The notes below the pieces were generated by a model. That model had not been told where the DNA came from. It worked only from the letters and a program-made list of their open reading frames with translations, and searched no databases. Source: an uncultured Acidobacteriota bacterium (GTDB lineage: Bacteria; Acidobacteriota; Thermoanaerobaculia; Multivoradales; SZUA-115). Taken from it: 64,000 nucleotides of DNA. The stretch is from the NCBI GenBank assembly GCA_963805975.1, contig CAWDVR010000002.1, positions 96,001-160,000 on the forward strand, read 5' to 3'. A program made the position numbers and the translations under genes. Position 1 is the first letter of the stretch, and each line of letters begins with the position of its first letter. Below, piece by piece: positions 1 to 64,000 of this stretch.

Positions 1-55
1 CGACGCGATGAGTGGAAGGCTCGATGCACTGTGTTCTGCACCGTTAGACACGCGC

Positions 56-3000
56 TCAGGGCCTTTGTGGGGCCTCGACGATGCGGATGGCTTGGCGGCT
101 GGTGCTGAGCGCAACGGCTGTCAGGTCGGGCGCTTTTCCGCGCTGTAGAAAAGCCTCGTCGAGCAGCGGCGCAAGCGGCCCCAAGCGCTCGCGCTCGCCA
201 CGGCTGAGGCCGGAGAGCCGCGGCAAGCGCAGGGGCGAGAAGTCGATGGGCTCGGCGCTGGCGATCAGCAACAGCACATCGACCCCCAGAGGCTTGGTTA
301 CCTGAAATACCTCGTTCAAGGTCCGGGGCCTGGGCTTGGCACTTGCCCTTTCACGCGCTCCGGGAGGCGGCCAGATCACGGCGATGTCTCCATCGGACAT
401 CAAGTCGAGCACCGAGATGAAGGCGGCATCGTCACTGCCGGTGATCCGCAGCTCGAAGAGGCTGTCGAGCGGCAGCTCGATCTCCTCTCCGAGCGTGCGC
501 ACCTGTTCTCGCGGATGGGCGACTACGCGACAGCTCTGGCGCGTCCCCGTGGTCGGGTCGGGGCAGTCCAGGAAGTCGACCGGCACCACCTCGAGCTCGG
601 TGTGCAGGCGCGCATCGTACAAATCGAGCCGGCGCAGGTAGCGGTTCAGCGCCAGCCGGGGCGCGAGATCGGTCGCGGTGTCGCGGACCAGGAAAGCGCG
701 TGCCGTGACGAGCTCGTCGTAGGCCACCGGCGAGGCCAGCTCGGCAATCGCTTCGTAAGGGGAGGCCTCCGAGATGCGAGCACCGGTGAGTGGATCGCCG
801 ACCGCGGGCCCGGAGGCTCCTGCCGGATGGATCTCCAGCTCGGAGCCGACGGTGAGACCGGCCAGCAATCCAGGCCGCAGGCGGACCCATCGGTCCTTGC
901 CGGCGATCGGGATCACCGTAAAGTACGGCAGCTGCCACGTCATCGGGGCTTCCAGGAAAAGCGGGCTGTCGAGCACGCCCTCGGCCTGAAGAACATTCGA
1001 CACCTTGCCGCGCAAGGCGGCTCGGGCTCGCTCGGCCAGCTCGCGATAGGTGAGCGGCGGTGGATCCTGAGCCAGCTCCCGGCTGATCGCCCACGTCAGA
1101 CTGCCCACGCGTTCCAGGTCGTGGCGCTTCACTTCGAGCGCCCGCTCCCCGGAACGCGACGCGGAGAGCACGATCAAGGGCGCCAAGCCCTCTTCATGGA
1201 TTTTCATCCCGCGCACGCCGTCGACGAGCCCCGAGATCATGTCTTCGCCCCGCGCCCCGGTGCCGGAGTGGCAGGCGTCCAGCAGCACCACGACTTGCCC
1301 TGTCGGCCCCAATCGGCGGCGCAACCGCTCGAGCAGCTCGCCCAAAGCGTCGTCGCGCAGATAGCGCTCGATACCTTCGCCGAGCGCACCCGGAGCTTCG
1401 TCGACAGGGGCGTCATACGGCACCAGCGCTTCGTCATAGCCGTCGAGCTCGTCACCGGGCTCGTCGTCGGGCAGCAGGCGGCCGTGGCTCGCCACGAAGA
1501 GCAGCGCCAGGTCCCCAGGTCGACTGGGCTCGATCAGCGCTTGCTCGACGGCGCTCACGATCCCGGCGCGAGTGGCATCGCGATTCAGCAACTCGCGGAT
1601 CGCCGACGGCGAGAATCCTCGGCTCTCGAGCGTGGTTCGCATCAGCACCACGTCTTGCTCCGAGGCGATCCTGCGCCAACCACTGCCGGCGGGGTATTCA
1701 CCGATCCCGACCAGGAGAGCGCGCCTGGCGGCAGGGCCGCGAGCGGCCCGCGGCGCGGGCAGCACCGCCGCTTCCGGCTCGGGAGGAGGCGGGGCCATCT
1801 CACCCGTCAGCGTGAAGGCTCCCCAGAAATAAGGAGCTCGAAAACGCTCGTCCGCGAGCAGCGCCAGCTGCGCCTGGCGCAGGGCCTCGCTGGCCGGCTG
1901 GCCCGCACGCAGCAAGCGATAGAACGAGACGGTGAGCTCCGCCGCCGCGAGGTCGTCGATCTTCCACAAGGTGGAAACCACGGCCGGACTGCCGGAGTAG
2001 AGGATGGCGCGCGCCAGGCTGGCGACCTCGTCACCGGCGCTGCGCTTGCCGAGCGCGGTCTCACAGGCCGAGAGCATCACGAGATTGACGCCGGAAAGAT
2101 CCACGCCGCTCAGCAGCTCGTGCACCTCCAGATTGCCGTCCTGGGCCTCGTCCGGTGCCAGGGCGATGCGTGTGAACGAAGAGCTGTTGGCGTTGTAGAG
2201 CCCGTGGGCCGCCAAGTGAACGAGATCGATCTTGCCGCCGAGGCCGTGCAGCTTGCTCTCGGTGGCTTCGCCGTCCAGCCAAGGCCGAGTACCCCAGATC
2301 TCGGCCACTTGACGCGCTTCGGCAGCGGCACCCGGCAAGAGAGGCAGCCGAGGGTCGGTGGCGGCCGGTGCTCCCAGGACGAGCGCACGGCCCTCGAAGG
2401 AGGTTTCCTTGGCGCGCAGAAATGGCAAGGCACTCGCCGACGGCAGGTACGACAACGTGTAGTCCTCGAGCAGGTACCTGCCCGTGTCCGGGTCCCGCAG
2501 GGTGGCGAAGGGAAGGTAATGGAGCACGCCGTGCGGAACGAGCACCACCCTCGTGCTCCCGAGCTTGGTCTTGAGAGGTGAGAACAGCCGCCGGTAGAGC
2601 CTCGTCGCACGCTCGAGGTCATCCGGACAACCGGAGATCACCTCGGCACCCCGCGTGGCGCTGCCTGCGTCGCGACCGAGCGCCGCCGAAAAGCACAGCA
2701 CGTCTTCGATCCCTGCCGTGCCCAGGTCGAGCGCAACGTGCTCGAGGCTCGTCCGGTTGGCCACCCAGACATGGGCCCTTGTCCCCGAGATGAAATAGCT
2801 CACTAGGCTTTCCGCCGGTGCCAGGCTCTGCTGCACGGCAGCGAGGTCGAGCGGCTCGATGGTGACGAGCGCGGCGTACTCGGGGCTGGTGACTTTGATG
2901 CGTGTCATCAAACCCTCGAGATCCGCCTTGGCATGGCCGATGTCCCGTTCGAGGTGGAGGCGCTCGGCGCCGGCGGCCGACGGCAGCTCGCGCTCCCAGC

Positions 3001-4978
3001 GAGCGATCGCCTGGCGCAGTGCGCTGGCATGCTCGGTCAGCCCCAGGTCGCCACCTCCGGTCGCGGTGATACGCCGGTTCCCCAGCTGTTGCAAGAAGGC
3101 GCGGGCACGGGCGCGCTCGGCATAGGAGAACGCCTCCGACACTTGCCCCTGCTCGATCAGCATCTGGATGATGGCGTCGTAGAAGACGTGACGGCCGCTG
3201 CCGAGGTAAGAGGACAGGAGATCCGTGTGGCGCAGCTCCTGCGCACCCCGCTCCATCACGGCAATCGCCTGGCGCAGCGTCGTGAGAGCTTGCGCGTGCC
3301 TGCCCTCGCGATAGTCGAGTGTCGCCAGAGCGGCCGACAGCAGGGCCGTCAGATCGGCATTCTCGAGCTTGCGGGCCTCTCCCAGTGCGTTCGACCAGTG
3401 GCTACGCGCCAAGTCGATTTTTCCGCTCTCCAGGGCAGCGTGGCCAAGATGGAACTCGGAAACGAGGGTGAGCTCAACGGGTTGCGCGCGCCTCTCGGTA
3501 GCGCCGTTCTGGGGAGGCGCCGCGGAGGGTGCGGTTAGTGCGCGATGTAGCTGATCGCGCCAGGGATCTTGCCCCGGGATCCTCTGCAAGAGCTCGGACA
3601 GCCGGGCTCGCAGCTGCCCGGCGTCGAGGCCGCCCGGCTGCCCGCTTTGGATCTCCGCCAGCAGGCTCAGCAGAGCCTGTGCCGGCATCCACTCGCTCTC
3701 GACCGCGGCCGCTTGCCCGCGCTCCAGCATCGAGCGCGCGCTCGCCTCGGATGCCAGCATGAAATAGACCTCCACCAGGGCAGCACTGGACGCGGCCTCG
3801 AGCAGGACCTGACCCCGTTGGCCGAAGATCGCGACCGCCTCTTCGAGGAACCGCGCGGCGTCTCCATAAGCACCCCGCTGGTAGGCCAGCTGGCCACGAT
3901 CCGACTGAATCGTCGCCAGCCGTAGGGAGTTCCCGCTGGCGCGAGCGCGGCCCAGGGCCTCGACCAGCGTCTGCTCCGCCTGGTCGAAGAGGTTCTGGTC
4001 GAGGTAGAGCGTGGCGCGACTTTCGAGTACCGATGCGTGACGTGCCGAGTCGCCGTCCTCGGTGGCCAGGGCCAGCGCCCGGTCGTTCCAGGACAGTGCA
4101 GGCCCGAAGTGGCCGGCCAGGGCGTCGATCTCGGCCAGCCGCCGGAGCGCGGCGATCTGCATCCGATGGTCCTTGGCGAAGGAGAACAAGCTGAACATGC
4201 CGGCGTTCTCGAGCGACTTCTCCAGATGCGCCTTGGCTTCTTCGAGTCGCCACTGTTGCCGTCGCAGCTCACCCCAAGCACCATCCAGCGACGTCACGAA
4301 CAGCCCCCCGAGAAGCTCCGACTTCGCTTGTGCCTGCTCGAGCTCTTGCTCGGCCTCCTCGATCCGGCCCAGGTCCAGGAGCACGAACACCCTTTCACCG
4401 CGCGCCGCTCCCTCCATCACGCTTGCCAGCATAGGTGTTATCAGCGCCAGCATCGGCCCGGCTCCTTCGAGCTGGCCGGTGGGGGCACCAAACAGTCGCC
4501 CCATCGCCAGGAAGCCCTCGAGCGAGGCCGGGCGCCCGGCAAGAGTGAGCTGATGGAGCTGCTCGATCGCGCTGTTGAAATGTGCCAACGCCCTCTCGCT
4601 GTGCCCCAACATGCGATCGGACATTCCCTGTATCACCAGCACCATGCTGGCGGCAAAGAGGTCGCCGCTACTGGCGAAGCGCGCCGACGACGCCTCGAAA
4701 TCCGCCGCCGCGCGGCGCTCGTCTTCTGCGGCGAGCGCGGTCAGTCCACGCACCAAAAGCGCCAGCGCCTCTCCTTGGCCATCGCCGATGCTGCGATAGA
4801 GCTCCAAGGCCTGCTCCACGCCTGCGACCGACTCTACCGAGCCCTGGAGCGCCCGCTGGACCTGGTCGCTCAGCAAGGCTTCGGCCCGTGCACGAATCTC
4901 CTCGGGAGATTCCGCCGCGAGTGGAACCGTGAGCAGGGTGAAGACGATGGACAGTGAAACCACGGTGGATCTCGACAT
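56..4978 (-). CDS. Exported TPR-CHAT protease fused to a C14 caspase domain and a C-terminal DUF4384-like domain
   Basis: N-terminal signal-like MSRSTVVSLSIVFTLLTVPLAA; long TPR-like helical region; CHAT dyad DLVHLAAHG...LVMLSACET and end motif PYFWGAF; second caspase-type domain RRALLVGI...LFVASHG...VLLDACHSG; C-terminal beta domain (FISVLDLMSDGDIAVIWP). Confidence 0.88.
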   Translation of the reverse strand: MSRSTVVSLSIVFTLLTVPLAAESPEEIRARAEALLSDQVQRALQGSVESVAGVEQALELYRSIGDGQGEALALLVRGLTALAAEDERRAAADFEASSARFASSGDLFAASMVLVIQGMSDRMLGHSERALAHFNSAIEQLHQLTLAGRPASLEGFLAMGRLFGAPTGQLEGAGPMLALITPMLASVMEGAARGERVFVLLDLGRIEEAEQELEQAQAKSELLGGLFVTSLDGAWGELRRQQWRLEEAKAHLEKSLENAGMFSLFSFAKDHRMQIAALRRLAEIDALAGHFGPALSWNDRALALATEDGDSARHASVLESRATLYLDQNLFDQAEQTLVEALGRARASGNSLRLATIQSDRGQLAYQRGAYGDAARFLEEAVAIFGQRGQVLLEAASSAALVEVYFMLASEASARSMLERGQAAAVESEWMPAQALLSLLAEIQSGQPGGLDAGQLRARLSELLQRIPGQDPWRDQLHRALTAPSAAPPQNGATERRAQPVELTLVSEFHLGHAALESGKIDLARSHWSNALGEARKLENADLTALLSAALATLDYREGRHAQALTTLRQAIAVMERGAQELRHTDLLSSYLGSGRHVFYDAIIQMLIEQGQVSEAFSYAERARARAFLQQLGNRRITATGGGDLGLTEHASALRQAIARWERELPSAAGAERLHLERDIGHAKADLEGLMTRIKVTSPEYAALVTIEPLDLAAVQQSLAPAESLVSYFISGTRAHVWVANRTSLEHVALDLGTAGIEDVLCFSAALGRDAGSATRGAEVISGCPDDLERATRLYRRLFSPLKTKLGSTRVVLVPHGVLHYLPFATLRDPDTGRYLLEDYTLSYLPSASALPFLRAKETSFEGRALVLGAPAATDPRLPLLPGAAAEARQVAEIWGTRPWLDGEATESKLHGLGGKIDLVHLAAHGLYNANSSSFTRIALAPDEAQDGNLEVHELLSGVDLSGVNLVMLSACETALGKRSAGDEVASLARAILYSGSPAVVSTLWKIDDLAAAELTVSFYRLLRAGQPASEALRQAQLALLADERFRAPYFWGAFTLTGEMAPPPPEPEAAVLPAPRAARGPAARRALLVGIGEYPAGSGWRRIASEQDVVLMRTTLESRGFSPSAIRELLNRDATRAGIVSAVEQALIEPSRPGDLALLFVASHGRLLPDDEPGDELDGYDEALVPYDAPVDEAPGALGEGIERYLRDDALGELLERLRRRLGPTGQVVVLLDACHSGTGARGEDMISGLVDGVRGMKIHEEGLAPLIVLSASRSGERALEVKRHDLERVGSLTWAISRELAQDPPPLTYRELAERARAALRGKVSNVLQAEGVLDSPLFLEAPMTWQLPYFTVIPIAGKDRWVRLRPGLLAGLTVGSELEIHPAGASGPAVGDPLTGARISEASPYEAIAELASPVAYDELVTARAFLVRDTATDLAPRLALNRYLRRLDLYDARLHTELEVVPVDFLDCPDPTTGTRQSCRVVAHPREQVRTLGEEIELPLDSLFELRITGSDDAAFISVLDLMSDGDIAVIWPPPGARERASAKPRPRTLNEVFQVTKPLGVDVLLLIASAEPIDFSPLRLPRLSGLSRGERERLGPLAPLLDEAFLQRGKAPDLTAVALSTSRQAIRIVEAPQRP

Positions 4979-5002
4979 GGATGACCTCTCGGTTCGCCGA
5001 GC

Positions 5003-7771
5003 TCAGCGAGACAGGACGAAAGCGCCCGCTCCGAGGACAGCATCGACGAGCGAACGCGTGCGGCGGAGCCGGATCAGCTCCTCGCGCTGCACCTCTGCAA
5101 ACGCCCGCCGGGGGTCGGAGGTCGCGAAGAGTCGCGGATAGAAGCGCTCCATGAAGGCGTAGGCATCGGCATCATGGATCCGCCAAAGTGAGAACAGCAG
5201 GTGTTGTGCACCCGCGAGCCGGAAGCCGTGACGAAGCCCCAGTACCCCTTCTCCATTCGGCGCCTCTCCCAGGCCCGTTTCACAGGCCGACAAGACGCAG
5301 AGCCAGGTGCGCGTGAGGTCCAGGCCGGCGATCTCGTCGGCGTTCAGGAAACCGTCGTGGTCCGGCGCGAGGGCTTCTGCACTCTCCGGCTTCTGCTGGG
5401 CGAGGTGGAGGTAGCCCCGCAGCAGGGGAGAGCGAGCGCTGGCCGGCGCCGCCGTGGACGGTAATCGCAGGAAGCTGCCGTGAGTTGCAAAGTGCAGGAC
5501 ACGCGCCGACGGTTGTCGCGCAACCACCTCTTCACGGGCCTGGTCACCAGTCAGCACACGAGCCTGCCAGCCCTGTTGCTTGGCCACGGACGCCACGAAA
5601 CGGGCCTCGCTTTCGGGCAATGCCAGCCGCGCGTCGTTTCTCCCGACGGCCAGCAGCGTCTTCTCGGCTGCCGACACAGCCGGCTGGAGAAGCTGGCGGC
5701 CGGAGGTGATGTACAGGATAGTGAAGTCTTCGGCGACGAAGCGATCATCCTCTCCCGGCAGTGCGGCCCACGGCACGAAGTGTAGCGCTGCGTCCGGGCT
5801 GAGGATGACAGCTTGCGTGCCTTCCGGAAGCGCCGTGGCCAAGGGCTGCCAGAACCGACGATGGAGCCGGCGCAGGGTGGCGAGAAAAGCCTCGGTGTCC
5901 TCACACGGCCCGGAAGCCTCCGAGCCGCGCCCGCGGATCGCCAGGCAATCTCCCAGCCGGGCGATCTGCTCTTCGATCTCGGCTGCGGCTCCCAGCAGAA
6001 TCCAGCGTGGGCTCCGGTTGGCGGAGATGAGCAACGCCCCATAGTGCGGTACCAGCCGGCGGTTGGCATCCAACTGCTCGAAGCGCACCATCTCGATCAA
6101 GACCTGCCGTGGCTCAAGGGCTGCCTGCACGCGCTCGAGGTCGACGTCGAACACCCGCTCGACCACCGGCATGCTCAGCGACTTGGCGAGCGCCGTCTCC
6201 TCCGCTTCGAGCCTGCGCTCCAGGAGCTCGAAGCCGGGGACGTCGACCTTCTTGCCGGTGCCCTCGCCGAGCTTGGCCATGAGCTCCCGCTTGAGGGCGC
6301 GGATGCGGTCCAATCGCTCGCGGTCGCCCGCCTGTGTGCTGCGCCGCGCCAAGGCGCGCTCGTAGAACAACGATGCAGAGACGGCTCCCTTCATCGTCAG
6401 CACGGCGTCGGCGAGCGGACGTGGCTCGCCCAGGTTCGCCAGCAGGTCATACGGGAACGTCTGTTTCCGATAGCTCAAGCGCTGGGCCTCGGAGCCAAAG
6501 CTCAGGATCTGTCCCAGGTGCTTCCGGTCGAGCACCATCGCCGCTTCGGCAAGTTTCCTGGCCTGATCCGAATCGCCACGCTGCTGCGCGATCACGGCCC
6601 GCCCTTTCATCAGGGCCGCCGAGAGCGGGTGCTGTTGCGATCCGTGAGCGGCCCACAGATTCTCGGCACGTAGCAGAAGCTGATCCGCCTCGGCGAGATC
6701 GTTCTCGGCCAGCGCCATCATCGCGAGATTCGACAGCGAGGCCACCAGCTTGGCCGGCGCGGTGCCGGCCTGGGCTTCGAGAATCGCCAGCGCTTCTCCC
6801 AGATGTTGCTTCGCCCGGCCGACATCACCGGCTTCGAGGGCAACCAGCGCGAGGTTTCCCAGCACGGTTGCTCGCTCTTCGCTTTTCGGGTGCGTGAGAT
6901 CGACCGCCTGCAGCAATCTCGCCTCGGCCTCCTGGAATCGCTCGAGGCCACGCAGGGCCTCGCCGAGATCGTTGAACAGAGCGAGCCGAACCTTGGCATC
7001 GGGTGCGGGCGAGCCTGCCAGGAGCTTCTCGTCGATCGCGCGGGCCCGCTCGTGATCGCCCATCGTCAGACGCAGCGCTGCCCAGTTGTGCTGGGTGATC
7101 ACGAGCTCTCTTGTCCGACTTGGCCCGAGCCCCTCGAGCAAGGCGATCGCTTCGAGGTAGGCGGCATCGGCCTGCTCCCAATCTCCCAAATGGGTAGCCG
7201 CGCTGGCCAGGTTCTGCCAGACAATCGCCCGCTCGGCTGCGCGGGATGGCGCGGGCAGAGCTTCTAAGGCGCGGGCGAAGATCTCGGCTGCCGCATCGAT
7301 CTCGCCCCACTGGAGGCGGATCATGCCCATGTTGTTGTAGAGCCAGCCGAGGTCCGGGCGCCCCGCGACCTGTGCTTCGAGGATGCGTCGCGCCTGCTCG
7401 TAGTAGGTCTGGGCACGGTCGAGATCGCCGATGGCGCCGTAGAGCTGTGCCAGAAAACCGAGGCTGCGTCCGACTGCGGCACTGTTCTCACCCTGAAGAG
7501 TGCGTGCTGCCTGCGTGAGCACCTCGAGCGCGGGAATCGCCGCCGCCGCGGATTCGCGGGGCACGGCGGGCAGCCCTGGGATGTTCACAAAGCCGCCGCC
7601 TTCTCCTGCTGCAGCGGCGGGTATGGGCCTGCGGGCTTCGAGTCGCTCGGCCGCTGTGCGGGTAGCCCGGACAGCCCAGATCAACACTCCCGTGCCCAGG
7701 ACTAGCAGAGGCAACAGGCAGCCCAGGCAGAACACCTTGAGCACGCGCCGCAGCCGTATCGCCTTGCTCAT
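5003..7771 (-). CDS. Membrane-anchored TPR-CHAT protease
   Basis: Basic N-terminus then hydrophobic TM; kinesin-light-chain-like TPRs (WLYNNMG, WQNLAS, LFNDLG, LSNLA); CHAT dyad VLHFATHG...VLSACETGLG; ATG 7771 chosen, GTG 7786 is an alternative. Confidence 0.88.
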   Translation of the reverse strand: MSKAIRLRRVLKVFCLGCLLPLLVLGTGVLIWAVRATRTAAERLEARRPIPAAAAGEGGGFVNIPGLPAVPRESAAAAIPALEVLTQAARTLQGENSAAVGRSLGFLAQLYGAIGDLDRAQTYYEQARRILEAQVAGRPDLGWLYNNMGMIRLQWGEIDAAAEIFARALEALPAPSRAAERAIVWQNLASAATHLGDWEQADAAYLEAIALLEGLGPSRTRELVITQHNWAALRLTMGDHERARAIDEKLLAGSPAPDAKVRLALFNDLGEALRGLERFQEAEARLLQAVDLTHPKSEERATVLGNLALVALEAGDVGRAKQHLGEALAILEAQAGTAPAKLVASLSNLAMMALAENDLAEADQLLLRAENLWAAHGSQQHPLSAALMKGRAVIAQQRGDSDQARKLAEAAMVLDRKHLGQILSFGSEAQRLSYRKQTFPYDLLANLGEPRPLADAVLTMKGAVSASLFYERALARRSTQAGDRERLDRIRALKRELMAKLGEGTGKKVDVPGFELLERRLEAEETALAKSLSMPVVERVFDVDLERVQAALEPRQVLIEMVRFEQLDANRRLVPHYGALLISANRSPRWILLGAAAEIEEQIARLGDCLAIRGRGSEASGPCEDTEAFLATLRRLHRRFWQPLATALPEGTQAVILSPDAALHFVPWAALPGEDDRFVAEDFTILYITSGRQLLQPAVSAAEKTLLAVGRNDARLALPESEARFVASVAKQQGWQARVLTGDQAREEVVARQPSARVLHFATHGSFLRLPSTAAPASARSPLLRGYLHLAQQKPESAEALAPDHDGFLNADEIAGLDLTRTWLCVLSACETGLGEAPNGEGVLGLRHGFRLAGAQHLLFSLWRIHDADAYAFMERFYPRLFATSDPRRAFAEVQREELIRLRRTRSLVDAVLGAGAFVLSR

Positions 7772-7794
7772 CCTCGTGCCTTCCACGCTTCCGA

Positions 7795-7823
7795 AGACAC
7801 GCCAAGAGCACTTTCAGGGGGTG
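7795..7823 (-). promoter_or_regulatory. Candidate ECF-type promoter CACCCCC-N16-GTGTCT
   Basis: Intergenic, just upstream of the 7771 CHAT gene; same GTGTCT -10-like hexamer as the other motifs in the window. Confidence 0.35.
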
Positions 7824-7832
7824 CGGCCGGAC

Positions 7833-8642
7833 CTATGCGGGCGGAATCTCGATCCGGTCGGCGAAGACCTGCGCTTCCGTTCCGGACGAAGAGATACCGA
7901 CGACACGGATCTCGTAGCGCCCCGGGGCCAGCGCCGCCCTGGAAAGGGCCACTGAAAAAGTGGCATCGGGCAGCAGCTTCAGCCCTGACCGGCTCCACAG
8001 AGGCTGCTCTCCCATGCGATCCATCGAGCGCACTTCCAGACGGTAGTCGTCGTAGGGTTGTGGATCCAGAGTCGCCAGCTGGAGAAAGAGCACATCGCCG
8101 CTCCCTTCCAGTCGTCGGGGCGCGACCTCCACGGGTGAGGAGCCACGCGGTGCCAGCGGTGCCAATCGGTGGAATTCGACATTGATCTGAACGCCCGAGG
8201 TCGCGGCCAGGCGCTGCTCAGCCCCCAGTCGCCCGGCCCGCTCCTGATACCCCCAGAGCGCGAGCCCCAGGATCGCCAACAGCGAGGCTGCCAGCAGGGC
8301 GAGAGCGGGAAGACGGCGATCTCGACGGTCCGGCCCACGCTGCCGCGCACCGGACCGGATGCGGCCCTGGATCTTCTTCCAATCCTGCGCCAGCTCCTCG
8401 GGCGATAGATGACCGGGCTCCCCTCGAGTCGCGGCGGGAGGAAAGGCGGCGAATTGGCTCGCCAGCAGCGCAGCTTCCGGATCGAGGGCAATCGCCTCTT
8501 CGACCCGCTCGCGCTCTTCTGCGGCGAGCTCGTCATTGAGGTATGCGAAAATATCTTCGGCACTAACCTTCATTTCGGGTCGCCGGCGCAGCTCGGCGGC
8601 CAAACCCTCGAGAGCGACCGAAAGTTCTTTGTTTCGCTTCAC
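7833..8642 (-). CDS. Putative transmembrane anti-sigma factor
   Basis: Directly downstream of the ECF sigma; zf-HC2-like N-terminus (EDIFAYLNDELAAEERERVEEAIALDPEA), single TM, Ig-like extracytoplasmic C-terminus (LAPGRYEIRV). Confidence 0.75.
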   Translation of the reverse strand: MKRNKELSVALEGLAAELRRRPEMKVSAEDIFAYLNDELAAEERERVEEAIALDPEAALLASQFAAFPPAATRGEPGHLSPEELAQDWKKIQGRIRSGARQRGPDRRDRRLPALALLAASLLAILGLALWGYQERAGRLGAEQRLAATSGVQINVEFHRLAPLAPRGSSPVEVAPRRLEGSGDVLFLQLATLDPQPYDDYRLEVRSMDRMGEQPLWSRSGLKLLPDATFSVALSRAALAPGRYEIRVVGISSSGTEAQVFADRIEIPPA

Positions 8643-8665
8643 GGCGTCTCCTCCCCTTCCTCGGA

Positions 8666-9223
8666 CTAGTCGAGGCGCAGCCGCGTGCCGCTCAGCATCC
8701 GTTTCAGGGTCTTCAGAGCATCATGGCGCAGACTCTTGACCGTCTCGACCGAGATCGCAAGCAGCTCCGCGATCTCTTTGTAGCTGTGATCCTGATTCTG
8801 CAGCAGGATCACGTGTCGCTGACGGGGCGAGAGCTCCTTGATCGCAGTCCGCAGCAGCCCGAGTGCCTCTTCGATCTCCAGCTTCTTGTCGGCCGGCATA
8901 TCCTGACTTAGCAGCTGCCAAGAAATCAGCATTTCGCCCGGCAAGCTCGATTCCGCATCGATTGCAACCCTCTGACCACTACGCATCTTGGCTCTCCGGT
9001 AGCGAATCTCGTTGGACCAGACGCCGTGGATGATCGTAAAGAGCCATGTCTTCTCGGAAGATTCGTCGCGGAACGTGCCACGGTATTGATAGACACGTAC
9101 AAAAACATCTTGTGCTAGATCGCGAGCCTCGTCCTTGGAGCAGCCGCGGGCGACAAAGAAAGCCACGACGCGCGGATACCACGCCGCATAGAAGCGTTCG
9201 AACCACTGGTCATCTCTGTTCAC
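8666..9223 (-). CDS. ECF-family RNA polymerase sigma factor
   Basis: Region 2 ARDLAQDVFVRVY...TWLFTI; region 4.2 LSPRQRHVILL...SYKEIAELLAISVETVKS; 185 aa. Confidence 0.93.
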   Translation of the reverse strand: MNRDDQWFERFYAAWYPRVVAFFVARGCSKDEARDLAQDVFVRVYQYRGTFRDESSEKTWLFTIIHGVWSNEIRYRRAKMRSGQRVAIDAESSLPGEMLISWQLLSQDMPADKKLEIEEALGLLRTAIKELSPRQRHVILLQNQDHSYKEIAELLAISVETVKSLRHDALKTLKRMLSGTRLRLD

Positions 9224-9410
9224 GGGCCCTCCGCTGAATCGATCCTAGCAGTATTCCGCCAGCCCTCTTCGTGCTGGGTTGGCAACCTTCGAGCACGCAC
9301 ACTTTCTGCTAGCCTCTGAGAAAGCAATTTCGACCATCCAAGATGCAGCCTGCCCCCTCGCCAGCGACGCTCTGGAACTGACCGGCATTGCCGTGGAGGT
9401 ATCTAGATCC

Positions 9411-12400
9411 ATGAGATTCGGCCTTTGGGTCCCGACCAGTCTGATCGTCCTCCTCGGCTCTGCTTGCATCGGTCGCTCTCCCGCCGACGAGAGGGCGTCG
9501 ATGGAGCCGCTCGCCCGTCCTTTTCCGGTACGTCTCTCCGTCCCGACCACGTATCTCCCTTGCGCGCTCGACGTGGCTCCGGGCCCTCTCCCGCGCAATC
9601 CGCGATGTCCGGAGCCGTCCACTGCAGCCCCCCCCTCTTCCGTTCACGATGTGTCTATAGACACGGCTGAGCAAGCTCGCGGGGTAGCGGGTAGCCATCG
9701 CAGCGCCATCGCGGCGCTGCTCAAGGCCAGTGAGTCTTACGACTTCGAGGAGGCGTTCTCGTTGTTCGAGGCCGAGCTTCAGAATTCGAGCTCCGCGGCG
9801 CTGCTGAACGATTTCGCAGCGGCCCATTGGGTGCGGTCCCAACAGCTCGATCAACCGGTGGACCTCGTGCGGAGCTTGGAATTGGTCCGGCAAGCGGTCG
9901 AGGCCGACGAGAGCTTCGCCCCGGCAATGTTCAACGCCGGCCTGCTCTGTCGATCCCTGGGGCTTTCTTGGTGCGAGCGCGAGGCCTGGGAGCGCTACTT
10001 GCGATTGGACTCGGACCCTTCCTCGCCGTGGGCGCAAGAGGCTCGCCAGCACCAAGCCCGGCTCGCATGGCCGTCGCTCCAATCCCTGGCACAAGCAAAG
10101 ATGGGACTCGAAGAGGCTGTCACCAAGCGTGACTCGGTGCGCCTGCGCCACTTGGTGGCTTCACACCCGGGAACCGCCGAAGCGTGGGCGCTGGACGTTC
10201 TTCTCGGCAAATGGGCTGCGGCCGTGGAGCAAAAGCAGGCGGCTCACGCCGCCGCGCTGCTCGCCGATGCGCGGCTCATCGCCGATGAGACCGGGGCCAC
10301 TCGTCGCAATCGCCCGCTGTCGGCTGCGGTGGCGGCCATCGAGCGTGCCGGGCAAACAGACTCCGAGGCGGCTCGCCTCGCATCCCTCGTCCGCGGCCAC
10401 GCGTCCTACGCTCGAGGCATACAGCGATTCACCACCGATTACGAGCCTGCCGCTCGACACTTCACCGCCGCGCGACAGGCGCTCGCGCAGGGCGGCAGTC
10501 CGTTCGCCCTCGTCGCAGAGCTCCAACGCATCACGTGCCTGATGCGCAACAACGAGTACGAACGCGGGCTCGATGCACTTCGTCGCCTCGAGCGTGAAGA
10601 GGGTATTTTGCCGCCCGCGCTCGGCGGGCGAGTGTATTGGCTGCGCAGTTTTGCCGAAACCCATCAGCGACGGCTTCTCGAAGCCATCGATTCGTACCGC
10701 CAGGCGGTCGCTCTCTACGAACAGGCGGAAGACGCCTCGAGCCTTTTCTGGGCAGAGTGGCGGCTCGCCGAGCTGCTCGACTTGGTCGGGCAGACCGAGG
10801 TGGCATGGCAGCACCGCTATCGTGAGCTGGCACGCCTCGGGAGCATAGAAGACCTGCGAGGTCGCACGTGGGCTCTCAGCGAAGCTTCGGCGGCCGTTCT
10901 CGGCCTGAATGCCAAGCACTCCGCAAAGCTCCTGCACACGGAGGCCGTTCAGGTCGGCCGACTCGCGGGAGACGATTTGATCCTCGCCGAAGCGCTCCGG
11001 AAGAGCGCCGACGTCGCGCTAGCCAGCGGCCAGCCCGAGGAAGCTCGTGAGGCCGTGCAGGAAGCCTCCCGCATTGCCAGCGACTTCGGTCAAGGCAATG
11101 CCTCTGACGCCGTCGAGCTCAAGATTCTCCAAATCGAGGGACGCTTGGCGCTGCCTTCGGAGCCAGCTCGAGCGCTGGCCAAGTTCGAAGCGGCGAGCGC
11201 GCTTGCCCGTACTCTCGGCCAAACGATTTATCTCCCCGAGCTGCACGCTGAGCGTGCCGAGGCGCTGGGACTGCTGCACCGCTTCGCCGAGCGCGAGGAG
11301 GCGCTCGATGCCGCCGTACTGCTGGTCGAAGAGGAATGGGAGGCGGCGCTCAAAGAGCGTTCTCCGGGCGATTACGAGGCGCTGTGGCCAACTTATTTCG
11401 GCCCGGGCCGAAAATCTTTCGATCGCCTCATCGAGGCGTTGGTTCTCGAAGGAAAGTTGGACCGCGCCCTCACGGTTGCCGAGCGTGCCCGGGCCCGCGA
11501 GGTCCTCGACCTGCTACGCGATCCGGCGGCATTGCAGAGTGGTCTGAGGAGTTTTTTCCGGGGCGAAACCCGTCCGTTGACCGTAGCGGAGCTGATCGCC
11601 CGGCTTCCCCCCAAAACGGCCGTGGTCGAGTTCGCGCTGACGGAGGATCGGCTGTTCACCTGGGTGCTGGCGCGGGACGGAGTCCGATTTTTCCACGAGC
11701 AGCCGGCCGGGCCGGTGCTGGCGCAGGAGATCGAGAGCGCGATCGACGCTATCCGCTCGAGCACGCAGCAGTTTGAGATCGAAAGGCGTCTGGCCGCGCC
11801 CTTCGATCGCCTGATCAGGCCGCTCGACGGTTACCTCCGAGAGGCGGAACACCTGGTCTTCATCCCGGACGGCGCTCTCCATGCCTTGCCGTTCGCAGCG
11901 CTCTACGACCGTTCGACACGCCGTTTCCTGATCGAGAGCCATCCTGTGGCCATCACCCCCAGCGCGACGCTCTATGCCTACGCCCTGGAGCGCAATCGCG
12001 AGCTCGCCGCCATCGAGCGCCGGGCCCCGAAGAGTGAGCCTGGGCTCTTGGCCGTCTGCGACCCCGCCTTTCCGGCCGAGAAGTTCCCTGCCCTGAGCCG
12101 CCTCTCGGGCGCGGCCGCCGAGTGCACTGCCGTCGCCGAGCAATATCCGAGCTCGACCCTTCTGGCCGGCGAGACGGCGACGAAACGCCAGTTCCTGACG
12201 GAGCTGAGCCGGCACTCGGTGCTTCACTTCGCCGGCCATGCCATCGGGCACCCGTCGGCAGCCTACATCGTGCTGGCGGCGGACTCGTCGGACGAGCTCG
12301 GCATCCTGTACGCCAGCGATCTTCTTTCCCGGGAGACCGGTCGGACCCGCATCGCCGTTCTTTCGGCTTGCAGCTCGGTTGCCGAGCAGGCGGCGCGCGG

Positions 12401-12674
12401 GCAGGGGGTGGCCGCGCTCGTTCGGCCGCTGATGGGCGCCGGAATTCCGGCGGTGGTCGGGACACTGTGGAAGGTGGACGATCAAGCGACGCTCCATTGG
12501 GCCCGGTCGTTCCATCACCACCTGCTCGCCGGTGACGATGCCGCGCGCGCCATGCAGGCGGCACAGCTCGATCTATTGCACGCCAAGCAGCTCAAGCTTC
12601 AGCTACCTCAGTCCTGGGCAGCGTTCCAGCTGGTGGGATATGCCTCTTTTTTGGAGGAGAACAAGGAGGAGTAG
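9411..12674 (+). CDS. Exported TPR-CHAT protease (possible lipoprotein)
   Basis: GGAGG RBS at 9395 before ATG 9411; signal MRFGLWVPTSLIVLLGSAC; TPR region; ERARAR motif; CHAT dyad VLHFAGHA...VLSACSS; end motif SWAAFQLVG. Confidence 0.88.
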   Translation: MRFGLWVPTSLIVLLGSACIGRSPADERASMEPLARPFPVRLSVPTTYLPCALDVAPGPLPRNPRCPEPSTAAPPSSVHDVSIDTAEQARGVAGSHRSAIAALLKASESYDFEEAFSLFEAELQNSSSAALLNDFAAAHWVRSQQLDQPVDLVRSLELVRQAVEADESFAPAMFNAGLLCRSLGLSWCEREAWERYLRLDSDPSSPWAQEARQHQARLAWPSLQSLAQAKMGLEEAVTKRDSVRLRHLVASHPGTAEAWALDVLLGKWAAAVEQKQAAHAAALLADARLIADETGATRRNRPLSAAVAAIERAGQTDSEAARLASLVRGHASYARGIQRFTTDYEPAARHFTAARQALAQGGSPFALVAELQRITCLMRNNEYERGLDALRRLEREEGILPPALGGRVYWLRSFAETHQRRLLEAIDSYRQAVALYEQAEDASSLFWAEWRLAELLDLVGQTEVAWQHRYRELARLGSIEDLRGRTWALSEASAAVLGLNAKHSAKLLHTEAVQVGRLAGDDLILAEALRKSADVALASGQPEEAREAVQEASRIASDFGQGNASDAVELKILQIEGRLALPSEPARALAKFEAASALARTLGQTIYLPELHAERAEALGLLHRFAEREEALDAAVLLVEEEWEAALKERSPGDYEALWPTYFGPGRKSFDRLIEALVLEGKLDRALTVAERARAREVLDLLRDPAALQSGLRSFFRGETRPLTVAELIARLPPKTAVVEFALTEDRLFTWVLARDGVRFFHEQPAGPVLAQEIESAIDAIRSSTQQFEIERRLAAPFDRLIRPLDGYLREAEHLVFIPDGALHALPFAALYDRSTRRFLIESHPVAITPSATLYAYALERNRELAAIERRAPKSEPGLLAVCDPAFPAEKFPALSRLSGAAAECTAVAEQYPSSTLLAGETATKRQFLTELSRHSVLHFAGHAIGHPSAAYIVLAADSSDELGILYASDLLSRETGRTRIAVLSACSSVAEQAARGQGVAALVRPLMGAGIPAVVGTLWKVDDQATLHWARSFHHHLLAGDDAARAMQAAQLDLLHAKQLKLQLPQSWAAFQLVGYASFLEENKEE

Positions 12675-12677
12675 GAA

Positions 12678-13763
12678 ATGGACTTCATTCTGCGGATCTA
12701 CTTCATCGGCCTGATCGCCTTCGTCCCCGATTCGGACGGACAACGCATGACGGCACTGCTGGTCGATGCACGCCACAGCTACATCGCCTCGGACGGCGAG
12801 CAGGTGCCGGAGCATTACCCCATGCTCTTCGCGCGGGCGCAGAACTGCTCCGGCAACTGCCACGAGCAAGACACTTTTCTGGCTGACACCGTGTTTCCTT
12901 CGACCCTGTCGGCAGGCGAGCGCCTGACCAACCTGCAAGATGCCGTGATCGGGGGCGGTGGCTGGAAGCTCGACCTCTCGCAGCTGCGGATCGTCCTTCC
13001 GGGCGCTTCGCAGATGTCTTTGACGCCTTTCCAGCTGGTCGGTGATGGCGATACGGTAGCGGGTCCCGGCCGGCCTCTGCCCAGCAGCTCGACTCCACGA
13101 GACGATTTCGACTACGTGGCCGACCTTCGTGAGATCGTGGGCGAAAGCCTGGTCGTCGATTCGACGCTGCTCGACGCGCCCGAGAAAGGGCGTACCGTCG
13201 CCCTGATGAAGCTGGCGGCGGGTGACGTGACAGCACAGCGTCTGTCGGGCTTCAAGGACGAGATCGTCGAGTTCCGCTTCGCCACCGCCGAGGAGCTCAA
13301 GAATGGTCTCGATCTCTCGATGCCACTCGCAGCCTTGGCGGATCGCGTGATGGTCGAGATCAAGATCTCGGGCGACCGGGTCCGGCTCGAAGACCGCAAC
13401 AGTACGACCTCCACCGTCCGCACGATGGAGCTCACCCCTCAAGCCGGCAGTAATGTGATCGAGGTCGTCATCGTCAATCTGCCGAAGCACGGCTTCCAGT
13501 TCGAGGGCTCCCATCTCGGCCACCCTACGACTCCCGGGCAGATCTTTATCGATCATCACTTCGAGCTGTTCTACGAGCTGGCAGAGTGCGTTCCACCGCG
13601 CAACCGCCGACCGGTTCCGGGCTATCTCAACGACTTACGCACTGAACGACCGAACGACCCGTCCCAAGACAGCTCGACATTCCTGGGCGCGTTGGGCCTA
13701 GCGCCGAGCCGAGGCGTGTGGAGCCAACCCACGTGCGTGGTGGTCCAGCTTCCGCGCGGCTGA
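12678..13763 (+). CDS. Hypothetical protein translationally coupled to the CHAT gene
   Basis: AGGAGG-type RBS, start 3 nt after the CHAT stop; high GC3 codon usage; no recognised domain. Confidence 0.8.
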   Translation: MDFILRIYFIGLIAFVPDSDGQRMTALLVDARHSYIASDGEQVPEHYPMLFARAQNCSGNCHEQDTFLADTVFPSTLSAGERLTNLQDAVIGGGGWKLDLSQLRIVLPGASQMSLTPFQLVGDGDTVAGPGRPLPSSSTPRDDFDYVADLREIVGESLVVDSTLLDAPEKGRTVALMKLAAGDVTAQRLSGFKDEIVEFRFATAEELKNGLDLSMPLAALADRVMVEIKISGDRVRLEDRNSTTSTVRTMELTPQAGSNVIEVVIVNLPKHGFQFEGSHLGHPTTPGQIFIDHHFELFYELAECVPPRNRRPVPGYLNDLRTERPNDPSQDSSTFLGALGLAPSRGVWSQPTCVVVQLPRG

Positions 13764-13769
13764 AGGGAT

Positions 13770-13797
13770 CACCCCCGAAGCGACGGCGGTGGTGTCT
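13770..13797 (+). promoter_or_regulatory. Candidate ECF-type promoter CACCCCC-N15-GTGTCT
   Basis: Intergenic, upstream of the 13889 gene; mirrors the 7795-7823 motif. Confidence 0.33.
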
Positions 13798-13888
13798 GAG
13801 CTGGCGAGCGGATACCGCACCAAGGCATACCCGACGTCCGGGCAGCAGATTCGGTCGCGGTCTTCCATCGCAATTACAAGGAGGAGTC

Positions 13889-14302
13889 ATGTCGAAGATC
13901 GTCCCCGCCTTCGTCGCCTCGATGCTGCTGACCGTCGCAGTACACGGCGACAACTCGGGCCTCGTCACCTATGACGAGTTCCTGTCTTCGCGCGGCCTCA
14001 CTCAGTCGCAGGTGGACTGCCGAAGTCCCAAGACCGAGGATGTGCTCAACGTCCGCAGTCAGGACTGGGATCGCAGTCAGACGGTCTGCGAAGTATGGAT
14101 CAAGGAGAAGGTCACGCCCGAGCAGCGGCTCACTTTCAAAGACGGTGCGCAGGTGTATATGACCGTGCGACGCTGGACCGCGCCCAAGCCGGTGCCACCG
14201 CAGCAGGTCGAGGTTTCGGATTCCTTCGTGGTGAAGGAGGACAGCAAGCCCGAAACCAGTACCAAGGCGTACAAGCGCTACGTCGGCAAGCAAGAGCCTT
14301 GA
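13889..14302 (+). CDS. Small secreted hypothetical protein
   Basis: Strong AAGGAGGAG RBS, ATG 13889, signal peptide MSKIVPAFVASMLLTVAVHG. Confidence 0.8.
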   Translation: MSKIVPAFVASMLLTVAVHGDNSGLVTYDEFLSSRGLTQSQVDCRSPKTEDVLNVRSQDWDRSQTVCEVWIKEKVTPEQRLTFKDGAQVYMTVRRWTAPKPVPPQQVEVSDSFVVKEDSKPETSTKAYKRYVGKQEP

Positions 14303-14323
14303 GGGTCGGACACGTCCCCCAGT

Positions 14324-14365
14324 AAGAGGAGGGGTCGCCATGAGCGCCCCTCCTTTCGTTTCTCC
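14324..14365 (+). terminator. Rho-independent terminator
   Basis: Stem AGGAGGGG(t)CGC / GCGCCCCTCCT with a 5-nt loop, followed by a T-rich tract, just after the 14302 stop. Confidence 0.7.
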
Positions 14366-14413
14366 TCGCTTCCATCAACAGCTCGCCCGCCTGTTGCGAC
14401 ACCGGGAGGCTTC

Positions 14414-15811
14414 ATGGTTCGGACAGCTCTGCTATTGCTTCTCGCCTTTTTCACCAGCCCACTGACCGCCGCTCCGAGAGTGGCGTTACAGATTTTCGAT
14501 GTTGGCGCTTTGAGCACCTGGACGACGCTCACGGCAGAAGAGACGACCCCCTACCTCGCCGAGGGTTTGCGCTCGGATTTCCGCTTTGGTGCCCGATCGA
14601 CAGCGGGTAGCTATGCTTTCGTGACTCAAATCGACAACACCCTCGATCGAGATGCGCTCGGCCCCGAGGACATCCAGGGCCTCTTTTCCGTCGACACCTA
14701 TCAGGATCTCGAGCCCAGCGGCTTCACTAGTGAGGTCGTCACCGTCGGAGAGAAACACAACTTGTCGGCCCTGGTGGTATCTTTTCGCACTACCAAGCTT
14801 GGTTACGTGGTCAGCGCCCCCCCCGGCCCGGTGCTGGTAAAAACGGTATTTCTCCCTCTCGTACTGCGAGATGCGAGCACTCGGCAGTACCTCAACTGGA
14901 TCTACGTCGCCAACTTTCGCGGCAGCACGGCACAGCAGGGCGACTTGCAGGCTTTCGACCGGCTCTGGCAGCAGGCAAAACTCGGCGATCCAGGTCTCTC
15001 GCAGGTCGAGCTGGATCGATTCAATGCGCTCCGGCCCGAAATCGCGACAGTTGAGCCGGTCAGCACCTTGCCGCTCGCCCCCCTTCCCGAGCCGCAAGGC
15101 GCCGCGCCGGGAGCACCGGCTAGCGAGCCTCTGGCGCAGGCTCTCGTTGGCGCGCTTACTCCAGGTTCCAAGGTCTTAGCGCCTGGGCCGCTGCGACGCT
15201 TCACCAGCGAATACCCAGACACGGCCCTGGCAAAAGTCTTCCAGTCGCTCGCGCAGGCTCAACTCTCGGTTCTCCAAGAGGCCATCTGGCAGCAAGCCTG
15301 GCAGGCTTCTCCGAGCGCTCAGAAGGCCTTGCTTGCGGCACTGTTTCTGGTGCAGAGCATCTCCGTGGAGGACGAACGGTTAGTGGCGCGCGTGTCCCAG
15401 GACGCTGCGATGGCAGGGATCTCGGCGGGAAAGCTCGATTGCGAGCAGCTCGGTTTCCTGCTGGATCTTCTCTTGCCTCAGCGCAACCATCGCTTTCTGG
15501 CCCGGCCGGCAGTGCGGCAATTCTTCGCCTTGGCTCCCGACCGCGGCTGCGGTGATCTGGTTCAGCTCATGCACGCGAGAGAGATCGATCTTGTCCAGCT
15601 GCACGAGGTCGCCCGCGAGAAGCACCCGGGAACCTGGGAGCTCAAATCGACGTTCCCCTCCGGGCGCCTACCGACCCTGGCGCAACAGGAGGGCAACCTG
15701 ATGCTCGTTCAGTTCCCGGTCGGTCGAAAAGACCGGGCGATCGACGTCCGGGGCGTGACCAGCTTGCTCGATCTGATCGCTGCGCTCGCTCGCCAAGGTG
15801 CAAGCTCTTAG
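14414..15811 (+). CDS. Secreted hypothetical protein
   Basis: GGAGG RBS, signal peptide MVRTALLLLLAFFTSPLTA, 465 aa; no recognised domain. Confidence 0.75.
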   Translation: MVRTALLLLLAFFTSPLTAAPRVALQIFDVGALSTWTTLTAEETTPYLAEGLRSDFRFGARSTAGSYAFVTQIDNTLDRDALGPEDIQGLFSVDTYQDLEPSGFTSEVVTVGEKHNLSALVVSFRTTKLGYVVSAPPGPVLVKTVFLPLVLRDASTRQYLNWIYVANFRGSTAQQGDLQAFDRLWQQAKLGDPGLSQVELDRFNALRPEIATVEPVSTLPLAPLPEPQGAAPGAPASEPLAQALVGALTPGSKVLAPGPLRRFTSEYPDTALAKVFQSLAQAQLSVLQEAIWQQAWQASPSAQKALLAALFLVQSISVEDERLVARVSQDAAMAGISAGKLDCEQLGFLLDLLLPQRNHRFLARPAVRQFFALAPDRGCGDLVQLMHAREIDLVQLHEVAREKHPGTWELKSTFPSGRLPTLAQQEGNLMLVQFPVGRKDRAIDVRGVTSLLDLIAALARQGASS

Positions 15812-15835
15812 AGCCTTGCGCGCCTCTCTGCGAAG

Positions 15836-18800
15836 TCACTCTGGAGCATCAGGCTCCGGAGGCAGGGCGCGTCCGATCAGGATCTGGCCCAGCAGGGCCG
15901 GGTAGCTGCGCATCGGCTTTTGGAAACCTCCTGAAGCCGACTCGACCTGGGCCGACACGTGACGATAGAGCTCGTCGAGGTCGATCAGGCCGTCTCCCGA
16001 GCTGTCCGCGGCGCCGCGCAATCCCTCGAGCAGGTAGTAGGTGAAGAGGCCGTGCTCGAGACGGTTGTCTTCGACCGCCACCTGGTTGGGCTCGCTGGCC
16101 GCGAGGATCGCCCGCCCACTGCCGGCGCTCGCCAGGCGGCTCAAGAACTCCGCGCTCAGACTGTTGCGCACAGAGCCGTTACCGCCGAAAACGGTGCGCC
16201 CGCCCGCGGTCGAGGCACCGCTGAAGCAGCTGTCGATCATCACCACCACGCGCTCGGCGCGATAACGCCGCAGGATCAGCTCGAGCTCGCTCATGGGCAG
16301 TGCCGAGCTGTAGAGATCTGCCGATACCGCGTCGACGGGCAGGAAGTATTTGGTGAGGCCGTCGGGCTCCGCAATGCCGATGGCTTGTTCCGGCATGCCG
16401 TGCCCGGCTAGGAAGAGGATCACGGTGTCCCCGGCGCTCGTGGCACGCTGTGGCAGCACGGTACCGAGAAGGCTCCGTACCTCCCGCAGCGTCGCCTGTT
16501 CGTTCGTTCGCACGAAGACCTGCTCGGCCGGCAGATCCAACGCAGTGCGGAAATAAGCGGCCACCGCCTCGGCGTCTTTGTGGGCATAGCGCAATGGCCG
16601 AATCGCGGTGTCCTGGTAGGAGCTCACACCGATAGCCACCAGCCAAACACGCCGACTCTCATCGTCTCGATAGAGCGACAGCACCCGAACGCCGCGCTGG
16701 CCATCAGCGGTGATGGCGGTCACTTCGAAGCGGTTCTCACCGCGGGCGAGCTGCACCGGCAACTCGTAAGTGCTCGCATTCAAGCTCCCGTCACGCACGG
16801 TTCTCGCGGGTGACGAATCCAGGGCGACCGGACGGTCGTTCAGGCGCAGGCGGACGTCTTCGAGCTCCGTGGCATGCTGAATCTCGAAGCGAAGGACGAT
16901 GGCTTCCTGCGCCACCTTCTCGCCGAACTGCTGCCGGAGAAAGGAGATCGTCGGTGCCAAGACGGCTCGCGCCGGCGTGGCGGGCTGTGGCACCGGCTCT
17001 GGTGGAGCGGCACTCATCACCACGGGCGCCTGCTCGACCACCCTCACCGCGGCATTTGTCCGTAGTGGTGCGAAATCCCGCTGCGTCACCGAGACGACGA
17101 GCGGAGCCTCGCCCGGCCCAGCACCGGTACGCACGGAGATCGGCACACGGATCCGCCGCGCGCCTCGTGATGGGACGATGTCCAGCAGAACCTCGCGCTT
17201 GGTTCTCGGCAGCCCCAAGTCGTCGAGCAGGTCCACTCCGGGCATCGAGCTTTCGAGCGTGACCTGTACTTGCTCGGCGGCGAGGTCCCCGCTGTTGCGC
17301 AGCTCCAAGGAGAGCTCCCGGGCCGTGCCGCGCTCGAGCTCCACGACCGAGGGAACGCTCAGCTCGAGCTGGGGCTGGAGGCTCCAGAACTCGACGGGCA
17401 GATCCTGGACGAGATCCGGAAAGCCGTCTTGGCGAATGCGCGCCGTCAACGGGAGGCGAGCTGGCTGCGCTCCTGCTCCGAAGCCCCGCGGCAGGCTCAG
17501 CACCACCCATTGGCTGCGGCTCGTCGCACCCGCCGGTAGCGTGCCGAAGTCGACTTGAGCCGGCTTCGGCTGCAGGAGGTCGGTGCTCGAGGCCAGCTCC
17601 AGTCGCACGTTCTCCGAGGACAACGACCCGTCGTTGCTGACCGCGAGGATCAACTCGACGGTCTCACCATTGTTCGCAATACCATCGGAGTTCCCTCTCG
17701 AGCCGGGTGAAGCTCCATCCGCGAGTTGAGTCGTAACCCGCAGCCGTGGCGCTCGGGCGACCGTGCTCCACCCCTGCTGACGTGTGGTCGACGCGGCCAG
17801 CTCGCCTCGGCCATCAACTGCCGAGAAAGTGAGCTGCAGCTGTGGGGCCAGCCCATTGCGCGAGACTGCGAGCAGAAAGCGGCTCTCGGCGATGTCGTGG
17901 CTCGCCAGGCGCTGGATGATGCCCGGCGTGGACAGCACGTGGACGCTTGCCAGCGGCTCCAGTAGCCCAACGCGAACGCCAAGGGCATCGCCCGCTCCCG
18001 AGTTGCGCACTCGAACGACAACCTCGACCGTCTCCCCGGCTCCGGGGAGGCCGTCACCATCCCCGACAGCGGGCGGCGTGGCGTCGTTGATGGCGACGTC
18101 AAAAATCTCGAGCGCCGGTGACGCGAAGCTCACCGCCGCCACCTCGAGAAGAATGGAGCGGGCCGCATAGCCACGGTTCTCGAGCACCTCGGCGCGCAGA
18201 GCGATCGGTCGGGCAGGTAGGCCCAAAGTGCTGTGGAAGCTGATCTCGTACACCAGGTCGGCACCGACACCGAGGTCGCCGAGCCCCGTGACCGCCGGTA
18301 CGATCAGCGACGGCTCGTCGGACGACAACCGGAGGCTAAGACCGAAAGCTTTGCCCGGGCCTTCGTTGCGCACCTTCACGCGGAGCCGAGCCGCTTCGCC
18401 GGCGTCCAGGCGACCGTTGGGCAGGAGACTGTCGTTGTCATCCAGCTCGATCGAGGCGAGAAGGGTCGCGGGCGCCGTCGACAGGCGCTCGAAAGAATCG
18501 AGCACACGGCGCAGGGACGGTGATCCCCGTAAGCTTTGGATGCAGCTCGAAATCGCCAGACGGAATGCATCCTCCGTGTAGGCTTCGACGAGAAGCGCCG
18601 GACTCCAGAAGTTAAACCCCTTTCGGTCCTCACCCGAGCAGTCCACGGTCACAATGGGTGCGTGCGCTCCATCGAACAGCTCCAGCTGCAATTGCGCTTG
18701 AACACCGGGGCCTGCTCCTCCCGGAGCACCAAGGACTTTGGTTGAGAAGCTGTAGACCGCCTCGAGCAGATGCGGCTCCTGCGGGGGGATTGGCGTGCTT

Positions 18801-19252
18801 TTGCGCTTTCTGGAGGTGGGCGCTATACCCGCCGGGAAGAGCTGCTCGAAAGTGCTCGTCAGCGCTTCTCCGAGGGCTTGGTCCAAGTAAATCGGAATAG
18901 AGATCCCCTGGACCAGATAGTCGCCCGAGACGCTCTCTATATCTTTCTGCAATGGGCTCAGCATGTTGTCGAGTCGACGCTTGAAGTCCCCCTCACGGAT
19001 GTAGATATCTCCGTAGTAGGCCGTGGCATCCGTGTTGCCGGGCTTGGAGGTCACACGGACCGCGATCGGGAAGCGGGATTCGAGGGGACTGATCGGCTCC
19101 GGTACCAGCTCGTCCACGTCGGGCATGGCAGACATCACTTTCCACACGACTTCGGCAGCTAGCGCGCTCGGCGAAGGTTGGAAAATCAAGAAGCCAACCA
19201 TGACGGCCCCTCGACTCACACTCCAGAAGATTCGCACGATCAGGTTCCCCAT
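15836..19252 (-). CDS. Exported caspase-family (peptidase C14) protein with tandem Ig-like (CARDB-like) domains
   Basis: Repeats NGRLDAGE..VRNEG, DGDGLPGAGE..VRNSG, NSDGIANNGE..VSNDG; C-terminal LVAIGVSSY...LRYAHKDA...FLAGHG...IDSCFSG...GLFTYYLLEGL; start overlaps the upstream stop. Confidence 0.88.
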   Translation of the reverse strand: MGNLIVRIFWSVSRGAVMVGFLIFQPSPSALAAEVVWKVMSAMPDVDELVPEPISPLESRFPIAVRVTSKPGNTDATAYYGDIYIREGDFKRRLDNMLSPLQKDIESVSGDYLVQGISIPIYLDQALGEALTSTFEQLFPAGIAPTSRKRKSTPIPPQEPHLLEAVYSFSTKVLGAPGGAGPGVQAQLQLELFDGAHAPIVTVDCSGEDRKGFNFWSPALLVEAYTEDAFRLAISSCIQSLRGSPSLRRVLDSFERLSTAPATLLASIELDDNDSLLPNGRLDAGEAARLRVKVRNEGPGKAFGLSLRLSSDEPSLIVPAVTGLGDLGVGADLVYEISFHSTLGLPARPIALRAEVLENRGYAARSILLEVAAVSFASPALEIFDVAINDATPPAVGDGDGLPGAGETVEVVVRVRNSGAGDALGVRVGLLEPLASVHVLSTPGIIQRLASHDIAESRFLLAVSRNGLAPQLQLTFSAVDGRGELAASTTRQQGWSTVARAPRLRVTTQLADGASPGSRGNSDGIANNGETVELILAVSNDGSLSSENVRLELASSTDLLQPKPAQVDFGTLPAGATSRSQWVVLSLPRGFGAGAQPARLPLTARIRQDGFPDLVQDLPVEFWSLQPQLELSVPSVVELERGTARELSLELRNSGDLAAEQVQVTLESSMPGVDLLDDLGLPRTKREVLLDIVPSRGARRIRVPISVRTGAGPGEAPLVVSVTQRDFAPLRTNAAVRVVEQAPVVMSAAPPEPVPQPATPARAVLAPTISFLRQQFGEKVAQEAIVLRFEIQHATELEDVRLRLNDRPVALDSSPARTVRDGSLNASTYELPVQLARGENRFEVTAITADGQRGVRVLSLYRDDESRRVWLVAIGVSSYQDTAIRPLRYAHKDAEAVAAYFRTALDLPAEQVFVRTNEQATLREVRSLLGTVLPQRATSAGDTVILFLAGHGMPEQAIGIAEPDGLTKYFLPVDAVSADLYSSALPMSELELILRRYRAERVVVMIDSCFSGASTAGGRTVFGGNGSVRNSLSAEFLSRLASAGSGRAILAASEPNQVAVEDNRLEHGLFTYYLLEGLRGAADSSGDGLIDLDELYRHVSAQVESASGGFQKPMRSYPALLGQILIGRALPPEPDAPE

Positions 19253-21798
19253 TGCGCTTTTGGATCGCCGGTCAGCGTGAAGCCTGCCCAATAGTAAGGC
19301 GCCGAGGTTGACTCTTCGCGCAGCAGCTCGATCTGTGCGCCCCGCAATGCTTCGGCCACGGAGGAGCCGGCCTTCCAGCGGCGGTAGAAACGATTCATGA
19401 GCTTCTCGGTGGCGGCATCATCGGCGTTCCAGAGGCTCGAGACGACACCCGGCGAGCCGGCATACAGAAAGCCGCGCATCAGGCTCTCGATCTCGTCTCC
19501 TCGGCTCGGCTCTCCGGTCGCTGTCTGGCAGGCTGCCAGCACGACCAGGTTGACTCCGGAGAGATCGAGCCGCGAGTAGATCTCGTGCACTTCCAGGTTG
19601 CCGTCATACCCCGCACCGGTCGCCAACACGATGCGGCTGAAGCGCGGGCTCGCCGGCATGTATTCGCCGTGCGCCGCGAAATGCACGATGTCGACCGTGC
19701 CATCGAGCTTCGCCAGCGCGGCCTCGCTGGCGGCGGGGCCGAGGAGGACCTCGCCGGCGAGCAGCTTGCCCAGCCCCACGGCCTCGCGGCCCATACCAAC
19801 GGCGGCTTTATACTGCCGCTCCTCGCGCTCGGGTGCTCCCCACACCCGGGCCTTGCCCGTGAACGGCGATTCTTTCGCGCGCAGGAAGCGCAGGGCACTG
19901 GCGCTGGGAACGTAGGTGAGCGTGAAGTCCTCGATGAGATAGCGGCCGGTGGCGGGCTCTCTGAGCGCCGCGAAGGGAACGCTGTGCAGAGGCCCGTGAG
20001 GGATCAGGATCAGCTTGGAGTGGTGGACAAACGGTAGCAGCGGCTCGAAGAGCTGCTGATAGAGCTGGACGAGGCTCGACTGCTCGGCCATGCAGTGCTC
20101 CGGAACAGAGCCGCGCACCGCCATCGAAGCGGTTTCGACACGACAGGTGAGCGGCACGATCGGCCCGCTCGGCAGCGGCAGCACGAGCGGCTCGAACGAG
20201 TCCCGCTCCACCACCCAAGCATGGATACTTTGATCGGTGACGAAGAAACTGATGAGCGTGACGTCGGAGTCGAGCTGGGCTTGGAGCTGGTCGACATCCA
20301 CCGGCCGAGCGGTGACCAGAGAGCCGAGCTCTGCGTCCTCCAGAGCCGTGCGAGCGGTCAGCCCCTGGAATTGCCGCCGTTGGTCCAGCAGCTCCTTTTC
20401 CTTGGCCTCGCGCCCCGCCCCGGTGGCGCGGGCCAGCTCTTTCTCGAGATCGACCAGGCGCTGCCGGAAGACCGTCGATTCCGCGGTGCTTCTGAGCAGG
20501 CGAGCGGGATCACGGTCGGCCCCCACGGCCCGCAGGAGCGCGCGGGCACGGGCTTGTTCTGCGACCAGGAAGGCCTCGCGAGGCCGCTGCTCGAGCACCA
20601 GCATCTCGAGCAGGCTCTGGTACGCAACGCGGCCGGGGCCGGCATGGTAGGTGGCGAGCAGGTCGAGCGTGCTCATCGTGCCGGTGGCCTCCTCGAGACA
20701 GGCCACGGCGGCTGCGGCCGCGTCGATCGCTTCAGGGAAGCGGTGTTGATACCAGAGCGCCCGGCTGAGGCTCGCGAGGGAGGGCGCCGCGCTCTCAGCG
20801 CTGCCGGCTCGCAGAGAGCGCCTCACATCCAGGCCCCAGAGGCGAATCGCGTCCTCGAACCGCCCCTGTTGAAAAGCCCGCAAGGCCGCCAGCAGCTGGC
20901 CTCGGGGTGAGCCCGGATCGGCCTGCCGTCGGTGGGTGGCCAGAGACTCACCACGATAGGCACAGCGTCTTTGTACGGTGGCGTGGGCCGCAGTGATCGC
21001 CACTCGACCACCGGCGGCGGAAGGACTCTTGCCGGCAGCATGGATTTCGTCGAGCCGGGGATCGAGGCGGATCCCCTGGCGATGGAATGCGGCCACGCTG
21101 GCTGCCAGGCCTGCCGTGCTTCGCATGAGCAAGAGGTTCGCGGCGAAGCCCAACTCTTTGAGCCTCGCCGCAAGCTCACTCTGGGCTGAGTCCGCGGCGG
21201 TTTGGTGCCCGACCAAATGGTAGTAGAGCGTCAGGATCGCCAGCGACTGAAGCTCTAATTGGCGAGCGAGGACTCGTTCGAGCGGGTGGCGAGGCTGGAC
21301 CTGGCGGCTGAGCGCCTTCGTTTTCTCGAGGTCGTGAATGACCTGTTCGTAGCGCCCGGCTTCGGCATCGAGCACGGCCTGCTGGAAGAAACCTCCCGCC
21401 TGCCAGAGCACGCCGTCCGGACGGTCCGCCTCTCGCAGGAGGCTCTGATTCACGCTCTCGGCAGCCGACAGATAGCCCGCCATCTGTAGCAGAAAGACCC
21501 GCTGCAGGAGAACCGTGAGGTAGACTCTCCGGTCACCCGCCAGCCTGGCATAGCTCTGTGCCCGTTCATTGGCTGTCAGCGCGGCGCCGGTTCGGCCCTG
21601 CAATCTGCGGGTTTCCGCGCCGAGCAGAGAGTACGTGGCGAGGCCCAGGCCCAGCTGGCGCATCACCGACGGCGAAGCTCGAAACGTCGCGCGCCACAGG
21701 GTTTCCCACGCCGCCCAGGTCTGTAAGGAGGTCGCGGTCAGGAGCACCACGCCGAGTGCGAGGTGCCGCAAGGCTCTATTCGAGAGGAGTGTGGTCAT
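19240..21798 (-). CDS. Exported TPR-CHAT protease
   Basis: N-terminal hydrophobic segment; EQARAR; dyad DIVHFAAHG...LVVLAACQT; PYYWAGFTLTG. Confidence 0.88.
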   Translation of the reverse strand: MTTLLSNRALRHLALGVVLLTATSLQTWAAWETLWRATFRASPSVMRQLGLGLATYSLLGAETRRLQGRTGAALTANERAQSYARLAGDRRVYLTVLLQRVFLLQMAGYLSAAESVNQSLLREADRPDGVLWQAGGFFQQAVLDAEAGRYEQVIHDLEKTKALSRQVQPRHPLERVLARQLELQSLAILTLYYHLVGHQTAADSAQSELAARLKELGFAANLLLMRSTAGLAASVAAFHRQGIRLDPRLDEIHAAGKSPSAAGGRVAITAAHATVQRRCAYRGESLATHRRQADPGSPRGQLLAALRAFQQGRFEDAIRLWGLDVRRSLRAGSAESAAPSLASLSRALWYQHRFPEAIDAAAAAVACLEEATGTMSTLDLLATYHAGPGRVAYQSLLEMLVLEQRPREAFLVAEQARARALLRAVGADRDPARLLRSTAESTVFRQRLVDLEKELARATGAGREAKEKELLDQRRQFQGLTARTALEDAELGSLVTARPVDVDQLQAQLDSDVTLISFFVTDQSIHAWVVERDSFEPLVLPLPSGPIVPLTCRVETASMAVRGSVPEHCMAEQSSLVQLYQQLFEPLLPFVHHSKLILIPHGPLHSVPFAALREPATGRYLIEDFTLTYVPSASALRFLRAKESPFTGKARVWGAPEREERQYKAAVGMGREAVGLGKLLAGEVLLGPAASEAALAKLDGTVDIVHFAAHGEYMPASPRFSRIVLATGAGYDGNLEVHEIYSRLDLSGVNLVVLAACQTATGEPSRGDEIESLMRGFLYAGSPGVVSSLWNADDAATEKLMNRFYRRWKAGSSVAEALRGAQIELLREESTSAPYYWAGFTLTGDPKAQWGT

Positions 21799-24493
21799 CG
21801 CGCGCAGATCCTCGGAGACTCGCCCGGTGGCTCTTGGTTTCGATCCATCGTGCTTGCGGATCTCCGGCGAGGGTGTAGCCCGCCCAATAGAAAGGCGCGG
21901 CGAAGCGTTCCTGGGCGAGCAGCGACAGCTGCGCTCCGCGAAGCGCCTCCGCCACCGGCGCGCCCGCTTTCAGGCGGCGATAGAAAGCGGTCATGAGCTC
22001 CGCAGAAGCAACATCGTCAACGCTCCAGAGGGTCGAGATCACGCCCGGACTGCCGGCGTAGAGGAAGGCGCGTGTCAGGCCCACGATCTCGTCACCGCCG
22101 CTGTGCTCACCCAAAGCTGTTTCACAGGCGGAGAGGACAACCAGGTTGACGCCCGTCAGGTCGAGCTCGGAGTAGATCTCGTGTACCTCCAGGTTGCCGT
22201 CGTCTTTGCCGTCCCTGGAAGGAGAAAGTGCCAGGCGGCTGAACCCCGCGCTCCGCGGAAAGTAGAGGCCGTGCGCCGCGACATGGACGATGTCGACCTC
22301 GCCCTCCAGCTCTTTGAGCGCCGACTCGCTGGCGGCCATGCCGAGCAAGGGTTCGGTGCCCAGAAGCTCTGCCACCTCCTCGGCCTCGCGGCGGCTTCCC
22401 GCCAGCGGCGGCAACTCGGGGTCGGCAGGGATGGGCTCTCCGAGCACCAAGGCGCGGCCGGTGAATGGAGACTCCTTGTGGCGGAGGTACTGGAGAACGC
22501 TGGCGCTCGGGGCGTAGGTGAGCGTGAAGTCCTCGATCAGATAGCGGCCGGTGGCCGGATCCCGCAGCGCGGCGAAGGGAACGTAGTGCAGGACGCCGTG
22601 GGGAATGAGGATCAGCTTGGAGCTGTGCAGATGAGGCCGTAGCGGTGCAATGAGCTGTTGATAAAGACCCTCCGCATTCTGGTCCGCGGTGCTGCAGCCG
22701 GCGAGCGGCTCGCTGCCTCGAACGCTGTGCCTCACCGCGTCGGAGAAGCACAGCGGAGTGGAGACTTCGCCCTCGAACGGCGGCAGAGAGAACCAGCTGA
22801 AGGTGTCACGGTCGATCACCCAGGCATGGATGCGGAAATCCGTGACGAAGAAGCTGATCAGGGTGACACCCGGCTCGAGCGCGGCCTGCACTTGGGCCGC
22901 TTCCACAGGATGGGCCTTGACCACGGAGGCGAGCTCTGGGTCCAGGGCCACGGTTCGAGCACGCAGGCCTTCGTGGAGCTGGCGCAACTGGAGCAGCGTC
23001 GACTCCATGGCCCGTCGTTCGTCACCGATCGCCAAGGCCATCTGCCGCTCGGTTACAACGATGCGTGCGGCGAGCTGGTCCAGGTCCCGAGAGAATGAGC
23101 TCGCGTGGGAGCGTTGCTGCACGGGACGGGTGTTGCCCAGCGCCTGGAGCAGGGCTCGGGCCTTGGCCAGCTCGGCGACGGCGAAAGCCTCCCTCGTGCG
23201 CAGCTCCAGGCTCAACATCTCGAGCAGCGCGTGGTAGAAGAGACGCGTGACCCCACCACGGTAGGCCTGAATCGATTCCTGCCGCTGATTCAAGTCTCCA
23301 GCCACCTCGAAGCAGGCGACGGCGGAGGCCGCGCGCTCGATCGCTTCGTCGAACCGACCCTGCAGCCAAAGAGCAGCGCTCAGGCCGGAGAGGTGAATCC
23401 CGGCGAGCTGCGCGTCGCCCACTCGGAGCTCTTCCGCCAGCGCGATCTCCCAGGCCCGAATGGCTCCTGTACGGTCGCCCAGATGGTAGAGGATGGGAGC
23501 CCAAATCCCGGTGCGCCATGCCTTCGTGCGGTGGAACTGGCCCAGGCCGACCGCCAGCGTTTGGTCGCCGTTGGCGCAACGGCTCGCGCCTGGAATTCCT
23601 CCTGCGCTTTGCCGCAGAGTACCCGGCGCAGCTTGGGGGCCTTGTCGTTGCAACGAGCGATGGATTCCAGCAAAGTCCATCCTGAGCTTCTGCTTCTCGC
23701 CGAGCCATATCTGAAACGAGCCCAGCTTGCGGATGGCCTCGGCCGTCGTCGTTGCAAAAGGCAGATGATGCTCGTCGAGCATGCGCTCGAGCTCCCTGGC
23801 CGCACTCGAGCTGCCCCTTCCTGGGCCGAGCATGCTGTAGACAGAGGGCAGGAGCGTCGTCGCGGTCCATTCGGTCAGCGTGGCTATCAGCTGTTCGAGC
23901 AGGGCGCTCTGAGGCTCCCTGGCCAACATTCGTGATTGTTCGAGGTAGGCAATACCTTCCTCGTATCGCCCGTCCAAGGCCAGAATAAGACCCCGTTGGG
24001 CTTGCGCCACCGCGGTCATGGCTCGGTTGTTGCTACGCTCGGCAGCGGACATAATTTCTTCGTTGGTTTCGAGCGCGGCGTCAGGATATCCGAAGGCCAG
24101 TAGCAGCCTGGAGCGATGCATGAGAACGCTGGGGTAGGCCCAGGGGTGGAACGAGAGGCGGGCGAAGAGCAAGGCACGGTCGTTCTTCTCCAGGGCCGCG
24201 CTCGGGTTGCCGCGCATGGTTTCGAGCTCGGCGCTCCAGAGCAGCCGCGTCGTCTCCATCATGCTCAGGAAACGGTACCCGTATGCAGACTCCGCAGGGA
24301 TCACCAGCTCTTCGTCAGCGCCGTGATGCCATAGGCCGCGCATCGCCAGTCTGACGGACGCCGCCATCAGGGCGAGCTGCGCCAATGTCGCGCCGACGAG
24401 CAGTCCCGACAGCAAGACCTGGCGTAGCGGGTGGCTCCGTGGGCGGACGCTGCCGAGAGCTTTCGGCTCCTCGCTTCGAGGTCCCACTCTCAC
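21776..24493 (-). CDS. Exported TPR-CHAT protease (paralog of 19240-21798)
   Basis: N-terminal TM; ELAKAR; dyad DIVHVAAHG...LVVLSACET; PFYWAGYTLAG; GTGA overlap with the upstream gene. Confidence 0.88.
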   Translation of the reverse strand: MRVGPRSEEPKALGSVRPRSHPLRQVLLSGLLVGATLAQLALMAASVRLAMRGLWHHGADEELVIPAESAYGYRFLSMMETTRLLWSAELETMRGNPSAALEKNDRALLFARLSFHPWAYPSVLMHRSRLLLAFGYPDAALETNEEIMSAAERSNNRAMTAVAQAQRGLILALDGRYEEGIAYLEQSRMLAREPQSALLEQLIATLTEWTATTLLPSVYSMLGPGRGSSSAARELERMLDEHHLPFATTTAEAIRKLGSFQIWLGEKQKLRMDFAGIHRSLQRQGPQAAPGTLRQSAGGIPGASRCANGDQTLAVGLGQFHRTKAWRTGIWAPILYHLGDRTGAIRAWEIALAEELRVGDAQLAGIHLSGLSAALWLQGRFDEAIERAASAVACFEVAGDLNQRQESIQAYRGGVTRLFYHALLEMLSLELRTREAFAVAELAKARALLQALGNTRPVQQRSHASSFSRDLDQLAARIVVTERQMALAIGDERRAMESTLLQLRQLHEGLRARTVALDPELASVVKAHPVEAAQVQAALEPGVTLISFFVTDFRIHAWVIDRDTFSWFSLPPFEGEVSTPLCFSDAVRHSVRGSEPLAGCSTADQNAEGLYQQLIAPLRPHLHSSKLILIPHGVLHYVPFAALRDPATGRYLIEDFTLTYAPSASVLQYLRHKESPFTGRALVLGEPIPADPELPPLAGSRREAEEVAELLGTEPLLGMAASESALKELEGEVDIVHVAAHGLYFPRSAGFSRLALSPSRDGKDDGNLEVHEIYSELDLTGVNLVVLSACETALGEHSGGDEIVGLTRAFLYAGSPGVISTLWSVDDVASAELMTAFYRRLKAGAPVAEALRGAQLSLLAQERFAAPFYWAGYTLAGDPQARWIETKSHRASLRGSARDDHTPLE

Positions 24494-25194
24494 CCCACGT
24501 ACAGCGGCTGCTCGCGGCTGCTCTGGAAGCGGCCGAGGCGATCCTCGAACAGCGCTTCGATGGAGTAGGTGCCCGAGGGGGCCTTGGCCGGTATCGTGAC
24601 TTCCGAGCGCGTCTCGACGATGCCGCCGCCGCGCGGCACCACGAAGCTGTCGGGCCCGAGGGCATTCATGTACTGGCCGCCGTATTTGATGCCCGTGAAG
24701 GCTTCGATCTTGAGGTCTTCCTCGCGGTTCGGCCCGATCACCAGGTAGCGCACGTAGACCTTGGCCGTGCCGCCGGGTGCGACCCGGGCCGGCTCGAAGC
24801 GCACCTCCTCGACCGCGAGGATGTAGCCCTGGGAAGAGTCGTAGCTCAGGCGGGCCATGGCCTCGTCACGGCTGCCGTAGAGCATGTCCTGCCGGCGCCC
24901 GATGAGATATCCGGCGACCCCGCCGACCACGGCACCGGCGACCGCGCCCTTGACCGGGTCGTGCCCGAGAATGCGCGCCCGCAAGAGGCCACCGGCTGCC
25001 CCGAGCACCGCACCGGTGATGGCGGCCTTCTTCCGGCGCGGCTGCTGCCGCAGCCACGACTTGAGGGGATGGCTGGGCGCGCCGCTGGTTGCGCCCACCG
25101 TGCGGGGAACGCTGCCGCCGCCCGCAAGCGGCGAAGAGGCGCAGCCGGAGAGCTGGAGAGCACAAAGCAGGAGAGCGGTGATCCATTTCTTCAT
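24490..25194 (-). CDS. Glycine-zipper lipoprotein
   Basis: Lipobox MKKWITALLLCALQLSGC; GAVLGAAGG...GAVAGAVVGGVAGYLIG; Ig-like C-terminus. Confidence 0.82.
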   Translation of the reverse strand: MKKWITALLLCALQLSGCASSPLAGGGSVPRTVGATSGAPSHPLKSWLRQQPRRKKAAITGAVLGAAGGLLRARILGHDPVKGAVAGAVVGGVAGYLIGRRQDMLYGSRDEAMARLSYDSSQGYILAVEEVRFEPARVAPGGTAKVYVRYLVIGPNREEDLKIEAFTGIKYGGQYMNALGPDSFVVPRGGGIVETRSEVTIPAKAPSGTYSIEALFEDRLGRFQSSREQPLYVG

Positions 25195-25208
25195 GGGAAA
25201 CCTCGCTT

Positions 25209-26888
25209 TCAACGGTCGTCGTCATCGTCACGGTCGATTTCGGTCTGCTTCTTGCGCCGGGGATTGAGCAAGGTCGCATCGGTCTTGCTGCCGGCGCCCT
25301 GCCAGAGCTGTTTCATTCCCTCCTCCGCCGTGGCCACGAGCTCGCGCGCCCGCGCGGCGACGTCTGCGGGAGCCCCGGCCTCGGCGGCGAGTCGTTGCGC
25401 GAGCTGCTTGGCTTCGGGGTAGCTCGCGGCGGAGAGCAGCGCGTCGATCTCCGTCAGCCGGCGCTCCCAGGCTTGGCGCTCGGCCTGGGCTGCCGCCTGA
25501 GCCACCGACTGGGCATGCTGGGCGGCGGTGCGGCGCTCGATCTCTTGCTCGGTGATGCGGTTGCTGAGGAGCGACAGCGTGGCCATCTCGTCCACCAGGT
25601 CGGTGCGGTGCTGGTACGAGCGGTTCAACAGCTCCTGCACCTTCTGCCGGGCTTCCTCGAGCCGGCCTTCGTCACACCAGCGCTCCGCCTGGGCCGTACC
25701 CGCTGCGAGCTCGGCACGCAAACGCACCAGCGCTTGCTCGCGGATCGCCTGCGTCGGATCGGGACGAGGCGGCTCGCGATCGCGCCGCACGGGCGGCGGT
25801 GGCGGCTCGGGATGGGGTGCAGCGGGTGCCTGGATCGGTGCCGGGGGAGGTTCGACGATCACGTACTGGTTTGAGATGGTCGGCGATGGCGGATCTCGCT
25901 GCTGCCACCCGTCGAGCAGCTTCCCGAGTAGCGTCAGGGTCGTCAGGGCCAGGATGACGGCCCCCCAGACCGTCCGCGCTCTTCTAGGGCGGACATTCGG
26001 CTGCCCCCTGTCCCCGACCCGGTTGCCGGCGCTGCGCGCGTGCTCTCTCGGCAGCGCCGCCGGCTCGACAGCATGGAGCGCACGCTCGAACGCCGCGGCG
26101 CTCGAGAAACGCTCGCGCGGCTCCTTGCGCAGCGCCTTCGACAGAGCTGCGCAGACCACCGAGCTGGCGGCGAGCGTGCTCAGAACTTGTTCCGCCGGCC
26201 GCTCCAGATGCAGGCGCTGGATCTCGTAGTCGCTCTTGCCGTCGAACGGCGGCCGGCCCGCCAGCAGCTCGAAGAGCAGCACGCCGGCGCTGTAGATGTC
26301 GCTGCGATGGTCCAGGCTCTGCGGGCTCTTGATCTGCTCCGGGGACATGTAGACCGGGGTACCCACGGTCTGTGAGGTCTTGGTACGCCGCTCCTCGCCC
26401 ACCCGTAGCGCAATGCCGAAGTCGGTGAGCTTCGCCACTCCGGTGGCGCTCACCAGCACGTTGCCGGGCTTGACGTCCCGGTGGATGATGCCTTGCGAGT
26501 GCGCGTAGTCGAGGGCCGAGAGCACCTGCCCCAGGATGCGCAGTGCCTGGTCTTCCGGCAGGCCCCGGCCGCCCCGCTCCCGCAGCAGCTCCTCGAGACT
26601 GCGGCTGCCGAACAGCTCCATCACCAGGTACGCGACGCCCGCGACCTCGAGCACGTCGTGGACGGCGACGATGTGCGGATGCTGGAGCCGCGCCTGCGCC
26701 CGGGCTTCGGCGGCGAAGCGCTCGCGCAGCTCGCCGTCGCGGGTCAGCTCGAAAGGCAGAGCCTTGATCGCCACCTCGCGATGCAGCCGGTCGTCCACCG
26801 CGCGGTAGACGACTCCCATGCCGCCGCGGCCCAGCAGGCCGAGCACCCGGTAGGGGCCCAGCAGCGCGGGCAGAGGTGCGGGTGCCAT
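25209..26888 (-). CDS. Hanks-type Ser/Thr protein kinase with TM segment and helical extracytoplasmic domain
   Basis: LGRGGMGVVY, VAIK, HRDVKPGN, DFG, GTPVYMSPEQ, SDIYSAG; TM WGAVILALTTLTLLG. Confidence 0.95.
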   Translation of the reverse strand: MAPAPLPALLGPYRVLGLLGRGGMGVVYRAVDDRLHREVAIKALPFELTRDGELRERFAAEARAQARLQHPHIVAVHDVLEVAGVAYLVMELFGSRSLEELLRERGGRGLPEDQALRILGQVLSALDYAHSQGIIHRDVKPGNVLVSATGVAKLTDFGIALRVGEERRTKTSQTVGTPVYMSPEQIKSPQSLDHRSDIYSAGVLLFELLAGRPPFDGKSDYEIQRLHLERPAEQVLSTLAASSVVCAALSKALRKEPRERFSSAAAFERALHAVEPAALPREHARSAGNRVGDRGQPNVRPRRARTVWGAVILALTTLTLLGKLLDGWQQRDPPSPTISNQYVIVEPPPAPIQAPAAPHPEPPPPPVRRDREPPRPDPTQAIREQALVRLRAELAAGTAQAERWCDEGRLEEARQKVQELLNRSYQHRTDLVDEMATLSLLSNRITEQEIERRTAAQHAQSVAQAAAQAERQAWERRLTEIDALLSAASYPEAKQLAQRLAAEAGAPADVAARARELVATAEEGMKQLWQGAGSKTDATLLNPRRKKQTEIDRDDDDDR

Positions 26889-26890
26889 CG

Positions 26891-28252
26891 TCAAGGCTCC
26901 GCCGGCACCGGTGCGGGAGAGGACACGCCCGCACGGGCCAGAAAGCTCCGGATGGCACCCAAGGCGACCGCCTCGACGGTGCCGGCTCCATAGTCTTTCG
27001 TCGCCACCGATCGACCGGCCAGCGAGATCGTCCTCGCCGCCGCCAACCGGCTGCGCGTGAGGCCCACCAGCTCGCCACGCCGGTTGACCACCGGGCCACC
27101 CCCGCCGGCCACGGCAAAGGAGCGGTCGAGGGTCATTCCTACGGGCTGGCCGCCGGCATCCCGATCGAGGCGTGCCACGAAGGCCTTGATGAAGAGCGGG
27201 TCCGCCAGCGGGCCCGCGCGGGTGCCTGTCGGGCGCATGCCGGCGGCGCTCAGCAGAGGCTCGGCAACGGTCGATGGATACAGCAGGAGGCCCACGTCCT
27301 GCGCCACTTCGAGCGGCTCGCCGGCCGCCGCGACGGCAAGCGGGGTCGTCAGGCGCAACGGGATCTGCAGCAGCGCCAGATCGGCGTTGCTGGCGAGGGC
27401 ATAGACCGTGGCGGGAACCGGCTCCTGGCCCGGGAGCTGCACGGAGAGCGTATCGATGGCGGCCTTGAGCTTGCCGGAACCGGTGAGATCTTCCAGGGGA
27501 TGGCCGATGGCTTCACGCCAGGGTCGCGCCAGGTGAGCCGACGTCAGCACCAGGGTGGGCGCAATCAGCACGCCCGAGCCCCAGGCGGTCCCATTCTGGA
27601 TCGAGCCCGAGCCCGGCGTGACGAGGCTGTAGCGGCTCTCCACGCGTGCCACGGCGGCGCGAGCACGCCCTTCCACCTCCGTCCAGGCCGGTGCCGCGCC
27701 GCGCCCGAGTGACTGCACGCTCGCTCTCTGCGCTGTGCGCTCGGAAGCCCAGAAGCCGATCAGGCCGAGCGCACCGAGCAGCAGGAGCAGCCCGGTCGAG
27801 CCGGCGAGCAACGCTCGGTGCCGCGCTCGACGCCGGCGCGCCTGGTCGTCGTCGCTCAGGGCACCGCGCAGCTCCGCGCGCAGGGTCTCGCGACCGATCG
27901 CCGGCTTGGCGGCAACCTCGCCGGACATCAGCAGCACGCGCAGCTCCGGGCCACCGGCGGCAAGGCGAATGCGTGAGCCCTCCGGCACCGCCAGGCGCTC
28001 GAGAGGCGGGCACTTGGCTCCGTTCAAGAAGGTGCCGTTCGAGCTTTGCTGGTCTTCGAGCCAGAGCCGGCCTTGCTGGTAGAGCAAGCGCGCATGGAGC
28101 CCGCTCACCAGATCGTCCGCGAGGTCGTGAAACTTCACGTCGCAAGTGGCATTGCGGCCCAGCGTGAGGCTCTGCCCCTCGGCGAGCTTGAGTCGTTGAC
28201 TGTGGCTGGCGAGGGATCCGGATTGATGCCGGAGTTCGATCTCGACACTCAC
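26891..28252 (-). CDS. FHA domain - TM - trypsin-like domain (catalytic Ser absent)
   Basis: FHA LGRNATCDV...VSGLHA...SSNGTFLNG; TM; trypsin-like GSGVLI..VLTSAHL, DLALL, AGGGGPVVNRRGELVG; AAGGAG RBS and GTGA overlap. Confidence 0.85.
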   Translation of the reverse strand: MSVEIELRHQSGSLASHSQRLKLAEGQSLTLGRNATCDVKFHDLADDLVSGLHARLLYQQGRLWLEDQQSSNGTFLNGAKCPPLERLAVPEGSRIRLAAGGPELRVLLMSGEVAAKPAIGRETLRAELRGALSDDDQARRRRARHRALLAGSTGLLLLLGALGLIGFWASERTAQRASVQSLGRGAAPAWTEVEGRARAAVARVESRYSLVTPGSGSIQNGTAWGSGVLIAPTLVLTSAHLARPWREAIGHPLEDLTGSGKLKAAIDTLSVQLPGQEPVPATVYALASNADLALLQIPLRLTTPLAVAAAGEPLEVAQDVGLLLYPSTVAEPLLSAAGMRPTGTRAGPLADPLFIKAFVARLDRDAGGQPVGMTLDRSFAVAGGGGPVVNRRGELVGLTRSRLAAARTISLAGRSVATKDYGAGTVEAVALGAIRSFLARAGVSSPAPVPAEP

Positions 28253-29010
28253 TTGAGATCTCCTTGATCGGTCGGTTTGCGCCCACCGGATGGCATCGGC
28301 GGCAGTACCAGCAACACCAGCTCGGTGGAGCCACAACGGATCCAGTCCCGGTCCATGAGCTCGACCTGGTTGCCGGCGCCGAGTTCCTCGCCGTTGATCC
28401 AGGTGCCGTTGGTTGACATGCGGTCCGAGAGGTAGAAGCGTCCGTTGCGCGCCAGCAGCAAGGCGTGCTCGCTCGAAACCCGCGCGTCTTCGCGCAGGCA
28501 GATGTCGTTGGCGGGATGGGCGCCCAGAAAACTCTTGCCCTGCCGCACGCCGAAGAGGGCGCCGCCAGGTTTCAGCGCCGGAGCGGCCAGCACCGCCACC
28601 AGCTCACGCGCCGGCTCGCCCGCGACGGCTCTCGGGGCGACGGGATCGAGGCGCGTCGGCGGGCCGCCGGCACGAGCCTCTGCGAGAACCGGTGGAGCCG
28701 GGGCTTCCCGTGGCTCCGGCTCCACGCTACCGAGCCGGGTGCGACGGCCGGCTCCCGGCGGGGCCACCTCGAGACGTGTGCCGCGGGCCTCGGCGGCACC
28801 GGCGGCATGTTCCAGGCGCGTGTGCGCGGGGGCGGCCGGCGGCGCGGCTCCCAGGAGCGCGCAGTAGGGACAGGTCGCCCAGCTCGGATCGATGGGATGC
28901 CCGTTGGCACAGATCGGCTCGCCCGCATCCGCCACCAGGCTCGTGCCGCAGGACAAGCAGGCTCGCTCGCTCGCCGGGTTGAGCGTCTGGCAACGCGGGC
29001 AGCGGTTCAC
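28249..29010 (-). CDS. Zinc-ribbon + FHA domain protein
   Basis: CPRC..CLSC, CANGH..CPYC; FHA VSSEHA...MSTNGTWING. Confidence 0.88.
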   Translation of the reverse strand: MNRCPRCQTLNPASERACLSCGTSLVADAGEPICANGHPIDPSWATCPYCALLGAAPPAAPAHTRLEHAAGAAEARGTRLEVAPPGAGRRTRLGSVEPEPREAPAPPVLAEARAGGPPTRLDPVAPRAVAGEPARELVAVLAAPALKPGGALFGVRQGKSFLGAHPANDICLREDARVSSEHALLLARNGRFYLSDRMSTNGTWINGEELGAGNQVELMDRDWIRCGSTELVLLVLPPMPSGGRKPTDQGDLK

Positions 29011-29840
29011 GATCCCCTCCGCGCCACCGCCGCCGGCCGGGTCGGTCGCAGGGCTGTACCCAGAGGCGCCTCGGTCAGCCGCAGACAGATCACCGAGATG
29101 TTGTCGTCGCTCGCGGCGGCGAGCGCGGCCTCGACCAGGCGCGCGCAGATCTGCGCTGCCGTGCCGCCGGTGTTGGCCAGCCGCGTCATCTCGGCATCCG
29201 TCAGGCTGCCGTGCAGCCCGTCGCTGGTGAGCAGCAGCAGATCACCGGCGTCGAGCGGCAGCGGCAGGTGCACTTCCGGCTCGAAGGGCGCCTCCTGGCC
29301 GACGGCGCGCTGGAGCACGTTGCGCTCGGGGTGGGAGAAGGCTTCGTGCTCGGAGAGGTGGCCGTCGCGCACCAGCTGCTCCACCAGGGAGTGGTCGGCT
29401 GTCAGCCGCAGGAGCGACCGGCCCCGCAGCAGATAGGCCCGGCTGTCTCCCGCGTGCGCCAGGTGCAGGATCGCCCCCGCACGGCCGTTCTCGATCACGG
29501 CGACGAGGCCGGTGGCGCCCATGCCCGCCTGCGCCCGCACCCGCGCGGCCTCGCGCACTGCATCGTGAGCGGCGGTGAGGGCCTGCGCCAGTGCCGCCGC
29601 CCACGGCTCGGAGCCGTCGCTCGCCCGCAGCCGCTCACCGATGGTCCGCACCACGATCTCGGCGGCGTCGCGGCCGGCTTCGTGTCCACCCATGCCGTCG
29701 GAGACGACGCCCACCACCTGTCCCGCGTCGCCGACCAGAACCAGCGCGGCATCCTCGTTCTCCGTTCGCACGGGACCACAGATCGAGATCACGGCGGCAT
29801 CGATGTCAGAGCGGCCGGGCAGCTGAAGTTCGGTCGACAC
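29007..29840 (-). CDS. PP2C-family Ser/Thr phosphatase
   Basis: RTENED, SDGMGGH, AHAGDSRAY, DHS, RNVLQRAVG, LTSDGL, DNIS; exact start uncertain. Confidence 0.95.
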   Translation of the reverse strand: MSTELQLPGRSDIDAAVISICGPVRTENEDAALVLVGDAGQVVGVVSDGMGGHEAGRDAAEIVVRTIGERLRASDGSEPWAAALAQALTAAHDAVREAARVRAQAGMGATGLVAVIENGRAGAILHLAHAGDSRAYLLRGRSLLRLTADHSLVEQLVRDGHLSEHEAFSHPERNVLQRAVGQEAPFEPEVHLPLPLDAGDLLLLTSDGLHGSLTDAEMTRLANTGGTAAQICARLVEAALAAASDDNISVICLRLTEAPLGTALRPTRPAAVARRGS

Positions 29841-29861
29841 GGTGGTGTTCTCGCCCCCTAG

Positions 29862-29888
29862 AGACACCAACGGACACACCTTGTTGCC
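29862..29888 (-). promoter_or_regulatory. ECF-type promoter GGCAACAA-N13-GTGTCT facing the PP2C-kinase-CHAT-caspase operon
   Basis: Minus strand reads GGCAACAAggtgtgtccgttgGTGTCT; identical elements and spacing in two other intergenic positions. Confidence 0.7.
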
Positions 29889-29899
29889 ACGCGCGCCGG

Positions 29900-29926
29900 G
29901 GCAACAAAGAGAGCGATGGCGTGTCT
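29900..29926 (+). promoter_or_regulatory. ECF-type promoter GGCAACAA-N13-GTGTCT facing the vWA-tubulin-GTPase operon
   Basis: GGCAACAAagagagcgatggcGTGTCT, then GGAGG RBS at 29936 and GTG at 29947. Confidence 0.72.
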
Positions 29927-29946
29927 ATCGGCCGCGGAGGAGATCC

Positions 29947-32118
29947 GTGAGACGACGCGACGTTCGGGAAGCTCTGATGGCGCTGGCGCTCGCGATCTGC
30001 ACGGGCCCGCTGGTGGCGCAAGGCAGCGCCGAGGCCGATGTCGTGGTGGTGGTGGACACCTCGACCAGCATGCAGCAAGAAGGTATGGACCCGGAGCGCA
30101 GCTCGCTGCTGGTCACCAAGCTCTTGGCGGACATTTCCCCGGGAAGCCTGGCTGTCGTGCGGCTGCTCGACTTGCAGGCCGACGCCAATCTCCTTCCATC
30201 GCGCGACACCGGTACGTTCGTGCCGTGCTCGGAGGACCCCTCCCGGTCATGTCGGCACGTTGAGGCCGCGTCGGACTGGGAGGCCGACGCGCGCCGCCAG
30301 ACGTTCGGTGCCCTGCTGCGACCGGCACGCGGTGACGGCGCTTACAAGAAAGATCTCGAAGCTCACCTCGAACAGCGCAGCAACAACAGCCCGTTCAATC
30401 TCGCGCTGCGCTCGGCCCAGGGTGTTCTCGACCAGCGGCGCCAGACCCGTGCCGCCGAGGCCGCGGTGCCGCAGACCGTCATCTGGTTGTCCGATGGCCG
30501 ATCGGACAACCCGACGACGCTGCCGCCCGTCGTCGCCGAGCTGAAGCAGCAGAAGGTGGCCCTCGAAGCGATCGTCTTCGGGCGCGGTGAAACTCACCTG
30601 TCGCTACAGCTCGGTCTCGACCCCCATCAGGTGAAGACTCCGGCCGAGCTGATGAGGGCTTTCGCCAGCGCCTTCCGCCGCATCGTCCAGGCGCCCTACG
30701 AGATCGACGCCCTGCTGTCGTCGTCCCCCTCGTTCGAGATGAAGCAAGCCGTGGACGAGGCATGGATCGTGGTGTACGGCGACGACACCTTGAGGCAGGC
30801 CGAGGTCGAAGGGCCGGCGGGAGTGGTGCCGGCCGATTACGCCGCCGACCGCTGGGCCGGGGCCGGGGCTTACCGCGTGGTCCACCTCACCCGGCCCGCC
30901 GCGGGGCGCTGGACCATCCGCGCCACCGGCGGCGGCGCCGGCACGGCCTATGCGGTGGTGCAACGCTCGGCGCTCACCCCCATCTTCCTGGGGCCGGAAC
31001 AGGTCCTTTCCGGCACCGCCACCCTGTTTCAGGGAGCGATCCGCGCCGGCAGCTCGACCGAGCCGATCAGCGATCCGGCGATCCTGAAAGAAGCCGAGCT
31101 CACCCTCGAAGCCCTGGGCTCGGGTCCGGGGACGACCGTCCGGCTCCACGACGATGGCCGGGATGGCGACGCGCAAGCCGGCGACGGCCGCTTCTCCGGT
31201 TTCGGCACTCTCCACGGCTTCGGCCCGCAGCCCGCTCGACTGCACCTGGCAACGCCGCTGGTCGACCGTTCGGTGGAGGCCACGATCCAGGTGGCGGGAC
31301 GCTTCGCCACCACGGGTGAGCCGGTCGAGGTCGACCTCGGCCGCTTGGGGGTCGCCACCGAGGTCTGCAAGCCGCTGCGCTTCGCCGTGGAGCACGAGGG
31401 GCAAGTACCGCTCACGCTCGCGCAGCTCGCCGCATCGCCCGTCGATCACCAGCTCTCGCTGCGCACGCCGCGGGGCCGGATCGAGGTCGGAGGCGATGCG
31501 CAGCTCGCCACTCCCGAGGACACCTTCGAAGTTTGCCTCGCCACCGGCCCCCGAGTTACCTCCTCGCGGGCTCAGGGCGAGCCTTGGCTGGTGCTCGGTG
31601 TGGCCTCGTCCGAGGACCCGCTCCAGCGCCAGGTGGTACGACTGCGCTGGCAGGTCGAAGGCCTGGGCTTCTGGGCCCGCTGGGGCTGGCTGATCCTGTT
31701 GATGCTGGCGGCCATCGCGGTTGCGATCGTGGTCGCGGGGTACATCGTGCCCGAACGTTTCCAGCCCTCGCTGGCGCTGGTCTTCACGTCCGACCGCGAG
31801 GACCTCGAGGAGCAGAGCCCGCAGCCGATCAAGCAGTGGCGCGGCGTGGGAATCGGCTTTTATCGCCATGCGCGCGCTTACCTGCATGCGGACTTTCGGC
31901 TCTCGGGCAACCCCGGCGGCTCGGTCGCAACCCTCGCGGCAGTCGCCCGAGGCACGCGCGTCTTCCCCGGCAAGGGCGCGAGCCTCTATCGCGAAGGGCT
32001 GGACGGCACCTTCGAGCCGGTGAGCCCGGAAGGCCACGCCGCCCATCAGGGCGACGTCTTTCGCGTCGGGGAACGAGGGCCGTTCTTCCGCCTCACCTCG
32101 CGCCGGGCAAGAGCGTGA
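29947..32118 (+). CDS. Membrane-anchored vWA-domain protein with choice-of-anchor-X-like motif
   Basis: Signal peptide; MIDAS VVDTSTSM and WLSDG; LHDDGRDGDAQAGDGRFSG; C-terminal TM plus tail. Confidence 0.85.
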   Translation: MRRRDVREALMALALAICTGPLVAQGSAEADVVVVVDTSTSMQQEGMDPERSSLLVTKLLADISPGSLAVVRLLDLQADANLLPSRDTGTFVPCSEDPSRSCRHVEAASDWEADARRQTFGALLRPARGDGAYKKDLEAHLEQRSNNSPFNLALRSAQGVLDQRRQTRAAEAAVPQTVIWLSDGRSDNPTTLPPVVAELKQQKVALEAIVFGRGETHLSLQLGLDPHQVKTPAELMRAFASAFRRIVQAPYEIDALLSSSPSFEMKQAVDEAWIVVYGDDTLRQAEVEGPAGVVPADYAADRWAGAGAYRVVHLTRPAAGRWTIRATGGGAGTAYAVVQRSALTPIFLGPEQVLSGTATLFQGAIRAGSSTEPISDPAILKEAELTLEALGSGPGTTVRLHDDGRDGDAQAGDGRFSGFGTLHGFGPQPARLHLATPLVDRSVEATIQVAGRFATTGEPVEVDLGRLGVATEVCKPLRFAVEHEGQVPLTLAQLAASPVDHQLSLRTPRGRIEVGGDAQLATPEDTFEVCLATGPRVTSSRAQGEPWLVLGVASSEDPLQRQVVRLRWQVEGLGFWARWGWLILLMLAAIAVAIVVAGYIVPERFQPSLALVFTSDREDLEEQSPQPIKQWRGVGIGFYRHARAYLHADFRLSGNPGGSVATLAAVARGTRVFPGKGASLYREGLDGTFEPVSPEGHAAHQGDVFRVGERGPFFRLTSRRARA

Positions 32119-34421
32119 AGACCTGGTGGCAGAGCCTTCGCCTCCTGGCGTGCTGCGCGGTGGCGGTCGCGGCCGGCCTGCCGGCGGCGGGCAGCCAGCA
32201 CGTGCGGGTGGTGCTCGACACCTCCGGCTCGATGGCGACCAACGACCCGCCGCGCCTGACGATCCTCGCCACGCTCTTGCTCCACGACCTGGCCGATCTC
32301 GGGCGCAATCTGGGTGACAGCTTCGAGGTGCTGCCCTTCGATCCGACGGCGGAGTGGCGGGACCCCGCCGCCGCGCCGCCGCTCGCGGTCGGCCCGCGGG
32401 TGCGGGCGCGCTTCGGCGCCCGGGACGCGCTGGTCGCCGAGATTTCGTCTCTGCAGTACAACGCCCGCAACACCTACTTCTATCCTGGCCTCCGGGCGGC
32501 CATCACCGATCTCGAGCAAGGCACCAGCCGTGACGTGCGCGCGCTGGTGCTGGTGACCGACGGCGTGCCGGTGGAGGCGACCCGCGAAGCGGAGCTCGCC
32601 CTCATCCAGCGTGAGCTCCTGCCGCGTCTCCAGACGGGGGGCATCCGGCTCTACGTGCTGGCCTTCGGCCCCGAGGCCACGACCCACCGCGCTTTTTTCG
32701 AGTCTCTGCTGGGCGGCCACGGGCAACGCGCTCCCGGCCAGCTGTTCGTCGATCGTGACGGCAGCGAGCTGCTGGCCACGATGAGCGAGATCTTCGCCCA
32801 GGGCTTCGGCTACACTCGCTCCCATCCCCAGGCGCTCGCCGGCGGCTCCGATCTCGACCTCGAAGGCGGCGGCAAGGCCCAGCGCTCGGCCGTGGTGGTG
32901 TCGTCGCCGCACGGAGGCGCGATCCCGAGCCTCAACCTCGTGCCACCGGCCGGCGGCAGCGTCAACGCTCCCGGGGGCGTCGTGGGCGCGGCCACCAACG
33001 GCGCGAGCTACGCGCTGACCTGGGCGCTCTCTCCCCATCCCGGGCGCTACCGCGCCAGCTCCAGTGCCGCCGCTGCTCGCGTCGTGGTGTTGCGCCCCAG
33101 CCGTCTGGCGCTCGAAGTGCAGAGCTCGACGCCGTCCACCCAGGCGCGACAGGTGATGGCCCGCACGCCGGTGCCCTGGCTGGTCGTGGCCCGGCCCGAG
33201 GGCGGCACGGGAGATCCCGGGCCGGTGAATATTTCATTTCGCACCCACGGGCCGCGCCGTACTCAGCCCGGGCCGGATGCGAGCCTCTACGAATGGTCGA
33301 GCGAGGCCGGCGCTCCGGCGGCAGGCTCTGACCAGTCATTGCCCGAAGGGCGGTCGTTTCCGGTCGAGGTGTCGTTTCCGCGCGACCCCCAGGAGGGAGA
33401 GGCCTCGTACCGCGGCTATCTCGAAGTCGAAGCCTGGCGGGGCGAGGCACGGGTCGGCGGCCTCACCGGCGAGAAGGCTTACCCGGTCGATGTCTTCCCG
33501 TTCCTGGACATCACGCCGTCACCGCTGGCCGGCGATGCGTTGCCGGCGGGCGACCGCAAGCGCCGGCCGCGGGCGCTGCGCAGCGGCGAGCGCGGCTGCG
33601 CCCTCTTTCATCTGCGCCTCACTTCCGGGCGCCTGCCTCATCTCAAGCAGCCGCGCTATTCGCTGCGGGCGACGCTCGACCGCTCGACCCAGGCGTTCCA
33701 AGGCGAGCTTGCCGGTGCCCTGGTGACGCTCGACGGCAAGTCCCTGGGGGTCGAAGGCCAAGCGAGCGCAGTCCCCTACCCCTGGCAGCTCGGCCAAGAG
33801 CTGAGCCAGGCCGACCTCCTGGGCGAGCACGCGATCTGTCTACAGGTGGGGCGGCCCAAAGCCGGCGACCCGGACAAGGCCCTGGAGCTGCCGCTTCGCC
33901 TGACCCTGCTCGAGAGCCCCTACGACAGCGCGCCGGTGATCGAGCCCTTCACGTTCCGGGTATGGATCAGCCCGCCGACTTTAGTCGAGCGCATCGGCCC
34001 CTGGCTCGGCCTGGCTTTCGCCGTGCTCTGCGGCGTGCTCGGCCTGGCGATCCTGCGCTGGCGATCCTCTTTGCCCCAGGACCTCGCTTACGCGCTGCAG
34101 CGCGACGAGCCGGGCGGTTCCTTGCCGCAGGCCACCTGGGCGGAGCTCACCTTCGAACGCCCGCCAGGGCTGGCGCGTTGGCTGGGGCTGGCGCCCGCCC
34201 TGCCGGTGCTGGCACTGGGCGAAGGCCGCCCGCTCGCCTGGGTGCGGCCGGCCAAGGTCGAGCTGTTCCATCTGCAACCGGCCGACGGAGTTCGGGTCGA
34301 GGACCCTACCGGCCAGGCGCTCGCCACGGCTCGCGGCGGCCGCTACACGCTCGAGGTCCACCGCGGCTACCGCCTGCTGGCCGGCGGCGAGCGCTACCTG
34401 CTGCGCCTGGAGTACCGGTGA
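32115..34421 (+). CDS. Membrane-anchored vWA-domain protein
   Basis: GTGA overlap; signal peptide; VLDTSGSM, LVTDG, LYVLAFG; C-terminal TM. Confidence 0.85.
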   Translation: MKTWWQSLRLLACCAVAVAAGLPAAGSQHVRVVLDTSGSMATNDPPRLTILATLLLHDLADLGRNLGDSFEVLPFDPTAEWRDPAAAPPLAVGPRVRARFGARDALVAEISSLQYNARNTYFYPGLRAAITDLEQGTSRDVRALVLVTDGVPVEATREAELALIQRELLPRLQTGGIRLYVLAFGPEATTHRAFFESLLGGHGQRAPGQLFVDRDGSELLATMSEIFAQGFGYTRSHPQALAGGSDLDLEGGGKAQRSAVVVSSPHGGAIPSLNLVPPAGGSVNAPGGVVGAATNGASYALTWALSPHPGRYRASSSAAAARVVVLRPSRLALEVQSSTPSTQARQVMARTPVPWLVVARPEGGTGDPGPVNISFRTHGPRRTQPGPDASLYEWSSEAGAPAAGSDQSLPEGRSFPVEVSFPRDPQEGEASYRGYLEVEAWRGEARVGGLTGEKAYPVDVFPFLDITPSPLAGDALPAGDRKRRPRALRSGERGCALFHLRLTSGRLPHLKQPRYSLRATLDRSTQAFQGELAGALVTLDGKSLGVEGQASAVPYPWQLGQELSQADLLGEHAICLQVGRPKAGDPDKALELPLRLTLLESPYDSAPVIEPFTFRVWISPPTLVERIGPWLGLAFAVLCGVLGLAILRWRSSLPQDLAYALQRDEPGGSLPQATWAELTFERPPGLARWLGLAPALPVLALGEGRPLAWVRPAKVELFHLQPADGVRVEDPTGQALATARGGRYTLEVHRGYRLLAGGERYLLRLEYR

Positions 34422-36772
34422 GGGCTGCCACGACGGCCGCCGTGGCCGCTTTGCTCGCGGCGGGCGGGGCATGCCCGCTGCTCGCGGCCGGTGGCACGGG
34501 CCCCAAGAGCGTCGCTCTGGTGCTCGACACTTCGCGCTCGATGATCGAGAACGACCCGCAGCGCTACACCTCGGAGATCAGTCAGATCGTCTCCGACCTG
34601 CTGTCCGACGGCGACGAGCTCACCGTGGTGCGCATGCCCAAGGACGGTTTCTTCTACACCCCGGATTGCTCGGAAGGCGTCACGCCGGCCCTCGCCCGCA
34701 CCTCCGCCGGCGCGGATCGCCTCGGCTTCAAGCGCAGCCTCGACGCGCTGGTGCGCTACGACACCGGCACTTTCTTCGCCGCCCCCATCCGGACCGCGAT
34801 CGCCGCGCTACGCCGGCACCCCGACCGACCGCGCCTGTTGCTGGTCGTGGCGGATTCCGGCGGCCTCGGCGACTGCGAGACCGCGCTGACGAGAGAGCTC
34901 TCGGCCCTTGAGCGCGACGGCGCAACGCTCGCCGCCATCAACCTCGGCGGTGATGCGGGTGCCTTCGACCGCAATCCCGCTTTCGGGCTCACCGCCTCGG
35001 CGCGCGACGCCGAAGAGCTGATCGCCGCCGTGGCGCGGGTCTACCAGCGCTTTCTGGGCGGCCGGCAGGTGGCGACCGGCAACGCGCGCGGCAAAGTGCA
35101 GGTGGAGATCGCGCCGGCGGTCCGCGAAGCCTTCCTGGTCTTTGCCGCCGACGGCCCGCTGGGCGTGGTCTCCGAGGCCGCGGGCAATCCTGGCGCCCAC
35201 ACCGTCGATCTCGACTTTCGCGGCGGCGGCGGGGCTCAAGGCCTCGACGGCCGCCAGCGCGAGTACCGCATCGTTCGCCTCCAGCGGCCCAACGCCGGCC
35301 GCTGGACCTTCGAGGCCAGCGGGCTCACCTCCCAGGCCGGCTGGATGCTGATCCAGGACTCGGCGGTCGGAGTGCGCCTGGTCTCCTCGCCCACCGTGAC
35401 CGCCGGGATGGCGGCGACGATTGAGGCCCAGCTGGTGGACGAGGAGACCGGAGCGGCCATCACGGACTCCTCGTTTCTGCAAGGGCTGGGGATGACCGCG
35501 CAGATCGAAGGCCGCAACGTCACCCTGCGCGACGACGGCCAGGGCGGCGATCGGCTCGCCGGCGACGGGATCTTTTCCACCGCCGTCGAGATGAACCGGC
35601 TCGGGCAGCACGAGATCCCGGTGCACTTGGCGAGCTCGCTCCTCGATCGCGACCGCACTCTCGGGCTCGAAGTCGCGGCCAGCAGCTGGGAGCTGCGGGT
35701 GAGCTCTCCCGCTGTCGCCGAAGCCGGCAGCCCGGTCGAGCTGGCGGTCGAAACCGTGCCGATCGGCCGAGCCGAAGCTCTCAAGGCTCCGGAGCGGATC
35801 GACGTGACCGCCGCCGGCCAGGTGGTTCAGCTGACCAGCAGCCCGGCCCGGAAGGGCCTCTATACCGGGTCCTGGGTACCGGCCGAGCCGGGCACCGTGA
35901 CGCTCGAGTACCAGCCGGTCGGCGGCTCCGCGGCCCTGCCGGTCAGCGCCACCATGACCGTCAACAGCGTCTTGAAACTGGGCCCGGCCCAGCCCGTCAC
36001 GCTCGTGCCGGTGCAGGCGCACGGGGAGGCCACGGGCGAGCTCGCGCTCGCCCGTGCGACCGTACACGGCACCTTCGTGCTCGAAGCCAGCAGCGACTTC
36101 GCTCGCCGGCGCGCCCTGCTGGAGATCGATCCGGGCAGCGGCTGGGTCGCTCTGGGCGCGACGCCGGTGCCGCTCGAACTCGGCTCCGGCCGCCCGGCGA
36201 TCTGGCGCCTGCGGCTGCGCGCCGCGGCCTGCCCCGAGCCGGCGAGCGCCGGCGACCCCTTCGTCATCCACCTCGTGCAGCGGGGCGGCAGCGCCCGGCT
36301 CTCGATCCCGCTCGCGGTGGTGATCGAGCCCGAGCCGTGGTGGATCTGCTGGTGGCCCGTGCTGGCGCTGGCGCTGGCAGGCCTGGCGGCGGCGGTGGTG
36401 ATCCACGGCTTCGTCTCACCGTCTCGTTTCGCGCCACGCCTGGGCGTCCTGCTGTCGCCGGAGCTCGACCTGGGAGAAGGCTTCTTCCATCCCATCCGCG
36501 GCACTCGCGGCAGCGGCAGCGGTTTTTACCGTGACGCCACGGTCTTCGTCTGCGGCGACTACCGGCTGTCGGGTCGGACCGACGGCGCCGTGGCGCGGCT
36601 GCGGGCCGACGGTCGCGGCGTGCGCATCCGCACCGTGCCAGGAGCCACCCTGCTGCGCCAGAACGCCGACGGCGGCTGGGAGGCGTTGCCGGAGGAAGAA
36701 ACCAGCCTGCGGCTGGGCGCGCTCTACCGCAACGATCTCGCCACTCTCTTCTTCGAGGTTCGCCATGGCTGA
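34418..36772 (+). CDS. Membrane-anchored vWA-domain protein (paralog of 29947-32118)
   Basis: GTGA overlap; VLDTSRSM; LRDDGQGGDRLAGDGIFS; TM; tail GSGFYRDA..DYRLSG similar to GIGFYRHA..DFRLSG. Confidence 0.85.
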   Translation: MRAATTAAVAALLAAGGACPLLAAGGTGPKSVALVLDTSRSMIENDPQRYTSEISQIVSDLLSDGDELTVVRMPKDGFFYTPDCSEGVTPALARTSAGADRLGFKRSLDALVRYDTGTFFAAPIRTAIAALRRHPDRPRLLLVVADSGGLGDCETALTRELSALERDGATLAAINLGGDAGAFDRNPAFGLTASARDAEELIAAVARVYQRFLGGRQVATGNARGKVQVEIAPAVREAFLVFAADGPLGVVSEAAGNPGAHTVDLDFRGGGGAQGLDGRQREYRIVRLQRPNAGRWTFEASGLTSQAGWMLIQDSAVGVRLVSSPTVTAGMAATIEAQLVDEETGAAITDSSFLQGLGMTAQIEGRNVTLRDDGQGGDRLAGDGIFSTAVEMNRLGQHEIPVHLASSLLDRDRTLGLEVAASSWELRVSSPAVAEAGSPVELAVETVPIGRAEALKAPERIDVTAAGQVVQLTSSPARKGLYTGSWVPAEPGTVTLEYQPVGGSAALPVSATMTVNSVLKLGPAQPVTLVPVQAHGEATGELALARATVHGTFVLEASSDFARRRALLEIDPGSGWVALGATPVPLELGSGRPAIWRLRLRAAACPEPASAGDPFVIHLVQRGGSARLSIPLAVVIEPEPWWICWWPVLALALAGLAAAVVIHGFVSPSRFAPRLGVLLSPELDLGEGFFHPIRGTRGSGSGFYRDATVFVCGDYRLSGRTDGAVARLRADGRGVRIRTVPGATLLRQNADGGWEALPEEETSLRLGALYRNDLATLFFEVRHG

Positions 36773-36789
36773 CCGTCAAGGAGCTCACC

Positions 36790-39700
36790 ATGTCTGAGGA
36801 ATACCGCGCTGGACAGAGCACCATCACGCCAACCCTTGTCGTGGGCCTGGGTGGCACCGGCTCCGACATCGTCGACCGCATCGCCGGCCGCGCCGCCACC
36901 CTGCCCAACTGGGAAAGCCAGCTGCGCCCCTTGACCTCGTTCGTGGCCATCGACACCAACGAGCTCGATCAGCACGGCCTCGCTCACATCCCCGACGGCA
37001 ACCGCTTGAACATCGCCGCCTTCGACAAGGCGCGCGTGATCGATCACTTCCGCCGCTCGCAGAACCAGCAGGCCCTGCAATGGCTGGACCGCGCCTATCA
37101 ACCCCGCCCCGGCTTCAAGCCGGGCGCCGGCCAGATCCGCGTCGAATCGCGCCTGGGCTTCTTCTTCCATTCGCCGGAGATCCGCCAGCGCCTGCGCTCG
37201 CTGGTGCGCGAAACCCTCCGGCCCGGCATCGTGTGGCGCCAGGCCACGCCTCCGAAGTACAACGTCTACGTTTTCACGACGCTGGCCGGCGGCACCGGCT
37301 CGGGCTGCTTTCTCTCCGCCGCGTATCTGATCGAGGCGGTGATCCGCGAGCAGGAGTGGCAGCCGCGGATCGTCGCCAACCTGCTCTTGTCCACCTTGAT
37401 GCAGGACAAGGTCGGCCCCGAGCTCCACCCCGACATCCACGCCAATACCTATGCCGCCTTGAAGGAACTCGAGCACCTGACCAAGCTCGACTACCCGCAG
37501 GTGCGGCGCGAAGGCCGCACCGCGGAGGACTTCGTCTACTGCCGCGACGAGACTTCGCAGCAGATCCTCCAGGTCGGGAGCCGGCCGTTCTTCCTGAGCT
37601 TCCTGTTCGATCGCCCGTCGCATCTCGGCCTGCCCGAGGCCAAGCACGCCATCGCCGATGCCGCGTTCCTACAGATCTTCACGCCGATCATCGACAACCT
37701 GGCCGGCGAGCTCGACAACTACGAGAAGCACCTCGAGTCGCTCACCCTGTTCCCGGGCGAGCTCAAAAACGTCGGTCTGGGCTACACCAAGAACTTCGGC
37801 GCCTTCGGGGCGGTCGCCCTGGCGCTGCCCGGCCGCGACCTGCTCGAGTACTGCGCCCTGCGCTTCGCCGCCCAGGCGATGCGCAGCCAGATCACCTTCG
37901 GGGTCGACCCGAACGATCCGACCGACGATCGCGCCCGCGCCCTGGCACGCCTGGCGGTCAACTACGCGGACCCCAAGTTCCTCAACCTGGCGGACGCCGA
38001 GCGGGAGCGCGAGATCAACCGCGCCTTCGTCGCCTCGGTGCAGGAGATGGCACGCCAGGACGCGGTCGACGACATGACGCGTGGCTTCTGGTATCAGCTC
38101 GTCGCGAGCATCGACGAGGGGCCGCTCACCGGCACCGACCCGGACGGCAAGCCGATCCACGGGGAGTCGCTGGTCGCCGTGGTCGAGCGCCAGCTCGACG
38201 AGGCCCGCCGGCCGCTGCTCAACAAGGTCTCGATCAAGGAGCGCGCCTTTGCTTTTCACAAAGAGGGCGTGAGCCAGTACAACGAGCTGGTGAGCCGCCT
38301 GAAGGAAGACATCCGCAATGCCCGGGTGATCGTCGACGAAGGCTGCCGGGGCCTGGTGGCGAGCGCCGAGGAGGGCGAGGTGATCGCCGGGCTGAAGCTC
38401 GACCCGATCGCCGAGCGCTACCTCGCGCTGCGCAAGCTGGCGCATCTCGAAACCGAAGTCTTGCCCAAGGCGGAGCAGGAGCTGAGCAGCGCTCAAGTGC
38501 TGGAGCTCAACAACCCTGCGGTGCAGAAGCGCTTCGAGGAGCTGTACCAGAAGCTGCAAGACGAGGCGCGCGCGCGGCGCTGGCCCAATCGCGATCAGAG
38601 CTTTCTCGACGCCCGCAGCGAAGCCGAGGAGTACTACGGCAAGGTTGCGAAAGCGGCGCGCCGCATCCTCGACCTCGAAGTGCGCCTCCGGCAGCTGCGC
38701 GCGCTCACCGACTATCTGCGGCGCCGGGCCCGGCAGTATGCCCGCCTGGCCAACCGCATGAACGGCCTGGTGCAGGACCTGGAAGCCGACGCCGAGCGGC
38801 TGCGCCGGGGCGAGGTGGCGATCGAGCTGCCGCTGGCGCTCAAGGTGGAAGTCTTCGAAACCTTGGACGAGCCGCGGCGCCGCATCTGGGACCGCGTCTA
38901 CAACGCCCTGTTCCTCGACGGCGGCCGCTACCTCGCCACCTTCGATCGCCAGCTGCTGGCCGAAACCGTGGCGCGCGAGCTCAAGCCGGTCGTCGGCGCC
39001 GACGGCCGGGTGAGTGACAAGACCGTCGACCAGACCGTCACCGACCTGCGCCGCGCGCTCTGCCGACTCGGCCGCGAACGGCTGCGGCCGGCGATCCTGG
39101 GCGATGCGGACGCCACCGGGCTCGACCTCGAAACCGGCCTGGCGCTCGAGGCGCGCTTGATGCTGGCGCCGATGAAACGCCCGGGCGAAACCGTGACGCC
39201 GGAGGAGATCGAGGAGTACCGCGAGAAGAAGTTCCGCGCCCTGGCGCAGCTCGCCGGCGTGCTCGCCCGGGTGAGCGCGGCGGATGCCAAGGCGCTCGAC
39301 GACGGGGTCAAGACCAACCGCACCCGGCAGCTGATCCTGGGGCACTCCGGCGCGCGCGCCGAGTCGGTCGACGGCCGCTTCGTCGATCGCCTGAAGAGTG
39401 TGCTCTCTGCCGGCGGCCACCAGGTCGAGAAGGACTACTGGCACAACCCGCGGCTCGCCATCGTGCACGACGTCGAGCTGCCGATCCCGCTGTACTACTT
39501 CCAGCCAGTGGTGGGCGAGATCGAAGAGGCGTATTTGAAGATCGCCGCCGAGGAGCGCCGCGGCTACAACCTGCACACCGACTTCAACTGGGAAAAGTCG
39601 CTGCCCAACCTGAACCCGCGGCGCTCGGAGCTGACGGTGGGCTGGTCGCTCAGCCAGCTGGCCGAGGGCCTGGTGAGCCGCATCATCCTCTTCCGCGACG

Positions 39701-40080
39701 GTCGCTGGCAGTGGCAGGGGGAGCGCGACGGCAAGGCCGAGATCCTCGGGCCCACGCTGTCGAGCGCCCTCTACCGGATGGGCGAGATCCATCGCTTCGA
39801 GGACCTGCAGCGGGAGTTCGAGCGGCAGGTGCGCCAGGCCCGCGCGGCCCTGCCGGCGGAAGAGCTGTCGGTCCGGCGCCAGCAGCTGGCGCAGCGGATC
39901 GAGGGCTTGGTCGCGGACATGTCGCGGCGCGAGCTCAACGGCGAGATGAGCCGTGAAGACATCCTCGACCGGCCGATCCTGCGCACCCTGATGCTCTACC
40001 TACCCACCGGCCATGCCCACGACGATCGCACTGTCTCGGCCAGCGCCGGCTACAGCCAGCTCACCGAGGAAGGAGCCTGA
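36790..40080 (+). CDS. Tubulin/FtsZ-like GTPase (Tubulin_2 / FtsZl1 type) with long helical C-terminus
   Basis: AAGGAG RBS; VVGLGGTG, IDTN, GAGQIR, LAGGTGSG signature, ANTYAALKEL; 1096 aa. Confidence 0.88.
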   Translation: MSEEYRAGQSTITPTLVVGLGGTGSDIVDRIAGRAATLPNWESQLRPLTSFVAIDTNELDQHGLAHIPDGNRLNIAAFDKARVIDHFRRSQNQQALQWLDRAYQPRPGFKPGAGQIRVESRLGFFFHSPEIRQRLRSLVRETLRPGIVWRQATPPKYNVYVFTTLAGGTGSGCFLSAAYLIEAVIREQEWQPRIVANLLLSTLMQDKVGPELHPDIHANTYAALKELEHLTKLDYPQVRREGRTAEDFVYCRDETSQQILQVGSRPFFLSFLFDRPSHLGLPEAKHAIADAAFLQIFTPIIDNLAGELDNYEKHLESLTLFPGELKNVGLGYTKNFGAFGAVALALPGRDLLEYCALRFAAQAMRSQITFGVDPNDPTDDRARALARLAVNYADPKFLNLADAEREREINRAFVASVQEMARQDAVDDMTRGFWYQLVASIDEGPLTGTDPDGKPIHGESLVAVVERQLDEARRPLLNKVSIKERAFAFHKEGVSQYNELVSRLKEDIRNARVIVDEGCRGLVASAEEGEVIAGLKLDPIAERYLALRKLAHLETEVLPKAEQELSSAQVLELNNPAVQKRFEELYQKLQDEARARRWPNRDQSFLDARSEAEEYYGKVAKAARRILDLEVRLRQLRALTDYLRRRARQYARLANRMNGLVQDLEADAERLRRGEVAIELPLALKVEVFETLDEPRRRIWDRVYNALFLDGGRYLATFDRQLLAETVARELKPVVGADGRVSDKTVDQTVTDLRRALCRLGRERLRPAILGDADATGLDLETGLALEARLMLAPMKRPGETVTPEEIEEYREKKFRALAQLAGVLARVSAADAKALDDGVKTNRTRQLILGHSGARAESVDGRFVDRLKSVLSAGGHQVEKDYWHNPRLAIVHDVELPIPLYYFQPVVGEIEEAYLKIAAEERRGYNLHTDFNWEKSLPNLNPRRSELTVGWSLSQLAEGLVSRIILFRDGRWQWQGERDGKAEILGPTLSSALYRMGEIHRFEDLQREFERQVRQARAALPAEELSVRRQQLAQRIEGLVADMSRRELNGEMSREDILDRPILRTLMLYLPTGHAHDDRTVSASAGYSQLTEEGA

Positions 40081-40084
40081 AGCG

Positions 40085-42526
40085 GTGCACCGCGCCACGA
40101 TTCTGCTGGGCTGGGGCAAGCTCGGGCGCGAGGTCCTGCGCCGGATGCTGGTCACCGCCGCGCTGCGCGATGCCCTGGCCTGGGAAACCGGCGGCGGCGA
40201 TCCGCTGGACAGAAAGCGGCGCCTCGCCGGCCTCGAGCTCTTCTGTCTGACCGAGCCGCCGGCCGAGGGTGACGGCCGCCAGAGCTTCACTGGCCTGTTC
40301 GGTGAGACCGATCTCGAGCTGCTGGCGGACGTCGAGGCCCAGATCCGCGACCTCGACGCCGGGGCCGAGGGCGGGGAGGCCGTGGCACGAGCGGTGGTCG
40401 AGGGCGCCAAGCGCCTGCTGGCTGCAAACGGCGAGGCCGACGCCAGCCGGCCGCCCGGGCTCGACCTGCTGGTGGTGGCGCACCCGCACGACCGTGAAGC
40501 GCTCGGCCGGCTGGAAACGGTGATGGATCGGGTGTTCGCCGCGCTCGGGCGGCTCGGCGTCCTGCAGCGCAGCGTACCCGGGGCCGAACCGCTGGCGGCA
40601 GTGGCTCTGCTCGATCTCGACGGCGAATGGGACCCGGCGCCGGCGGCACGGGCCCTGCGGGCGACGCTGGCGGAGATCCTGGAGCGTTGGGAGGGGCGCC
40701 GGCGAACGGGCGAGATCACCTTCACCCGGGTCTACCTGAGCGGCGAGATGGGGCGCCACCAAGTACGGCGCAGCGAGCTGCGCATCGACGAGCTCAGCCT
40801 GTTTCTCGAGCTGATGCTGTTCGAGGGCCGGCAGCACGAGTCGCTCCGGCGGCTCTTTCAGCCCCAGCCCGTGCAGGAGCCCGGGCTCGGCACTTTCGGC
40901 GTGCGCCTCTTCGAGCACAACCACTCGCTGCTCAAACAGCTGGCGGCGGCGCGCTTCGGGGGTCTGTGGCTGCGCTACCTGGCCGGCGCGGTCCCGGCCG
41001 ACGACGATCGCCCCAGCTCGCCGCTCGCCGAGCGGCTGGCGCCGTTTCATCCCGCGCGCCTCAACCAGCTCTTGGGCTGGGACGAGGTCGAACGCAATCT
41101 CGGGCGCGAGCTCGGTGCGCTCGAAGACGAGCTGCTGGCGATCCCGCCCGAGCGCGACGACTGGGCGCAAGCCGTGCGCGCCCGCTACGAGCAGCACGCC
41201 GCCGCCATCACGGCCGAGCTCGGCGAGAGCGCCGGTCAATCCGCGGCGCGGCTGACGGTCGAGCTCAAGCGCTTTCCGGAGGTGCTCGCGGCCGGCATCA
41301 CCAGCGCGCTTTGCGACCCGCATCGGCCCATCCCCCTGGGAGCCGTGCTGGCAGAGCTCGCCCCTCTGCACGAAGCCACGCGCAGGCTGCCCGCGGCCGT
41401 GCGCCACGGCGAGCGCGCGACGGAATCGTTCTGGCAGCGCCTGGGCCGGCTGGCGGCAAGCTATCGGTCGCTCGCCGGCGAGCGCTTCGCCAGCAAATGG
41501 GTATGGGCCCTCCTGACCTTGCTGGCGAGCGTCGGCTGGCTGGCTTTTGCCCGCCAGGCTCTGGAGGGCTTGCCCGCGCCGGGCCCACTGACCCACCCGG
41601 CCGTGAGCACGCTGCTTTCCGGGCTCCAGGGATTGGCTCATCCCACCATCGCCAGCCTGCTCCTGCTGGCGCTGGCGGCGGCGTTCTTCTTCGGGCTCGC
41701 GGCCCCGGCCCTCGATCGGCGCCTGATGCGCCTGGCGCGCTTTTTCGTCGATCGCCGGCAAGGCCGGCTGGTCGACGCTCTGCGTGCCGCCCTGGCGCGG
41801 AGCGGCGAGCTTGCCGCTCCTCTGGAGGCGACCGTCTCCAGCCTGCAGCGCGACTTGGCGGTGAGCGCGGCCAGCGCCGTGGGCCGCGAAGTGGACCGCG
41901 CGGTACGCCGCATCGAAGAGCTGCGGCGCGAGGCCCTTTGGCTCTCCGAACAGCTCGGACAGTTCCTGGCGCTCTTCGGCCTGACGCTCGACAGTGATAC
42001 GCCGGCGCTCGAGTTGGTGCGCAAGGATGGTACCGGCATTCGCCAGCGCACCGAGCGGGCGAGCGAGCTCACCGCGCTGCTGCGCGCTCACCCTCCGGAG
42101 CCGGCGCTCTATCGCTCCGTCCAGGGCGAGCAGTGGGTCTTCCAGGGCTGGAACGAGCCTGGAGGCTCGATCTTCCTCGACCCACTCGAGTTCATCGCCC
42201 GCCTGAGCCAGCGCTTCCAGGCGCCATCCGGCAGCCTGGGAGAGCCGCGGGACGGCGATGCCGAGCACCAGGAGCTGCTGAGCTTCCTGGCCCAGCGCGG
42301 CAGTGCCAATCTGGCCTTCGACTGGCGCCAGCAGGATGGCGTGGCGGCGCCGCAGCGCCTGGCCGTGCTGCCTCAGCGCTGGAGAATGCTCGGCGGCGTC
42401 ACGGCCCAGCTCACCGACGTCAGCATCGACGGCAGCCGAACGCTGTCGAGCGCCGAGGACGACCGTGCCTATCTGATCAATCTTCAGCTCGGCCTGCCTT
42501 CCAGGCTGCTCGGAGAACAGCCATGA
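40085..42526 (+). CDS. Membrane protein with a degenerate tubulin-like N-terminus
   Basis: GGAG RBS, GTG start; ILLGWGKLG resembles the tubulin T1 loop; no GGTGSG; two TM segments in the second half. Confidence 0.65.
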   Translation: MHRATILLGWGKLGREVLRRMLVTAALRDALAWETGGGDPLDRKRRLAGLELFCLTEPPAEGDGRQSFTGLFGETDLELLADVEAQIRDLDAGAEGGEAVARAVVEGAKRLLAANGEADASRPPGLDLLVVAHPHDREALGRLETVMDRVFAALGRLGVLQRSVPGAEPLAAVALLDLDGEWDPAPAARALRATLAEILERWEGRRRTGEITFTRVYLSGEMGRHQVRRSELRIDELSLFLELMLFEGRQHESLRRLFQPQPVQEPGLGTFGVRLFEHNHSLLKQLAAARFGGLWLRYLAGAVPADDDRPSSPLAERLAPFHPARLNQLLGWDEVERNLGRELGALEDELLAIPPERDDWAQAVRARYEQHAAAITAELGESAGQSAARLTVELKRFPEVLAAGITSALCDPHRPIPLGAVLAELAPLHEATRRLPAAVRHGERATESFWQRLGRLAASYRSLAGERFASKWVWALLTLLASVGWLAFARQALEGLPAPGPLTHPAVSTLLSGLQGLAHPTIASLLLLALAAAFFFGLAAPALDRRLMRLARFFVDRRQGRLVDALRAALARSGELAAPLEATVSSLQRDLAVSAASAVGREVDRAVRRIEELRREALWLSEQLGQFLALFGLTLDSDTPALELVRKDGTGIRQRTERASELTALLRAHPPEPALYRSVQGEQWVFQGWNEPGGSIFLDPLEFIARLSQRFQAPSGSLGEPRDGDAEHQELLSFLAQRGSANLAFDWRQQDGVAAPQRLAVLPQRWRMLGGVTAQLTDVSIDGSRTLSSAEDDRAYLINLQLGLPSRLLGEQP

Positions 42527-45420
42527 GGTGGTTGGACCAGGTGGTGCTGCCGGTCGGTACGCTCGCCCTCACGACCTTGGGAGCCCGGCTGGCGCATGCC
42601 GAGCTCGGTCGCCGCCGTCTCGGCCATCGCACGGCCTTCTGGCGGCGGGTGGCGCTCGAGGCCGGGTTGACGCTCGGCCTCCTGAGCCTGATCTCGAGCT
42701 GGCTGGAGCCGTTGCTCCCCACTCTCTGGCAGCGCGGCTGGCACGCCCACTTCGATCTCGTGCCTGGCCAGCTGAGCTTGCGCCTCGGCTATCTCGCCGC
42801 GCTCGCGCTGCCGGTGGCGGTATGGGGAGCGCTGGTGGTCGTGGGCCTGATCCTCGCGGACCGGGCTCGGGGACGCTGGACCGGAAGGCAGCGGGCAGCG
42901 GGGCCGGCGGAGAGCGGGCGTCTCTGGGTACTGGCGGCGGCGTTGCCGCTCGCCGCCGCCCTGCTGGCGGGCTGGCCCCGTCTCGGCGGCGGGCCGGGGG
43001 CTTATCCGGCTTTTACCTGGGCAACACTCGCCGTCGCGCTGGTATCGCTGCTCGCCGCCGCGCTCACCACGAGCCCCGAAGGCCCGGTGACGGCGGCGAA
43101 GCCCGCGGCCGAACGGACCGACGACCCGCCGCGAGTACCCTGGCCCCAGGCCCTGCGCAACCACGGCTTGGACCTGGCGACGATGGCGCGCTGGCCGGCG
43201 AGCAAGCCGCGCCGCGAGCACGGCGAGGTGGCGCGTTCGGAGACGACGACGGACCTCGGAGCACGGCTGGCACGCTCCGGCGCGCGACAGGTCCCGCGGG
43301 AGCTGATCGAAACGGTCGAGACACTGCTGACCGGCGCCCGTGGTGCCGGCAGGCACGGCCGCGCACTGCTGGTGTTCGGCGCCGAGGACGACGGTCGCCT
43401 CGAAACTGTAGCGGCAGCCGCCGGCAGCATGGCCCAGCGCTTCCTGCGCCGGACGCTGGTGATCTGCCCGCACGGTGCCTCGGGCTTGGCGGCAGAGCTG
43501 AAGCGCTTCCTGCCGGCCGGCTCGCCGGAGATCCAGGCCTTCGACCGGCCTGGTGAGATCGACCGGAGCAAGCTGATCTGGGTCGCGACGGCCGAAGCCT
43601 GCTCCGAATCTCTCCTCTTCCAGCTCGCCAGCAACGAGCTGGCGCCCGGATTGGGCCTGGTCGTCTGGTGGGATCTGCACCGCTTCAGCGGTGTGCCGGC
43701 GGCCAACCTCTGGGCGGTTTCACATCGTCTCTACCGCCTGCTGGCGCGCTTCGGCTCCGGCGACGTACGCACTCTCGCCCTGGCTTGGCGCTCCCGCCAT
43801 CCCGGCGCGCAGGTGGAGCGTTACGTTCACCGCCTGTTGCCGCACGCGGAGGCCGACCGGCGCGAGATCCTGCTCGAGCCTTCCTGGCGGCAACCGACCG
43901 AGCTTCATCTGTTGGGCTCCACCGAGCGTTTCTTCAAGCTCGAGCCCACCGTCCTCGCCGATCGCACCCACCCCTTGGTGGCAGCCGCCAAGGCGTCGCT
44001 CGACGCTGCCTGGCCTACGCACCTGGACTTGCCGCCGGCGGCGGCGAGCGCCATGACGCTGCCGCTCGAGCGGGTGCGGGCGAGCGAGCGCCGTCTCGGC
44101 GAGGCGCTGTCGGCGCAGCCCGCGGCGGCGGCGGCGCGCCTGCTCACGATCGAGCCGTGGGACGTGCTGGCCCTGCCCGAGCGCATCAGCGAGCTCGGCC
44201 GTGCGACTTCGGAGAGCGACCCTCACCATGTCGGCGTGATGACGACGGGCAACCCCTACGTCGAGTACCTGCTGCATACATTGGCGGAGCAGCCGGCGGC
44301 GCTCCCCACCGCTTCACGCCGCATGGTGGCGGCCGTGGGTCAGCCCCGCATCCTCCACCGCCACCTGCTGCGGGCGCTGGCCGAGCTGCCGGATACCGGG
44401 GCGAATCTGCGACGCGACTTTCTCGCTTACGAGGGTGCGGTGGAGCAGACGCTCGCCGAACTGCACGCCAAGAACGAGCTGGCCCGCAGCGAGATCCGCA
44501 CGCTGGGGCCGGACCGCAAGCTCTGCCGCGATTTCAAGTACCACAGCTTCTCACCGCCGGACCGCAGATATGTGCCGTTCGACAGCGTCGGCGGCGAGCT
44601 GATCGACGTGCGTGATTCGGCGGCGGCGCAGGATCACCGCGGCGTGGTGCTGTCGGTCGACAGCGAGCGCCTGCTCATCAAGGCCTACCCCCATCGTGTT
44701 TTCACGCACGGCGGGCGGCGCTATCAAGTGCGCGAGTGGCTCTCGATCGACGAGGCCTTGCGCCGCGGCTTTGTCGAGTGCGAGCTCGAGGCGAATCCCG
44801 TCTCGAGCTTGCGCCTGCGCCGGCATACCTTGCAGGCCGTGCGACCCGAAGGCAACCGGGTCAACCTCGGGCGGCCGGAGCGTGGCCTCGCTCGCCAGCT
44901 CGCGCACCTCACCTACGAAGAGTGGGTGGACGGCGCACTGCACTGGAGCCGCGATCCCGCCGGCCGCATCCAGTCGCGATCGCTGCTGCTCGAGCGCGCG
45001 CTGCCGTTGCGCCTCGCGACCTCGGCGCTGCGCCTGTTCTTCCCCGACGACGCGAGCCGGCCGGCCCTCGAAGCGATCGCCCAGGCCTTCCGTTCGATCT
45101 TGCCGGTACACCTCGGTGTCGACGAGGACGATCTCGAAGTGGTGGCCTTCGGCGGCATGGCCGGTGAGCAGGGGCCGCGCGGCATCGCCTTGGTCGAGCT
45201 CTATTCCGGCGGCTTCGGCCTGCTCGAGCCGGTGGCCGAAGATCTCGACTTCCTCTTTGATCTGCTGGCGCGCATTCGCGCCTGGCTCAACTCCTGTCCT
45301 TGCCGCAGCACCGAAGGTTGTGAGCGGTGTCTGCGCTCGATCTCTGCTCTCGCCTGCAACGCGGGTCTGAGGCGGAGCCGGGCCGCCGCGCTCGAAACCC
45401 TGGCGCGCGTGCTGGGCTGA
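42523..45420 (+). CDS. Multi-TM protein fused to an inactive MrfA/YprA-like SF2 helicase with a DUF1998 Zn domain
   Basis: ATGA overlap; about 5 N-terminal TMs; degenerate motif II VVWWDLHRFSGV; YPHRVFTHGGRRYQV; LYSGGFG...CPC...GCERCL....C. Confidence 0.72.
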   Translation: MRWLDQVVLPVGTLALTTLGARLAHAELGRRRLGHRTAFWRRVALEAGLTLGLLSLISSWLEPLLPTLWQRGWHAHFDLVPGQLSLRLGYLAALALPVAVWGALVVVGLILADRARGRWTGRQRAAGPAESGRLWVLAAALPLAAALLAGWPRLGGGPGAYPAFTWATLAVALVSLLAAALTTSPEGPVTAAKPAAERTDDPPRVPWPQALRNHGLDLATMARWPASKPRREHGEVARSETTTDLGARLARSGARQVPRELIETVETLLTGARGAGRHGRALLVFGAEDDGRLETVAAAAGSMAQRFLRRTLVICPHGASGLAAELKRFLPAGSPEIQAFDRPGEIDRSKLIWVATAEACSESLLFQLASNELAPGLGLVVWWDLHRFSGVPAANLWAVSHRLYRLLARFGSGDVRTLALAWRSRHPGAQVERYVHRLLPHAEADRREILLEPSWRQPTELHLLGSTERFFKLEPTVLADRTHPLVAAAKASLDAAWPTHLDLPPAAASAMTLPLERVRASERRLGEALSAQPAAAAARLLTIEPWDVLALPERISELGRATSESDPHHVGVMTTGNPYVEYLLHTLAEQPAALPTASRRMVAAVGQPRILHRHLLRALAELPDTGANLRRDFLAYEGAVEQTLAELHAKNELARSEIRTLGPDRKLCRDFKYHSFSPPDRRYVPFDSVGGELIDVRDSAAAQDHRGVVLSVDSERLLIKAYPHRVFTHGGRRYQVREWLSIDEALRRGFVECELEANPVSSLRLRRHTLQAVRPEGNRVNLGRPERGLARQLAHLTYEEWVDGALHWSRDPAGRIQSRSLLLERALPLRLATSALRLFFPDDASRPALEAIAQAFRSILPVHLGVDEDDLEVVAFGGMAGEQGPRGIALVELYSGGFGLLEPVAEDLDFLFDLLARIRAWLNSCPCRSTEGCERCLRSISALACNAGLRRSRAAALETLARVLG

Positions 45421-45436
45421 GGAACCGAGGCCCCTC

Positions 45437-47365
45437 ATGCCATGGATCGGATTCGCTGACCGGCCCGCCCTGGGCCAGCTCAAGGCCCAGATGGCTGGCT
45501 GCCGGCAACGCGTGCCGGCTCGCTGCCAGGGCTTCGAGCGCACATTGCTCGAGGTCGAGCGCGAGATCGAGATCGCGTTCCGTCGCTGGTGGCCCCTGCG
45601 GCCGCGTGAGGACGAGCTGGCACGGCTCCGGAAGCGCACGCTCGAGCTCGCGGCCGACAGTGAAGCCTTTGCCGCTTTCGCCGCCGCCCTGACGCCGCTC
45701 GAGGAAAAAGTCCGCTGGCTGCGCCATGAAGCCCTGCGCACGCCGAACCCCGAGGTGCAGAACTGGCTCATCCGCCACTGCGATGGCTGGGTTGGGGCCC
45801 TGTCACGACTCGGCCAGGCGCAACGAGCCGCCGAGCTCGCCGCGGAGCGGAAGCGTTTGCTCGAAGTGGAAGCTGAGGTGCGCCTGGCCGAGGAGGCCAT
45901 CACCGTGCTGGCCGAGCTGGCGCGGGCGGCGGCGACCCTGCCGGGCGAAGTCGGAGTGGCGCCGCTCGCGGCCCAGCTCCTCGGGTTGCGGCAGGACGTG
46001 CTCCACGCACAAGTCACGGCCGAGCTGCTGCGCAAGGCACGGCGCTTCCTCGCGCCGCTCGCCAACCTCCAGCCCCCGAGCCCGGTGCAAGGCCAGGCCG
46101 AGGACCTGATCGTGCTCGTCACGGTGCTTCAAAGCTGGAGCGGCGCCACTGGCCTCCTGGTGTCACAAGTCGAGGCGCTGGTGGCGCGGGTGCTCAGCCA
46201 TCAGGGGCCCCCGGACGAGCTCGCTGCCCAGGGCCGAGAGCTGCTCGAACAGCTGCTCGCTCTCGCCCGCAGCCGGCGCGAGGCGAGCCTGCGGAATCTC
46301 GACCAGCAGAACCAAGCCCTGGCCAACGGCTGCGGCAGACAGCCAGAGCAGAAATCGCTCGAGGCCGGCCTCGAAGCGCTGGCCAAGAAGAACGTGGCCG
46401 AGCCCGCCGACCATCAAGCCTGGGAAAGCGACCTCGAGCAGCTGCGCCGGCGCTTCGCGGACCTGGCCAAGGTCCTCGAGCAGCGCCTGCAGGCCACGCT
46501 CGGAGAACGGCTCGATGCTGCCACCGAGGTGCTGCGGCGGCTCGAGCAGGAATCCGACCTGCCCGCCGCGGTCGCTACCGAGTGCGATCGGCTTTCCGGC
46601 AGCTGGCGAGATCTCGCCGAGCGGCGCGGATGGAGCGAGGTGCTGCCGGGCCTGGCCGACGCGAAGGAGCTGCACGAGACGCTCTTGGCGCTCGAAGCCA
46701 GCGTGATTGCCGAGCGGGCCGCCACACGATCGCTCGACGAGCGGCGGCCCGCGCTCATCGACGAGCTCCAGGCCTTGTCCGCGGCTCAGCTGCGGCCACA
46801 GGAGCGAGCCGAGCGCGACCTTTGCCTGCGCGAGCTCGACGAGCTCGGGCCGGCGCCCACCACCGATCTGCGGCAGCGGCGCCTGCGCGTGGAACCGGTC
46901 GTGGCCCAGGGTGAAGACCTGCTCGAGCGCCTGCGCCAGGCGGAGGGGCGCGTGCGCGCACGGCACGCGGACTTGCTGCGCCGGCTCGAGGCCTTTCATC
47001 GCGCCGACTACGGGCTGGAGACAAGCCCGCTGCGCGATCGGGTGGAAGGCTTGATCCACGGCGTGCCCGCGACGCCCCAGGCCTGGAACGCCGTCGAGGA
47101 CCAGCTCGCGCTCGCCGAGGAGCTGCTCATTCGCCTCGACCGGCATGGCCGGCGCCGCGCGGCCGCACAGGTCGCGGGTCTGCTCGAAGCCCTGGACCGG
47201 AGCCGAACGGTGCGGCTTGAGCCGGTGTTGCGGCGCGAGATCGACGAGCTCGTGGCCAAAGCGTTGCAGTCGGGGAGCCACACCCTGCCGCCGAGCTCGT
47301 GGCGGCGGCGAGCCGAGCAGCTCTTGCGGCGCGCCGGTGCACCCGTGCTGCGAGGAGGTGTGTGA
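45437..47365 (+). CDS. Alpha-helical / coiled-coil hypothetical protein
   Basis: 642 aa rich in Leu/Glu/Arg heptads; TGATG coupling to the next gene. Confidence 0.75.
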   Translation: MPWIGFADRPALGQLKAQMAGCRQRVPARCQGFERTLLEVEREIEIAFRRWWPLRPREDELARLRKRTLELAADSEAFAAFAAALTPLEEKVRWLRHEALRTPNPEVQNWLIRHCDGWVGALSRLGQAQRAAELAAERKRLLEVEAEVRLAEEAITVLAELARAAATLPGEVGVAPLAAQLLGLRQDVLHAQVTAELLRKARRFLAPLANLQPPSPVQGQAEDLIVLVTVLQSWSGATGLLVSQVEALVARVLSHQGPPDELAAQGRELLEQLLALARSRREASLRNLDQQNQALANGCGRQPEQKSLEAGLEALAKKNVAEPADHQAWESDLEQLRRRFADLAKVLEQRLQATLGERLDAATEVLRRLEQESDLPAAVATECDRLSGSWRDLAERRGWSEVLPGLADAKELHETLLALEASVIAERAATRSLDERRPALIDELQALSAAQLRPQERAERDLCLRELDELGPAPTTDLRQRRLRVEPVVAQGEDLLERLRQAEGRVRARHADLLRRLEAFHRADYGLETSPLRDRVEGLIHGVPATPQAWNAVEDQLALAEELLIRLDRHGRRRAAAQVAGLLEALDRSRTVRLEPVLRREIDELVAKALQSGSHTLPPSSWRRRAEQLLRRAGAPVLRGGV

Positions 47366-48138
47366 TGTCTAGTGACTTAGGAACACCCCGGCAGATCTGC
47401 CTGTGGGGGCCGGTGAGCGCGGGCAAGACGGCGCTGCTCGCTCAGCTCGTCCACGCCGCACCGCTCGCCACGGATTCCTGGGAGGTGCTGCCTGCGGCCG
47501 AGGCGCAGGATTTCGTCGAGTCGACCCGGCATCGCATGCGCGAGCAGAATCGTTTTCCCGCGGCCACCACCGCCGGCGGCGGTCTGGCGCTGGCCTTTCA
47601 CTTTCGCCACCGGCGCCTGGGCAGCACCGCGACGCTGGCGGTCGAGGATCGGGCGGGCGACGATTCGCAAGCCTTCACGCCGCTCGGCGAGACGATCACC
47701 CGGGCGGAAGGCCTGGTGATGCTGCTCGACTCGACCTACGAGCCGGCGGTCCTCGAGGGTTTCCTGCTCCGCACGCTCGAGCGGCTCTCTTACGCCCGCG
47801 GTGCGCACTCCGGCCGCGATCCGCGACCGATCGCGGTCTGCCTCTCGAAGGCCGATCTCTACATCCAAACACCGGACGACCTGGCGAGCGCGAGCGCCGA
47901 GCCCGATGCCTTCGTGCGGCGGCGGCTCGACGAGCGCTGCCTGGCACCGCTCGCCACCTACTGCGAACGCTTCCAGCTCTTCCCGGTGTCGGCGATCGGC
48001 CTGCGCCTGCGCTGGGGGGCGATCGAACCGGTGGTGTTCGTGGATGAATCCGGCACCGAGCGCCTGTGCCCCCACACCACGCCGCTCAATCTCCTGGCCC
48101 CGTTTACCTGGGTGCTCGACCAATTGCAGGAGGCCTGA
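47365..48138 (+). CDS. TRAFAC-class GTPase (double-GTPase type)
   Basis: G1 GPVSAGKT, G2 FPAAT, G3 EDRAG, G4 SKAD, G5 VSA. Confidence 0.85.
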   Translation: MSSDLGTPRQICLWGPVSAGKTALLAQLVHAAPLATDSWEVLPAAEAQDFVESTRHRMREQNRFPAATTAGGGLALAFHFRHRRLGSTATLAVEDRAGDDSQAFTPLGETITRAEGLVMLLDSTYEPAVLEGFLLRTLERLSYARGAHSGRDPRPIAVCLSKADLYIQTPDDLASASAEPDAFVRRRLDERCLAPLATYCERFQLFPVSAIGLRLRWGAIEPVVFVDESGTERLCPHTTPLNLLAPFTWVLDQLQEA

Positions 48139-49622
48139 TGGCAAGCGCGCTTTCCTGGCCGGCATTCAGCGGTATTCAAGGCCGCTCGTGGCAGCTGCCG
48201 CAGGAGCTCCGCGTCCGGCGTGGCATCTGGGGAAAAGTGCATGGCGCGCGCACCGATTTTCGCTGGATCGCCCAAAGCTCCGGCTTCGGTCATGGTGCAC
48301 AGCCGCTGGAAAAGCTCTTCTGGATGGGGCTCGAAGAGCAACCCACTCGCGCCGCCTTCTGGCGGGCGACCCCGGCTCGGTGGCTGGCGATCTCGGCCTA
48401 CCCCAGTCGCGCGGTGGATTGGAACGGGCGGCGGGGTTTCTGCGAGCGGCAGGTCCTCGAGTGGACGCCCGACCCCACCACCGAAACCCTGCCGGCGGCA
48501 GCCGCGGCACTCCTGCTGCTGCCTCGGGCCGAGACCTTCGACGACAGCCTGTGGTGGGATCAGGCGCTGCAACTCGCGGACTCCCCGGATCTCGTGCTGC
48601 CGCTGGTGGAAGATCGATCTCTGTACGTCCAGGTCGACGAGATCGCCCTTGCGGACGCGGTTCGACGGGGGCTCGACGAGCTGCGCAGCAGCGCTGCCGA
48701 CGGCGAGCTGCTGCCCGGTCTCGCGGCGCTCTACACGGCCCTTCGCGCCGGCCAGCAACCGGCTCTGCTGAGCGGGCTGCTCCAACCTCTTTCGGGGGTC
48801 GCTCTCGCCACCCTACTGTTGCTCCTGCCGCGCGAGCAGGCCGACCGCCTGTCGCTGGCCGGATGGCTCTTCGCCCACGGCGTGGCACCCTCGCGCCTGG
48901 CGGACAACTGGGACGTGGTCGCCCTGCCGCCACCGGCAGGAGAGCGTTCCATCACGCCCGACGACGAGGGCCTGCGCATGGCCGAGGCCCTGCTCGCGGG
49001 CGAGCCGCCGGGCGAGCTCGTCCCGCTCCCTCGCGCACCCAGGGCGAGCGCAGCCGTGACGAGCTCGTCACCCATCCAGTCCTGGATATCCCAGCCCCAG
49101 GCGCCACAGCCTTCAGAGCCCCCAGAAGAAGCTCGGCCGCTCGCCGCCCCCGGCCCGGAGGCGCCGGCGGTACTGCACGAGATCTTCCGGTTCGCCAGCG
49201 CCGGCAATCGCCGCTGGCTCGCGCCGGAAGCGATCGCACAGGTCTATCGGCAGCAAGCTCGCGGCGGTGCGCTCGCACCGGCCGACCGCGAGCTGCTCTG
49301 CGGCTGGATCGCTCAGCTCGCGACCCACCGCCCCCCTCACGCCGACGCGGACCAATGGCTGACGAAGGTGGACCTGCTGCGCGCGCTCGCCCTCGCCCTG
49401 GCGCCGTCTCCCGAAATCCTGGACCGTCTCGGAAGCTTCGCCAGTCAGCGGGTGCCGCCGCTGCTCTACGCCCCGATCTTCCAGGCCGGCCCGGAGATGC
49501 TGCGCGACCGCTTGGGCGATGCGGCTTTCCGCGCCGTTGCGAAAGAAAGCCGGGGTTGCCACTCGCCGCGCTGGCGACAGTGGGTCGAAGAATGGCTGGC
49601 GCCGCCCTCCGACGGCTTGTAG
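48138..49622 (+). CDS. GTPase-associated (GAP1-N-like) hypothetical protein
   Basis: Coupled to the GTPase (TGATG); N-terminal WGKVHGARTDFRWIA..S...D..GR pattern. Confidence 0.6.
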   Translation: MASALSWPAFSGIQGRSWQLPQELRVRRGIWGKVHGARTDFRWIAQSSGFGHGAQPLEKLFWMGLEEQPTRAAFWRATPARWLAISAYPSRAVDWNGRRGFCERQVLEWTPDPTTETLPAAAAALLLLPRAETFDDSLWWDQALQLADSPDLVLPLVEDRSLYVQVDEIALADAVRRGLDELRSSAADGELLPGLAALYTALRAGQQPALLSGLLQPLSGVALATLLLLLPREQADRLSLAGWLFAHGVAPSRLADNWDVVALPPPAGERSITPDDEGLRMAEALLAGEPPGELVPLPRAPRASAAVTSSSPIQSWISQPQAPQPSEPPEEARPLAAPGPEAPAVLHEIFRFASAGNRRWLAPEAIAQVYRQQARGGALAPADRELLCGWIAQLATHRPPHADADQWLTKVDLLRALALALAPSPEILDRLGSFASQRVPPLLYAPIFQAGPEMLRDRLGDAAFRAVAKESRGCHSPRWRQWVEEWLAPPSDGL

Positions 49623-49655
49623 CGACTTCGTGCTCACCACCTGCAACCCGTAGGC

Positions 49656-50759
49656 TTAGGGGCCAGGCGGTGAGCTCGCTTCGGCGATGACGCTCTCCGC
49701 CACGCCATAGCAACACCCAAACCCCAGCAGGCGCGGTACTCGCTGGATCGCCTGCGCCGCACGGCTCGGTTGGAAGCCGGCCAGCTCGAAGGCGAGCTCT
49801 GGCACGCTGGCCAGCGTCACATACTGGCGCCGGGCGAACTCCGGCAGATGCTGGCGGCGGTTCCAGTTCGGGTCGGCGGCAAACCCGGGATCGTGAAAGA
49901 TCGTCGCCACCAGCGCGCCCATCGCGTGGAGCTTGCCGAGCGGCCCCTCGATCTCCTGGGCGCGCGGCAGGAAGTCCGCTCCCTCCGGCGCCGGGTCGGC
50001 GAGCGAGTGGCCGGGTGAATCACCGAGCATCACGATGATGCGCTGCGTCTGCTCGGGCAGCGGCAGCTCCGCGCACACCGCCAGCGCGTCCGCGAGCGCA
50101 TCGACAAAATCGCCCCCGGAGGTCGGCGGCACCGCGGCGAGCCGCGCGGGCAGCTCGGCCCACGAAAACAACGGCAGCCGGAGCCCTTCGGCCCCCGTGG
50201 GCCAAAGCTTGTAGCGCGGTTGCAAGTCCGGCGCATCGAGCATGGACAGCTTCTCGTCGCCAAACGCGAGCACGCCCAGGCGTGCCTTCCGGTCGGTGCC
50301 GAGCTCGCGCGCCAGCTCCACCAACCGCTCGACGACCTTGGGCCAGCGATCGCTTGCCACGAGCTGCGGCCGCGGGCCGTCTGTGCCACCACGGGCGGTG
50401 CCGTCGATCACGAAGATCAGCTCCAGCTCCGCGGCTTCCGGCTCGCGGCGGGCCGGCGCAAGGGGCGCGAAGCGCTCGTCCGGCGGCAGCACGAACAGCG
50501 CGCGGTTCTCACTCCAGGCGTGCAGCTCGCCCGCGGCGTCGAGCTCGAGATGAAGGCTGATCTTCTCCTCTTCCGTCGCCGGCACCTCGAAACGCCAGCG
50601 GATCGCGTCGTGTGCGGCGCACGCGAGATGGAGACCCTGCGCACCGGGCAACGAGCGCAGGCGCAGCCGGCACCGCCGCTGCTCGGCGGTGAAGGGCAGC
50701 GGAAGAGACTCGATACGGCCGGTCGTCGAATCGATCGCCTGGAAAGACCAGGGAATCAC
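49656..50759 (-). CDS. Cytoplasmic vWA-domain protein
   Basis: LIFVIDGT, LGVLAFGD, SGGDFVDALADAL, VMLGDSPGH; GTGA overlap. Confidence 0.72.
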   Translation of the reverse strand: MIPWSFQAIDSTTGRIESLPLPFTAEQRRCRLRLRSLPGAQGLHLACAAHDAIRWRFEVPATEEEKISLHLELDAAGELHAWSENRALFVLPPDERFAPLAPARREPEAAELELIFVIDGTARGGTDGPRPQLVASDRWPKVVERLVELARELGTDRKARLGVLAFGDEKLSMLDAPDLQPRYKLWPTGAEGLRLPLFSWAELPARLAAVPPTSGGDFVDALADALAVCAELPLPEQTQRIIVMLGDSPGHSLADPAPEGADFLPRAQEIEGPLGKLHAMGALVATIFHDPGFAADPNWNRRQHLPEFARRQYVTLASVPELAFELAGFQPSRAAQAIQRVPRLLGFGCCYGVAESVIAEASSPPGP

Positions 50760-53365
50760 GGCTTGTCTCCCGAGCCGGAGCCGCCCTCTTTCTCGCCGGC
50801 CTTCTGCGGCGGGCGCGTTGACACATTGCTCGGGCGATGGTCCGGGATGTGCTCGAGCTTTTCCTCGATAGCCGCGAGCCGCCTCCCGTTCTGGTCGACG
50901 AAGCTTTGGAGCGACGGCGCCAGGGTGCGCGCCGCAAAGGCGAGGCTGGCGGCGAGCAGCAGCACGGCCAGCAGGCGGCCGGCGGGCACCGGCCGGAGCA
51001 AGTAGCGGCCCGCCCGCTCGGTATGCGTCGAAGCGGAGCCGGAACCTGCCGGCGCCACTCTGCCGGAGGTCGGAAAGATGTGCTCTTCGACGACGGAGAG
51101 CCGGTAGTCGAGGCTCGGCCGCGTGATGGTTTCGAGAATCAGCGCCGAGAGCTCGCGGGGCAGGCCGCCGAGAGACACCACGAGCTTGCCGAGGAGGTCC
51201 TCCGCCTCGGGGTCGACCGGGATCACGAGATGCTGCCCAGGAGCCAACAGGAGGCGCTCATTCTGCAAGGGCCGCCAGACCGGCGCACCTCCAGACGGCG
51301 CCAGGAGCAGATAACGCGCCGCTCGAGAGGCCGTCGAAGAGAAGAGCGCGATCTCGACCGGTAGCTCGGGGGGCGGCTCGGAGGGCGCGGTCACCATCAG
51401 CCCGCCGCCGGCATTGCGAAGCTGGGTTTCGAGATCTCCCAGCGTGGGCGGGTTGCGGCGGCGGCCTTTCAAAAAAGACCACCACGGCTCGGCGCCGGGC
51501 GTCTGGCGGCTCCAGACCAATACCTGGGCCGGCCGGCCGTCGAGCTGGGCGTCGATGCGCCGCGGCTCGGGAGTTTCCTCTTGGCGTGGATAGAAGAATG
51601 TGACGCGCTCGTGCATGGGCAGGGCCTCCCTGCGAAAAGATGAAGAGCCGAGGAGCTGGCCCAAGGAACTCTTGCGGCGCAGCACATCGGCCAGCCGCCG
51701 TGTTTCGTCGGACCCCAGAAAGCGACGCTGCCGCCAGAGCCCCGCGAGAGCCACGGAGGCGCGCTCGGCAGGCACACTCTGGGGCGCGCTCGCGTTGCGT
51801 TGCTCGATGGCTTCGACGCGGTCGTTCCAGGCCGACAGGTCGCCCCCCGGGGAAAAGGCGCCGGTGGCTCGAGGGCGCGAGCTCTCCGCCCGAAGCTTCT
51901 CGTCGCGACCGGAGCTCGGCGCCGCGGCCGGCGGTCGCGCCGCGGCCAGCGCGGGCAGCCAGCCCAGGAGCTGGCTCTCGAGCGGGCCCTCTGCCAGGCC
52001 AGCGAGGCTGGCGTCTCGAGCCGCCTTCTGATGAAGCTCCTTCTGAGGGGCCAGGCCGACCGTGAGCCGGCACAACTGTTCGAGTTGGAGGAGCTCGAAC
52101 GGCGGCGCGAGAGGCCAGGCCCGCCGGCCTTGCGGCCAGAGCTCGGCGATGTCTCGCTGCGAGAGCCCGCCGGGCTCGAGGTCCTTGAGAACCCGCTTCC
52201 AGTCCTCCAGCAGCACTTCGGGCGCATCGGCAGCCTGCCAGCAGGGAGAGATGAGCCAGGCGAGTGCCGCCGAGTGCAACGCTGCGGTTCCGAGCGCGGT
52301 CTGCGTGCGCCACCACGACCACCATCGAGAGGTGATCAGATCGCTCACCGTCGCTGACGGCGCCGTGCCGATGTCCCGGTCGAAATCGGCGGCGGCCCGG
52401 CGCCATTCGGCCTCGCCGCTCGGATCACCGCGTTGCTCCAGGCGCGCCATCCGGATCGCCATCAAATGCTGCCGCGCGGGCAAGGAGCCGCCCTTCGGCG
52501 CATGACGCTCGACGAACGGCAAGAGCGCCTCCGGGTTGGTCAGAGCGAGCTCGACGGCAGCCGCGGCATAGCTCTGAACCTCGGTCGACAGGCGGGGCCC
52601 GGATCGCAGCACTCCGTCTCGATCCAGCAGCAAGGCCTCGCGGGCATGCGACAGCGCTTGGACGGCCACTTCTTCCGGGACCACCAGCAAGTTGGCCCCT
52701 TGGCGCAGGAACGCCGCCGGCTGGCGGGTGAAGATCCGGATCCTGGCCGTGGCCCGCAGCAGCGGCGGCAGCGCGGCGCGCGCGAAACCGGCCAGGCTCG
52801 GGATCGGGCCACCGGTCACGAAGGTCGCCATCGGAACTGCCACCAGCAGAGAGCGGCGCGTGGCGAGAGCGGCGTAGAGGCTCGCCAGCCAGCGCGTTGC
52901 GACCTCGGGCTCGGCGGCGATCGCCTCGGCCCAACGCGGAGCTGGCGGCGACGGTATCCGGACTTCTTCGCGCCGGCCCTCCGACCAGGGTTGCTCGAAG
53001 GCCTCGGAACGGCCCAGGAGAAAACCGGGGTCTGGCGAAACGGGCAGCGCCCGGGCATGGGCGAAGTAAGCCGGCCGGCGATCGAAGACCCCAGCCGCGC
53101 ACAGGCGAACGACCCAGGTAAAGCCGTGGGTGACGAGGCAGGACCACGCTTCCAGGTCCTTGCCCAACAGGCGATGGTCGGACGTCACGGCGTCGAGCGT
53201 CATCCAATCGCGCAGTGTCTCGAGCAGCTCGGTGTCGTCCGCCAGCGGCCCCTCCGCAGCCAAATACTGCTCTCCGTCAGCGACCGGGCGGCCCGGCCCC
53301 TCGCCGATCCCATGTCGGGATTGACCGCGAAAGAGCGCTAACGACCGAGGCTCGTTCATCGCCAT
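50756..53365 (-). CDS. GTPase-associated (GAP1-N-like) protein with C-terminal TM
   Basis: Starts just after the GTPase stop; DRRPAYFAHA motif; TM LLAVLLLAASLAFAA near the C-terminus. Confidence 0.62.
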   Translation of the reverse strand: MAMNEPRSLALFRGQSRHGIGEGPGRPVADGEQYLAAEGPLADDTELLETLRDWMTLDAVTSDHRLLGKDLEAWSCLVTHGFTWVVRLCAAGVFDRRPAYFAHARALPVSPDPGFLLGRSEAFEQPWSEGRREEVRIPSPPAPRWAEAIAAEPEVATRWLASLYAALATRRSLLVAVPMATFVTGGPIPSLAGFARAALPPLLRATARIRIFTRQPAAFLRQGANLLVVPEEVAVQALSHAREALLLDRDGVLRSGPRLSTEVQSYAAAAVELALTNPEALLPFVERHAPKGGSLPARQHLMAIRMARLEQRGDPSGEAEWRRAAADFDRDIGTAPSATVSDLITSRWWSWWRTQTALGTAALHSAALAWLISPCWQAADAPEVLLEDWKRVLKDLEPGGLSQRDIAELWPQGRRAWPLAPPFELLQLEQLCRLTVGLAPQKELHQKAARDASLAGLAEGPLESQLLGWLPALAAARPPAAAPSSGRDEKLRAESSRPRATGAFSPGGDLSAWNDRVEAIEQRNASAPQSVPAERASVALAGLWRQRRFLGSDETRRLADVLRRKSSLGQLLGSSSFRREALPMHERVTFFYPRQEETPEPRRIDAQLDGRPAQVLVWSRQTPGAEPWWSFLKGRRRNPPTLGDLETQLRNAGGGLMVTAPSEPPPELPVEIALFSSTASRAARYLLLAPSGGAPVWRPLQNERLLLAPGQHLVIPVDPEAEDLLGKLVVSLGGLPRELSALILETITRPSLDYRLSVVEEHIFPTSGRVAPAGSGSASTHTERAGRYLLRPVPAGRLLAVLLLAASLAFAARTLAPSLQSFVDQNGRRLAAIEEKLEHIPDHRPSNVSTRPPQKAGEKEGGSGSGDKP

Positions 53366-53370
53366 GACGT

Positions 53371-54468
53371 TTACATCAGGGCGTTGGTGGACGCGCACAG
53401 GGTCAGCAGCAGCGGCAGCTCGACGTGGGCCGGCACGGGCGGACCGATCGCTCGACGGCGGGAAGCCGGCAGCACGGCCCCCTCGAACTCGTTGATCCGT
53501 GCTCCTTCGACCGCCGAGAGCGGGATCAGCCAGGGCCGGCCATGACCGAGGTCGAGCTTCGATGGGATGGCGGCCACGAAGGGGTCGCTCGCGGCCGCGA
53601 AGCGCTGCCCCAAGAGCTCGGAAAGCTGGCGGGCATTTTCCAGGTAGCGGGCGAGCCCGCGCGCCGACCGCAGCTCGCGCAGGTAGGTTTCCGGCGCGGT
53701 GAGGTACGGCAGGATCCAGCGCTCGCGCAGCTCCGGCAGGCCACCCCGCACGTCGTCCGCCATCGTCAGAGCGACGATGCTCTCCACCGGCTGGGTGCGA
53801 CGGTGGCGATGGCGCAGCTCGAGGATGTTCTGCACCACCTGCTCGAAGCGCACCAGCCGGTTCTCGCGCTCTTCCCAGTCGAGGTCGCTGAGCTCGGCCG
53901 ACGGGAAGGCGATCCACAAAGGCAGGCAGAAAATCAGCACGCGCGCGTCGAGGATGCCGGCGCCCCAAAGGTCCTGGTTGGAGCCGTCCGGCACCATCTC
54001 GAAGAAGCCTTCACCGGAGCCGTCGAAGAAGTCGACATCGATCGCGCCCCGCCGGCGCCCGAGGAGGCCGAGGCGGTACGACAGCCGCAGCCGATACCAG
54101 CATTGCGTCAGCAGAGCGGTTTGCGCCAGACGCTCCCAGGACGTGAAGTCCTGCAAGAAACGCGGGATGTTGAGCGCTTCCGGTTGGTCACGACGATCCT
54201 GGGCGCGCCAGAGGCGGCTCGCGTCCTGCTCCAGAAAATAGGTGAGCGCGCCGGATTGCGCGCCGGCGTAGGTGCGATAGACCATCGCCTGAAAGAGGTA
54301 GCTCTTGCCGACTCCCTTGCCGCCGACAATGCCGACCTTGAAGGTGTCCTCGCGGGCGAAGCTCTCGTGATCGGGCTCGGCAGCCGGGCTCGATGGTGGT
54401 AACTCCCTCGAGTCTTCCTCGACGAGGTCCGGGCTCGGTGCGGGATCGTCATCGTTTCTCGGGCTCAC
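53371..54468 (-). CDS. TRAFAC-class GTPase (double-GTPase type)
   Basis: G1 GGKGVGKS, G3 DGSGE, G4-like TMAD, G5 LSA; AGGGGAG RBS. Confidence 0.82.
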   Translation of the reverse strand: MSPRNDDDPAPSPDLVEEDSRELPPSSPAAEPDHESFAREDTFKVGIVGGKGVGKSYLFQAMVYRTYAGAQSGALTYFLEQDASRLWRAQDRRDQPEALNIPRFLQDFTSWERLAQTALLTQCWYRLRLSYRLGLLGRRRGAIDVDFFDGSGEGFFEMVPDGSNQDLWGAGILDARVLIFCLPLWIAFPSAELSDLDWEERENRLVRFEQVVQNILELRHRHRRTQPVESIVALTMADDVRGGLPELRERWILPYLTAPETYLRELRSARGLARYLENARQLSELLGQRFAAASDPFVAAIPSKLDLGHGRPWLIPLSAVEGARINEFEGAVLPASRRRAIGPPVPAHVELPLLLTLCASTNALM

Positions 54469-54478
54469 AGGATCTCCC

Positions 54479-56092
54479 CTATTCCCAGAAGGCTCGGACC
54501 TCGATCGCGTCGCGCTGGGCAAAATGCTTGATAGAGCTCGAATGCACGCGCAGGCGGTAGCGCCCCGCGATGAGCCGGAAACCCTTCATCGCCGTACCGC
54601 TGCGGTCCGCGGCCAGCTGCAGCGTGGGGTGGGCGCGCTCGACGGCGCGCGCGAAGGGTTCCATGACGGCGGCTTGATAGCTTTCCGTGCTGGCCGACGA
54701 GGGCTCGGGGAAGAGGAGATAGACCTCGTCCGGCAGCTCGCGGTCGAAGTCGAGGAGGGGGCTCGCGGACTTGTACACGAGGCGCGCGTCGATCAGCAGC
54801 TCGGCACCTTTCCCCAAGGGATTCCGGGCATAGGCGAAGCAATCGATCCGCAGATAGTTCTGGCCGTCCTCGGAGTAGCGGTGCCGGAGGCAGCCGGGCT
54901 GGGCCCCCATCGACCAGGCGGCGCGGGCGGTCACATCCATCAAGGCCCGCAGATCCACGGGGCAATAGGCACGGTAGCTCGACTTGAACACGGGCTGATC
55001 GAGCAGCTCGGCAAGCTCCGGGCCTCGCCCCTGCGGCATCGCCCAGCCATCGGTCCAACTGTTCCGCATGGCGGAGTGGCGCCGCTGCCAGCGTTCCCTC
55101 TCGGCCTCGAAGAGCTGTCTCGTCTCGGCGCCGCCGGCTTCGGGACGAAGCTCGCCTAGCAGGCGAGCCAACTCGTAGTAGTAACGATCGACCGTGCGAC
55201 TGCGCGTCGCGAAGCGCGGGTCTTGAACCCAGGCCGACCGTTCCCGGTCGAACCAGATCGCTGGCCAACCCAATTGCCCCAAGCTGGGAGCCCGCTCGGA
55301 CGAAAGAGCCTTGCCGGCCGTTCGTATGGCGTTCCGCGCCGCGGCCGCCAGCTCCGCGTCCCGTCCCAGGGTCGCGGCGGCGGCCCACAGCTGCCGATGC
55401 CGCATGAAGCGCACGGGGTGATACGTCGCCAGCGCTGCGAGCCGGGCTTCCACCTCTTTCCAACTCTCCTCGGAGGCCTCCGGCCGCGGCTTGGCGGCGA
55501 GCTCGGCATCTCGGGCCATCGCTTCGAGCCCGTGGACGGCCCGATCGATCGCCGACTGCCAGAAGAGATCCGAGGCTCGTGCGGCGAGAGGCAAGCCGAT
55601 CGTCAGGAAGAGCGCTATCGAGATCATCGCCACGAGCACGATCCACTCCGTCCCGCGACGGATCGCGGCCGGCCGCGCCAAGCGCAGCGACAGCACCAGG
55701 GAGCTCGCCATCGATGCGACCGCCCAGGCTTGCAGCAAGGGGGCGTTCGCCCAGGCGGATCCCCACGAGAGCAGCAGAAGCAGGAGGCCCGTGCTGGCGG
55801 CCAAAAAGAGCGGCCACAGGCGCGGGAAGAGGCGTCCAGGCCGCTCTCTCCCGGCCCAGGCCACGCTCAGGGCGAGGACCGCCGCCGAGCCGGCCAGCAG
55901 CCCGGCGGGCACGGGCGCCCGAAACAGGACTCGCAGCTCCCGAGTCGACGACAGCACCAGGAGGGTCGCGGCGAAGATGGCCAGCGACAACCACGTGAGC
56001 GCTCGCGCGGGCAACGACCACAACCAGAGCCGGCCGAGCCCCAACGCTTGGGTCGGCAGAGGAACTGCCCCGGCGAGCTCAGGCCTCGGCAT
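54479..56092 (-). CDS. Multi-pass membrane protein with a soluble C-terminal domain
   Basis: About 5 hydrophobic segments in the N-terminal half; GGAGA RBS before ATG 56092. Confidence 0.72.
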   Translation of the reverse strand: MPRPELAGAVPLPTQALGLGRLWLWSLPARALTWLSLAIFAATLLVLSSTRELRVLFRAPVPAGLLAGSAAVLALSVAWAGRERPGRLFPRLWPLFLAASTGLLLLLLSWGSAWANAPLLQAWAVASMASSLVLSLRLARPAAIRRGTEWIVLVAMISIALFLTIGLPLAARASDLFWQSAIDRAVHGLEAMARDAELAAKPRPEASEESWKEVEARLAALATYHPVRFMRHRQLWAAAATLGRDAELAAAARNAIRTAGKALSSERAPSLGQLGWPAIWFDRERSAWVQDPRFATRSRTVDRYYYELARLLGELRPEAGGAETRQLFEAERERWQRRHSAMRNSWTDGWAMPQGRGPELAELLDQPVFKSSYRAYCPVDLRALMDVTARAAWSMGAQPGCLRHRYSEDGQNYLRIDCFAYARNPLGKGAELLIDARLVYKSASPLLDFDRELPDEVYLLFPEPSSASTESYQAAVMEPFARAVERAHPTLQLAADRSGTAMKGFRLIAGRYRLRVHSSSIKHFAQRDAIEVRAFWE

Positions 56093-56127
56093 GCTGCAGG
56101 TCTCCATGTGCCACGGTCGCACCGGAT

Positions 56128-56154
56128 AGACACTGCGGAGCCTGCTTTGTTGCC
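56128..56154 (-). promoter_or_regulatory. ECF-type promoter GGCAACAA-N13-GTGTCT facing the second GTPase operon
   Basis: Minus strand reads GGCAACAAagcaggctccgcaGTGTCTatc; third exact copy of the motif. Confidence 0.72.
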
Positions 56155-56233
56155 ATGGAGCTACCGCAGAGCGGGATCGGACCTGCTCCGCGGTGACGTG
56201 CTAGTAGGGCGAGTTACGGAAAGCTGCGAGGCG

Positions 56234-56255
56234 CCGGCTCGCGAAAGCGAGCCGG
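56234..56255. other. Perfect hairpin with GAAA loop
   Basis: CCGGCTCGC-GAAA-GCGAGCCGG. Confidence 0.55.
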
Positions 56256-56378
56256 TCCCGATTCTCACGTCGTCAGAGCACGATGGCGGCCCAGGCCGGC
56301 TGCCCGGAGGCATGTCAGCATCGATGGCCGAGCGAGCTTGGCAGCGGGGGTTCAATGGACACGGTGGCGCCTCATGCT

Positions 56379-57781
56379 CTAGCAGCCCGTGGCGGAAGCC
56401 AGGTGTCTCGGCGCTGACCCAGGGTGCAAGCCGAGGGCCCGGCCGAGCACCTGGGGGAGTGTGTGGAGCCATCGGATCGGCGAGGAGGTCGATCTGAGGT
56501 GTCGCAGCTGCGAGCCAGACCCGGACGGTGGCCAGCAGCCTCCCGGGGCGACCCTGCAGCCCCCGCGGTGTTCCTGCACCGAGAAGCTGGCGCATCACGA
56601 GCCCAAGGTTGAAGGCTCCGAGATGGATCAACACTCGTTTGAGGATGTTGGCGTGGCCTCTGAGGTGGACCCGCCGCAGGCCTCCGGTTTCATAGCTGTG
56701 GGCCATGCTGCGTTCGGTCTTCTCGGCTCGCCAGCGGGCGAGCTTGCGTCCTCGGTGGCCTTGGACTCGCCGGCGGTTGGCGTAGGTGGCCCTCTTCTCG
56801 CTCGTGCGCCTCTTCCAGCGACGCCGTGGCCTCTTCGGCTCCGGGATGTAGGTGCGCAGGCCCAGCGTGCCGGCGTGCTCGAGCACGGCTGCGCTGTGAT
56901 ACCCGCGGTCCGCCACCAGTTCGGTCATCACCGGCTCGTCCTCGTCGAGCTCTTCGATCACCGCAGCCAGGTTCTCCAGGGCCTCCGAAAAGGTCTCTTC
57001 CAAGCTCTGCGTGTCGCCCCGGTCCGCCGGCTGCACGGTCACCGCCACCACCGCTCCCGTCTCCAAGTCCACCGCGTGCTCGGCCTTGTGGGCCAGATGC
57101 GTGCGGCCGTCCTTCATCCGGGTGATCTTGGCGTCCGGGTCGTGAGGGTTCGTCCAGTCGTCGTTGGAGGCTTTCCCCTTGCGGTTCTTGTCCTGTCGAG
57201 CCAGCTCGGCTCTCGTCGGCGTCGGCTGACCCGACTCCTCGGCCAGACGGCGCAGAAACTCTCCGTACCCTTCGCCCGTCTCCCGCCGCACGATGCTCTT
57301 CATCGCTGCGTTGGCTTCCAGGGTCGTGGCATCCACACCCAGCGTCTGGCCCTTGAGCAGACCCTTCTCCGCCAGGACCTTGAGCACCCAGGCGAAGATC
57401 TCTTGGTGGGTCTCCACATCGATCAGACGCCGGTTGCGAGAGATCGTCGAGTGGTCCGGCGTCGCATCCGACAGCGAGTAGCCCAGAGAGTCCCGCAAGG
57501 TCAGCGAGTCGGCTACCCTCCAGGCGATCCCGCGCTCCGAGTCGATCCCCTCGAAAGTAGCCGAGCAGAAGCAGCCGAAAGTACACCCCTGGCGGCAGCG
57601 ACGGCCGACCCAGCCGCTCGGCGTAGAAAACCCGGCACTGCTCCTCGGCGAAGCCATCGAAGCCGTGATCGGACAAGAGTCGATTCAACCGCTCGTAGAA
57701 CGGGTGGCCGGGCCTGCGAGCCAGATCCTGCGTCGCGATCCACAGCCCGCCCTGCCGGCCCTTGCGCCTACCCATCGCCAT
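56379..57781 (-). pseudogene. Frameshifted IS1182/IS5-like DDE transposase (DUF772-type N-terminus)
   Basis: MAMGRRK...GHPFYERLN...GRPSLPPGVYFRLLLLGYF, then a frame change near 57555 to EGIDSERGIAWR...PDHSTISR...GVDATTLEANA...ADRGY...ERS; terminal CTAG-CAGCCCGT at 56379. Confidence 0.85.
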
Positions 57782-58062
57782 CCTGTTGCCCCCTGCGCAG
57801 GCTCGTCCGAAGGGAGGCCGACCGCGGATTTCGGATCGCGCAGCCTTGCGAGGCATCCTGTTTGTGCTGATGACGGGTACGCCTTGGGAGATGCTGCCCA
57901 CCGAGCTGGGCTGCGGTTCGGGAATGACCTGCTGGCGCCGGCTTCGCGATTGGCAGAAGGCTGGCGTCTGGGATCGTCTCCACCAAGTCCTCTTGGATCG
58001 GTTCGGCGAAGCCGACCGCATCGACTGGACGAGGGCGGTGGTGGATACCTCGACGGTGGCCT
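57782..58062 (+). pseudogene. IS5-family transposase fragment (DUF4096-type OrfA), truncated at both ends
   Basis: LLPP..RPKGGRPRISDRAALRGILFVLMTGTPWEMLP.ELGCGSGMTCWRRLRDWQKAGVW...IDW..AVVD. Confidence 0.85.
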
Positions 58063-58359
58063 CGCGGACGGCGGTTTTTTTCCCACCCGACTTCGCTTCT
58101 GCCGGACGGGCGAGCCTCTCGCCCGTTGCCAGGGTACAGTGGCCCTGGATTTTCTCGCCGCTCCACAAGGGGGTTAGGGTCTCCGCACGACACAGTCGGG
58201 ATCGCGTGCGAAGGGCGCGCGTGTACCCCGCCGCCTCGTTGGAAGCCCTCCAGGGCATCCAAACCTGAGCGCCCGATAGAGGCTTCCTGAAACGCATGCT
58301 CAGCGCATGCCGGAGCGAGAGGAAGGTCCCAGGCTAGCCAGCACCCCCTTGTAACCTGC

Positions 58360-59721
58360 TCATTTCAAGAGACTTACAGGGTGACTCTGACGGCTGCCAG
58401 AATGGAACCTGTGCCGGCCGTCCTTCGCCGCAGCCACCATCTCCTCGTACACCGCCAGCGTCTGGCGCGCCATCACCTCGTCGTTGAATTGGGCGTGCAC
58501 CACCTCGCGCCCGCGCCGGCCGAGATCGAGCCGGAGGGTGCGGTCGTCGAGCAGCGTGGCGAGGCCCGCGGCCAGAGCCTCCACGGACCCGGGCTCCACC
58601 AGCAGGCCGCCGCCGGTGGCTTCCACCATCTCCGGGAACGAGCCGTGGCGGGGCTGCACCACGGGCACGGCGTTGGCGAGGGCCTCGAGCACCGGCAAGC
58701 CCTTGGCTTCGCGGTAGACCGTGGGCACGGAAAGAATATCGAGCGCGCGCAGGAACCGGATCTTACCCGCGTGGTCCACTTCCCCGACGTATTCGAAGCG
58801 GTCGCCCAGGCCCGCCTGCCGCACGCGCTCGGCCAGGGCCTCGAAAAACGGCCGGTCCTTGTCGCTCATGTAGCCGGCGGCCCGCAGCCTGAGCCGCTCG
58901 CGGCCGGGTTCCCGGGCGAGCTGGAGAAAAGCCCCGACCAGCAGGTGGAAGCCCTTTTCCGGGCAGATGCGGGCCAGATAGCCGAGCGTCGAGCCGTCGC
59001 GCGCCTCGATGCCGAGGTCGCCGTCGCGGTGGCCGTCGAGGCGGAGGCCGAGCGGCACCACCCGCATGCGCTCCGGTGCAACGCCCAGCATCTCCCCCAT
59101 CTCCGCCGCGTAGTACCGGCTGGGGGCGAGGAAGAGGTCGGCGTCGCCTGCCCGCCGGGCGAGCGCGGCCACGGCGCGGGAGCGGTAGGGCTCGCCCAGG
59201 TCCTCGAGGAAGAGGTCCTCGCCCTGCACCGAGACCAGCACCGGCACGCCCGCCGCCCGGCGGATGCGCCGCACCATGCCGAGGAACATCGAGTTGGTGA
59301 TGTGCACCACGTCCGGGCGGTAGTCGCCGGCCAGCCACTCCACGAGCTTGTCGAGCTCCTTGGCCTGGTGGCCGTTCTCGCCTTCGAGCACCGAGAGCGT
59401 CAGCGCGGAGAGCTCGCGCGCGTTGGTCGTCGAGCTGAAACGCGACACCCAGGAGAGGAGCGCCGGGCGGTCGAGCAGGCGGTCCAGGAATCGGGGCGTG
59501 TGCCGGAAGAGGCCCAGCTTCTGCTGCAGGAAGACGTTGATCGCGCCGTAGAAGACGCGGTGGACCGAGACGTCCTGCTCGTCGGTGCGCAGCGGCGTGT
59601 AGGTGGGGATCAGCGCCACCTCGTGGCCCTGGCGCATCAGGGCTGCGGCCACCGTGTTGTCGTGGATGCAGCTCCCGCAGTACATGCCGGCGGCACCGGC
59701 GGCGACGTAGGCGATCCTCAT
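58360..59721 (-). CDS. Glycosyltransferase family 4 (GT-B)
   Basis: MRIAYVAAGAAG start (ATGA overlap); YLARICPEKG; EAKGLPVLEALA. Confidence 0.92.
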   Translation of the reverse strand: MRIAYVAAGAAGMYCGSCIHDNTVAAALMRQGHEVALIPTYTPLRTDEQDVSVHRVFYGAINVFLQQKLGLFRHTPRFLDRLLDRPALLSWVSRFSSTTNARELSALTLSVLEGENGHQAKELDKLVEWLAGDYRPDVVHITNSMFLGMVRRIRRAAGVPVLVSVQGEDLFLEDLGEPYRSRAVAALARRAGDADLFLAPSRYYAAEMGEMLGVAPERMRVVPLGLRLDGHRDGDLGIEARDGSTLGYLARICPEKGFHLLVGAFLQLAREPGRERLRLRAAGYMSDKDRPFFEALAERVRQAGLGDRFEYVGEVDHAGKIRFLRALDILSVPTVYREAKGLPVLEALANAVPVVQPRHGSFPEMVEATGGGLLVEPGSVEALAAGLATLLDDRTLRLDLGRRGREVVHAQFNDEVMARQTLAVYEEMVAAAKDGRHRFHSGSRQSHPVSLLK

Positions 59722-61205
59722 GCCGCGCTCCCGCCGAAGAACGGCCGCAGAGCTTCGGGCCGCGGCGGTCGGGTGGCGAGCGAGACCGCGACCAGGGCCA
59801 CCGCCGCTCCGAGCACCACCGCAGTCACCGGCAGCAGGCCGGAGCCCCACAGCGTGCCATCCGGGCCCAGGGGGTAAGCGGGAGCGTTCCAGCCGCGAGC
59901 GAGGAAGAAGACCCAGAGCAGCGCCGCCGTCGCCACCGAAGCGATGGCGCCCTGGCGGCTGGCCCGCCGCCAGTAGAGCGCTGCGACCACCAGCGGGAAG
60001 AGGCCGGCAAAGCCGGTGAAGCACCAGATCCCCATGCGGAAGATGCTGCGGTCCACCAGCTCGGAGAGCAGCCACGCGGCGGCGACCACCAGGGTGATGA
60101 AGACGCGGCCCACGGTGACCTGCCGGCGCTCGCTCATGCCCTGGCCCATGCTCGTCCTGCGGACCACGTCCTGGGTGAACATGTTGCCGAGCGCCAGCAC
60201 CTGCGAGTCGGTCGAGGCCATCACCGCAACGAACACGCCCGCGGTCAGCACCCCGGCCATGGCAGGCGGCGCGTGGAGGCCGATCATCTGCACCAGGACC
60301 GAGCTCGCCGCCGCCGGCGCCAGGTTGGGGAAGTCGAGCCGTGCCAGGAGGCCCAGGAGCACGCTCGGTAGCCAGACCGCGGCGACGCAGAACGGGTACG
60401 CCACCACGGCGAGGCGGAAGGTCTCCGCCCGCCGTGCCGTCAGCCAGTGCGCGAAGAGGTGCGGGAACATGGCCGCCGAGAGCGGGATCAACATGTAGGA
60501 GACAAGCTCCGCGAGCGGGATCTTGCCGCCCCAGGTGAGGAGCTCCGGGTGCGCGCGCCCGACCTCGCCCATCAACGCCTCGAAGCCGCCGCCGCGCCGG
60601 GCGATGACCCAGAACGTGGCGCCGCCCAGGGCCAGGAAGACCACGGTCTGGAACACGTTCACCCAGGCGGTGCCGCGCATGCCGCCGGTGAGCACGTAGG
60701 CCAGCACCACGACCGACATCAGCAGGCTCCCGGCCCAGGTGGGGAGCGAGCCGCCGCTCGCCTGGGCGAGCGTCAGCCCGGCGCCCTTGACCCCGATCAG
60801 GAGATACGGGACGAGCAGGGCGACCAGCACCACGAAGAGCAGCAACCCCAGGCCCGGCGAGTCCCAACGGGCACGGAAGTACTGGACCTGCGTCAAGTAG
60901 CCGTGGCGCTTGCCCAGCCGCCAGAGGGGCAGGCCGACGAAGAAGAACACCGCGGGCACCACCAGCGCCGAGGACGAGGCCATCAACGCGAAGACACCCA
61001 TGCCCCGCAGGTAGGACTCGCCCGAGGCGCCGAGGATCGAGAAGGCGGTCATGTGCGTGCCGACCAGCGACATCAGCAGCACGAAGGGCCCGAGGCCGCG
61101 CGACGCCGCGAAGTAGTCCTCGCCCGTGCCGCGCGCCAGGCGCTGCGAGAGGAGCCCGATCCCGACCAGCACGCCGAGATAGGCGAGGATCAGGCCGAGG
61201 ACCAT
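59718..61205 (-). CDS. Sodium:solute symporter family protein
   Basis: Many TMs; EDYFAASR, GGMRGTAWVN, VMASTDSQ. Confidence 0.92.
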   Translation of the reverse strand: MVLGLILAYLGVLVGIGLLSQRLARGTGEDYFAASRGLGPFVLLMSLVGTHMTAFSILGASGESYLRGMGVFALMASSSALVVPAVFFFVGLPLWRLGKRHGYLTQVQYFRARWDSPGLGLLLFVVLVALLVPYLLIGVKGAGLTLAQASGGSLPTWAGSLLMSVVVLAYVLTGGMRGTAWVNVFQTVVFLALGGATFWVIARRGGGFEALMGEVGRAHPELLTWGGKIPLAELVSYMLIPLSAAMFPHLFAHWLTARRAETFRLAVVAYPFCVAAVWLPSVLLGLLARLDFPNLAPAAASSVLVQMIGLHAPPAMAGVLTAGVFVAVMASTDSQVLALGNMFTQDVVRRTSMGQGMSERRQVTVGRVFITLVVAAAWLLSELVDRSIFRMGIWCFTGFAGLFPLVVAALYWRRASRQGAIASVATAALLWVFFLARGWNAPAYPLGPDGTLWGSGLLPVTAVVLGAAVALVAVSLATRPPRPEALRPFFGGSAA

Positions 61206-61426
61206 CAGCCGCCGTCCCCGGTGTCATCCCCGGCGCCGTCACGGGGCCAGGCGTAGCGCACCAGGAGCGCCATCGCGACCCCGCAGGCGATGCAGTAGCC
61301 GAGGTGATACGCCAGGCTCACCGGCAGCCCGAGCACCAGGCGGCCGTCCGCCGCCAGCCAGAGGTCGTGGTGCAGGAGGAAGAGAAGGGCGAGGCCTCCG
61401 CCGATCGCCGCGCGTGGTCTGGACAT
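61205..61426 (-). CDS. Small membrane protein accompanying the symporter (DUF3311-like)
   Basis: LHHDLW...LVLGLP..LAYH; two hydrophobic segments; coupled to the symporter. Confidence 0.78.
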   Translation of the reverse strand: MSRPRAAIGGGLALLFLLHHDLWLAADGRLVLGLPVSLAYHLGYCIACGVAMALLVRYAWPRDGAGDDTGDGG

Positions 61427-61461
61427 CGCAATGACGGAGCCGGTCGCCGCGGAGCCGGCCC

Positions 61462-62772
61462 CTAGCTCAGCTCCGCGGAAGCGGGCTCGCGGGCCTCGAA
61501 CGAGGAGGCTTCCAGCCGTGGCGCCACGGGAAGCTGGACGATCTGCTCGATCGCCTCGAAGATGGCCGTCGGCTGGTTGGGGAAGACGTTGCCGATCAGC
61601 AGGTCGATCAGCTCGCTGCGACACTCGGGAAACCGCTTCATGAAGGTCGAGAAGCGGAACTCCTTGTCGTAGAAGGCATAGACCAGCTTGCGCAAGGCAT
61701 CGACACCGTCGAAGAAGGACTCGCCCCAGCCGCCGAGCTGAGCGGCCGAGAGGTCGCCCTTGGCCAGCCCTTCGACGATGGCGTCCGCGGCCAGCTCGCC
61801 CGACTTGAAGGCGAAGAGCACCCCGGTCGAGTACATCGGGTCGATGAAGTTGACGGCGTCCCCCACCAGCACCCAGCCGTCGCCGGCCACGCGGCGCGAG
61901 CGGTAGGAGAAGTCCCGCCGCGCCTTCATCGGCTCCATCTGGCGGGCGCCCGCGAGCCGAGGCTGGAGAGACGGGCAGCGCGCCAGCTCCTCCTCGAACA
62001 CCTGCTGCGGGTCCGCCGCGCGGCCCTGGACCATGTGGTCGATCGGACCCACCACGCCCACGCTGACGACGTTGTCCGGCAGCGGGATGTACCAGAACCA
62101 GGCATCCTGGTCCACGGTGTGGATGATCAGCGTCGCGCCCTCGTCGAGCCCCGGGTCGCGGAACGCACCTTCGAAATGGGAGAAGTAGGCGACGTTCCTG
62201 AGGTTGGGCTCGACTTCGATCAGGCCGAAGCGGCTACCCAGGTGCGTGCTGTGCCCTGAGGCGTCGACCACCACGCGGGCCGAGAGCTCGGCGCTCTCGC
62301 CGTTCGGGGTTTGCACCCGCACGCCGCGCGCGCGATCGCCGTCGAAGAGCACCTCGGAGACCGAGAGGCCCCGGTGCACTTCCACCCCGAGCTCGGCGGC
62401 GTTGTCGAGCAGGAGCTGGTCGAACTCCCTCCGATTCACCTGCCAGGTCTGCGAGCTCTCGTGCGGGTCGTTCTCGAAGAAGTAGAAGGGGGACGAGGCA
62501 CGGCCGGACTTGCTGTAGAACTGCACGCTGTACTTCTTCGGAAAGTGGCTGGCCTTCATCTTCTCGAGCACGCCCAGCCGCTGGAGCGTCCAGTAGGTGG
62601 CGGGGATCAGCGACTCGCCGATCTTGAACTGGGGCTCCGCGGAGCGCTCGGCCAGGAGCACGCGGTGGCCCTTCTGGGCGACCAGCGCCGCCACGGTGGA
62701 GCCGGCAGGGCCGCCGCCGATGACGATAGCGTCGTAGGAAGTCTCTCGGGTGATCATTCTCGGCTTCTCCAT
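61462..62772 (-). CDS. FAD-dependent halogenase-family oxidoreductase
   Basis: GGGPAG, IGESL, WFWYIP (WxWxIP), GDA..FIDPMYSTG. Confidence 0.88.
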   Translation of the reverse strand: MEKPRMITRETSYDAIVIGGGPAGSTVAALVAQKGHRVLLAERSAEPQFKIGESLIPATYWTLQRLGVLEKMKASHFPKKYSVQFYSKSGRASSPFYFFENDPHESSQTWQVNRREFDQLLLDNAAELGVEVHRGLSVSEVLFDGDRARGVRVQTPNGESAELSARVVVDASGHSTHLGSRFGLIEVEPNLRNVAYFSHFEGAFRDPGLDEGATLIIHTVDQDAWFWYIPLPDNVVSVGVVGPIDHMVQGRAADPQQVFEEELARCPSLQPRLAGARQMEPMKARRDFSYRSRRVAGDGWVLVGDAVNFIDPMYSTGVLFAFKSGELAADAIVEGLAKGDLSAAQLGGWGESFFDGVDALRKLVYAFYDKEFRFSTFMKRFPECRSELIDLLIGNVFPNQPTAIFEAIEQIVQLPVAPRLEASSFEAREPASAELS

Positions 62773-62797
62773 CGGTCGGTCGGTCGAGGTCAGACGC

Positions 62798-64000
62798 TCA
62801 CAGCTTGTAGTCGACGCGCAGCGACACCGAGCGCGACTCGCCCGGGATCACCGAGCCGGAGCCGAAGGCCCGGGTCTCGTGCTCCTCGTCTGCCAGGTTC
62901 TTCAGGTTGACGGTCAGCCGCCAGTCGCCGAGCGTGTACCAGGCCGCGGCGTTGAACAGCACGTAGTCGTCGATCGACGCCGCGTTGTCCACGTCGATGA
63001 ACTGCGAGGAGAGGTAGCGGGCGCCGGCTCCCAACCCAAGGCCGCCCGTGAAGCGCTTCGACACCCACAGGTTGGCGAGGTGCTCGGGGGCGAAGGCCGC
63101 GGTGTTGCCGGAGCGGTCGAAGACCAGGAAGAAGGGCGGCACCGGCCCCAGCGAGACGAGCTGCGAGAACCGGGTCAGCTCGGAGTCGGTGTAGCCGTAG
63201 GCGAGCACGGCGTTCAGGCGGTTGCCGAGCTCCGCCGTCAGCTCCAGCTCGGCGCCGCGCGAGCGCTGGTCGCCGGCCTGCTGGGTGAAGCCGTTGGCGT
63301 CCGGGATGGCCATGTTCTCGCGCTCGATCTGGAACAGCGAGACCGTGCTGCGCAGCCGGCCCGCGAACAGCTCCTTGCGCATCCCAACCTCGAGCCCCTG
63401 GCTCTCCTCGGGCTGGCGCTCCCCTACCACCCGCGCCGAGGGCGGGGCGAAGGCGCGCGAAGCGTTGGCGTAGAGCGAGAAGCCCGGCAGCGGCGCGTAG
63501 ACCACGCCGAGGATCGGCGACGCCTCGCCGTCCGAGCGCGACGACCGCGTGGAGACGTCCTCGAACTCGATGGCGTCGTAGCGCACGCCGACCAGCACCT
63601 GCACCTGGTCCGAGAGCGTCATCTGGTCGAGCACGTAGGGCGCCACGATGGTCGTCTTGCTGTCGCCGGCCTGCGACTGGCCCGGAATCAGGAACAGCGG
63701 CTCGCGGGTGCTGTCGACCGGGTTCGCGAGGTCCACGAAATCGAGGTTCGCCACGTCGAGCGTGAACTGGTCGGTGTTGCGGGCCAGCTCCACCCCCGCC
63801 ACCACGCGGTGTCGGATGGCGCCGGTCTCGGCCGTCCCCACCACCTCGAGCTGGTTGCCGAGAAACTCCTGGCGGTCGTCGAGGAGAGTGAGGGCGCGGG
63901 CCACCAGGAAGCCGCCGAAGCCGTTCGGAAAGGCGCCCACCAGGAGCGTGCCGTTGGTCTCCCAGTCGAGGCCGCGGTAGTAAGTCTTGTTGCGCAGGGT
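62798..64000 (-). CDS. TonB-dependent receptor, 5' partial
   Basis: Frame open to the window edge; beta-barrel strands GVRYD, QRSRGAEL, NLKNLAD, terminal LRVDYKL. Confidence 0.9.
   Translation of the reverse strand, partial: TLRNKTYYRGLDWETNGTLLVGAFPNGFGGFLVARALTLLDDRQEFLGNQLEVVGTAETGAIRHRVVAGVELARNTDQFTLDVANLDFVDLANPVDSTREPLFLIPGQSQAGDSKTTIVAPYVLDQMTLSDQVQVLVGVRYDAIEFEDVSTRSSRSDGEASPILGVVYAPLPGFSLYANASRAFAPPSARVVGERQPEESQGLEVGMRKELFAGRLRSTVSLFQIERENMAIPDANGFTQQAGDQRSRGAELELTAELGNRLNAVLAYGYTDSELTRFSQLVSLGPVPPFFLVFDRSGNTAAFAPEHLANLWVSKRFTGGLGLGAGARYLSSQFIDVDNAASIDDYVLFNAAAWYTLGDWRLTVNLKNLADEEHETRAFGSGSVIPGESRSVSLRVDYKL

Follow-up and report, generated by a model that had tools for sequence, protein, structure and literature searches.

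Four CHAT proteases (A, B, D and E) encoded in the window, the whole 64,000-nucleotide stretch of DNA analysed here, carry a hairpin loop in which an Arg-Gly dipeptide is enclosed by two Cys residues, and an alignment of relatives of one of them showed that these Cys are kept or lost as a pair, never singly. Sequence conservation and structural models suggest that the Arg-Gly at the hairpin tip is likely a regulatory cut site, cleaved between Arg and Gly, and the pattern of Cys retention, with which the hairpin topology agrees, that the flanking pair likely forms a disulfide holding the hairpin together after nicking. The explanation that we favour as a whole, in which the loop is an activating cut site, the Cys pair a disulfide tether and the outcome a relay to an ECF sigma factor, is put forward tentatively, at slightly less than an even chance. 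Outside the cytoplasm the loop would be nicked by an Arg-specific clan CD enzyme, which could be the same CHAT, one of its siblings or the metacaspase encoded nearby. The nick would free a three-helix motif thought to complete the substrate pocket, turning the protease on. As the last step of the relay, the anti-sigma factor would be cleaved at an Arg-Gly of its own, in the manner of a site-1 cut, and the ECF sigma factor would be set free.

Proteins A, B, D and E matched the Pfam CHAT family (PF12770, clan CD) with 184-249 bits against a cut-off of 24, and each has a His-Cys dyad; dyad and alpha-1 Glu were invariant in 103 of 103 aligned sequences. The clamped hairpin lies in the pseudo-protease half of the TPR-CHAT, ahead of the LY..L..PL helix. 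The initial annotation had described four Cys..Arg-Gly..Cys peptides at one loop position, and minus-strand translation reproduced the quoted peptides exactly (Table 1). That position coincides exactly in A, D and E, but in B, which belongs to a distant clade, the first Cys falls about one helical turn later as judged by eye. The plus-strand CHAT (protein C) was correctly set apart, as its hairpin has neither Cys nor a loop Arg-Gly. For protein E, the database gene start lies 26 codons downstream of the ORF start used here.

Table 1. Positions in the window of the clamped CHAT proteases, their loops and neighbouring genes.
Feature	Position	Strand	Remarks
Protein A	56..4978	-	Signal peptide, TPR, CHAT (His925/Cys972), C14 metacaspase domain, DUF4384-like tail; 1640 aa
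Pair of Arg-Gly sites in the C14 domain of A (loop that follows its catalytic Cys)	1208..1258	-	
Clamped loop of A	2627..2695	-	C762, R776-G777 (Arg codon 2651-2653), C784
Protein B	5003..7786	-	N-terminal hydrophobic segment, TPR, CHAT from distant clade; separate gain of the clamp
Clamped loop of B	5903..5947	-	C614, RGRG = R618, R620 (Arg codons 5933-5935, 5927-5929), C628
Single-pass membrane anti-sigma factor, predicted	7833..8642	-	Weak antisigma match, below cut-off
Anti-sigma Arg-Gly	within 8142-8153	-	36 residues past membrane helix; aligned across cassettes
ECF sigma factor	8666..9223	-	
Protein C, TPR-CHAT of another clade	9279..12674	+	Short hairpin (11739-11783), no clamp, intact dyad
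Uncharacterised 361-aa partner	12678..13763	+	Kept in cassette; C-terminal Arg-Gly..Cys (13707-13736)
CARDB/NEW3-repeat protein, C-terminal C14 domain	15836..19291	-	Intact dyad; directly downstream of D
Protein D	19240..21798	-	Signal peptide, TPR-like helices, CHAT (His710/Cys757)
Clamped loop of D	20092..20145	-	C552, R562-G563 (Arg codon 20113-20115), C569
Protein E	21776..24493	-	N-terminal hydrophobic segment, TPR, CHAT (alpha-1 Glu703, His741, Cys790)
Clamped loop of E	22694..22750	-	C582 (predicted helix 578-588), R592-G593 (Arg codon 22718-22720), C600 (just ahead of predicted helix 603-614)

Conservation was assessed in an alignment of 120 sequences (A1), relatives of one window CHAT with D and E of the window included. 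The loop Arg was invariant (120/120) and was followed at P1' by Gly in 112 sequences and Ser in 8, with Val (65) and Ala (34) at P2'. Among 19 Arg-rich columns of A1, that of the loop Arg had the least conserved neighbours (mean top-residue frequency 0.40). Spacing from the Arg to the second Cys was 8-9 in 111 of the 117 members with both Cys, and that from the first Cys to the Arg varied from 2 to 22. The Cys pair, whose covariation was proposed earlier as a check, was kept or lost jointly throughout A1, with both Cys in 117 sequences, neither in 3 and a single Cys in none, and the pair was lost jointly in three separate lineages. The clamp arose at least twice, with the version in B separate and belonging to a distant clade. 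Sister clades and cyanobacterial CHATs retain the Arg-Gly without the Cys, and thus the Arg-Gly is broader than the clamp; because the unclamped loop persists in sister clades, the clamp is an add-on to an Arg-Gly loop. Over the 35 called window proteins, shuffling gave an expectation of 0.87 for the loose pattern C..R[GS]..C, which was observed at the same position in four CHATs and elsewhere only in one Cys-rich Zn-binding domain.

Two AlphaFold models of E both showed a helix-loop-helix with the Arg-Gly at its tip, a low-confidence segment in which pLDDT fell below 50 on R592-E595 in one model and on 590-598 in the other. The E model (mean pLDDT 88.8) has the pseudo-protease and active domains of a separase/Craspase-like fold and matched Csx29 (Z 28.8, rmsd 2.9, 315 aligned) and separase (5fc2; Z 27.4, rmsd 3.1, 304 aligned), while its match to SAVED-CHAT was confined to the catalytic half (159-368). 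The hairpin may correspond to the three-helix motif that completes the substrate pocket, its location relative to the active site being based on PMC11506125 together with our own inference.

The suggestion that the loop was consistent with export agreed with the N-termini of the relatives, as 91 of 93 full-length sequences had an N-terminal hydrophobic stretch in comparison to 7.6% of internal control windows, and A, B, D and E are all predicted from sequence to be exported. Exported-like proteins of this genome showed a modest excess of even Cys counts (197 even and 196 odd, versus 743 and 915 for the rest). DsbA-like domains were the only oxidative-folding proteins found among those sought; searches for DsbB (PF02600) and VKOR (PF07884) gave no match in this genome, which is 96% complete, nor in any of five related genomes.

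The premise that bacterial caspase-clan proteases often cut after Arg holds for HetF, whose CHAT is reported to cleave PatU3 between R117 and S118 (PMC9457339), but it is not general among CHATs, as Csx29 cleaves after Met or Leu and a Runella CHAT cleaves between Leu and Gly with Gly required at P1'. A CHAT that activates a caspase through cleavage is described in 10.1101/2023.06.23.546230. The S1 Asp of separase (C. thermophilum D2151, human D2070) is absent from clamp CHATs, where the aligned position (W+8) was Ala in 102 of 140 and the six most frequent residues did not include Asp. A HetF ortholog (NCBIfam equivalog, 1402 bits, cut-off 1200) likewise had no separase-type S1 Asp, and its alpha-1 Glu aligned with that of the clamp CHATs. 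By analogy this Glu may have a role in the S1 pocket (PMC4357240), and gingipain R has a single alpha-1 acid together with an L5 Trp (PMC4357240). Sb Csx29 also has Glu at the alpha-1 position in a gapped alignment, and the residue is therefore not a clean discriminator of Arg specificity. An invariant Asp at W+4 was set aside as an Arg-specificity residue; it was present in all 349 rows scored and is probably a helix cap.

Arg-Gly motifs were also found in the neighbouring genes. The first Arg-Gly after the C14 catalytic Cys was aligned in 10/10 cassette-type metacaspases (RG in 9, RA in 1), cassette anti-sigma factors had an Arg-Gly 20-36 residues past the membrane helix in seven of eight cases, and homologues of the 361-aa partner had one in 7/9, again at an aligned position. 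An Atlas search with this partner returned only scores of 0.80 or below. The cassette C14 domain belongs to the metacaspases (yeast Yca1, E 3.6e-37), and its signature of an alpha-1 Asp, an Asp two residues before the catalytic Cys and a His-Cys dyad was invariant (17/17). Its S1-type Asp residues align with those of Yca1 and AtMC4, and the TbMCA2 counterparts of the metacaspase S1 Asp pair are D95/D211 (PMC4357240). The cassette is not obligatory, because its type of metacaspase and its ECF sigma factor were missing from the DNA examined at 12 of the 19 distinct loci with clamp CHATs in other genomes, three of the contigs being short.

We consider it rather unlikely that the loop is instead cut or bound as a substrate without activation, serving as a bait, as a built-in brake or, in the manner of separase, as a mark of autocleavage with neutral effect. 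As a bait, a disulfide-closed loop with a P1 Arg would occupy or delay the active site of a partner. Canonical protease inhibitors such as Bowman-Birk also have a loop closed by a disulfide, with a basic residue at P1 and a small one at P1', and the fixed Arg-to-Cys spacing would suit such a docked geometry. However, the clamped loop is long, variable in length and of low confidence in both models, unlike rigid inhibitor loops, and the motif also occurs at the expected places of activating cuts, which follow the catalytic Cys in the metacaspase and lie on the outer side of the membrane helix in the anti-sigma factor. Separase (C50) has the same fold and is Arg-specific, its self-cleaved fragments remain attached, autocleavage leaves its activity unchanged and it has auto-inhibitory loops (PMC10317155); this combination is in keeping with a brake or mark, and the unchanged activity speaks against activation by nicking. 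The autocleavage sites of separase, in contrast, lie in insert 2 and not in this hairpin.

Still less probable is a reading in which the Arg-Gly serves for binding and is not cleaved, for instance as a ligand of TPRs or of cassette partners, while the Cys pair is a plain structural disulfide, binds a metal or protects the catalytic Cys as a redox guard. The missing S1 Asp and the failure to find DsbB and VKOR in the genomes searched would both fit, as would the occurrence of Cys pairs without Arg-Gly in the same hairpin of five other CHATs. In a generic sample of 173 CHATs, by contrast, all five Cys-pair hairpins enclosed R[GS], and an invariant Arg with only Gly or Ser after it agrees with the P1-P1' requirement reported for HetF and with the Gly that the Runella enzyme needs at P1'. 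A metal could be bound with the help of two His in a nearby PH..LH motif, each conserved to 90% or more in A1, but in the B-type clamp Asp replaces the first of these His. Chance, in Arg/Gly-rich proteins of high GC content where Arg-Gly occupies 0.65% of positions in the window proteins, or recent duplication, suggested by the paralogy of A, D and E (53-60% identity in the CHAT region), has a probability close to nil. An origin of this kind is refuted by conservation of the Arg amid variable neighbours and by the separate gain in B, and a recent DNA repeat as the source of the four loops was ruled out, since the Arg and Gly codons differ between the copies. Activation by a nick in a tethered loop, our preferred reading, draws on conservation of the Arg and Cys, the export signals, the low-confidence tip, HetF specificity and the shared Arg-Gly; weighing on it are the missing separase S1 Asp, CHATs that cut at other residues, the absence of DsbB and VKOR from the search results, the dispensable cassette and the separase precedent.

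A broader interpretation, possible but on balance doubtful, is that these Acidobacteria possess an extracellular cascade of caspase-clan zymogens with one Arg-Gly cleavage code, in which TPR-CHAT sensors, the metacaspase and the partner would cross-nick their loops and finally the anti-sigma factor. In two CHAT lineages the loop would independently have been stapled by a disulfide, yielding two-chain, redox-sensitive enzymes in a manner similar to animal clotting and complement zymogens, which have a different fold. If the loop works as we propose, bacteria process caspase-fold zymogens in their envelope, where an activation loop tethered by a disulfide evolved repeatedly. The CHAT profile is matched at E 1e-30 or better by more than 100,000 clusters (50% identity), yet the literature consulted gave a cut site or a route of activation for just a few CHATs, DdvA being the one extracytoplasmic example. 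The loop offers an exact testable site between Arg and Gly with a read-out by reducing versus non-reducing gel, for which the unclamped and short-hairpin relatives are natural controls.

Comparison with known systems placed the clamped CHATs near several of them. HetF of Anabaena shares the alpha-1 Glu, the absence of the separase S1 Asp and a cut between Arg and a small residue. Its order is an N-terminal CHAT, a membrane helix and periplasmic TPRs, whereas here a signal peptide is followed by TPRs and a C-terminal CHAT, and the window proteins gave no match to the HetF family (NF045509). The available text of PMC9457339 mentions no clamped activation loop in HetF, nor does that of PMC7475262 mention a disulfide clamp in the orthocaspase MaOC1 or metacaspases (C14B). 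MaOC1 is activated by autocleavage after Arg219 according to the latter, a review, a parallel to the C14 neighbour and not to the CHAT hairpin. In the Haliangium SAVED-CHAT/PCaspase system the genes for a C14 protease, a kinase and a sigma factor accompany that of the CHAT, and the second protease is activated by cleavage (10.1101/2023.06.23.546230); that cascade is cOA-triggered, whereas here it is the CHATs that bear the candidate site, and export is predicted for them. In DdvA-DdvS of Myxococcus xanthus (PMC11506125) an extracytoplasmic TPR-CHAT is tied to an ECF sigma factor and site-1 cleavage by the CHAT has been proposed. DdvA joins anti-sigma and CHAT in one chain, in contrast to the separate ORFs of the window, and does not have one three-helix pocket motif, where three helices bearing the clamped Arg-Gly loop are predicted here.

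The best structural match was Csx29 of Craspase (type III-E CRISPR), which combines TPRs, a pseudo-protease and an active CHAT as here. Proteins A, D and E scored 36-41 bits against the Csx29 family (NF041237; cut-off 300) with no match for B, and no Cas family was found among the 30 and 18 window ORFs scanned. In Craspase, Csx29 cuts Csx30 to release CASP-sigma/RpoE, and sigma factor and inhibitor genes also lie nearby in the window. Target RNA activates Csx29 by allostery, and its cuts fall after Met or Leu, whereas the window CHATs have export signals and a clamped Arg-Gly loop.

The initial annotation had described four Cys..Arg-Gly..Cys peptides, and their coordinates proved correct, each peptide lying on the minus strand inside one of the TPR-CHAT open reading frames A, B, D and E. 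All four frames gave CHAT matches far over the Pfam cut-off with an intact His-Cys dyad (4/4), and the plus-strand TPR-CHAT protein C was confirmed to be without the loop, its hairpin being short and devoid of Cys. This clamp, two Cys residues flanking the Arg-Gly loop, was found in 4 of the 19 CHAT regions scored within the source genome.

Features discussed in the text (window positions, or contig C3 of source genome G000 where stated)
Feature	Position	Strand	Description
A	56-4978	-	CHAT, clamped loop
B	5003-7786	-	CHAT, clamped loop
C	9279-12674	+	TPR-CHAT, unclamped
361-aa partner	12678-13763	+	function unassigned; conserved in cassette
D	19240-21798	-	CHAT, clamped loop
E	21776-24493	-	CHAT, clamped loop
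Transposase	56161-57657	-	DUF772 + DDE_Tnp_1
L099	G000:C3 9095-13586		fifth clamped TPR-CHAT, frameshifted gene
L100	G000:C3 30510-33833		clamp-clade member, both Cys lost

Conservation was assessed in alignment A1, the best 120 of 3,490 matches to the CHAT region of E, two rows of which are D and E themselves. The loop Arg was present in all 120 rows; the next residue was Gly in 112 and Ser in 8, and the one after that was mostly Val (65) or Ala (34). Among 19 Arg-rich columns the loop Arg had the least conserved neighbours. The Cys pair was kept or lost as a unit, both residues occurring in 117 rows, neither in 3 and a single one in none. The second Cys lay 8 or 9 residues after the loop Arg in 111 of the 117 clamped rows, and the first lay at a variable 2-22 residues upstream. 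Export was predicted from an N-terminal hydrophobic stretch in 91 of 93 full-length rows versus 7.6% of 1,441 internal windows, as scored by a heuristic for such stretches and not by a signal-peptide predictor. Clamp loss is not tied to export loss, as the two full-length rows without both Cys keep the stretch. The clamped Arg-Gly loop is thus genuine and under strong selection.

A tree of 346 rows (356 minus 10 that were duplicate, incomplete or dyad-less), built from columns after the loop only, placed the clamp in two distant clades: the one holding A, D and E has it at 133 of 137 tips, the one holding B at 4 of 17. The hypothesis that clamped and secondarily unclamped sequences form one clade was rejected (p-AU 4.6e-62) on a selected 40-row subset whose test group was defined after the tree was seen. 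Judged by eye, B has its first Cys roughly one helical turn later than A, D and E do. The loop may instead have been transferred between neighbouring genes, although this leaves the shifted Cys of B unexplained. Three separate losses of the clamp were found, with both Cys gone in each. The clamp-clade member L100, flanked by two C14 genes, has a long loop without Arg-Gly and serves as a natural control.

Across 78 genome loci the clamp occurred in 15 of 98 CHAT domains scored, all from records titled Thermoanaerobaculia or Acidobacteria, and 8 of 151 genomes of class Thermoanaerobaculia had a match with an E value no higher than 1e-60. The Arg-Gly loop is more widespread than the clamp. In a generic sample of 173 domains from 141 new top profile-search matches, biased to the search profile, hairpins were short in 162 and long in 11, and R[GS] was present in 8/11 long versus 9/162 short hairpins, indicating that the long loop is a minority insertion usually carrying Arg-Gly; hairpins with a Cys pair enclosed R[GS] in 5/5 cases. 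Among 21 relatives of B picked by rank and tree position, 4 were clamped, 14 had the Arg-Gly loop but not the Cys pair, and in 3 the hairpin was short. Two cyanobacterial genomes (30 loci) showed R[GS] in 8 of 11 scorable hairpins, six of the eight without Cys. The cyanobacterial CHATs L105 and L107 (genome G152) carry a tight Cys-Arg-Gly-x-x-Cys where this hairpin loop ends, and a clamp may have arisen there a third time. Cys pairs without Arg-Gly occupy this hairpin in P0218, P0221, P0225, P0235 and L071:2-5077.

Two AlphaFold models of E, with pLDDT of 82.1 and 88.8, showed, in ORF numbering, a strand, helix 578-588 containing C582, loop 589-602, helices 603-614 and 616-621, and a strand, with pLDDT <50 at R592-E595 in one model and 590-598 in the other. 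The fold matched Csx29 (Z 28.8) and separase (Z 27.4), whereas the match to DdvA was less full (Z 22.5, 287 aligned). The stretch between the beginning of the CHAT region and the catalytic His measures 160 residues in DdvA and 198 in the clamped CHAT here. The three predicted hairpin helices would correspond to the pocket motif that DdvA is missing, and the loop would therefore adjoin the pocket.

From these observations we infer as the most likely mechanism, at slightly below even probability, that the two Cys would form a disulfide closing the loop, that an Arg-specific clan CD enzyme would nick the Arg-Gly bond in the envelope, and that the nick would switch the CHAT protease on to feed a relay whose last step would be the anti-sigma factor. 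Already published are a CHAT-to-caspase activation cascade (10.1101/2023.06.23.546230), sigma factor control by CHAT (PMC10028731; PMC11506125) and CHAT genes adjoining ECF54 sigmas (PMC8999054). A literature search, with most subscription journals outside its reach, returned no paper that describes CHAT domains with an Arg-Gly loop or a Cys clamp.

Several enzymes could be considered as the cutter. Separase binds P1 Arg through D2151/D2070 (PMC10317155), and Sb Csx29 has K670 at the S1 Asp position (PMC9729208). Alignments put this position at W+8, which is Ala in 102/140 clamp CHATs, so that a separase-type pocket is disfavoured. HetF cuts PatU3 between R117 and S118 with little dependence on flanking residues (PMC9457339), and a HetF ortholog, with Leu at W+8, also lacks Asp there and shares with clamp CHATs an acidic residue on helix alpha-1. 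This Glu is invariant (103/103 rows), and gingipain R derives Arg specificity from a single alpha-1 acid plus an L5 Trp (PMC4357240); Csx29 also aligns Glu there, so it is not a clean marker. Other CHATs cleave after Met, Leu, or between Leu and Gly (10.1101/2021.06.07.447441). The C14 neighbours belong to the metacaspases and have the two S1-type Asp in 17/17 cases, and an Arg/Lys-specific enzyme is thus very likely encoded nearby. The metacaspase-related literature includes MaOC1, activated by a cut after Arg219 (review PMC7475262).

Other genomes supplied 19 distinct clamp-CHAT loci, with three duplicates entered once, and 7 of them had a cassette like that of the window (ECF sigma, anti-sigma, unclamped TPR-CHAT, 361-aa partner, metacaspase with DUF4384-like tail, clamped CHAT). 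The anti-sigma was present in six of the seven, the remaining locus stopping short of that gene; the source genome's cassette metacaspase lies immediately left of the window (L101). Aligned Arg-Gly sites occurred in 7/8 cassette anti-sigmas, 20-36 residues past the membrane helix, in 9/10 metacaspases, directly after the catalytic Cys, and in 7/9 partners, ahead of a C-terminal Cys, with the Arg kept in all of these proteins. The Arg-Gly after the catalytic Cys of C was not kept in its cassette orthologues (8/8). Within the fetched DNA the cassette was absent from 12 of the 19 loci, and these retain Arg-Gly and both Cys, which favours a CHAT or an enzyme encoded elsewhere as the cutter.

Alternatively, the segment may be a bait, a brake or a neutral autocleavage loop, which we consider rather unlikely. 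Somewhat less probable again is an uncleaved binding motif whose Cys pair is structural, metal-binding or redox-active. As unclamped relatives keep Arg-Gly, the basic function does not require a disulfide, whose contribution would be limited to tethering or tuning. Export signals, strict Cys pairing, hairpin topology and, modestly, an even-Cys excess argue for a disulfide: by crude gene calls, even/odd counts were 197/196 in exported-like proteins of the source genome versus 743/915 in its other proteins, and 31 exported-like proteins had 6 Cys versus 17 with 5 and 6 with 7. Against the predicted disulfide, searches of the source genome (G000) and of five relatives (G012, G079, G083, G115, G131) detected neither DsbB nor VKOR in any of the six. 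The source genome encodes two DsbA-like domains, which with the even-Cys excess may point to an unrecognised oxidant. A chance pattern, set beside an Arg kept in every row amid variable neighbours, is extremely improbable. The convergent clamp and the exact predicted site make the nicking model inexpensive to test.

The 361-aa partner, which invariably comes after the unclamped CHAT, had no match in Pfam or NCBIfam, no good Atlas match and no clear signal peptide; its N-terminal Cys pair is conserved, and its C-terminal Arg..Cys spacing equals that of the CHAT loop. The L099 gene is split near C3:13122-13129, where the frameshift may be an assembly error, and sits within a second full cassette of the source genome. 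C and some of its orthologues may be lipoproteins, their N-terminal hydrophobic stretch being followed by a Cys. Although L025 is titled Klebsiella pneumoniae MAG, its CHAT groups in the tree with sequences from Chloroflexota and Acidobacteriota, and the label may be wrong. Adjoining the CHAT cluster, window 24490-50759 encodes a kinase, FHA-trypsin, zinc-ribbon-FHA and PP2C proteins, then vWA proteins and a tubulin-like GTPase operon, and similar neighbours were seen in L001, L012 and L013.

Follow-up and report, generated by a model that had tools for sequence, protein, structure and literature searches.

Do bacterial tubulin–GTPase genes and the kinases and proteases encoded beside them form one system, and what would switch it on? 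This question is raised by a stretch of 64,000 nucleotides (here called the window) from an uncultured Acidobacteriota bacterium of the class Thermoanaerobaculia (GCA_963805975.1, contig CAWDVR010000002.1), in which an earlier note, made from the sequence alone, had proposed a single system of 21 genes. FtsZl1–vWA–GTPase operons, in which kinases are frequent neighbours, have a predicted role in membrane remodelling, as given in the available part of Makarova and Koonin 2010 (PMC2875224), and double-GTPase (DO-GTPase)/GAP1 systems include inactive effectors and tubulins (Kaur et al. 2020, PMC7159879). Both are computational predictions, and no trigger or regulator is described for either in the available text of these papers.

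Three tightly coupled operons

The 21 open reading frames were all found at the positions given in Table 1, each with one terminal stop, and form three operons (A, B and C). The tight coupling described earlier is borne out by the reading frames and their junctions: 9 of the 18 intra-operon junctions are GTGA, ATGA or TGATG overlaps (6, 1 and 2, respectively), and the others are overlaps of 13 and 23 nt (n = 2) or gaps of 2–17 nt (n = 7). Pfam matches among the 21 proteins comprise PP2C, zinc ribbon plus FHA, FHA plus trypsin, kinase, glycine-zipper lipoprotein, two CHAT and caspase, together with vWA, Tubulin_2, the MrfA zinc-binding domain and DO-GTPase2. This annotation agrees with the PP2C, FHA, kinase, lipoprotein, CHAT, caspase and tubulin labels of the earlier note; C4, which it had called vWA, has a by-eye likeness and no significant match with any method, and its label of coil for B7 is likewise borne out by no tool.

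Table 1 Features of the window, in order of position
Feature	Position	Strand	Description	Basis
TPR-CHAT–caspase	56..4978	-	TPR-CHAT fused to caspase domain; both His-Cys dyads intact	Pfam CHAT 1.8e-71, Peptidase_C14 1.3e-16
TPR-CHAT	5003..7771	-	N-terminal hydrophobic segment	domain search, hydropathy
Anti-sigma	7833..8642	-	predicted transmembrane anti-sigma, zf-HC2-like N-terminus, one TM (111-129)	profile matches, hydropathy
ECF	8666..9223	-	ECF sigma factor	Pfam, NCBIfam
TPR-CHAT	9411..12674 (start approximate)	+	divergent from ECF gene	domain search
U6	12678..13763	+	marker of cassette	no Pfam/NCBIfam match
A8	15836..19252	-	CARDB/Ig-like repeats, C-terminal caspase, dyad intact	domains, motifs
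A7	19240..21798	-	CHAT protease, dyad intact	domains, motifs
A6	21776..24493	-	TPR-CHAT protease, dyad intact, N-terminal hydrophobic segment	domains, motifs
A5	24490..25194	-	glycine-zipper lipoprotein	Pfam; lipobox judged by eye
A4	25209..26888	-	membrane Ser/Thr kinase, catalytic motifs intact	domains, motifs
A3	26891..28252	-	FHA, TM, trypsin-like domain without catalytic Ser	domains, motifs
A2	28249..29010	-	double zinc ribbon, FHA	domains, motifs
A1	29007..29840	-	PP2C phosphatase, motifs intact	Pfam, NCBIfam, motifs
Site A	29862..29888	-	promoter-like site, operon A	GGCAACAA-N13-GTGTCT
Site B	29900..29926	+	promoter-like site, operon B	GGCAACAA-N13-GTGTCT
B1	29947..32118	+	vWA, MIDAS DxSxS intact, one TM, ~120-aa C-terminal tail; predicted surface receptor	Pfam above cut-off
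B2	32115..34421	+	vWA, MIDAS intact, TM, tail	Pfam weak, E 0.002
B3	34418..36772	+	vWA, MIDAS intact, TM, tail; B1 paralogue	Pfam weak, E 0.006
B4	36790..40080	+	FtsZl1/Tubulin_2 GTPase, T1 and T4 loops intact	Tubulin_2 E 3.6e-45
B5	40085..42526	+	likely degenerate tubulin-like domain, T4 loop lost, hydrophobic segment	profile-profile
B6	42523..45420	+	N-terminal TM segments, inactive YprA/MrfA-like helicase	Pfam MrfA Zn-binding domain, motifs
B7	45437..47365	+	no assigned family	24-33% identity to orthologues
B8	47365..48138	+	DO-GTPase2-type GTPase (Walker A, EDxxG, SKAD)	PF19993
B9	48138..49622	+	GAP1-like, predicted longin+DENN/TagF-like fold, helical C-terminal domain	language-model features, fold
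C4	49656..50759	-	vWA-like by eye, DxTxR instead of MIDAS	no significant match
C3	50756..53365	-	second GAP1-like protein, N-terminal 300 aa	language-model features
C2	53371..54468	-	second P-loop GTPase-like protein (GGKGVGKS, DGSGE, TMADD)	motifs
C1	54479..56092	-	multi-pass membrane protein, family not assigned	hydropathy
Site C	56128..56154	-	promoter-like site, operon C	GGCAACAA-N13-GTGTCT

Operon B opens with three predicted surface receptors (B1–B3), all of which retain the DxSxS MIDAS found in vWA genes beside FtsZl1. The tubulin B4 is the most conserved gene of the locus (58–68% identity); its (A/G)GGTGSG loop, of the GGGTG(S/T)G type that marks FtsZl1, is present in 7 of 8 aligned homologues, the eighth having one further change, and its length of 1096 aa is consistent with the coiled-coil and helical C-terminal layout of FtsZl1. 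Motif inspection supports the presence of several pseudoenzymes: the helicase proposed to be dead (B6) has both Walker A and the DExH motif replaced, and the trypsin motif of A3 is dead, more distant homologues retaining GNSGG or GSSGG. The reading of B5 as a degenerate tubulin has moderate support (profile–profile E 6e-4, probability 29%). The protease dyads are intact, as are the motifs of the kinase, the phosphatase, the tubulin and the GTPase. Export of the operon A proteases, as the earlier note had it, is suggested by N-terminal hydrophobic stretches seen by eye; A6 lies above a hydropathy threshold, and A7, which is 45% identical to A6, and A8 lie below it.

B8 matches PF19993 (DO-GTPase2) at 29.3 bits (cut-off 27; E 8.7e-7) and has the Walker-B glutamate (EDxxG) that marks DO-GTPases. 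At the TxKD-type motif of FtsZl1-neighbour GTPases, B8 has SKAD and C2, which has no Pfam match, the variant TMADD. In 5 of 9 homologous loci, a B8-type GTPase is fused behind a B9-like domain. The GAP1-like label suits the position after the GTPase and this fusion, and is favoured by language-model features for both B9 and C3 (Atlas neighbours carry GAP1-N2/M at 0.94–0.95) and by the predicted fold for B9, and matched by Pfam in neither. The four best rows for the B9 model are TagF, DENND1A, a Loki longin and DENND10; a B9 profile search retrieves a closed family of 295, and profile similarity between C3 and B9 is undetectable.

A common promoter class and a candidate sigma factor

As the earlier note had observed, one promoter-like motif precedes all three operons. 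Across the 5.36-Mb genome, the pattern GGCAACAA-N13-GTGTCT has exactly three occurrences, one ahead of each operon, and the same boxes with spacers of 8–12 or 14–18 are absent. The window holds three sites versus none in 100 shuffles, a test that taken alone is post hoc because the pattern was derived from the same three sites. Homologous operon starts provide a partly independent check: C-N15-GTGTCT is found at 17 of 22, compared with 33 of 4043 genes of the host genome. A matrix built without the window sites ranks them 3rd, 8th and 14th in the host genome, and all 14 box positions agree between the back-to-back promoters of A and B. The evidence supports a single ECF-type promoter class ahead of all three operons.

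Outside the region delimited in the earlier note, at 56–13763, lies a cassette encoding an ECF sigma factor, an anti-sigma, TPR-CHAT proteins, a caspase and a protein (U6) without a match in Pfam or NCBIfam. The anti-sigma (269 aa) matches zf-HC2 weakly (E 0.009) and an NCBIfam antisigma model at E 2e-6, below cut-off. For 4 of 6 ECFs flanking homologous loci, the best match in the host genome is the window ECF (8666-9223), and in one genome (G562) a close relative of this ECF adjoins the same motif. The window ECF is probably the cognate sigma factor of the three promoters. Of 54 Tubulin_2 loci, 25 have U6 no more than 30 kb away, versus about 0.9 expected, a comparison in which related loci are not independent.

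A conserved core and a mosaic operon

The 13 genes of operons B and C are also found, complete or partial, in seven other Thermoanaerobaculia and in three Methylococcaceae, with core gene order kept across both groups; the Methylococcaceae have the core without U6. As anticipated, the tubulin–GTPase core is tied to CHAT/caspase genes, with a CHAT or caspase-like gene no more than about 3.5 kb from a core end in all seven other Thermoanaerobaculia loci; in four genomes of family f14, CHAT genes 36–38% identical to the 56..4978 product flank the core. It is the ECF/anti-sigma/TPR-CHAT/caspase cassette that forms the conserved protease arm, not the CHAT–CHAT–caspase genes of operon A to which this arm had been assigned.

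Conservation does not extend to all 21 genes as a unit; the conserved core is the 13 genes of B and C. A fixed 21-gene system is not supported: orthologues of A1, A2, A3 and A5 were not found in the DNA retrieved around the 10 homologous cores, and the other genomes with the lipoprotein (11, among 400 of the class) and with the dead helicase (7) do not overlap. Operon A is a mosaic, whose phosphatase–FHA–kinase and kinase–lipoprotein blocks are found elsewhere, never beside the B+C core. The PP2C–ZnFHA–FHA/trypsin–kinase block is complete in four other genomes and cut by a contig end in one more, and in all five the core is absent from the retrieved DNA. In eight other genomes, the kinase–lipoprotein pair heads an operon with the same promoter class, and in 7 of the 8 this operon is seen to lead towards another Tubulin_2 gene; a sister tubulin module with this promoter class carries HSP70 and GrpE. 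The patchy spread of the locus (8 of 401 class genomes), with an integrase to its left and IS1182 to its right, is consistent with a mobile conflict locus.

Relation to known systems

The locus is a variant of the FtsZl1/double-GTPase systems, probably under DdvS-like control. It shares with the FtsZl1 operons, as the available part of PMC2875224 presents them, a tubulin-like protein of ~1100 aa whose GTP loop is intact, vWA proteins that are membrane-bound or secreted and have an intact MIDAS, P-loop GTPases that have diverged and a nearby kinase. Unlike the operons presented there, it encodes three vWA receptors with transmembrane segments, a second tubulin that is likely dead, a dead helicase of the YprA type anchored in the membrane, and two pairs of a GTPase with a GAP1-like protein, and it shows the ECF/CHAT/caspase linkage with a conserved promoter.

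Likenesses to DO-GTPase/GAP1 systems (PMC7159879) include two GTPases, each followed by a GAP1-like gene, B8 having the Walker-B glutamate; tubulin domains in two genes along with several vWA genes, which matches the firmicute versions of the GAP1-N2 tubulin theme; the combination of kinase, PP2C and vWA, which recalls the third theme; and the presence of inactive domains. In contrast to those systems, none of 99 B9 relatives matches Pfam GAP1 models at E 0.001, N-terminal zinc ribbons are absent, and themes termed non-overlapping and limited to firmicutes and actinobacteria are joined. For the third component of GAP1 systems, an FNIII-repeat protein (N2 type) or GASH (N1 type), neither fn3 nor GASH matches any of the 21 proteins at E 0.01, a level at which a very diverged copy could be missed. 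ECF, CHAT, DENN, longin and acidobacteri- have zero occurrences in the main text of PMC7159879. Compared with eukaryotic longin–DENN GEF modules (PMC3521125), B9 has 8–9% identity and a DO-GTPase, not Rab, as its partner.

DdvS/DdvA of Myxococcus xanthus control a defence island, with anti-phage genes in the regulon (PMC11506125). The resemblance (PMC11506125, PMC6061681) lies in an ECF sigma with a co-encoded zinc-type transmembrane anti-sigma (zf-HC2 being weak here), in TPR-CHAT domains and in AAC and GT elements at the several promoters that serve one island. There, however, periplasmic TPR-CHAT is fused to the anti-sigma and the regulon is CBASS/CRISPR; here the genes are separate, with caspases added, and the putative regulon is a tubulin/GTPase machine, with no CBASS or CRISPR–Cas genes among the scanned proteins.

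Proposed function and alternatives

Our preferred reading, to which we give slightly less than an even chance, is that the B+C core and operon A, linked by the common motif, make up an inducible, envelope-spanning conflict (defence) apparatus with the neighbouring ECF as its switch. By analogy to DdvA–DdvS, predicted exported TPR-CHAT and caspase proteases would sense a foreign or damage signal, leading to cleavage of the membrane anti-sigma; the freed ECF, if rightly assigned to the observed motif, would transcribe A, B and C. The vWA receptors, judging from their observed domain layout, may bind an outside ligand through MIDAS, and the GAP1-like partner encoded after each GTPase may switch it, as the predicted fold suggests by likeness to longin–DENN with small GTPases. 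FtsZl1 tubulin could then assemble at the membrane on the dead scaffolds B5 and B6, containing or reshaping the attacked envelope. Operon A would be a lineage-specific add-on, supplying further proteases and a kinase/PP2C/FHA threshold that can be reversed, all controlled by the same sigma.

The same sigma-gated core could instead serve membrane remodelling or cell contact (vesicle release, adhesion, predation or development) and not defence, which we consider possible, if rather unlikely. The role predicted for FtsZl1–vWA–GTPase operons in the available part of PMC2875224 points this way, as do three integrin-like receptors, several transmembrane proteins, the DENN-like predicted fold and the HSP70 and GrpE of the sister module. 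However, patchy, apparently mobile spread and variable, low-GC3 protease genes suit conflict loci better, and the experimentally tested ECF/TPR-CHAT regulator controls anti-phage genes (PMC11506125). Operon A might also be a separate module that shares the sigma without functional contact to the tubulin core, an improbable arrangement that would fit the occurrence of its phosphatase–FHA–kinase block apart from the core, the non-overlap of lipoprotein and dead-helicase genomes and the GC3 of A6–A8 (0.77–0.79 versus 0.81–0.92 for operon B and C genes); against it stand the identical boxes of the A and B promoters, the kinase–lipoprotein operons heading towards another Tubulin_2 gene and, from the available part of PMC2875224, the frequency of kinases beside FtsZl1.

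Very improbable, in our view, is an offensive secretion-like apparatus with T6SS-like regulation (PpkA/PppA/Fha/TagQ/TagF) and caspase-clan proteases as exported effectors. Kinase, PP2C, FHA and Gly-zipper lipoprotein do recall the T6SS threonine-phosphorylation pathway (PpkA, PppA, Fha, TagQ), as the available part of PMC5995506 describes it, and the predicted B9 fold recalls TagF in the available part of preprint 10.64898/2025.12.08.692957. But the TagQ score is 27 bits (cut-off 300), B9 adjoins a GTPase, operon A is missing from other cores, and Pfam and NCBIfam find no T6SS structural genes among 30 window proteins, the scanned window genes lacking any tube, sheath, baseplate or outer-membrane channel.

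We speculate, with little confidence, that the caspase-clan/ECF cassette is a plug-and-play danger switch that deploys interchangeable tubulin membrane machines, each copy of the cassette acting through a promoter variant of its own. The machine here would be a prokaryotic analogue of integrin-to-small-GTPase signalling, with three vWA receptors, two GTPase–DENN switches and a tubulin filament on dead-enzyme scaffolds remodelling or walling off the envelope. Should B9 prove to work as a DENN-type exchange factor, a bacterial GTPase–DENN pair would be linked with a tubulin and with integrin-like receptors. The locus offers a handle in its candidate sigma and three exact promoter sites: if the ECF assignment is true, the machine could be switched on at will, and the role of these tubulins, a long-standing question, would become directly testable. 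A paralogous cassette in the host genome, with a distinct ECF and a distinct promoter variant at three sites (CCWACAAA-N12-GGGTCT), provides an internal control for specificity.

Conserved core and its parts

The 21 genes that the earlier note joined into one system are all real, open and tightly packed: across the 18 junctions inside operons A, B and C, 9 show GTGA, ATGA or TGATG overlaps and the largest gap is 17 nt. As a single unit, the proposed system stands only in part. The 13-gene core of operons B and C keeps its gene order wherever it recurs, but orthologues of A1, A2, A3 and A5 were not found in the DNA fetched around other cores. All 13 core genes were matched in G063, G178, G225, G377 and G064, and 11 in G040 (B7 and C3 without a match, C1 weak); partial sets in G265, G421, G061 and G062 are broken off by contig ends, and metagenome loci (6 found, 5 mapped) add more. 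The dead helicase B6 is present in 8 of 401 class genomes, including G000, the genome of the window, and the one same-genus genome has no tubulin match. Close named relatives come from Thermoanaerobaculia and Methylococcaceae; the tubulin is 63–66% identical to that of Methylococcaceae, which suggests transfer across phyla. In G064 (Methylococcaceae, contig C27), operons C and B run in the same direction as one block with B3 duplicated.

Kinase and PP2C motifs are intact, the dyad is complete in the two CHAT proteins and in the caspase, and three MIDAS motifs are also intact. In the Tubulin_2 protein B4 the T1 and T4 loops are preserved; the GTPase B8 shows Walker A, EDxxG and SKAD motifs. B6 has TM segments at its N-terminus and a match to Bacillus YprA (E 5e-8) in which the DExH motif is replaced; the trypsin serine, present in more distant homologues, is missing from A3. 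Between B5 and the tubulin domain the alignment is collinear (E 6e-4, probability 29%); B5 has lost the T4 loop, and support for a likely degenerate tubulin-like domain is moderate. The fold of B9 is a model prediction, and membrane topology of the locus proteins is likewise predicted. Protease export is predicted by eye from the sequence; A6 lies above the hydropathy cut-off, and A7 and A8 below.

Locations of features in the window and in other contigs (genome:contig:positions)
Feature	Location	Description
Operon A	29840 to 15836	Divergent from B
Operon B	29947 to 49622	Convergent with C, 33-nt gap
Operon C	56092 to 49656
Cassette	56-13763
GGCAAC-N15-CTTTCT	9279-9310	Upstream of TPR-CHAT gene divergent from ECF
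Orphan gene	13889-14302	Low GC; no Pfam hit
Orphan gene	14414-15811	Low GC (GC 0.62, GC3 0.72); no Pfam hit
IS1182-family transposase	56161-58297	Apparently frameshifted across two frames
Tyrosine integrase	G000:C2:90479-91714	Left of window; Arm DNA-binding domain; caspase gene follows
Similar ~170-nt sequences	G000:C2:92600-92950; C3:250-450	Intergenic, near caspase gene of both cassettes
Second cassette	G000:C3:609-35827
Second tubulin copy	G063:C143:28582-31512	Broken (stop, frame changes); upstream of operon C, adjoins TerB-like gene
Sister system	G322:C2:427000-456000; G383:C80; G163:C79; G133:C23; G129:C21; G283:C284	Tubulin_2 of 1230-1330 aa

A shared promoter-like motif

The note's claim of one motif ahead of all three operons is borne out: GGCAACAA-N13-GTGTCT lies 21, 20 and 35 nt before the first genes of A, B and C. 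The window has these three sites, against 0 in 100 shuffles, and the rest of the 5.36-Mb genome has none; the same boxes at ten other spacer lengths occur nowhere in the genome. GTGTCT lies within 330 nt at 17 of 22 homologous operon starts, a count that is not blind because targets were partly chosen after the sites were seen. All 17 have C 16 nt upstream of GTGTCT, and most have AAC there; the remaining starts are two of Methylococcaceae, two of operon B and C1 of G040, where the site falls inside the called start of the gene. Among 4043 called G000 genes, GTGTCT precedes 84 and C-N15-GTGTCT 33. A matrix built from the 17 homologue sites alone ranks the window sites 3rd, 8th and 14th in G000. 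The upstream box differs between genomes (TCACCCGA in G040, TCAACAAA in G377), and CCAACAA-N13-GTGTCT stands beside the closest ECF relative, in G562. DdvS-type promoters carry AAC and GT elements, according to the part of PMC6061681 consulted. GGCAAC-N15-CTTTCT could be a weak fourth site.

A linked ECF cassette

The earlier note missed a partner: a cassette that encodes an ECF sigma factor, a TM anti-sigma, the unknown protein U6 and three TPR-CHAT proteins, one of them fused to a caspase. A further caspase gene and an integrase are found immediately outside the window, on its left. The same cassette is directly upstream of B1 in G063, G178, G225 and G265, whose ECFs have the window ECF as best G000 match; in G040 and G377, the ECFs close to the core best match another sigma. 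A CHAT or caspase-like gene lies within about 3.5 kb of one end of the core in 7 of 7 other Thermoanaerobaculia cores (in G421 assigned by similarity only). In the 401-genome class sample, Tubulin_2 occurs in 59 genomes and U6 in 56. U6 lies ≤30 kb from 25 of 54 tubulin loci (37 genomes with both) versus about 0.9 expected, a count that leaves out one unpublished genome and five sub-cut-off matches, overstates independence because most loci are one family, and is itself understated owing to fragmented contigs. Two results speak against an obligate link: searches found no U6 in the three Methylococcaceae, G040 or G377, and G562, with the closest cassette (41–55% identity), has no core within 60 kb.

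A second G000 cassette has its own ECF, anti-sigma, TPR-CHAT genes, U6 paralogue and caspases, together with a vWA gene, a caspase–FGE fusion and a protein of 1625 aa in which tubulin-like loops can be read by eye but which Pfam does not match. Three CCWACAAA-N12-GGGTCT sites lie in this cassette, and the rest of the genome has none. The promoter pattern, the homologue sites and this variant are the best evidence for a putative ECF regulon. Among 39 region-2 matches to sigma factors in G000, the probable reader of the motif is assigned by proximity and co-variation.

Operon A is a mosaic

Orthologues of A1, A2, A3 and A5 are absent from the fetched DNA of all 10 homologous genomes, and whole-genome searches for A3 gave nothing beyond FHA-domain matches in 5 of 5 core genomes searched. 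Of 400 other class genomes, 11 have the lipoprotein A5, and the dead helicase is absent from all 11. A kinase precedes it in 10 and a CHAT or caspase gene adjoins in 8; in 7 the operon continues to a different Tubulin_2 gene, 25–28% identical to B4, with HSP70 and GrpE genes between in the 3 loci scanned. A3 occurs in 6 of 150 other order genomes (four with the full PP2C–ZnFHA–FHA/trypsin–kinase block, one broken by a contig end, one with the trypsin gene only), and the core is absent from the fetched DNA of all six. GC3 is 0.77–0.79 in A6–A8 versus 0.81–0.92 in B and C (genome median 0.92).

In the sister system, which shares the cassette and the class of promoter, the genes that follow are, in order, kinase, lipoprotein, unknown, HSP70, unknown, GrpE, two unknowns and Tubulin_2. 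Nothing homologous to the window GTPases was seen there. In G038 (contig C253), baseplate-J and DUF6519 genes lie 10–15 kb from the PP2C–FHA–kinase block.

Possible function

A literature search found no description of the combination, although the supplements of PMC2875224 and PMC7159879 may already list these gene families. By the features tested, the locus fits the FtsZl1 operon as far as the consulted part of PMC2875224 describes it. It works like the DO-GTPase/GAP1 systems in the portion of PMC7159879 consulted, but is not classed with them because the third component was not found here and GAP1 is only a candidate. The regulator would act like DdvS/DdvA, as covered in sections of PMC11506125, but without the fusion.

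We tentatively read the whole set, at a little short of an even chance, as a sigma-gated envelope conflict apparatus. Proteases would sense a signal, the anti-sigma would be cleaved and operons A, B and C transcribed; vWA proteins would then bind ligand, the GTPases switch and tubulin assemble on the dead scaffolds. The gene layout, motifs, linkage and promoter pattern are direct observations; we infer the defensive role as we do each causal step. PADLOC matched none of the 13 core genes. A non-defensive machine for membrane remodelling or contact is somewhat unlikely. That operon A is a co-regulated bystander seems improbable, and a T6SS-like offence apparatus very much so.

Flanking sequences

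Around the integrase left of the window, a tRNA or flanking repeat was looked for and none found. The similar ~170-nt sequences near the two cassettes may be a repeat or the end of a mobile element. Two orphan genes separate the cassette from operon A, and the IS1182-family ORF stops 7 nt short of the promoter box of operon C.

Follow-up and report, generated by a model that had tools for sequence, protein, structure and literature searches.

Three identical predicted ECF promoters head the operons of a tubulin, vWA and CHAT gene island in an uncultured Acidobacteriota bacterium

The window analysed here, a stretch of 64,000 nucleotides from the genome of an uncultured Acidobacteriota bacterium, contains a gene island in which two operons diverge from a gap of 106 nt between their first codons and a third converges on the second. 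A gene for an ECF sigma factor lies to the left of these operons, and three exact copies of one short element precede them:

7833-8642, minus strand: predicted single-pass anti-sigma factor of 269 aa, with one hydrophobic stretch and a weak zf-HC2 match below cut-off
8666-9223, minus strand: ECF sigma factor of 185 aa, with regions 2 and 4 only (Pfam)
15836-29840, minus strand: operon A (Pfam), with intergenic gaps of at most 14 nt
29862-29888, minus strand: PA, predicted ECF promoter heading operon A
29900-29926, plus strand: PB, predicted ECF promoter heading operon B, with GGAGGA at 29936-29941 before GTG 29947
29947-49622, plus strand: operon B (Pfam), gene order conserved in genomes G131, G183, G231 and G277
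49656-56107, minus strand: operon C, converging on operon B, conserved in G131 and G183 and partly in G277
56128-56154, minus strand: PC, third exact copy, heading operon C

Operon A encodes a PP2C phosphatase, a zinc-ribbon-FHA protein, an FHA-trypsin protein, a Ser/Thr kinase, a glycine-zipper protein, two CHAT proteins and a caspase (C14), and three more CHAT genes accompany the sigma and predicted anti-sigma genes on the left side of the window. Operon B encodes three vWA proteins, a Tubulin_2 protein (36790-40080; Pfam E 3.6e-45), unknown proteins, an MZB-domain protein and a double-GTPase-like protein. The DxSxS motif of the vWA is intact (DTSTS), and the Pfam matches for the second vWA, the third vWA and DO-GTPase2 lie below cut-off. 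One operon B protein (42541-45420, plus strand) carries a C-terminal MrfA-type zinc-binding domain, with no helicase domain detected. Operon C encodes a predicted membrane protein, a P-loop protein (Walker A-like GGKGVGKS) and two proteins with no Pfam match above cut-off. No GAP1 domain was matched by Pfam at E 0.05 in the scanned proteins of operons B and C. The sigma factor is small, has regions 2 and 4 only and lies next to the predicted anti-sigma gene, as is typical of ECF sigma factors, and its recognition helix, KSLRHDA, is of the His-Asp type. The predicted anti-sigma factor accompanies the sigma factor in relatives and has no CHAT match.

PA reads GGCAACAA-N13-GTGTCT, and PB has identical boxes on the other strand. 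A preliminary description of this DNA had noted two identical, back-to-back elements at these positions, in a gap of about 106 bp and some 20 nt before the start codons; both copies were recovered, and the box-to-start distances are 21 nt for PA (GTG 29840, minus strand) and 20 nt for PB (GTG 29947, plus strand). It had missed PC, which lies 20 nt before ATG 56107 (minus strand). A genome-wide motif scan, which the same description had proposed as a check, returned exactly three copies in the whole 5.36-Mb genome, each before the first gene of an operon, versus 0.006 expected from the observed counts of the 8-mer and the 6-mer in the genome. The same two boxes occurred nowhere in the 5.36 Mb at spacings of 5-25 nt other than 13, and 100 dinucleotide shuffles of the window gave no motif match. 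The 13-nt spacers of PA and PB are unrelated to each other, and beyond an 11-nt inverted arm over the -35 boxes no wider repeat was found between the two sides, so the boxes alone are common to both arms. No sigma-70 promoter-like site was found in 29700-30100. Two short boxes at a fixed spacing, a free spacer, an orientation towards operon starts from just upstream and rarity elsewhere are the marks of ECF promoters, and we consider it very probable that the trio are ECF promoters read by one sigma factor. Under the ECF geometry that we assume, with the start about 10 nt beyond the C of the -10 box, transcription is predicted to begin near 29853 from PA and near 29935 from PB, both about 3 nt further downstream than previously placed, and near 56119 from PC, with predicted 5' leaders of only about 12 nt.

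A single-copy DDE/DUF772 transposase ORF (56161-57657, minus strand) ends 7 nt upstream of PC. We considered whether PC is part of the end of this transposase and rejected the idea, as none of the terminal inverted repeats listed covers it and orthologs keep the box there: all five orthologs of the first gene of operon C with fetched upstream DNA carry GTGTCT 13 nt after an octamer with C at position 6.

The sigma family is present in 77 of 401 genomes of the class, and most of the related loci are titled Thermoanaerobaculia or Acidobacteriota. We surveyed 121 family sigmas in 113 regions, these being the top matches on larger contigs and not all matches, and took GTGTC(T/C) boxes 8-130 nt before gene starts from a crude in-house caller, blind to the -35 sequence. 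With no -35 selection, a C stands 16 nt upstream in 79% of 117 boxes, and this C is near-invariant in the boxes of the sigma family. Among non-self cassettes, the -35 pattern stands at N13 in 70 of 112 upstream GTGTC(T/C) boxes, versus 1-22 at spacings of 8-12 and 14-20; in 20 held-out cassettes, 10 of 14 boxes match at N13, versus 1-6 at other spacings. Among family sigmas, a box about 100-113 nt in front of the sigma gene is common, and the position of these boxes points to autoregulation. A broad matrix built from 15 non-self sites ranked the trio 3rd to 5th in the genome and exposed a further pair on contig C3. Its 84 genome-wide matches at N13 were no excess over the 57-113 at other spacings, so the predicted regulon is small. 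Genome G303 supplied one of the 15 training sites and also one negative vWA locus, and the family tallies count both G303 and G179, but none of the conclusions rests on these data. Two high-scoring matches outside islands lie before another ECF sigma gene (C5:529953-529979, plus strand) and before a 561-aa gene (C3:849190-849216, minus strand).

Conservation of the operons themselves is narrower. A full-length ortholog of the tubulin is present in 4 of 300 genomes of the class, and the sigma/CHAT cassette adjoins the vWA operon in three of these (G131, G183 and G231); it also adjoins vWA/tubulin operons in G302 and G309. A GTGTC(T/C) box placed N13 or N14 after such an octamer with C at position 6 precedes 15 of 35 vWA loci with upstream DNA, a tally in which one box falls within an upstream gene, some of the loci duplicate one another and several of the negative ones are internal to an operon. 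Counting the single C at different spacings before the vWA genes gave no discrimination (10 at N13 versus 12 at N17); this control was discarded, and only the listed boxes are used. The FHA-trypsin query gave no operon A ortholog across 400 other genomes, and among 299 other genomes of the order no relative of the window sigma exceeded 42% identity; a 56% relative, P0002, has the same recognition helix.

Back-to-back pairs recur in this set: two in a second island of this genome on contig C3, two in G277, and one each at loci L137 and L143, the boxes of the latter being identical. The second island (G000:C3:1-36000) again has sigma, anti-sigma, CHAT and caspase genes, and its pairs (10264/10268 and 27065/27078) use GGGTCT; it also encodes a 1626-aa protein with an N-terminal GGTG motif, read as tubulin-like from that motif only. 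One G277 island (C41:37000-85000) combines two classes of box, with four copies of TCACCC(G/A)A and five of CT(G/A)AACA(A/T), and one of its back-to-back pairs mixes the two. We had entertained a wholly genome-specific -35 box, an idea dropped and replaced because genomes carry two box classes. At L097, L118 and L136 there are 27-bp elements in which the -35 box is the reverse complement of the -10 box, and one such element could work in both directions.

The two box classes follow the sigma factor. Helix residues are numbered here by equivalence to E. coli RpoE, under an assumed alignment of the family helix. Lys or Arg occupies the position equivalent to 171 in nearly every family sigma, and octamer position 4 follows positions 175-176: it is C with Arg-Asp sigmas (C-type) and A with Gln sigmas (A-type). 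In the available part of Todor 2020 (Dataset S3; PMC7776599), Lys and Arg at 171 select C at -31 (0.98 and 0.88), which matches the near-invariant C of the family boxes. An unfiltered census of the classes was inflated by matches in the sigma's own codons (50 of 142 genes), and we recounted with matches inside sigma genes removed and background taken from four other spacings. The 41 Arg-acidic sigmas then have 64 C-type boxes (background 11.75) and 6 A-type (6.0), and the 61 Gln sigmas have 43 A-type (10.25) and 20 C-type (16.75); other non-acidic sigmas have 15 A-type against a background of 3.25. For the 10 His-acidic sigmas, the class of the window sigma, the counts are 8 C-type (2.0) and 4 A-type (1.75), with C-type boxes near 7 of the 10 cassettes and A-type near 3. 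Counted per sigma, C-type boxes go with 32 of 33 acidic sigmas versus 3 of 19 others, two of this genome's own sigmas included. The link rests on few independent changes, about 4 in the residue and 6 in the base (FastTree, tips with sites), so that Fisher P values exaggerate its strength and the helix residue may be a mere lineage marker; on the tree, the window's His-Asp sigma is placed among Gln-type relatives. The class matrices separate GGCAACAA by only 1.5 bits (6.5 versus 5.0). A further assignment test, the Ser172-to-G rule of Todor 2020, was dropped because it fails for most Ser172 members of the family.

The trio is A-type, and the window contains other boxes of both classes:

46-72, minus strand: C-type box CCCCACAA-N13-GTGTCT, toward a caspase-like gene just beyond the window
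7795-7822, minus strand: C-type box ACCCCCTG-N14-GTGTCT, 23 nt before the TPR-CHAT start at 7771
9630-9686, not assigned to one strand: two C-type boxes facing each other, with the palindrome GTGTCTATAGACAC in common, within the 5' region of the CHAT gene 9279-12674
13771-13797, plus strand: C-type box ACCCCCGA-N13-GTGTCT, before the gene at 13889
21816-21842, minus strand: possible but weak internal A-type box CGAAACCA-N13-GAGTCT, 17 nt ahead of the CHAT start at 21798; with 4 mismatches, it may be a chance match

The boxes segregate, with five C-type boxes at 0-14 kb around the sigma gene and the A-type trio at 30, 30 and 56 kb. The minus-strand box of the face-to-face pair, with N14, lies about 440 nt before the sigma gene, points at it and may serve as its autoregulatory promoter; within the window it is the one such C-type candidate, and no GGCAACAA-GTGTCT copy precedes the sigma gene. 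The face-to-face arrangement is repeated in the orthologous cassette of G505. Boxes at comparable positions within the CHAT gene occur in G131, G183, G231, G302 and G505, and transcription from such a box could yield a shortened protein without the signal peptide. A near promoter match at 9091-9117 (minus strand) is spelled by the sigma gene's own region-2 codons; a looser form of it is present in 50 of 142 family sigma genes, and it may be a coincidence or an internal promoter for the anti-sigma gene.

The preliminary description proposed that a single sigma factor fires both divergent operons and suggested 8666-9223. The first part is well supported by the comparisons above and extends to operon C. 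For the second, the family is right, but the genome has 39 sigma-region-2 matches, five of them CHAT-linked paralogs to which 8666-9223 belongs, and its helix type goes mostly with C-type boxes whereas the trio is A-type. In genome coordinates the window sigma is C2:104666-105223, and the other four paralogs are C3:7436-8005, C4:463401-464039, C2:1140865-1141497 and C2:9569-10099. Three paralogs with Gln176 are encoded elsewhere in the genome. We therefore favor, with a probability of roughly 0.48, the hypothesis that the trio are the -35/-10 promoters of a Gln-type CHAT-linked paralog encoded elsewhere, which would fire operons A, B and C together. The Gln paralog on C3 sits in the parallel island, with its own back-to-back pair of identical elements, CCCAACAA-N13-GGGTCT; that this island favors GGGTCT, not GTGTCT, speaks against reading in trans. 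The Gln paralog on C4 and the second one on C2 have no listed site upstream. Sigma 8666-9223, for its part, is the likely reader of the five C-type boxes that surround its gene. In the orthologous G505 cassette, which has a His-Glu sigma, C-type boxes stand at two equivalent places, one of them pointing at the sigma gene.

Alternatively, the island's own sigma 8666-9223 could read the trio as well, tolerating A or C, so that the whole island would be one regulon. We regard this as a tentative but substantial possibility, the Gln-type paralog being the slightly more likely reader. In the five genomes where the cassette adjoins vWA/tubulin operons (G131, G183, G231, G302 and G309), the box class fits the local sigma, and M. 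xanthus DdvS has four promoters at its own locus, according to the accessible text of PMC6061681. A-type boxes also lie near His-acidic sigmas in two genomes in which the search turned up no Gln paralog: G167 (98% complete) has just two AACA(A/T)-N13-GTGTCT sites, which stand back to back some 2 kb from a His-Glu sigma, and in G505 (90% complete), with one assembled family sigma, three CAACAA sites stand before genes. However, a tolerant sigma hardly explains three copies identical at 14 of 14 positions and set apart from five C-type boxes, and the His-acidic cassettes, as counted above, are mostly C-type.

The readings outside the CHAT-linked family are improbable even when taken together. 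With 39 region-2 matches in the genome, the reader could be an ECF sigma from outside the family, such as a conserved RpoE-like core-genome sigma; the ECF02, ECF21 and ECF51 motifs are similar in the available part of the PMC7826278 supplement, and GTACACTT-N13-GTGTCT lies upstream of another sigma gene, C5:530072. We consider this unlikely, since box class tracks the local family sigma, a core sigma that G505 also possesses is preceded by another candidate sequence, ending in CGTA, the C5 box was not seen before the G505 counterpart, and no box was found before the vWA gene in four loci of genomes without a family sigma match (one of them without upstream DNA). Promoter function is a prediction and a dimeric regulator could bind a spaced site, yet that the copies are sites for another protein, or relics of local duplication, is very unlikely, as each copy is asymmetric and aimed at a start codon 20-21 nt away across a free spacer of fixed length, the sequence follows sigma type in relatives, and the unrelated spacers argue against simple duplication.

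How might a Gln-type CHAT-linked paralog drive the three operons? By analogy with DdvS/DdvA, a membrane anti-sigma factor would hold the sigma factor until an outside signal arrives, probably relayed by neighboring TPR-CHAT/caspase proteases, and proteolysis of the anti-sigma factor would free it. The holoenzyme of the freed sigma would bind the shared -10 box GTGTCT and a paralog-specific -35 box 13 nt upstream, and operons A, B and C, about 40 kb, would be fired at once. Because just 11 nt separate the -35 ends of PA from those of PB, polymerases at the two promoters would crowd each other on their upstream sides, and may alternate or interfere. We take this 11-nt gap to resemble the lambda PR/PRM arrangement, and on that analogy partial interference between PA and PB is possible.

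Comparison with described systems brings out both kinship and difference. In the available text of PMC6061681 and PMC11506125, the DdvS/DdvA system of Myxococcus xanthus likewise combines an ECF sigma, a membrane anti-sigma, TPR-CHAT proteases and several promoters with the same motif at one island. The DdvS motif there is GTAA-n16-CGT, unlike the GGCAACAA-N13-GTGTCT elements here, and DdvA is fused to TPR-CHAT, whereas the 269-aa predicted anti-sigma of the window is separate from the CHAT genes. The targets also differ from those of DdvS, being operons of kinase, vWA, tubulin and GTPase genes, and here several paralogs occur together that differ in their -35 boxes. Predicted promoters listed in the accessible part of PMC7826278 (ECF02 GAACTTT/GTCT, ECF21 GCAACC/CGTCT, ECF30 TGCAACA/CGTC, ECF51 GCAACCG/GCGTGTC) share the AAC-type -35 and GTC(T)-type -10, but the gene contexts given there for ECF21 and ECF51 differ, and the string GTGTCT has no match in the available portion of its supplement. 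ECF54, as far as PMC7826278 and PMC8999054 could be consulted, also pairs an ECF sigma with CHAT/TPR neighbors and a proposed proteolytic control; it is reported there from Actinobacteria only and listed without an anti-sigma, whereas a predicted anti-sigma follows the sigma here. The literature searched, with most subscription journals outside its coverage, gave no account of the motif or of the sigma family.

For the targets, we equate Pfam Tubulin_2 with FtsZl1. A tubulin-like protein together with a vWA protein (DxSxS intact), a kinase and a P-loop GTPase (DO-GTPase2 below cut-off) gives the island the composition of an FtsZl1-vWA operon. In the available text, FtsZl1-vWA operons (PMC2875224), which operons B and C resemble, and tubulin-containing double-GTPase conflict systems (PMC7159879) likewise join tubulin-like and vWA proteins, kinases and a diverged P-loop GTPase. 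Unlike these, the island adds CHAT/caspase genes and a shared promoter; the operon B and C proteins scanned gave no GAP1 match. The function of the FtsZl1 tubulin-vWA module is only hypothesised in the consulted part of the 2010 paper (PMC2875224), and the word 'sigma', Greek-letter forms included, has no match in the main texts of PMC2875224 and PMC7159879.

The output of the regulon is likely a defence or conflict response, and we infer a defence role for the tubulin/vWA module. In G548 (L170, C1:1065001-1085000), C-type boxes precede the Cmr1, Cas10, Cmr3 and Cas6 genes, and the CRISPR locus adjoins a family sigma, a TPR-CHAT protein, a caspase and CHAT-SAVED. The presence of the motif on these type III-B CRISPR genes supports a defence role. 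Myxococcus DdvS likewise has its motif on type III-B CRISPR genes, and a family member that sits with such genes and with CHAT-SAVED is a further likeness to that system. The 1348-aa TPR-CHAT protein directly after the G548 sigma looks like an anti-sigma fusion, a DdvA-like arrangement that falls outside the taxa listed in the accessible text of PMC11506125.

ECF promoters and island regulons are already known, and the promoter type is ordinary. More speculatively, and rather doubtful as a whole, Thermoanaerobaculia-like Acidobacteriota might carry a bank of CHAT/caspase-gated ECF sigma paralogs with a common -10 box, their targets split by a single helix-set -35 base. One island would then have two independently switched halves, the paralogs would cross-wire defence islands in trans, and the FtsZl1 tubulin-vWA-GTPase machine would be an inducible immune effector interchangeable with type III CRISPR. 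The link between helix type and -35 base across the family offers a testable addition to the ECF specificity code, and the sigma paralogs are candidate orthogonal switches. In this organism, three operons of about 40 kb are tied into one predicted regulon, which provides a candidate switch for the FtsZl1 tubulin-vWA module.
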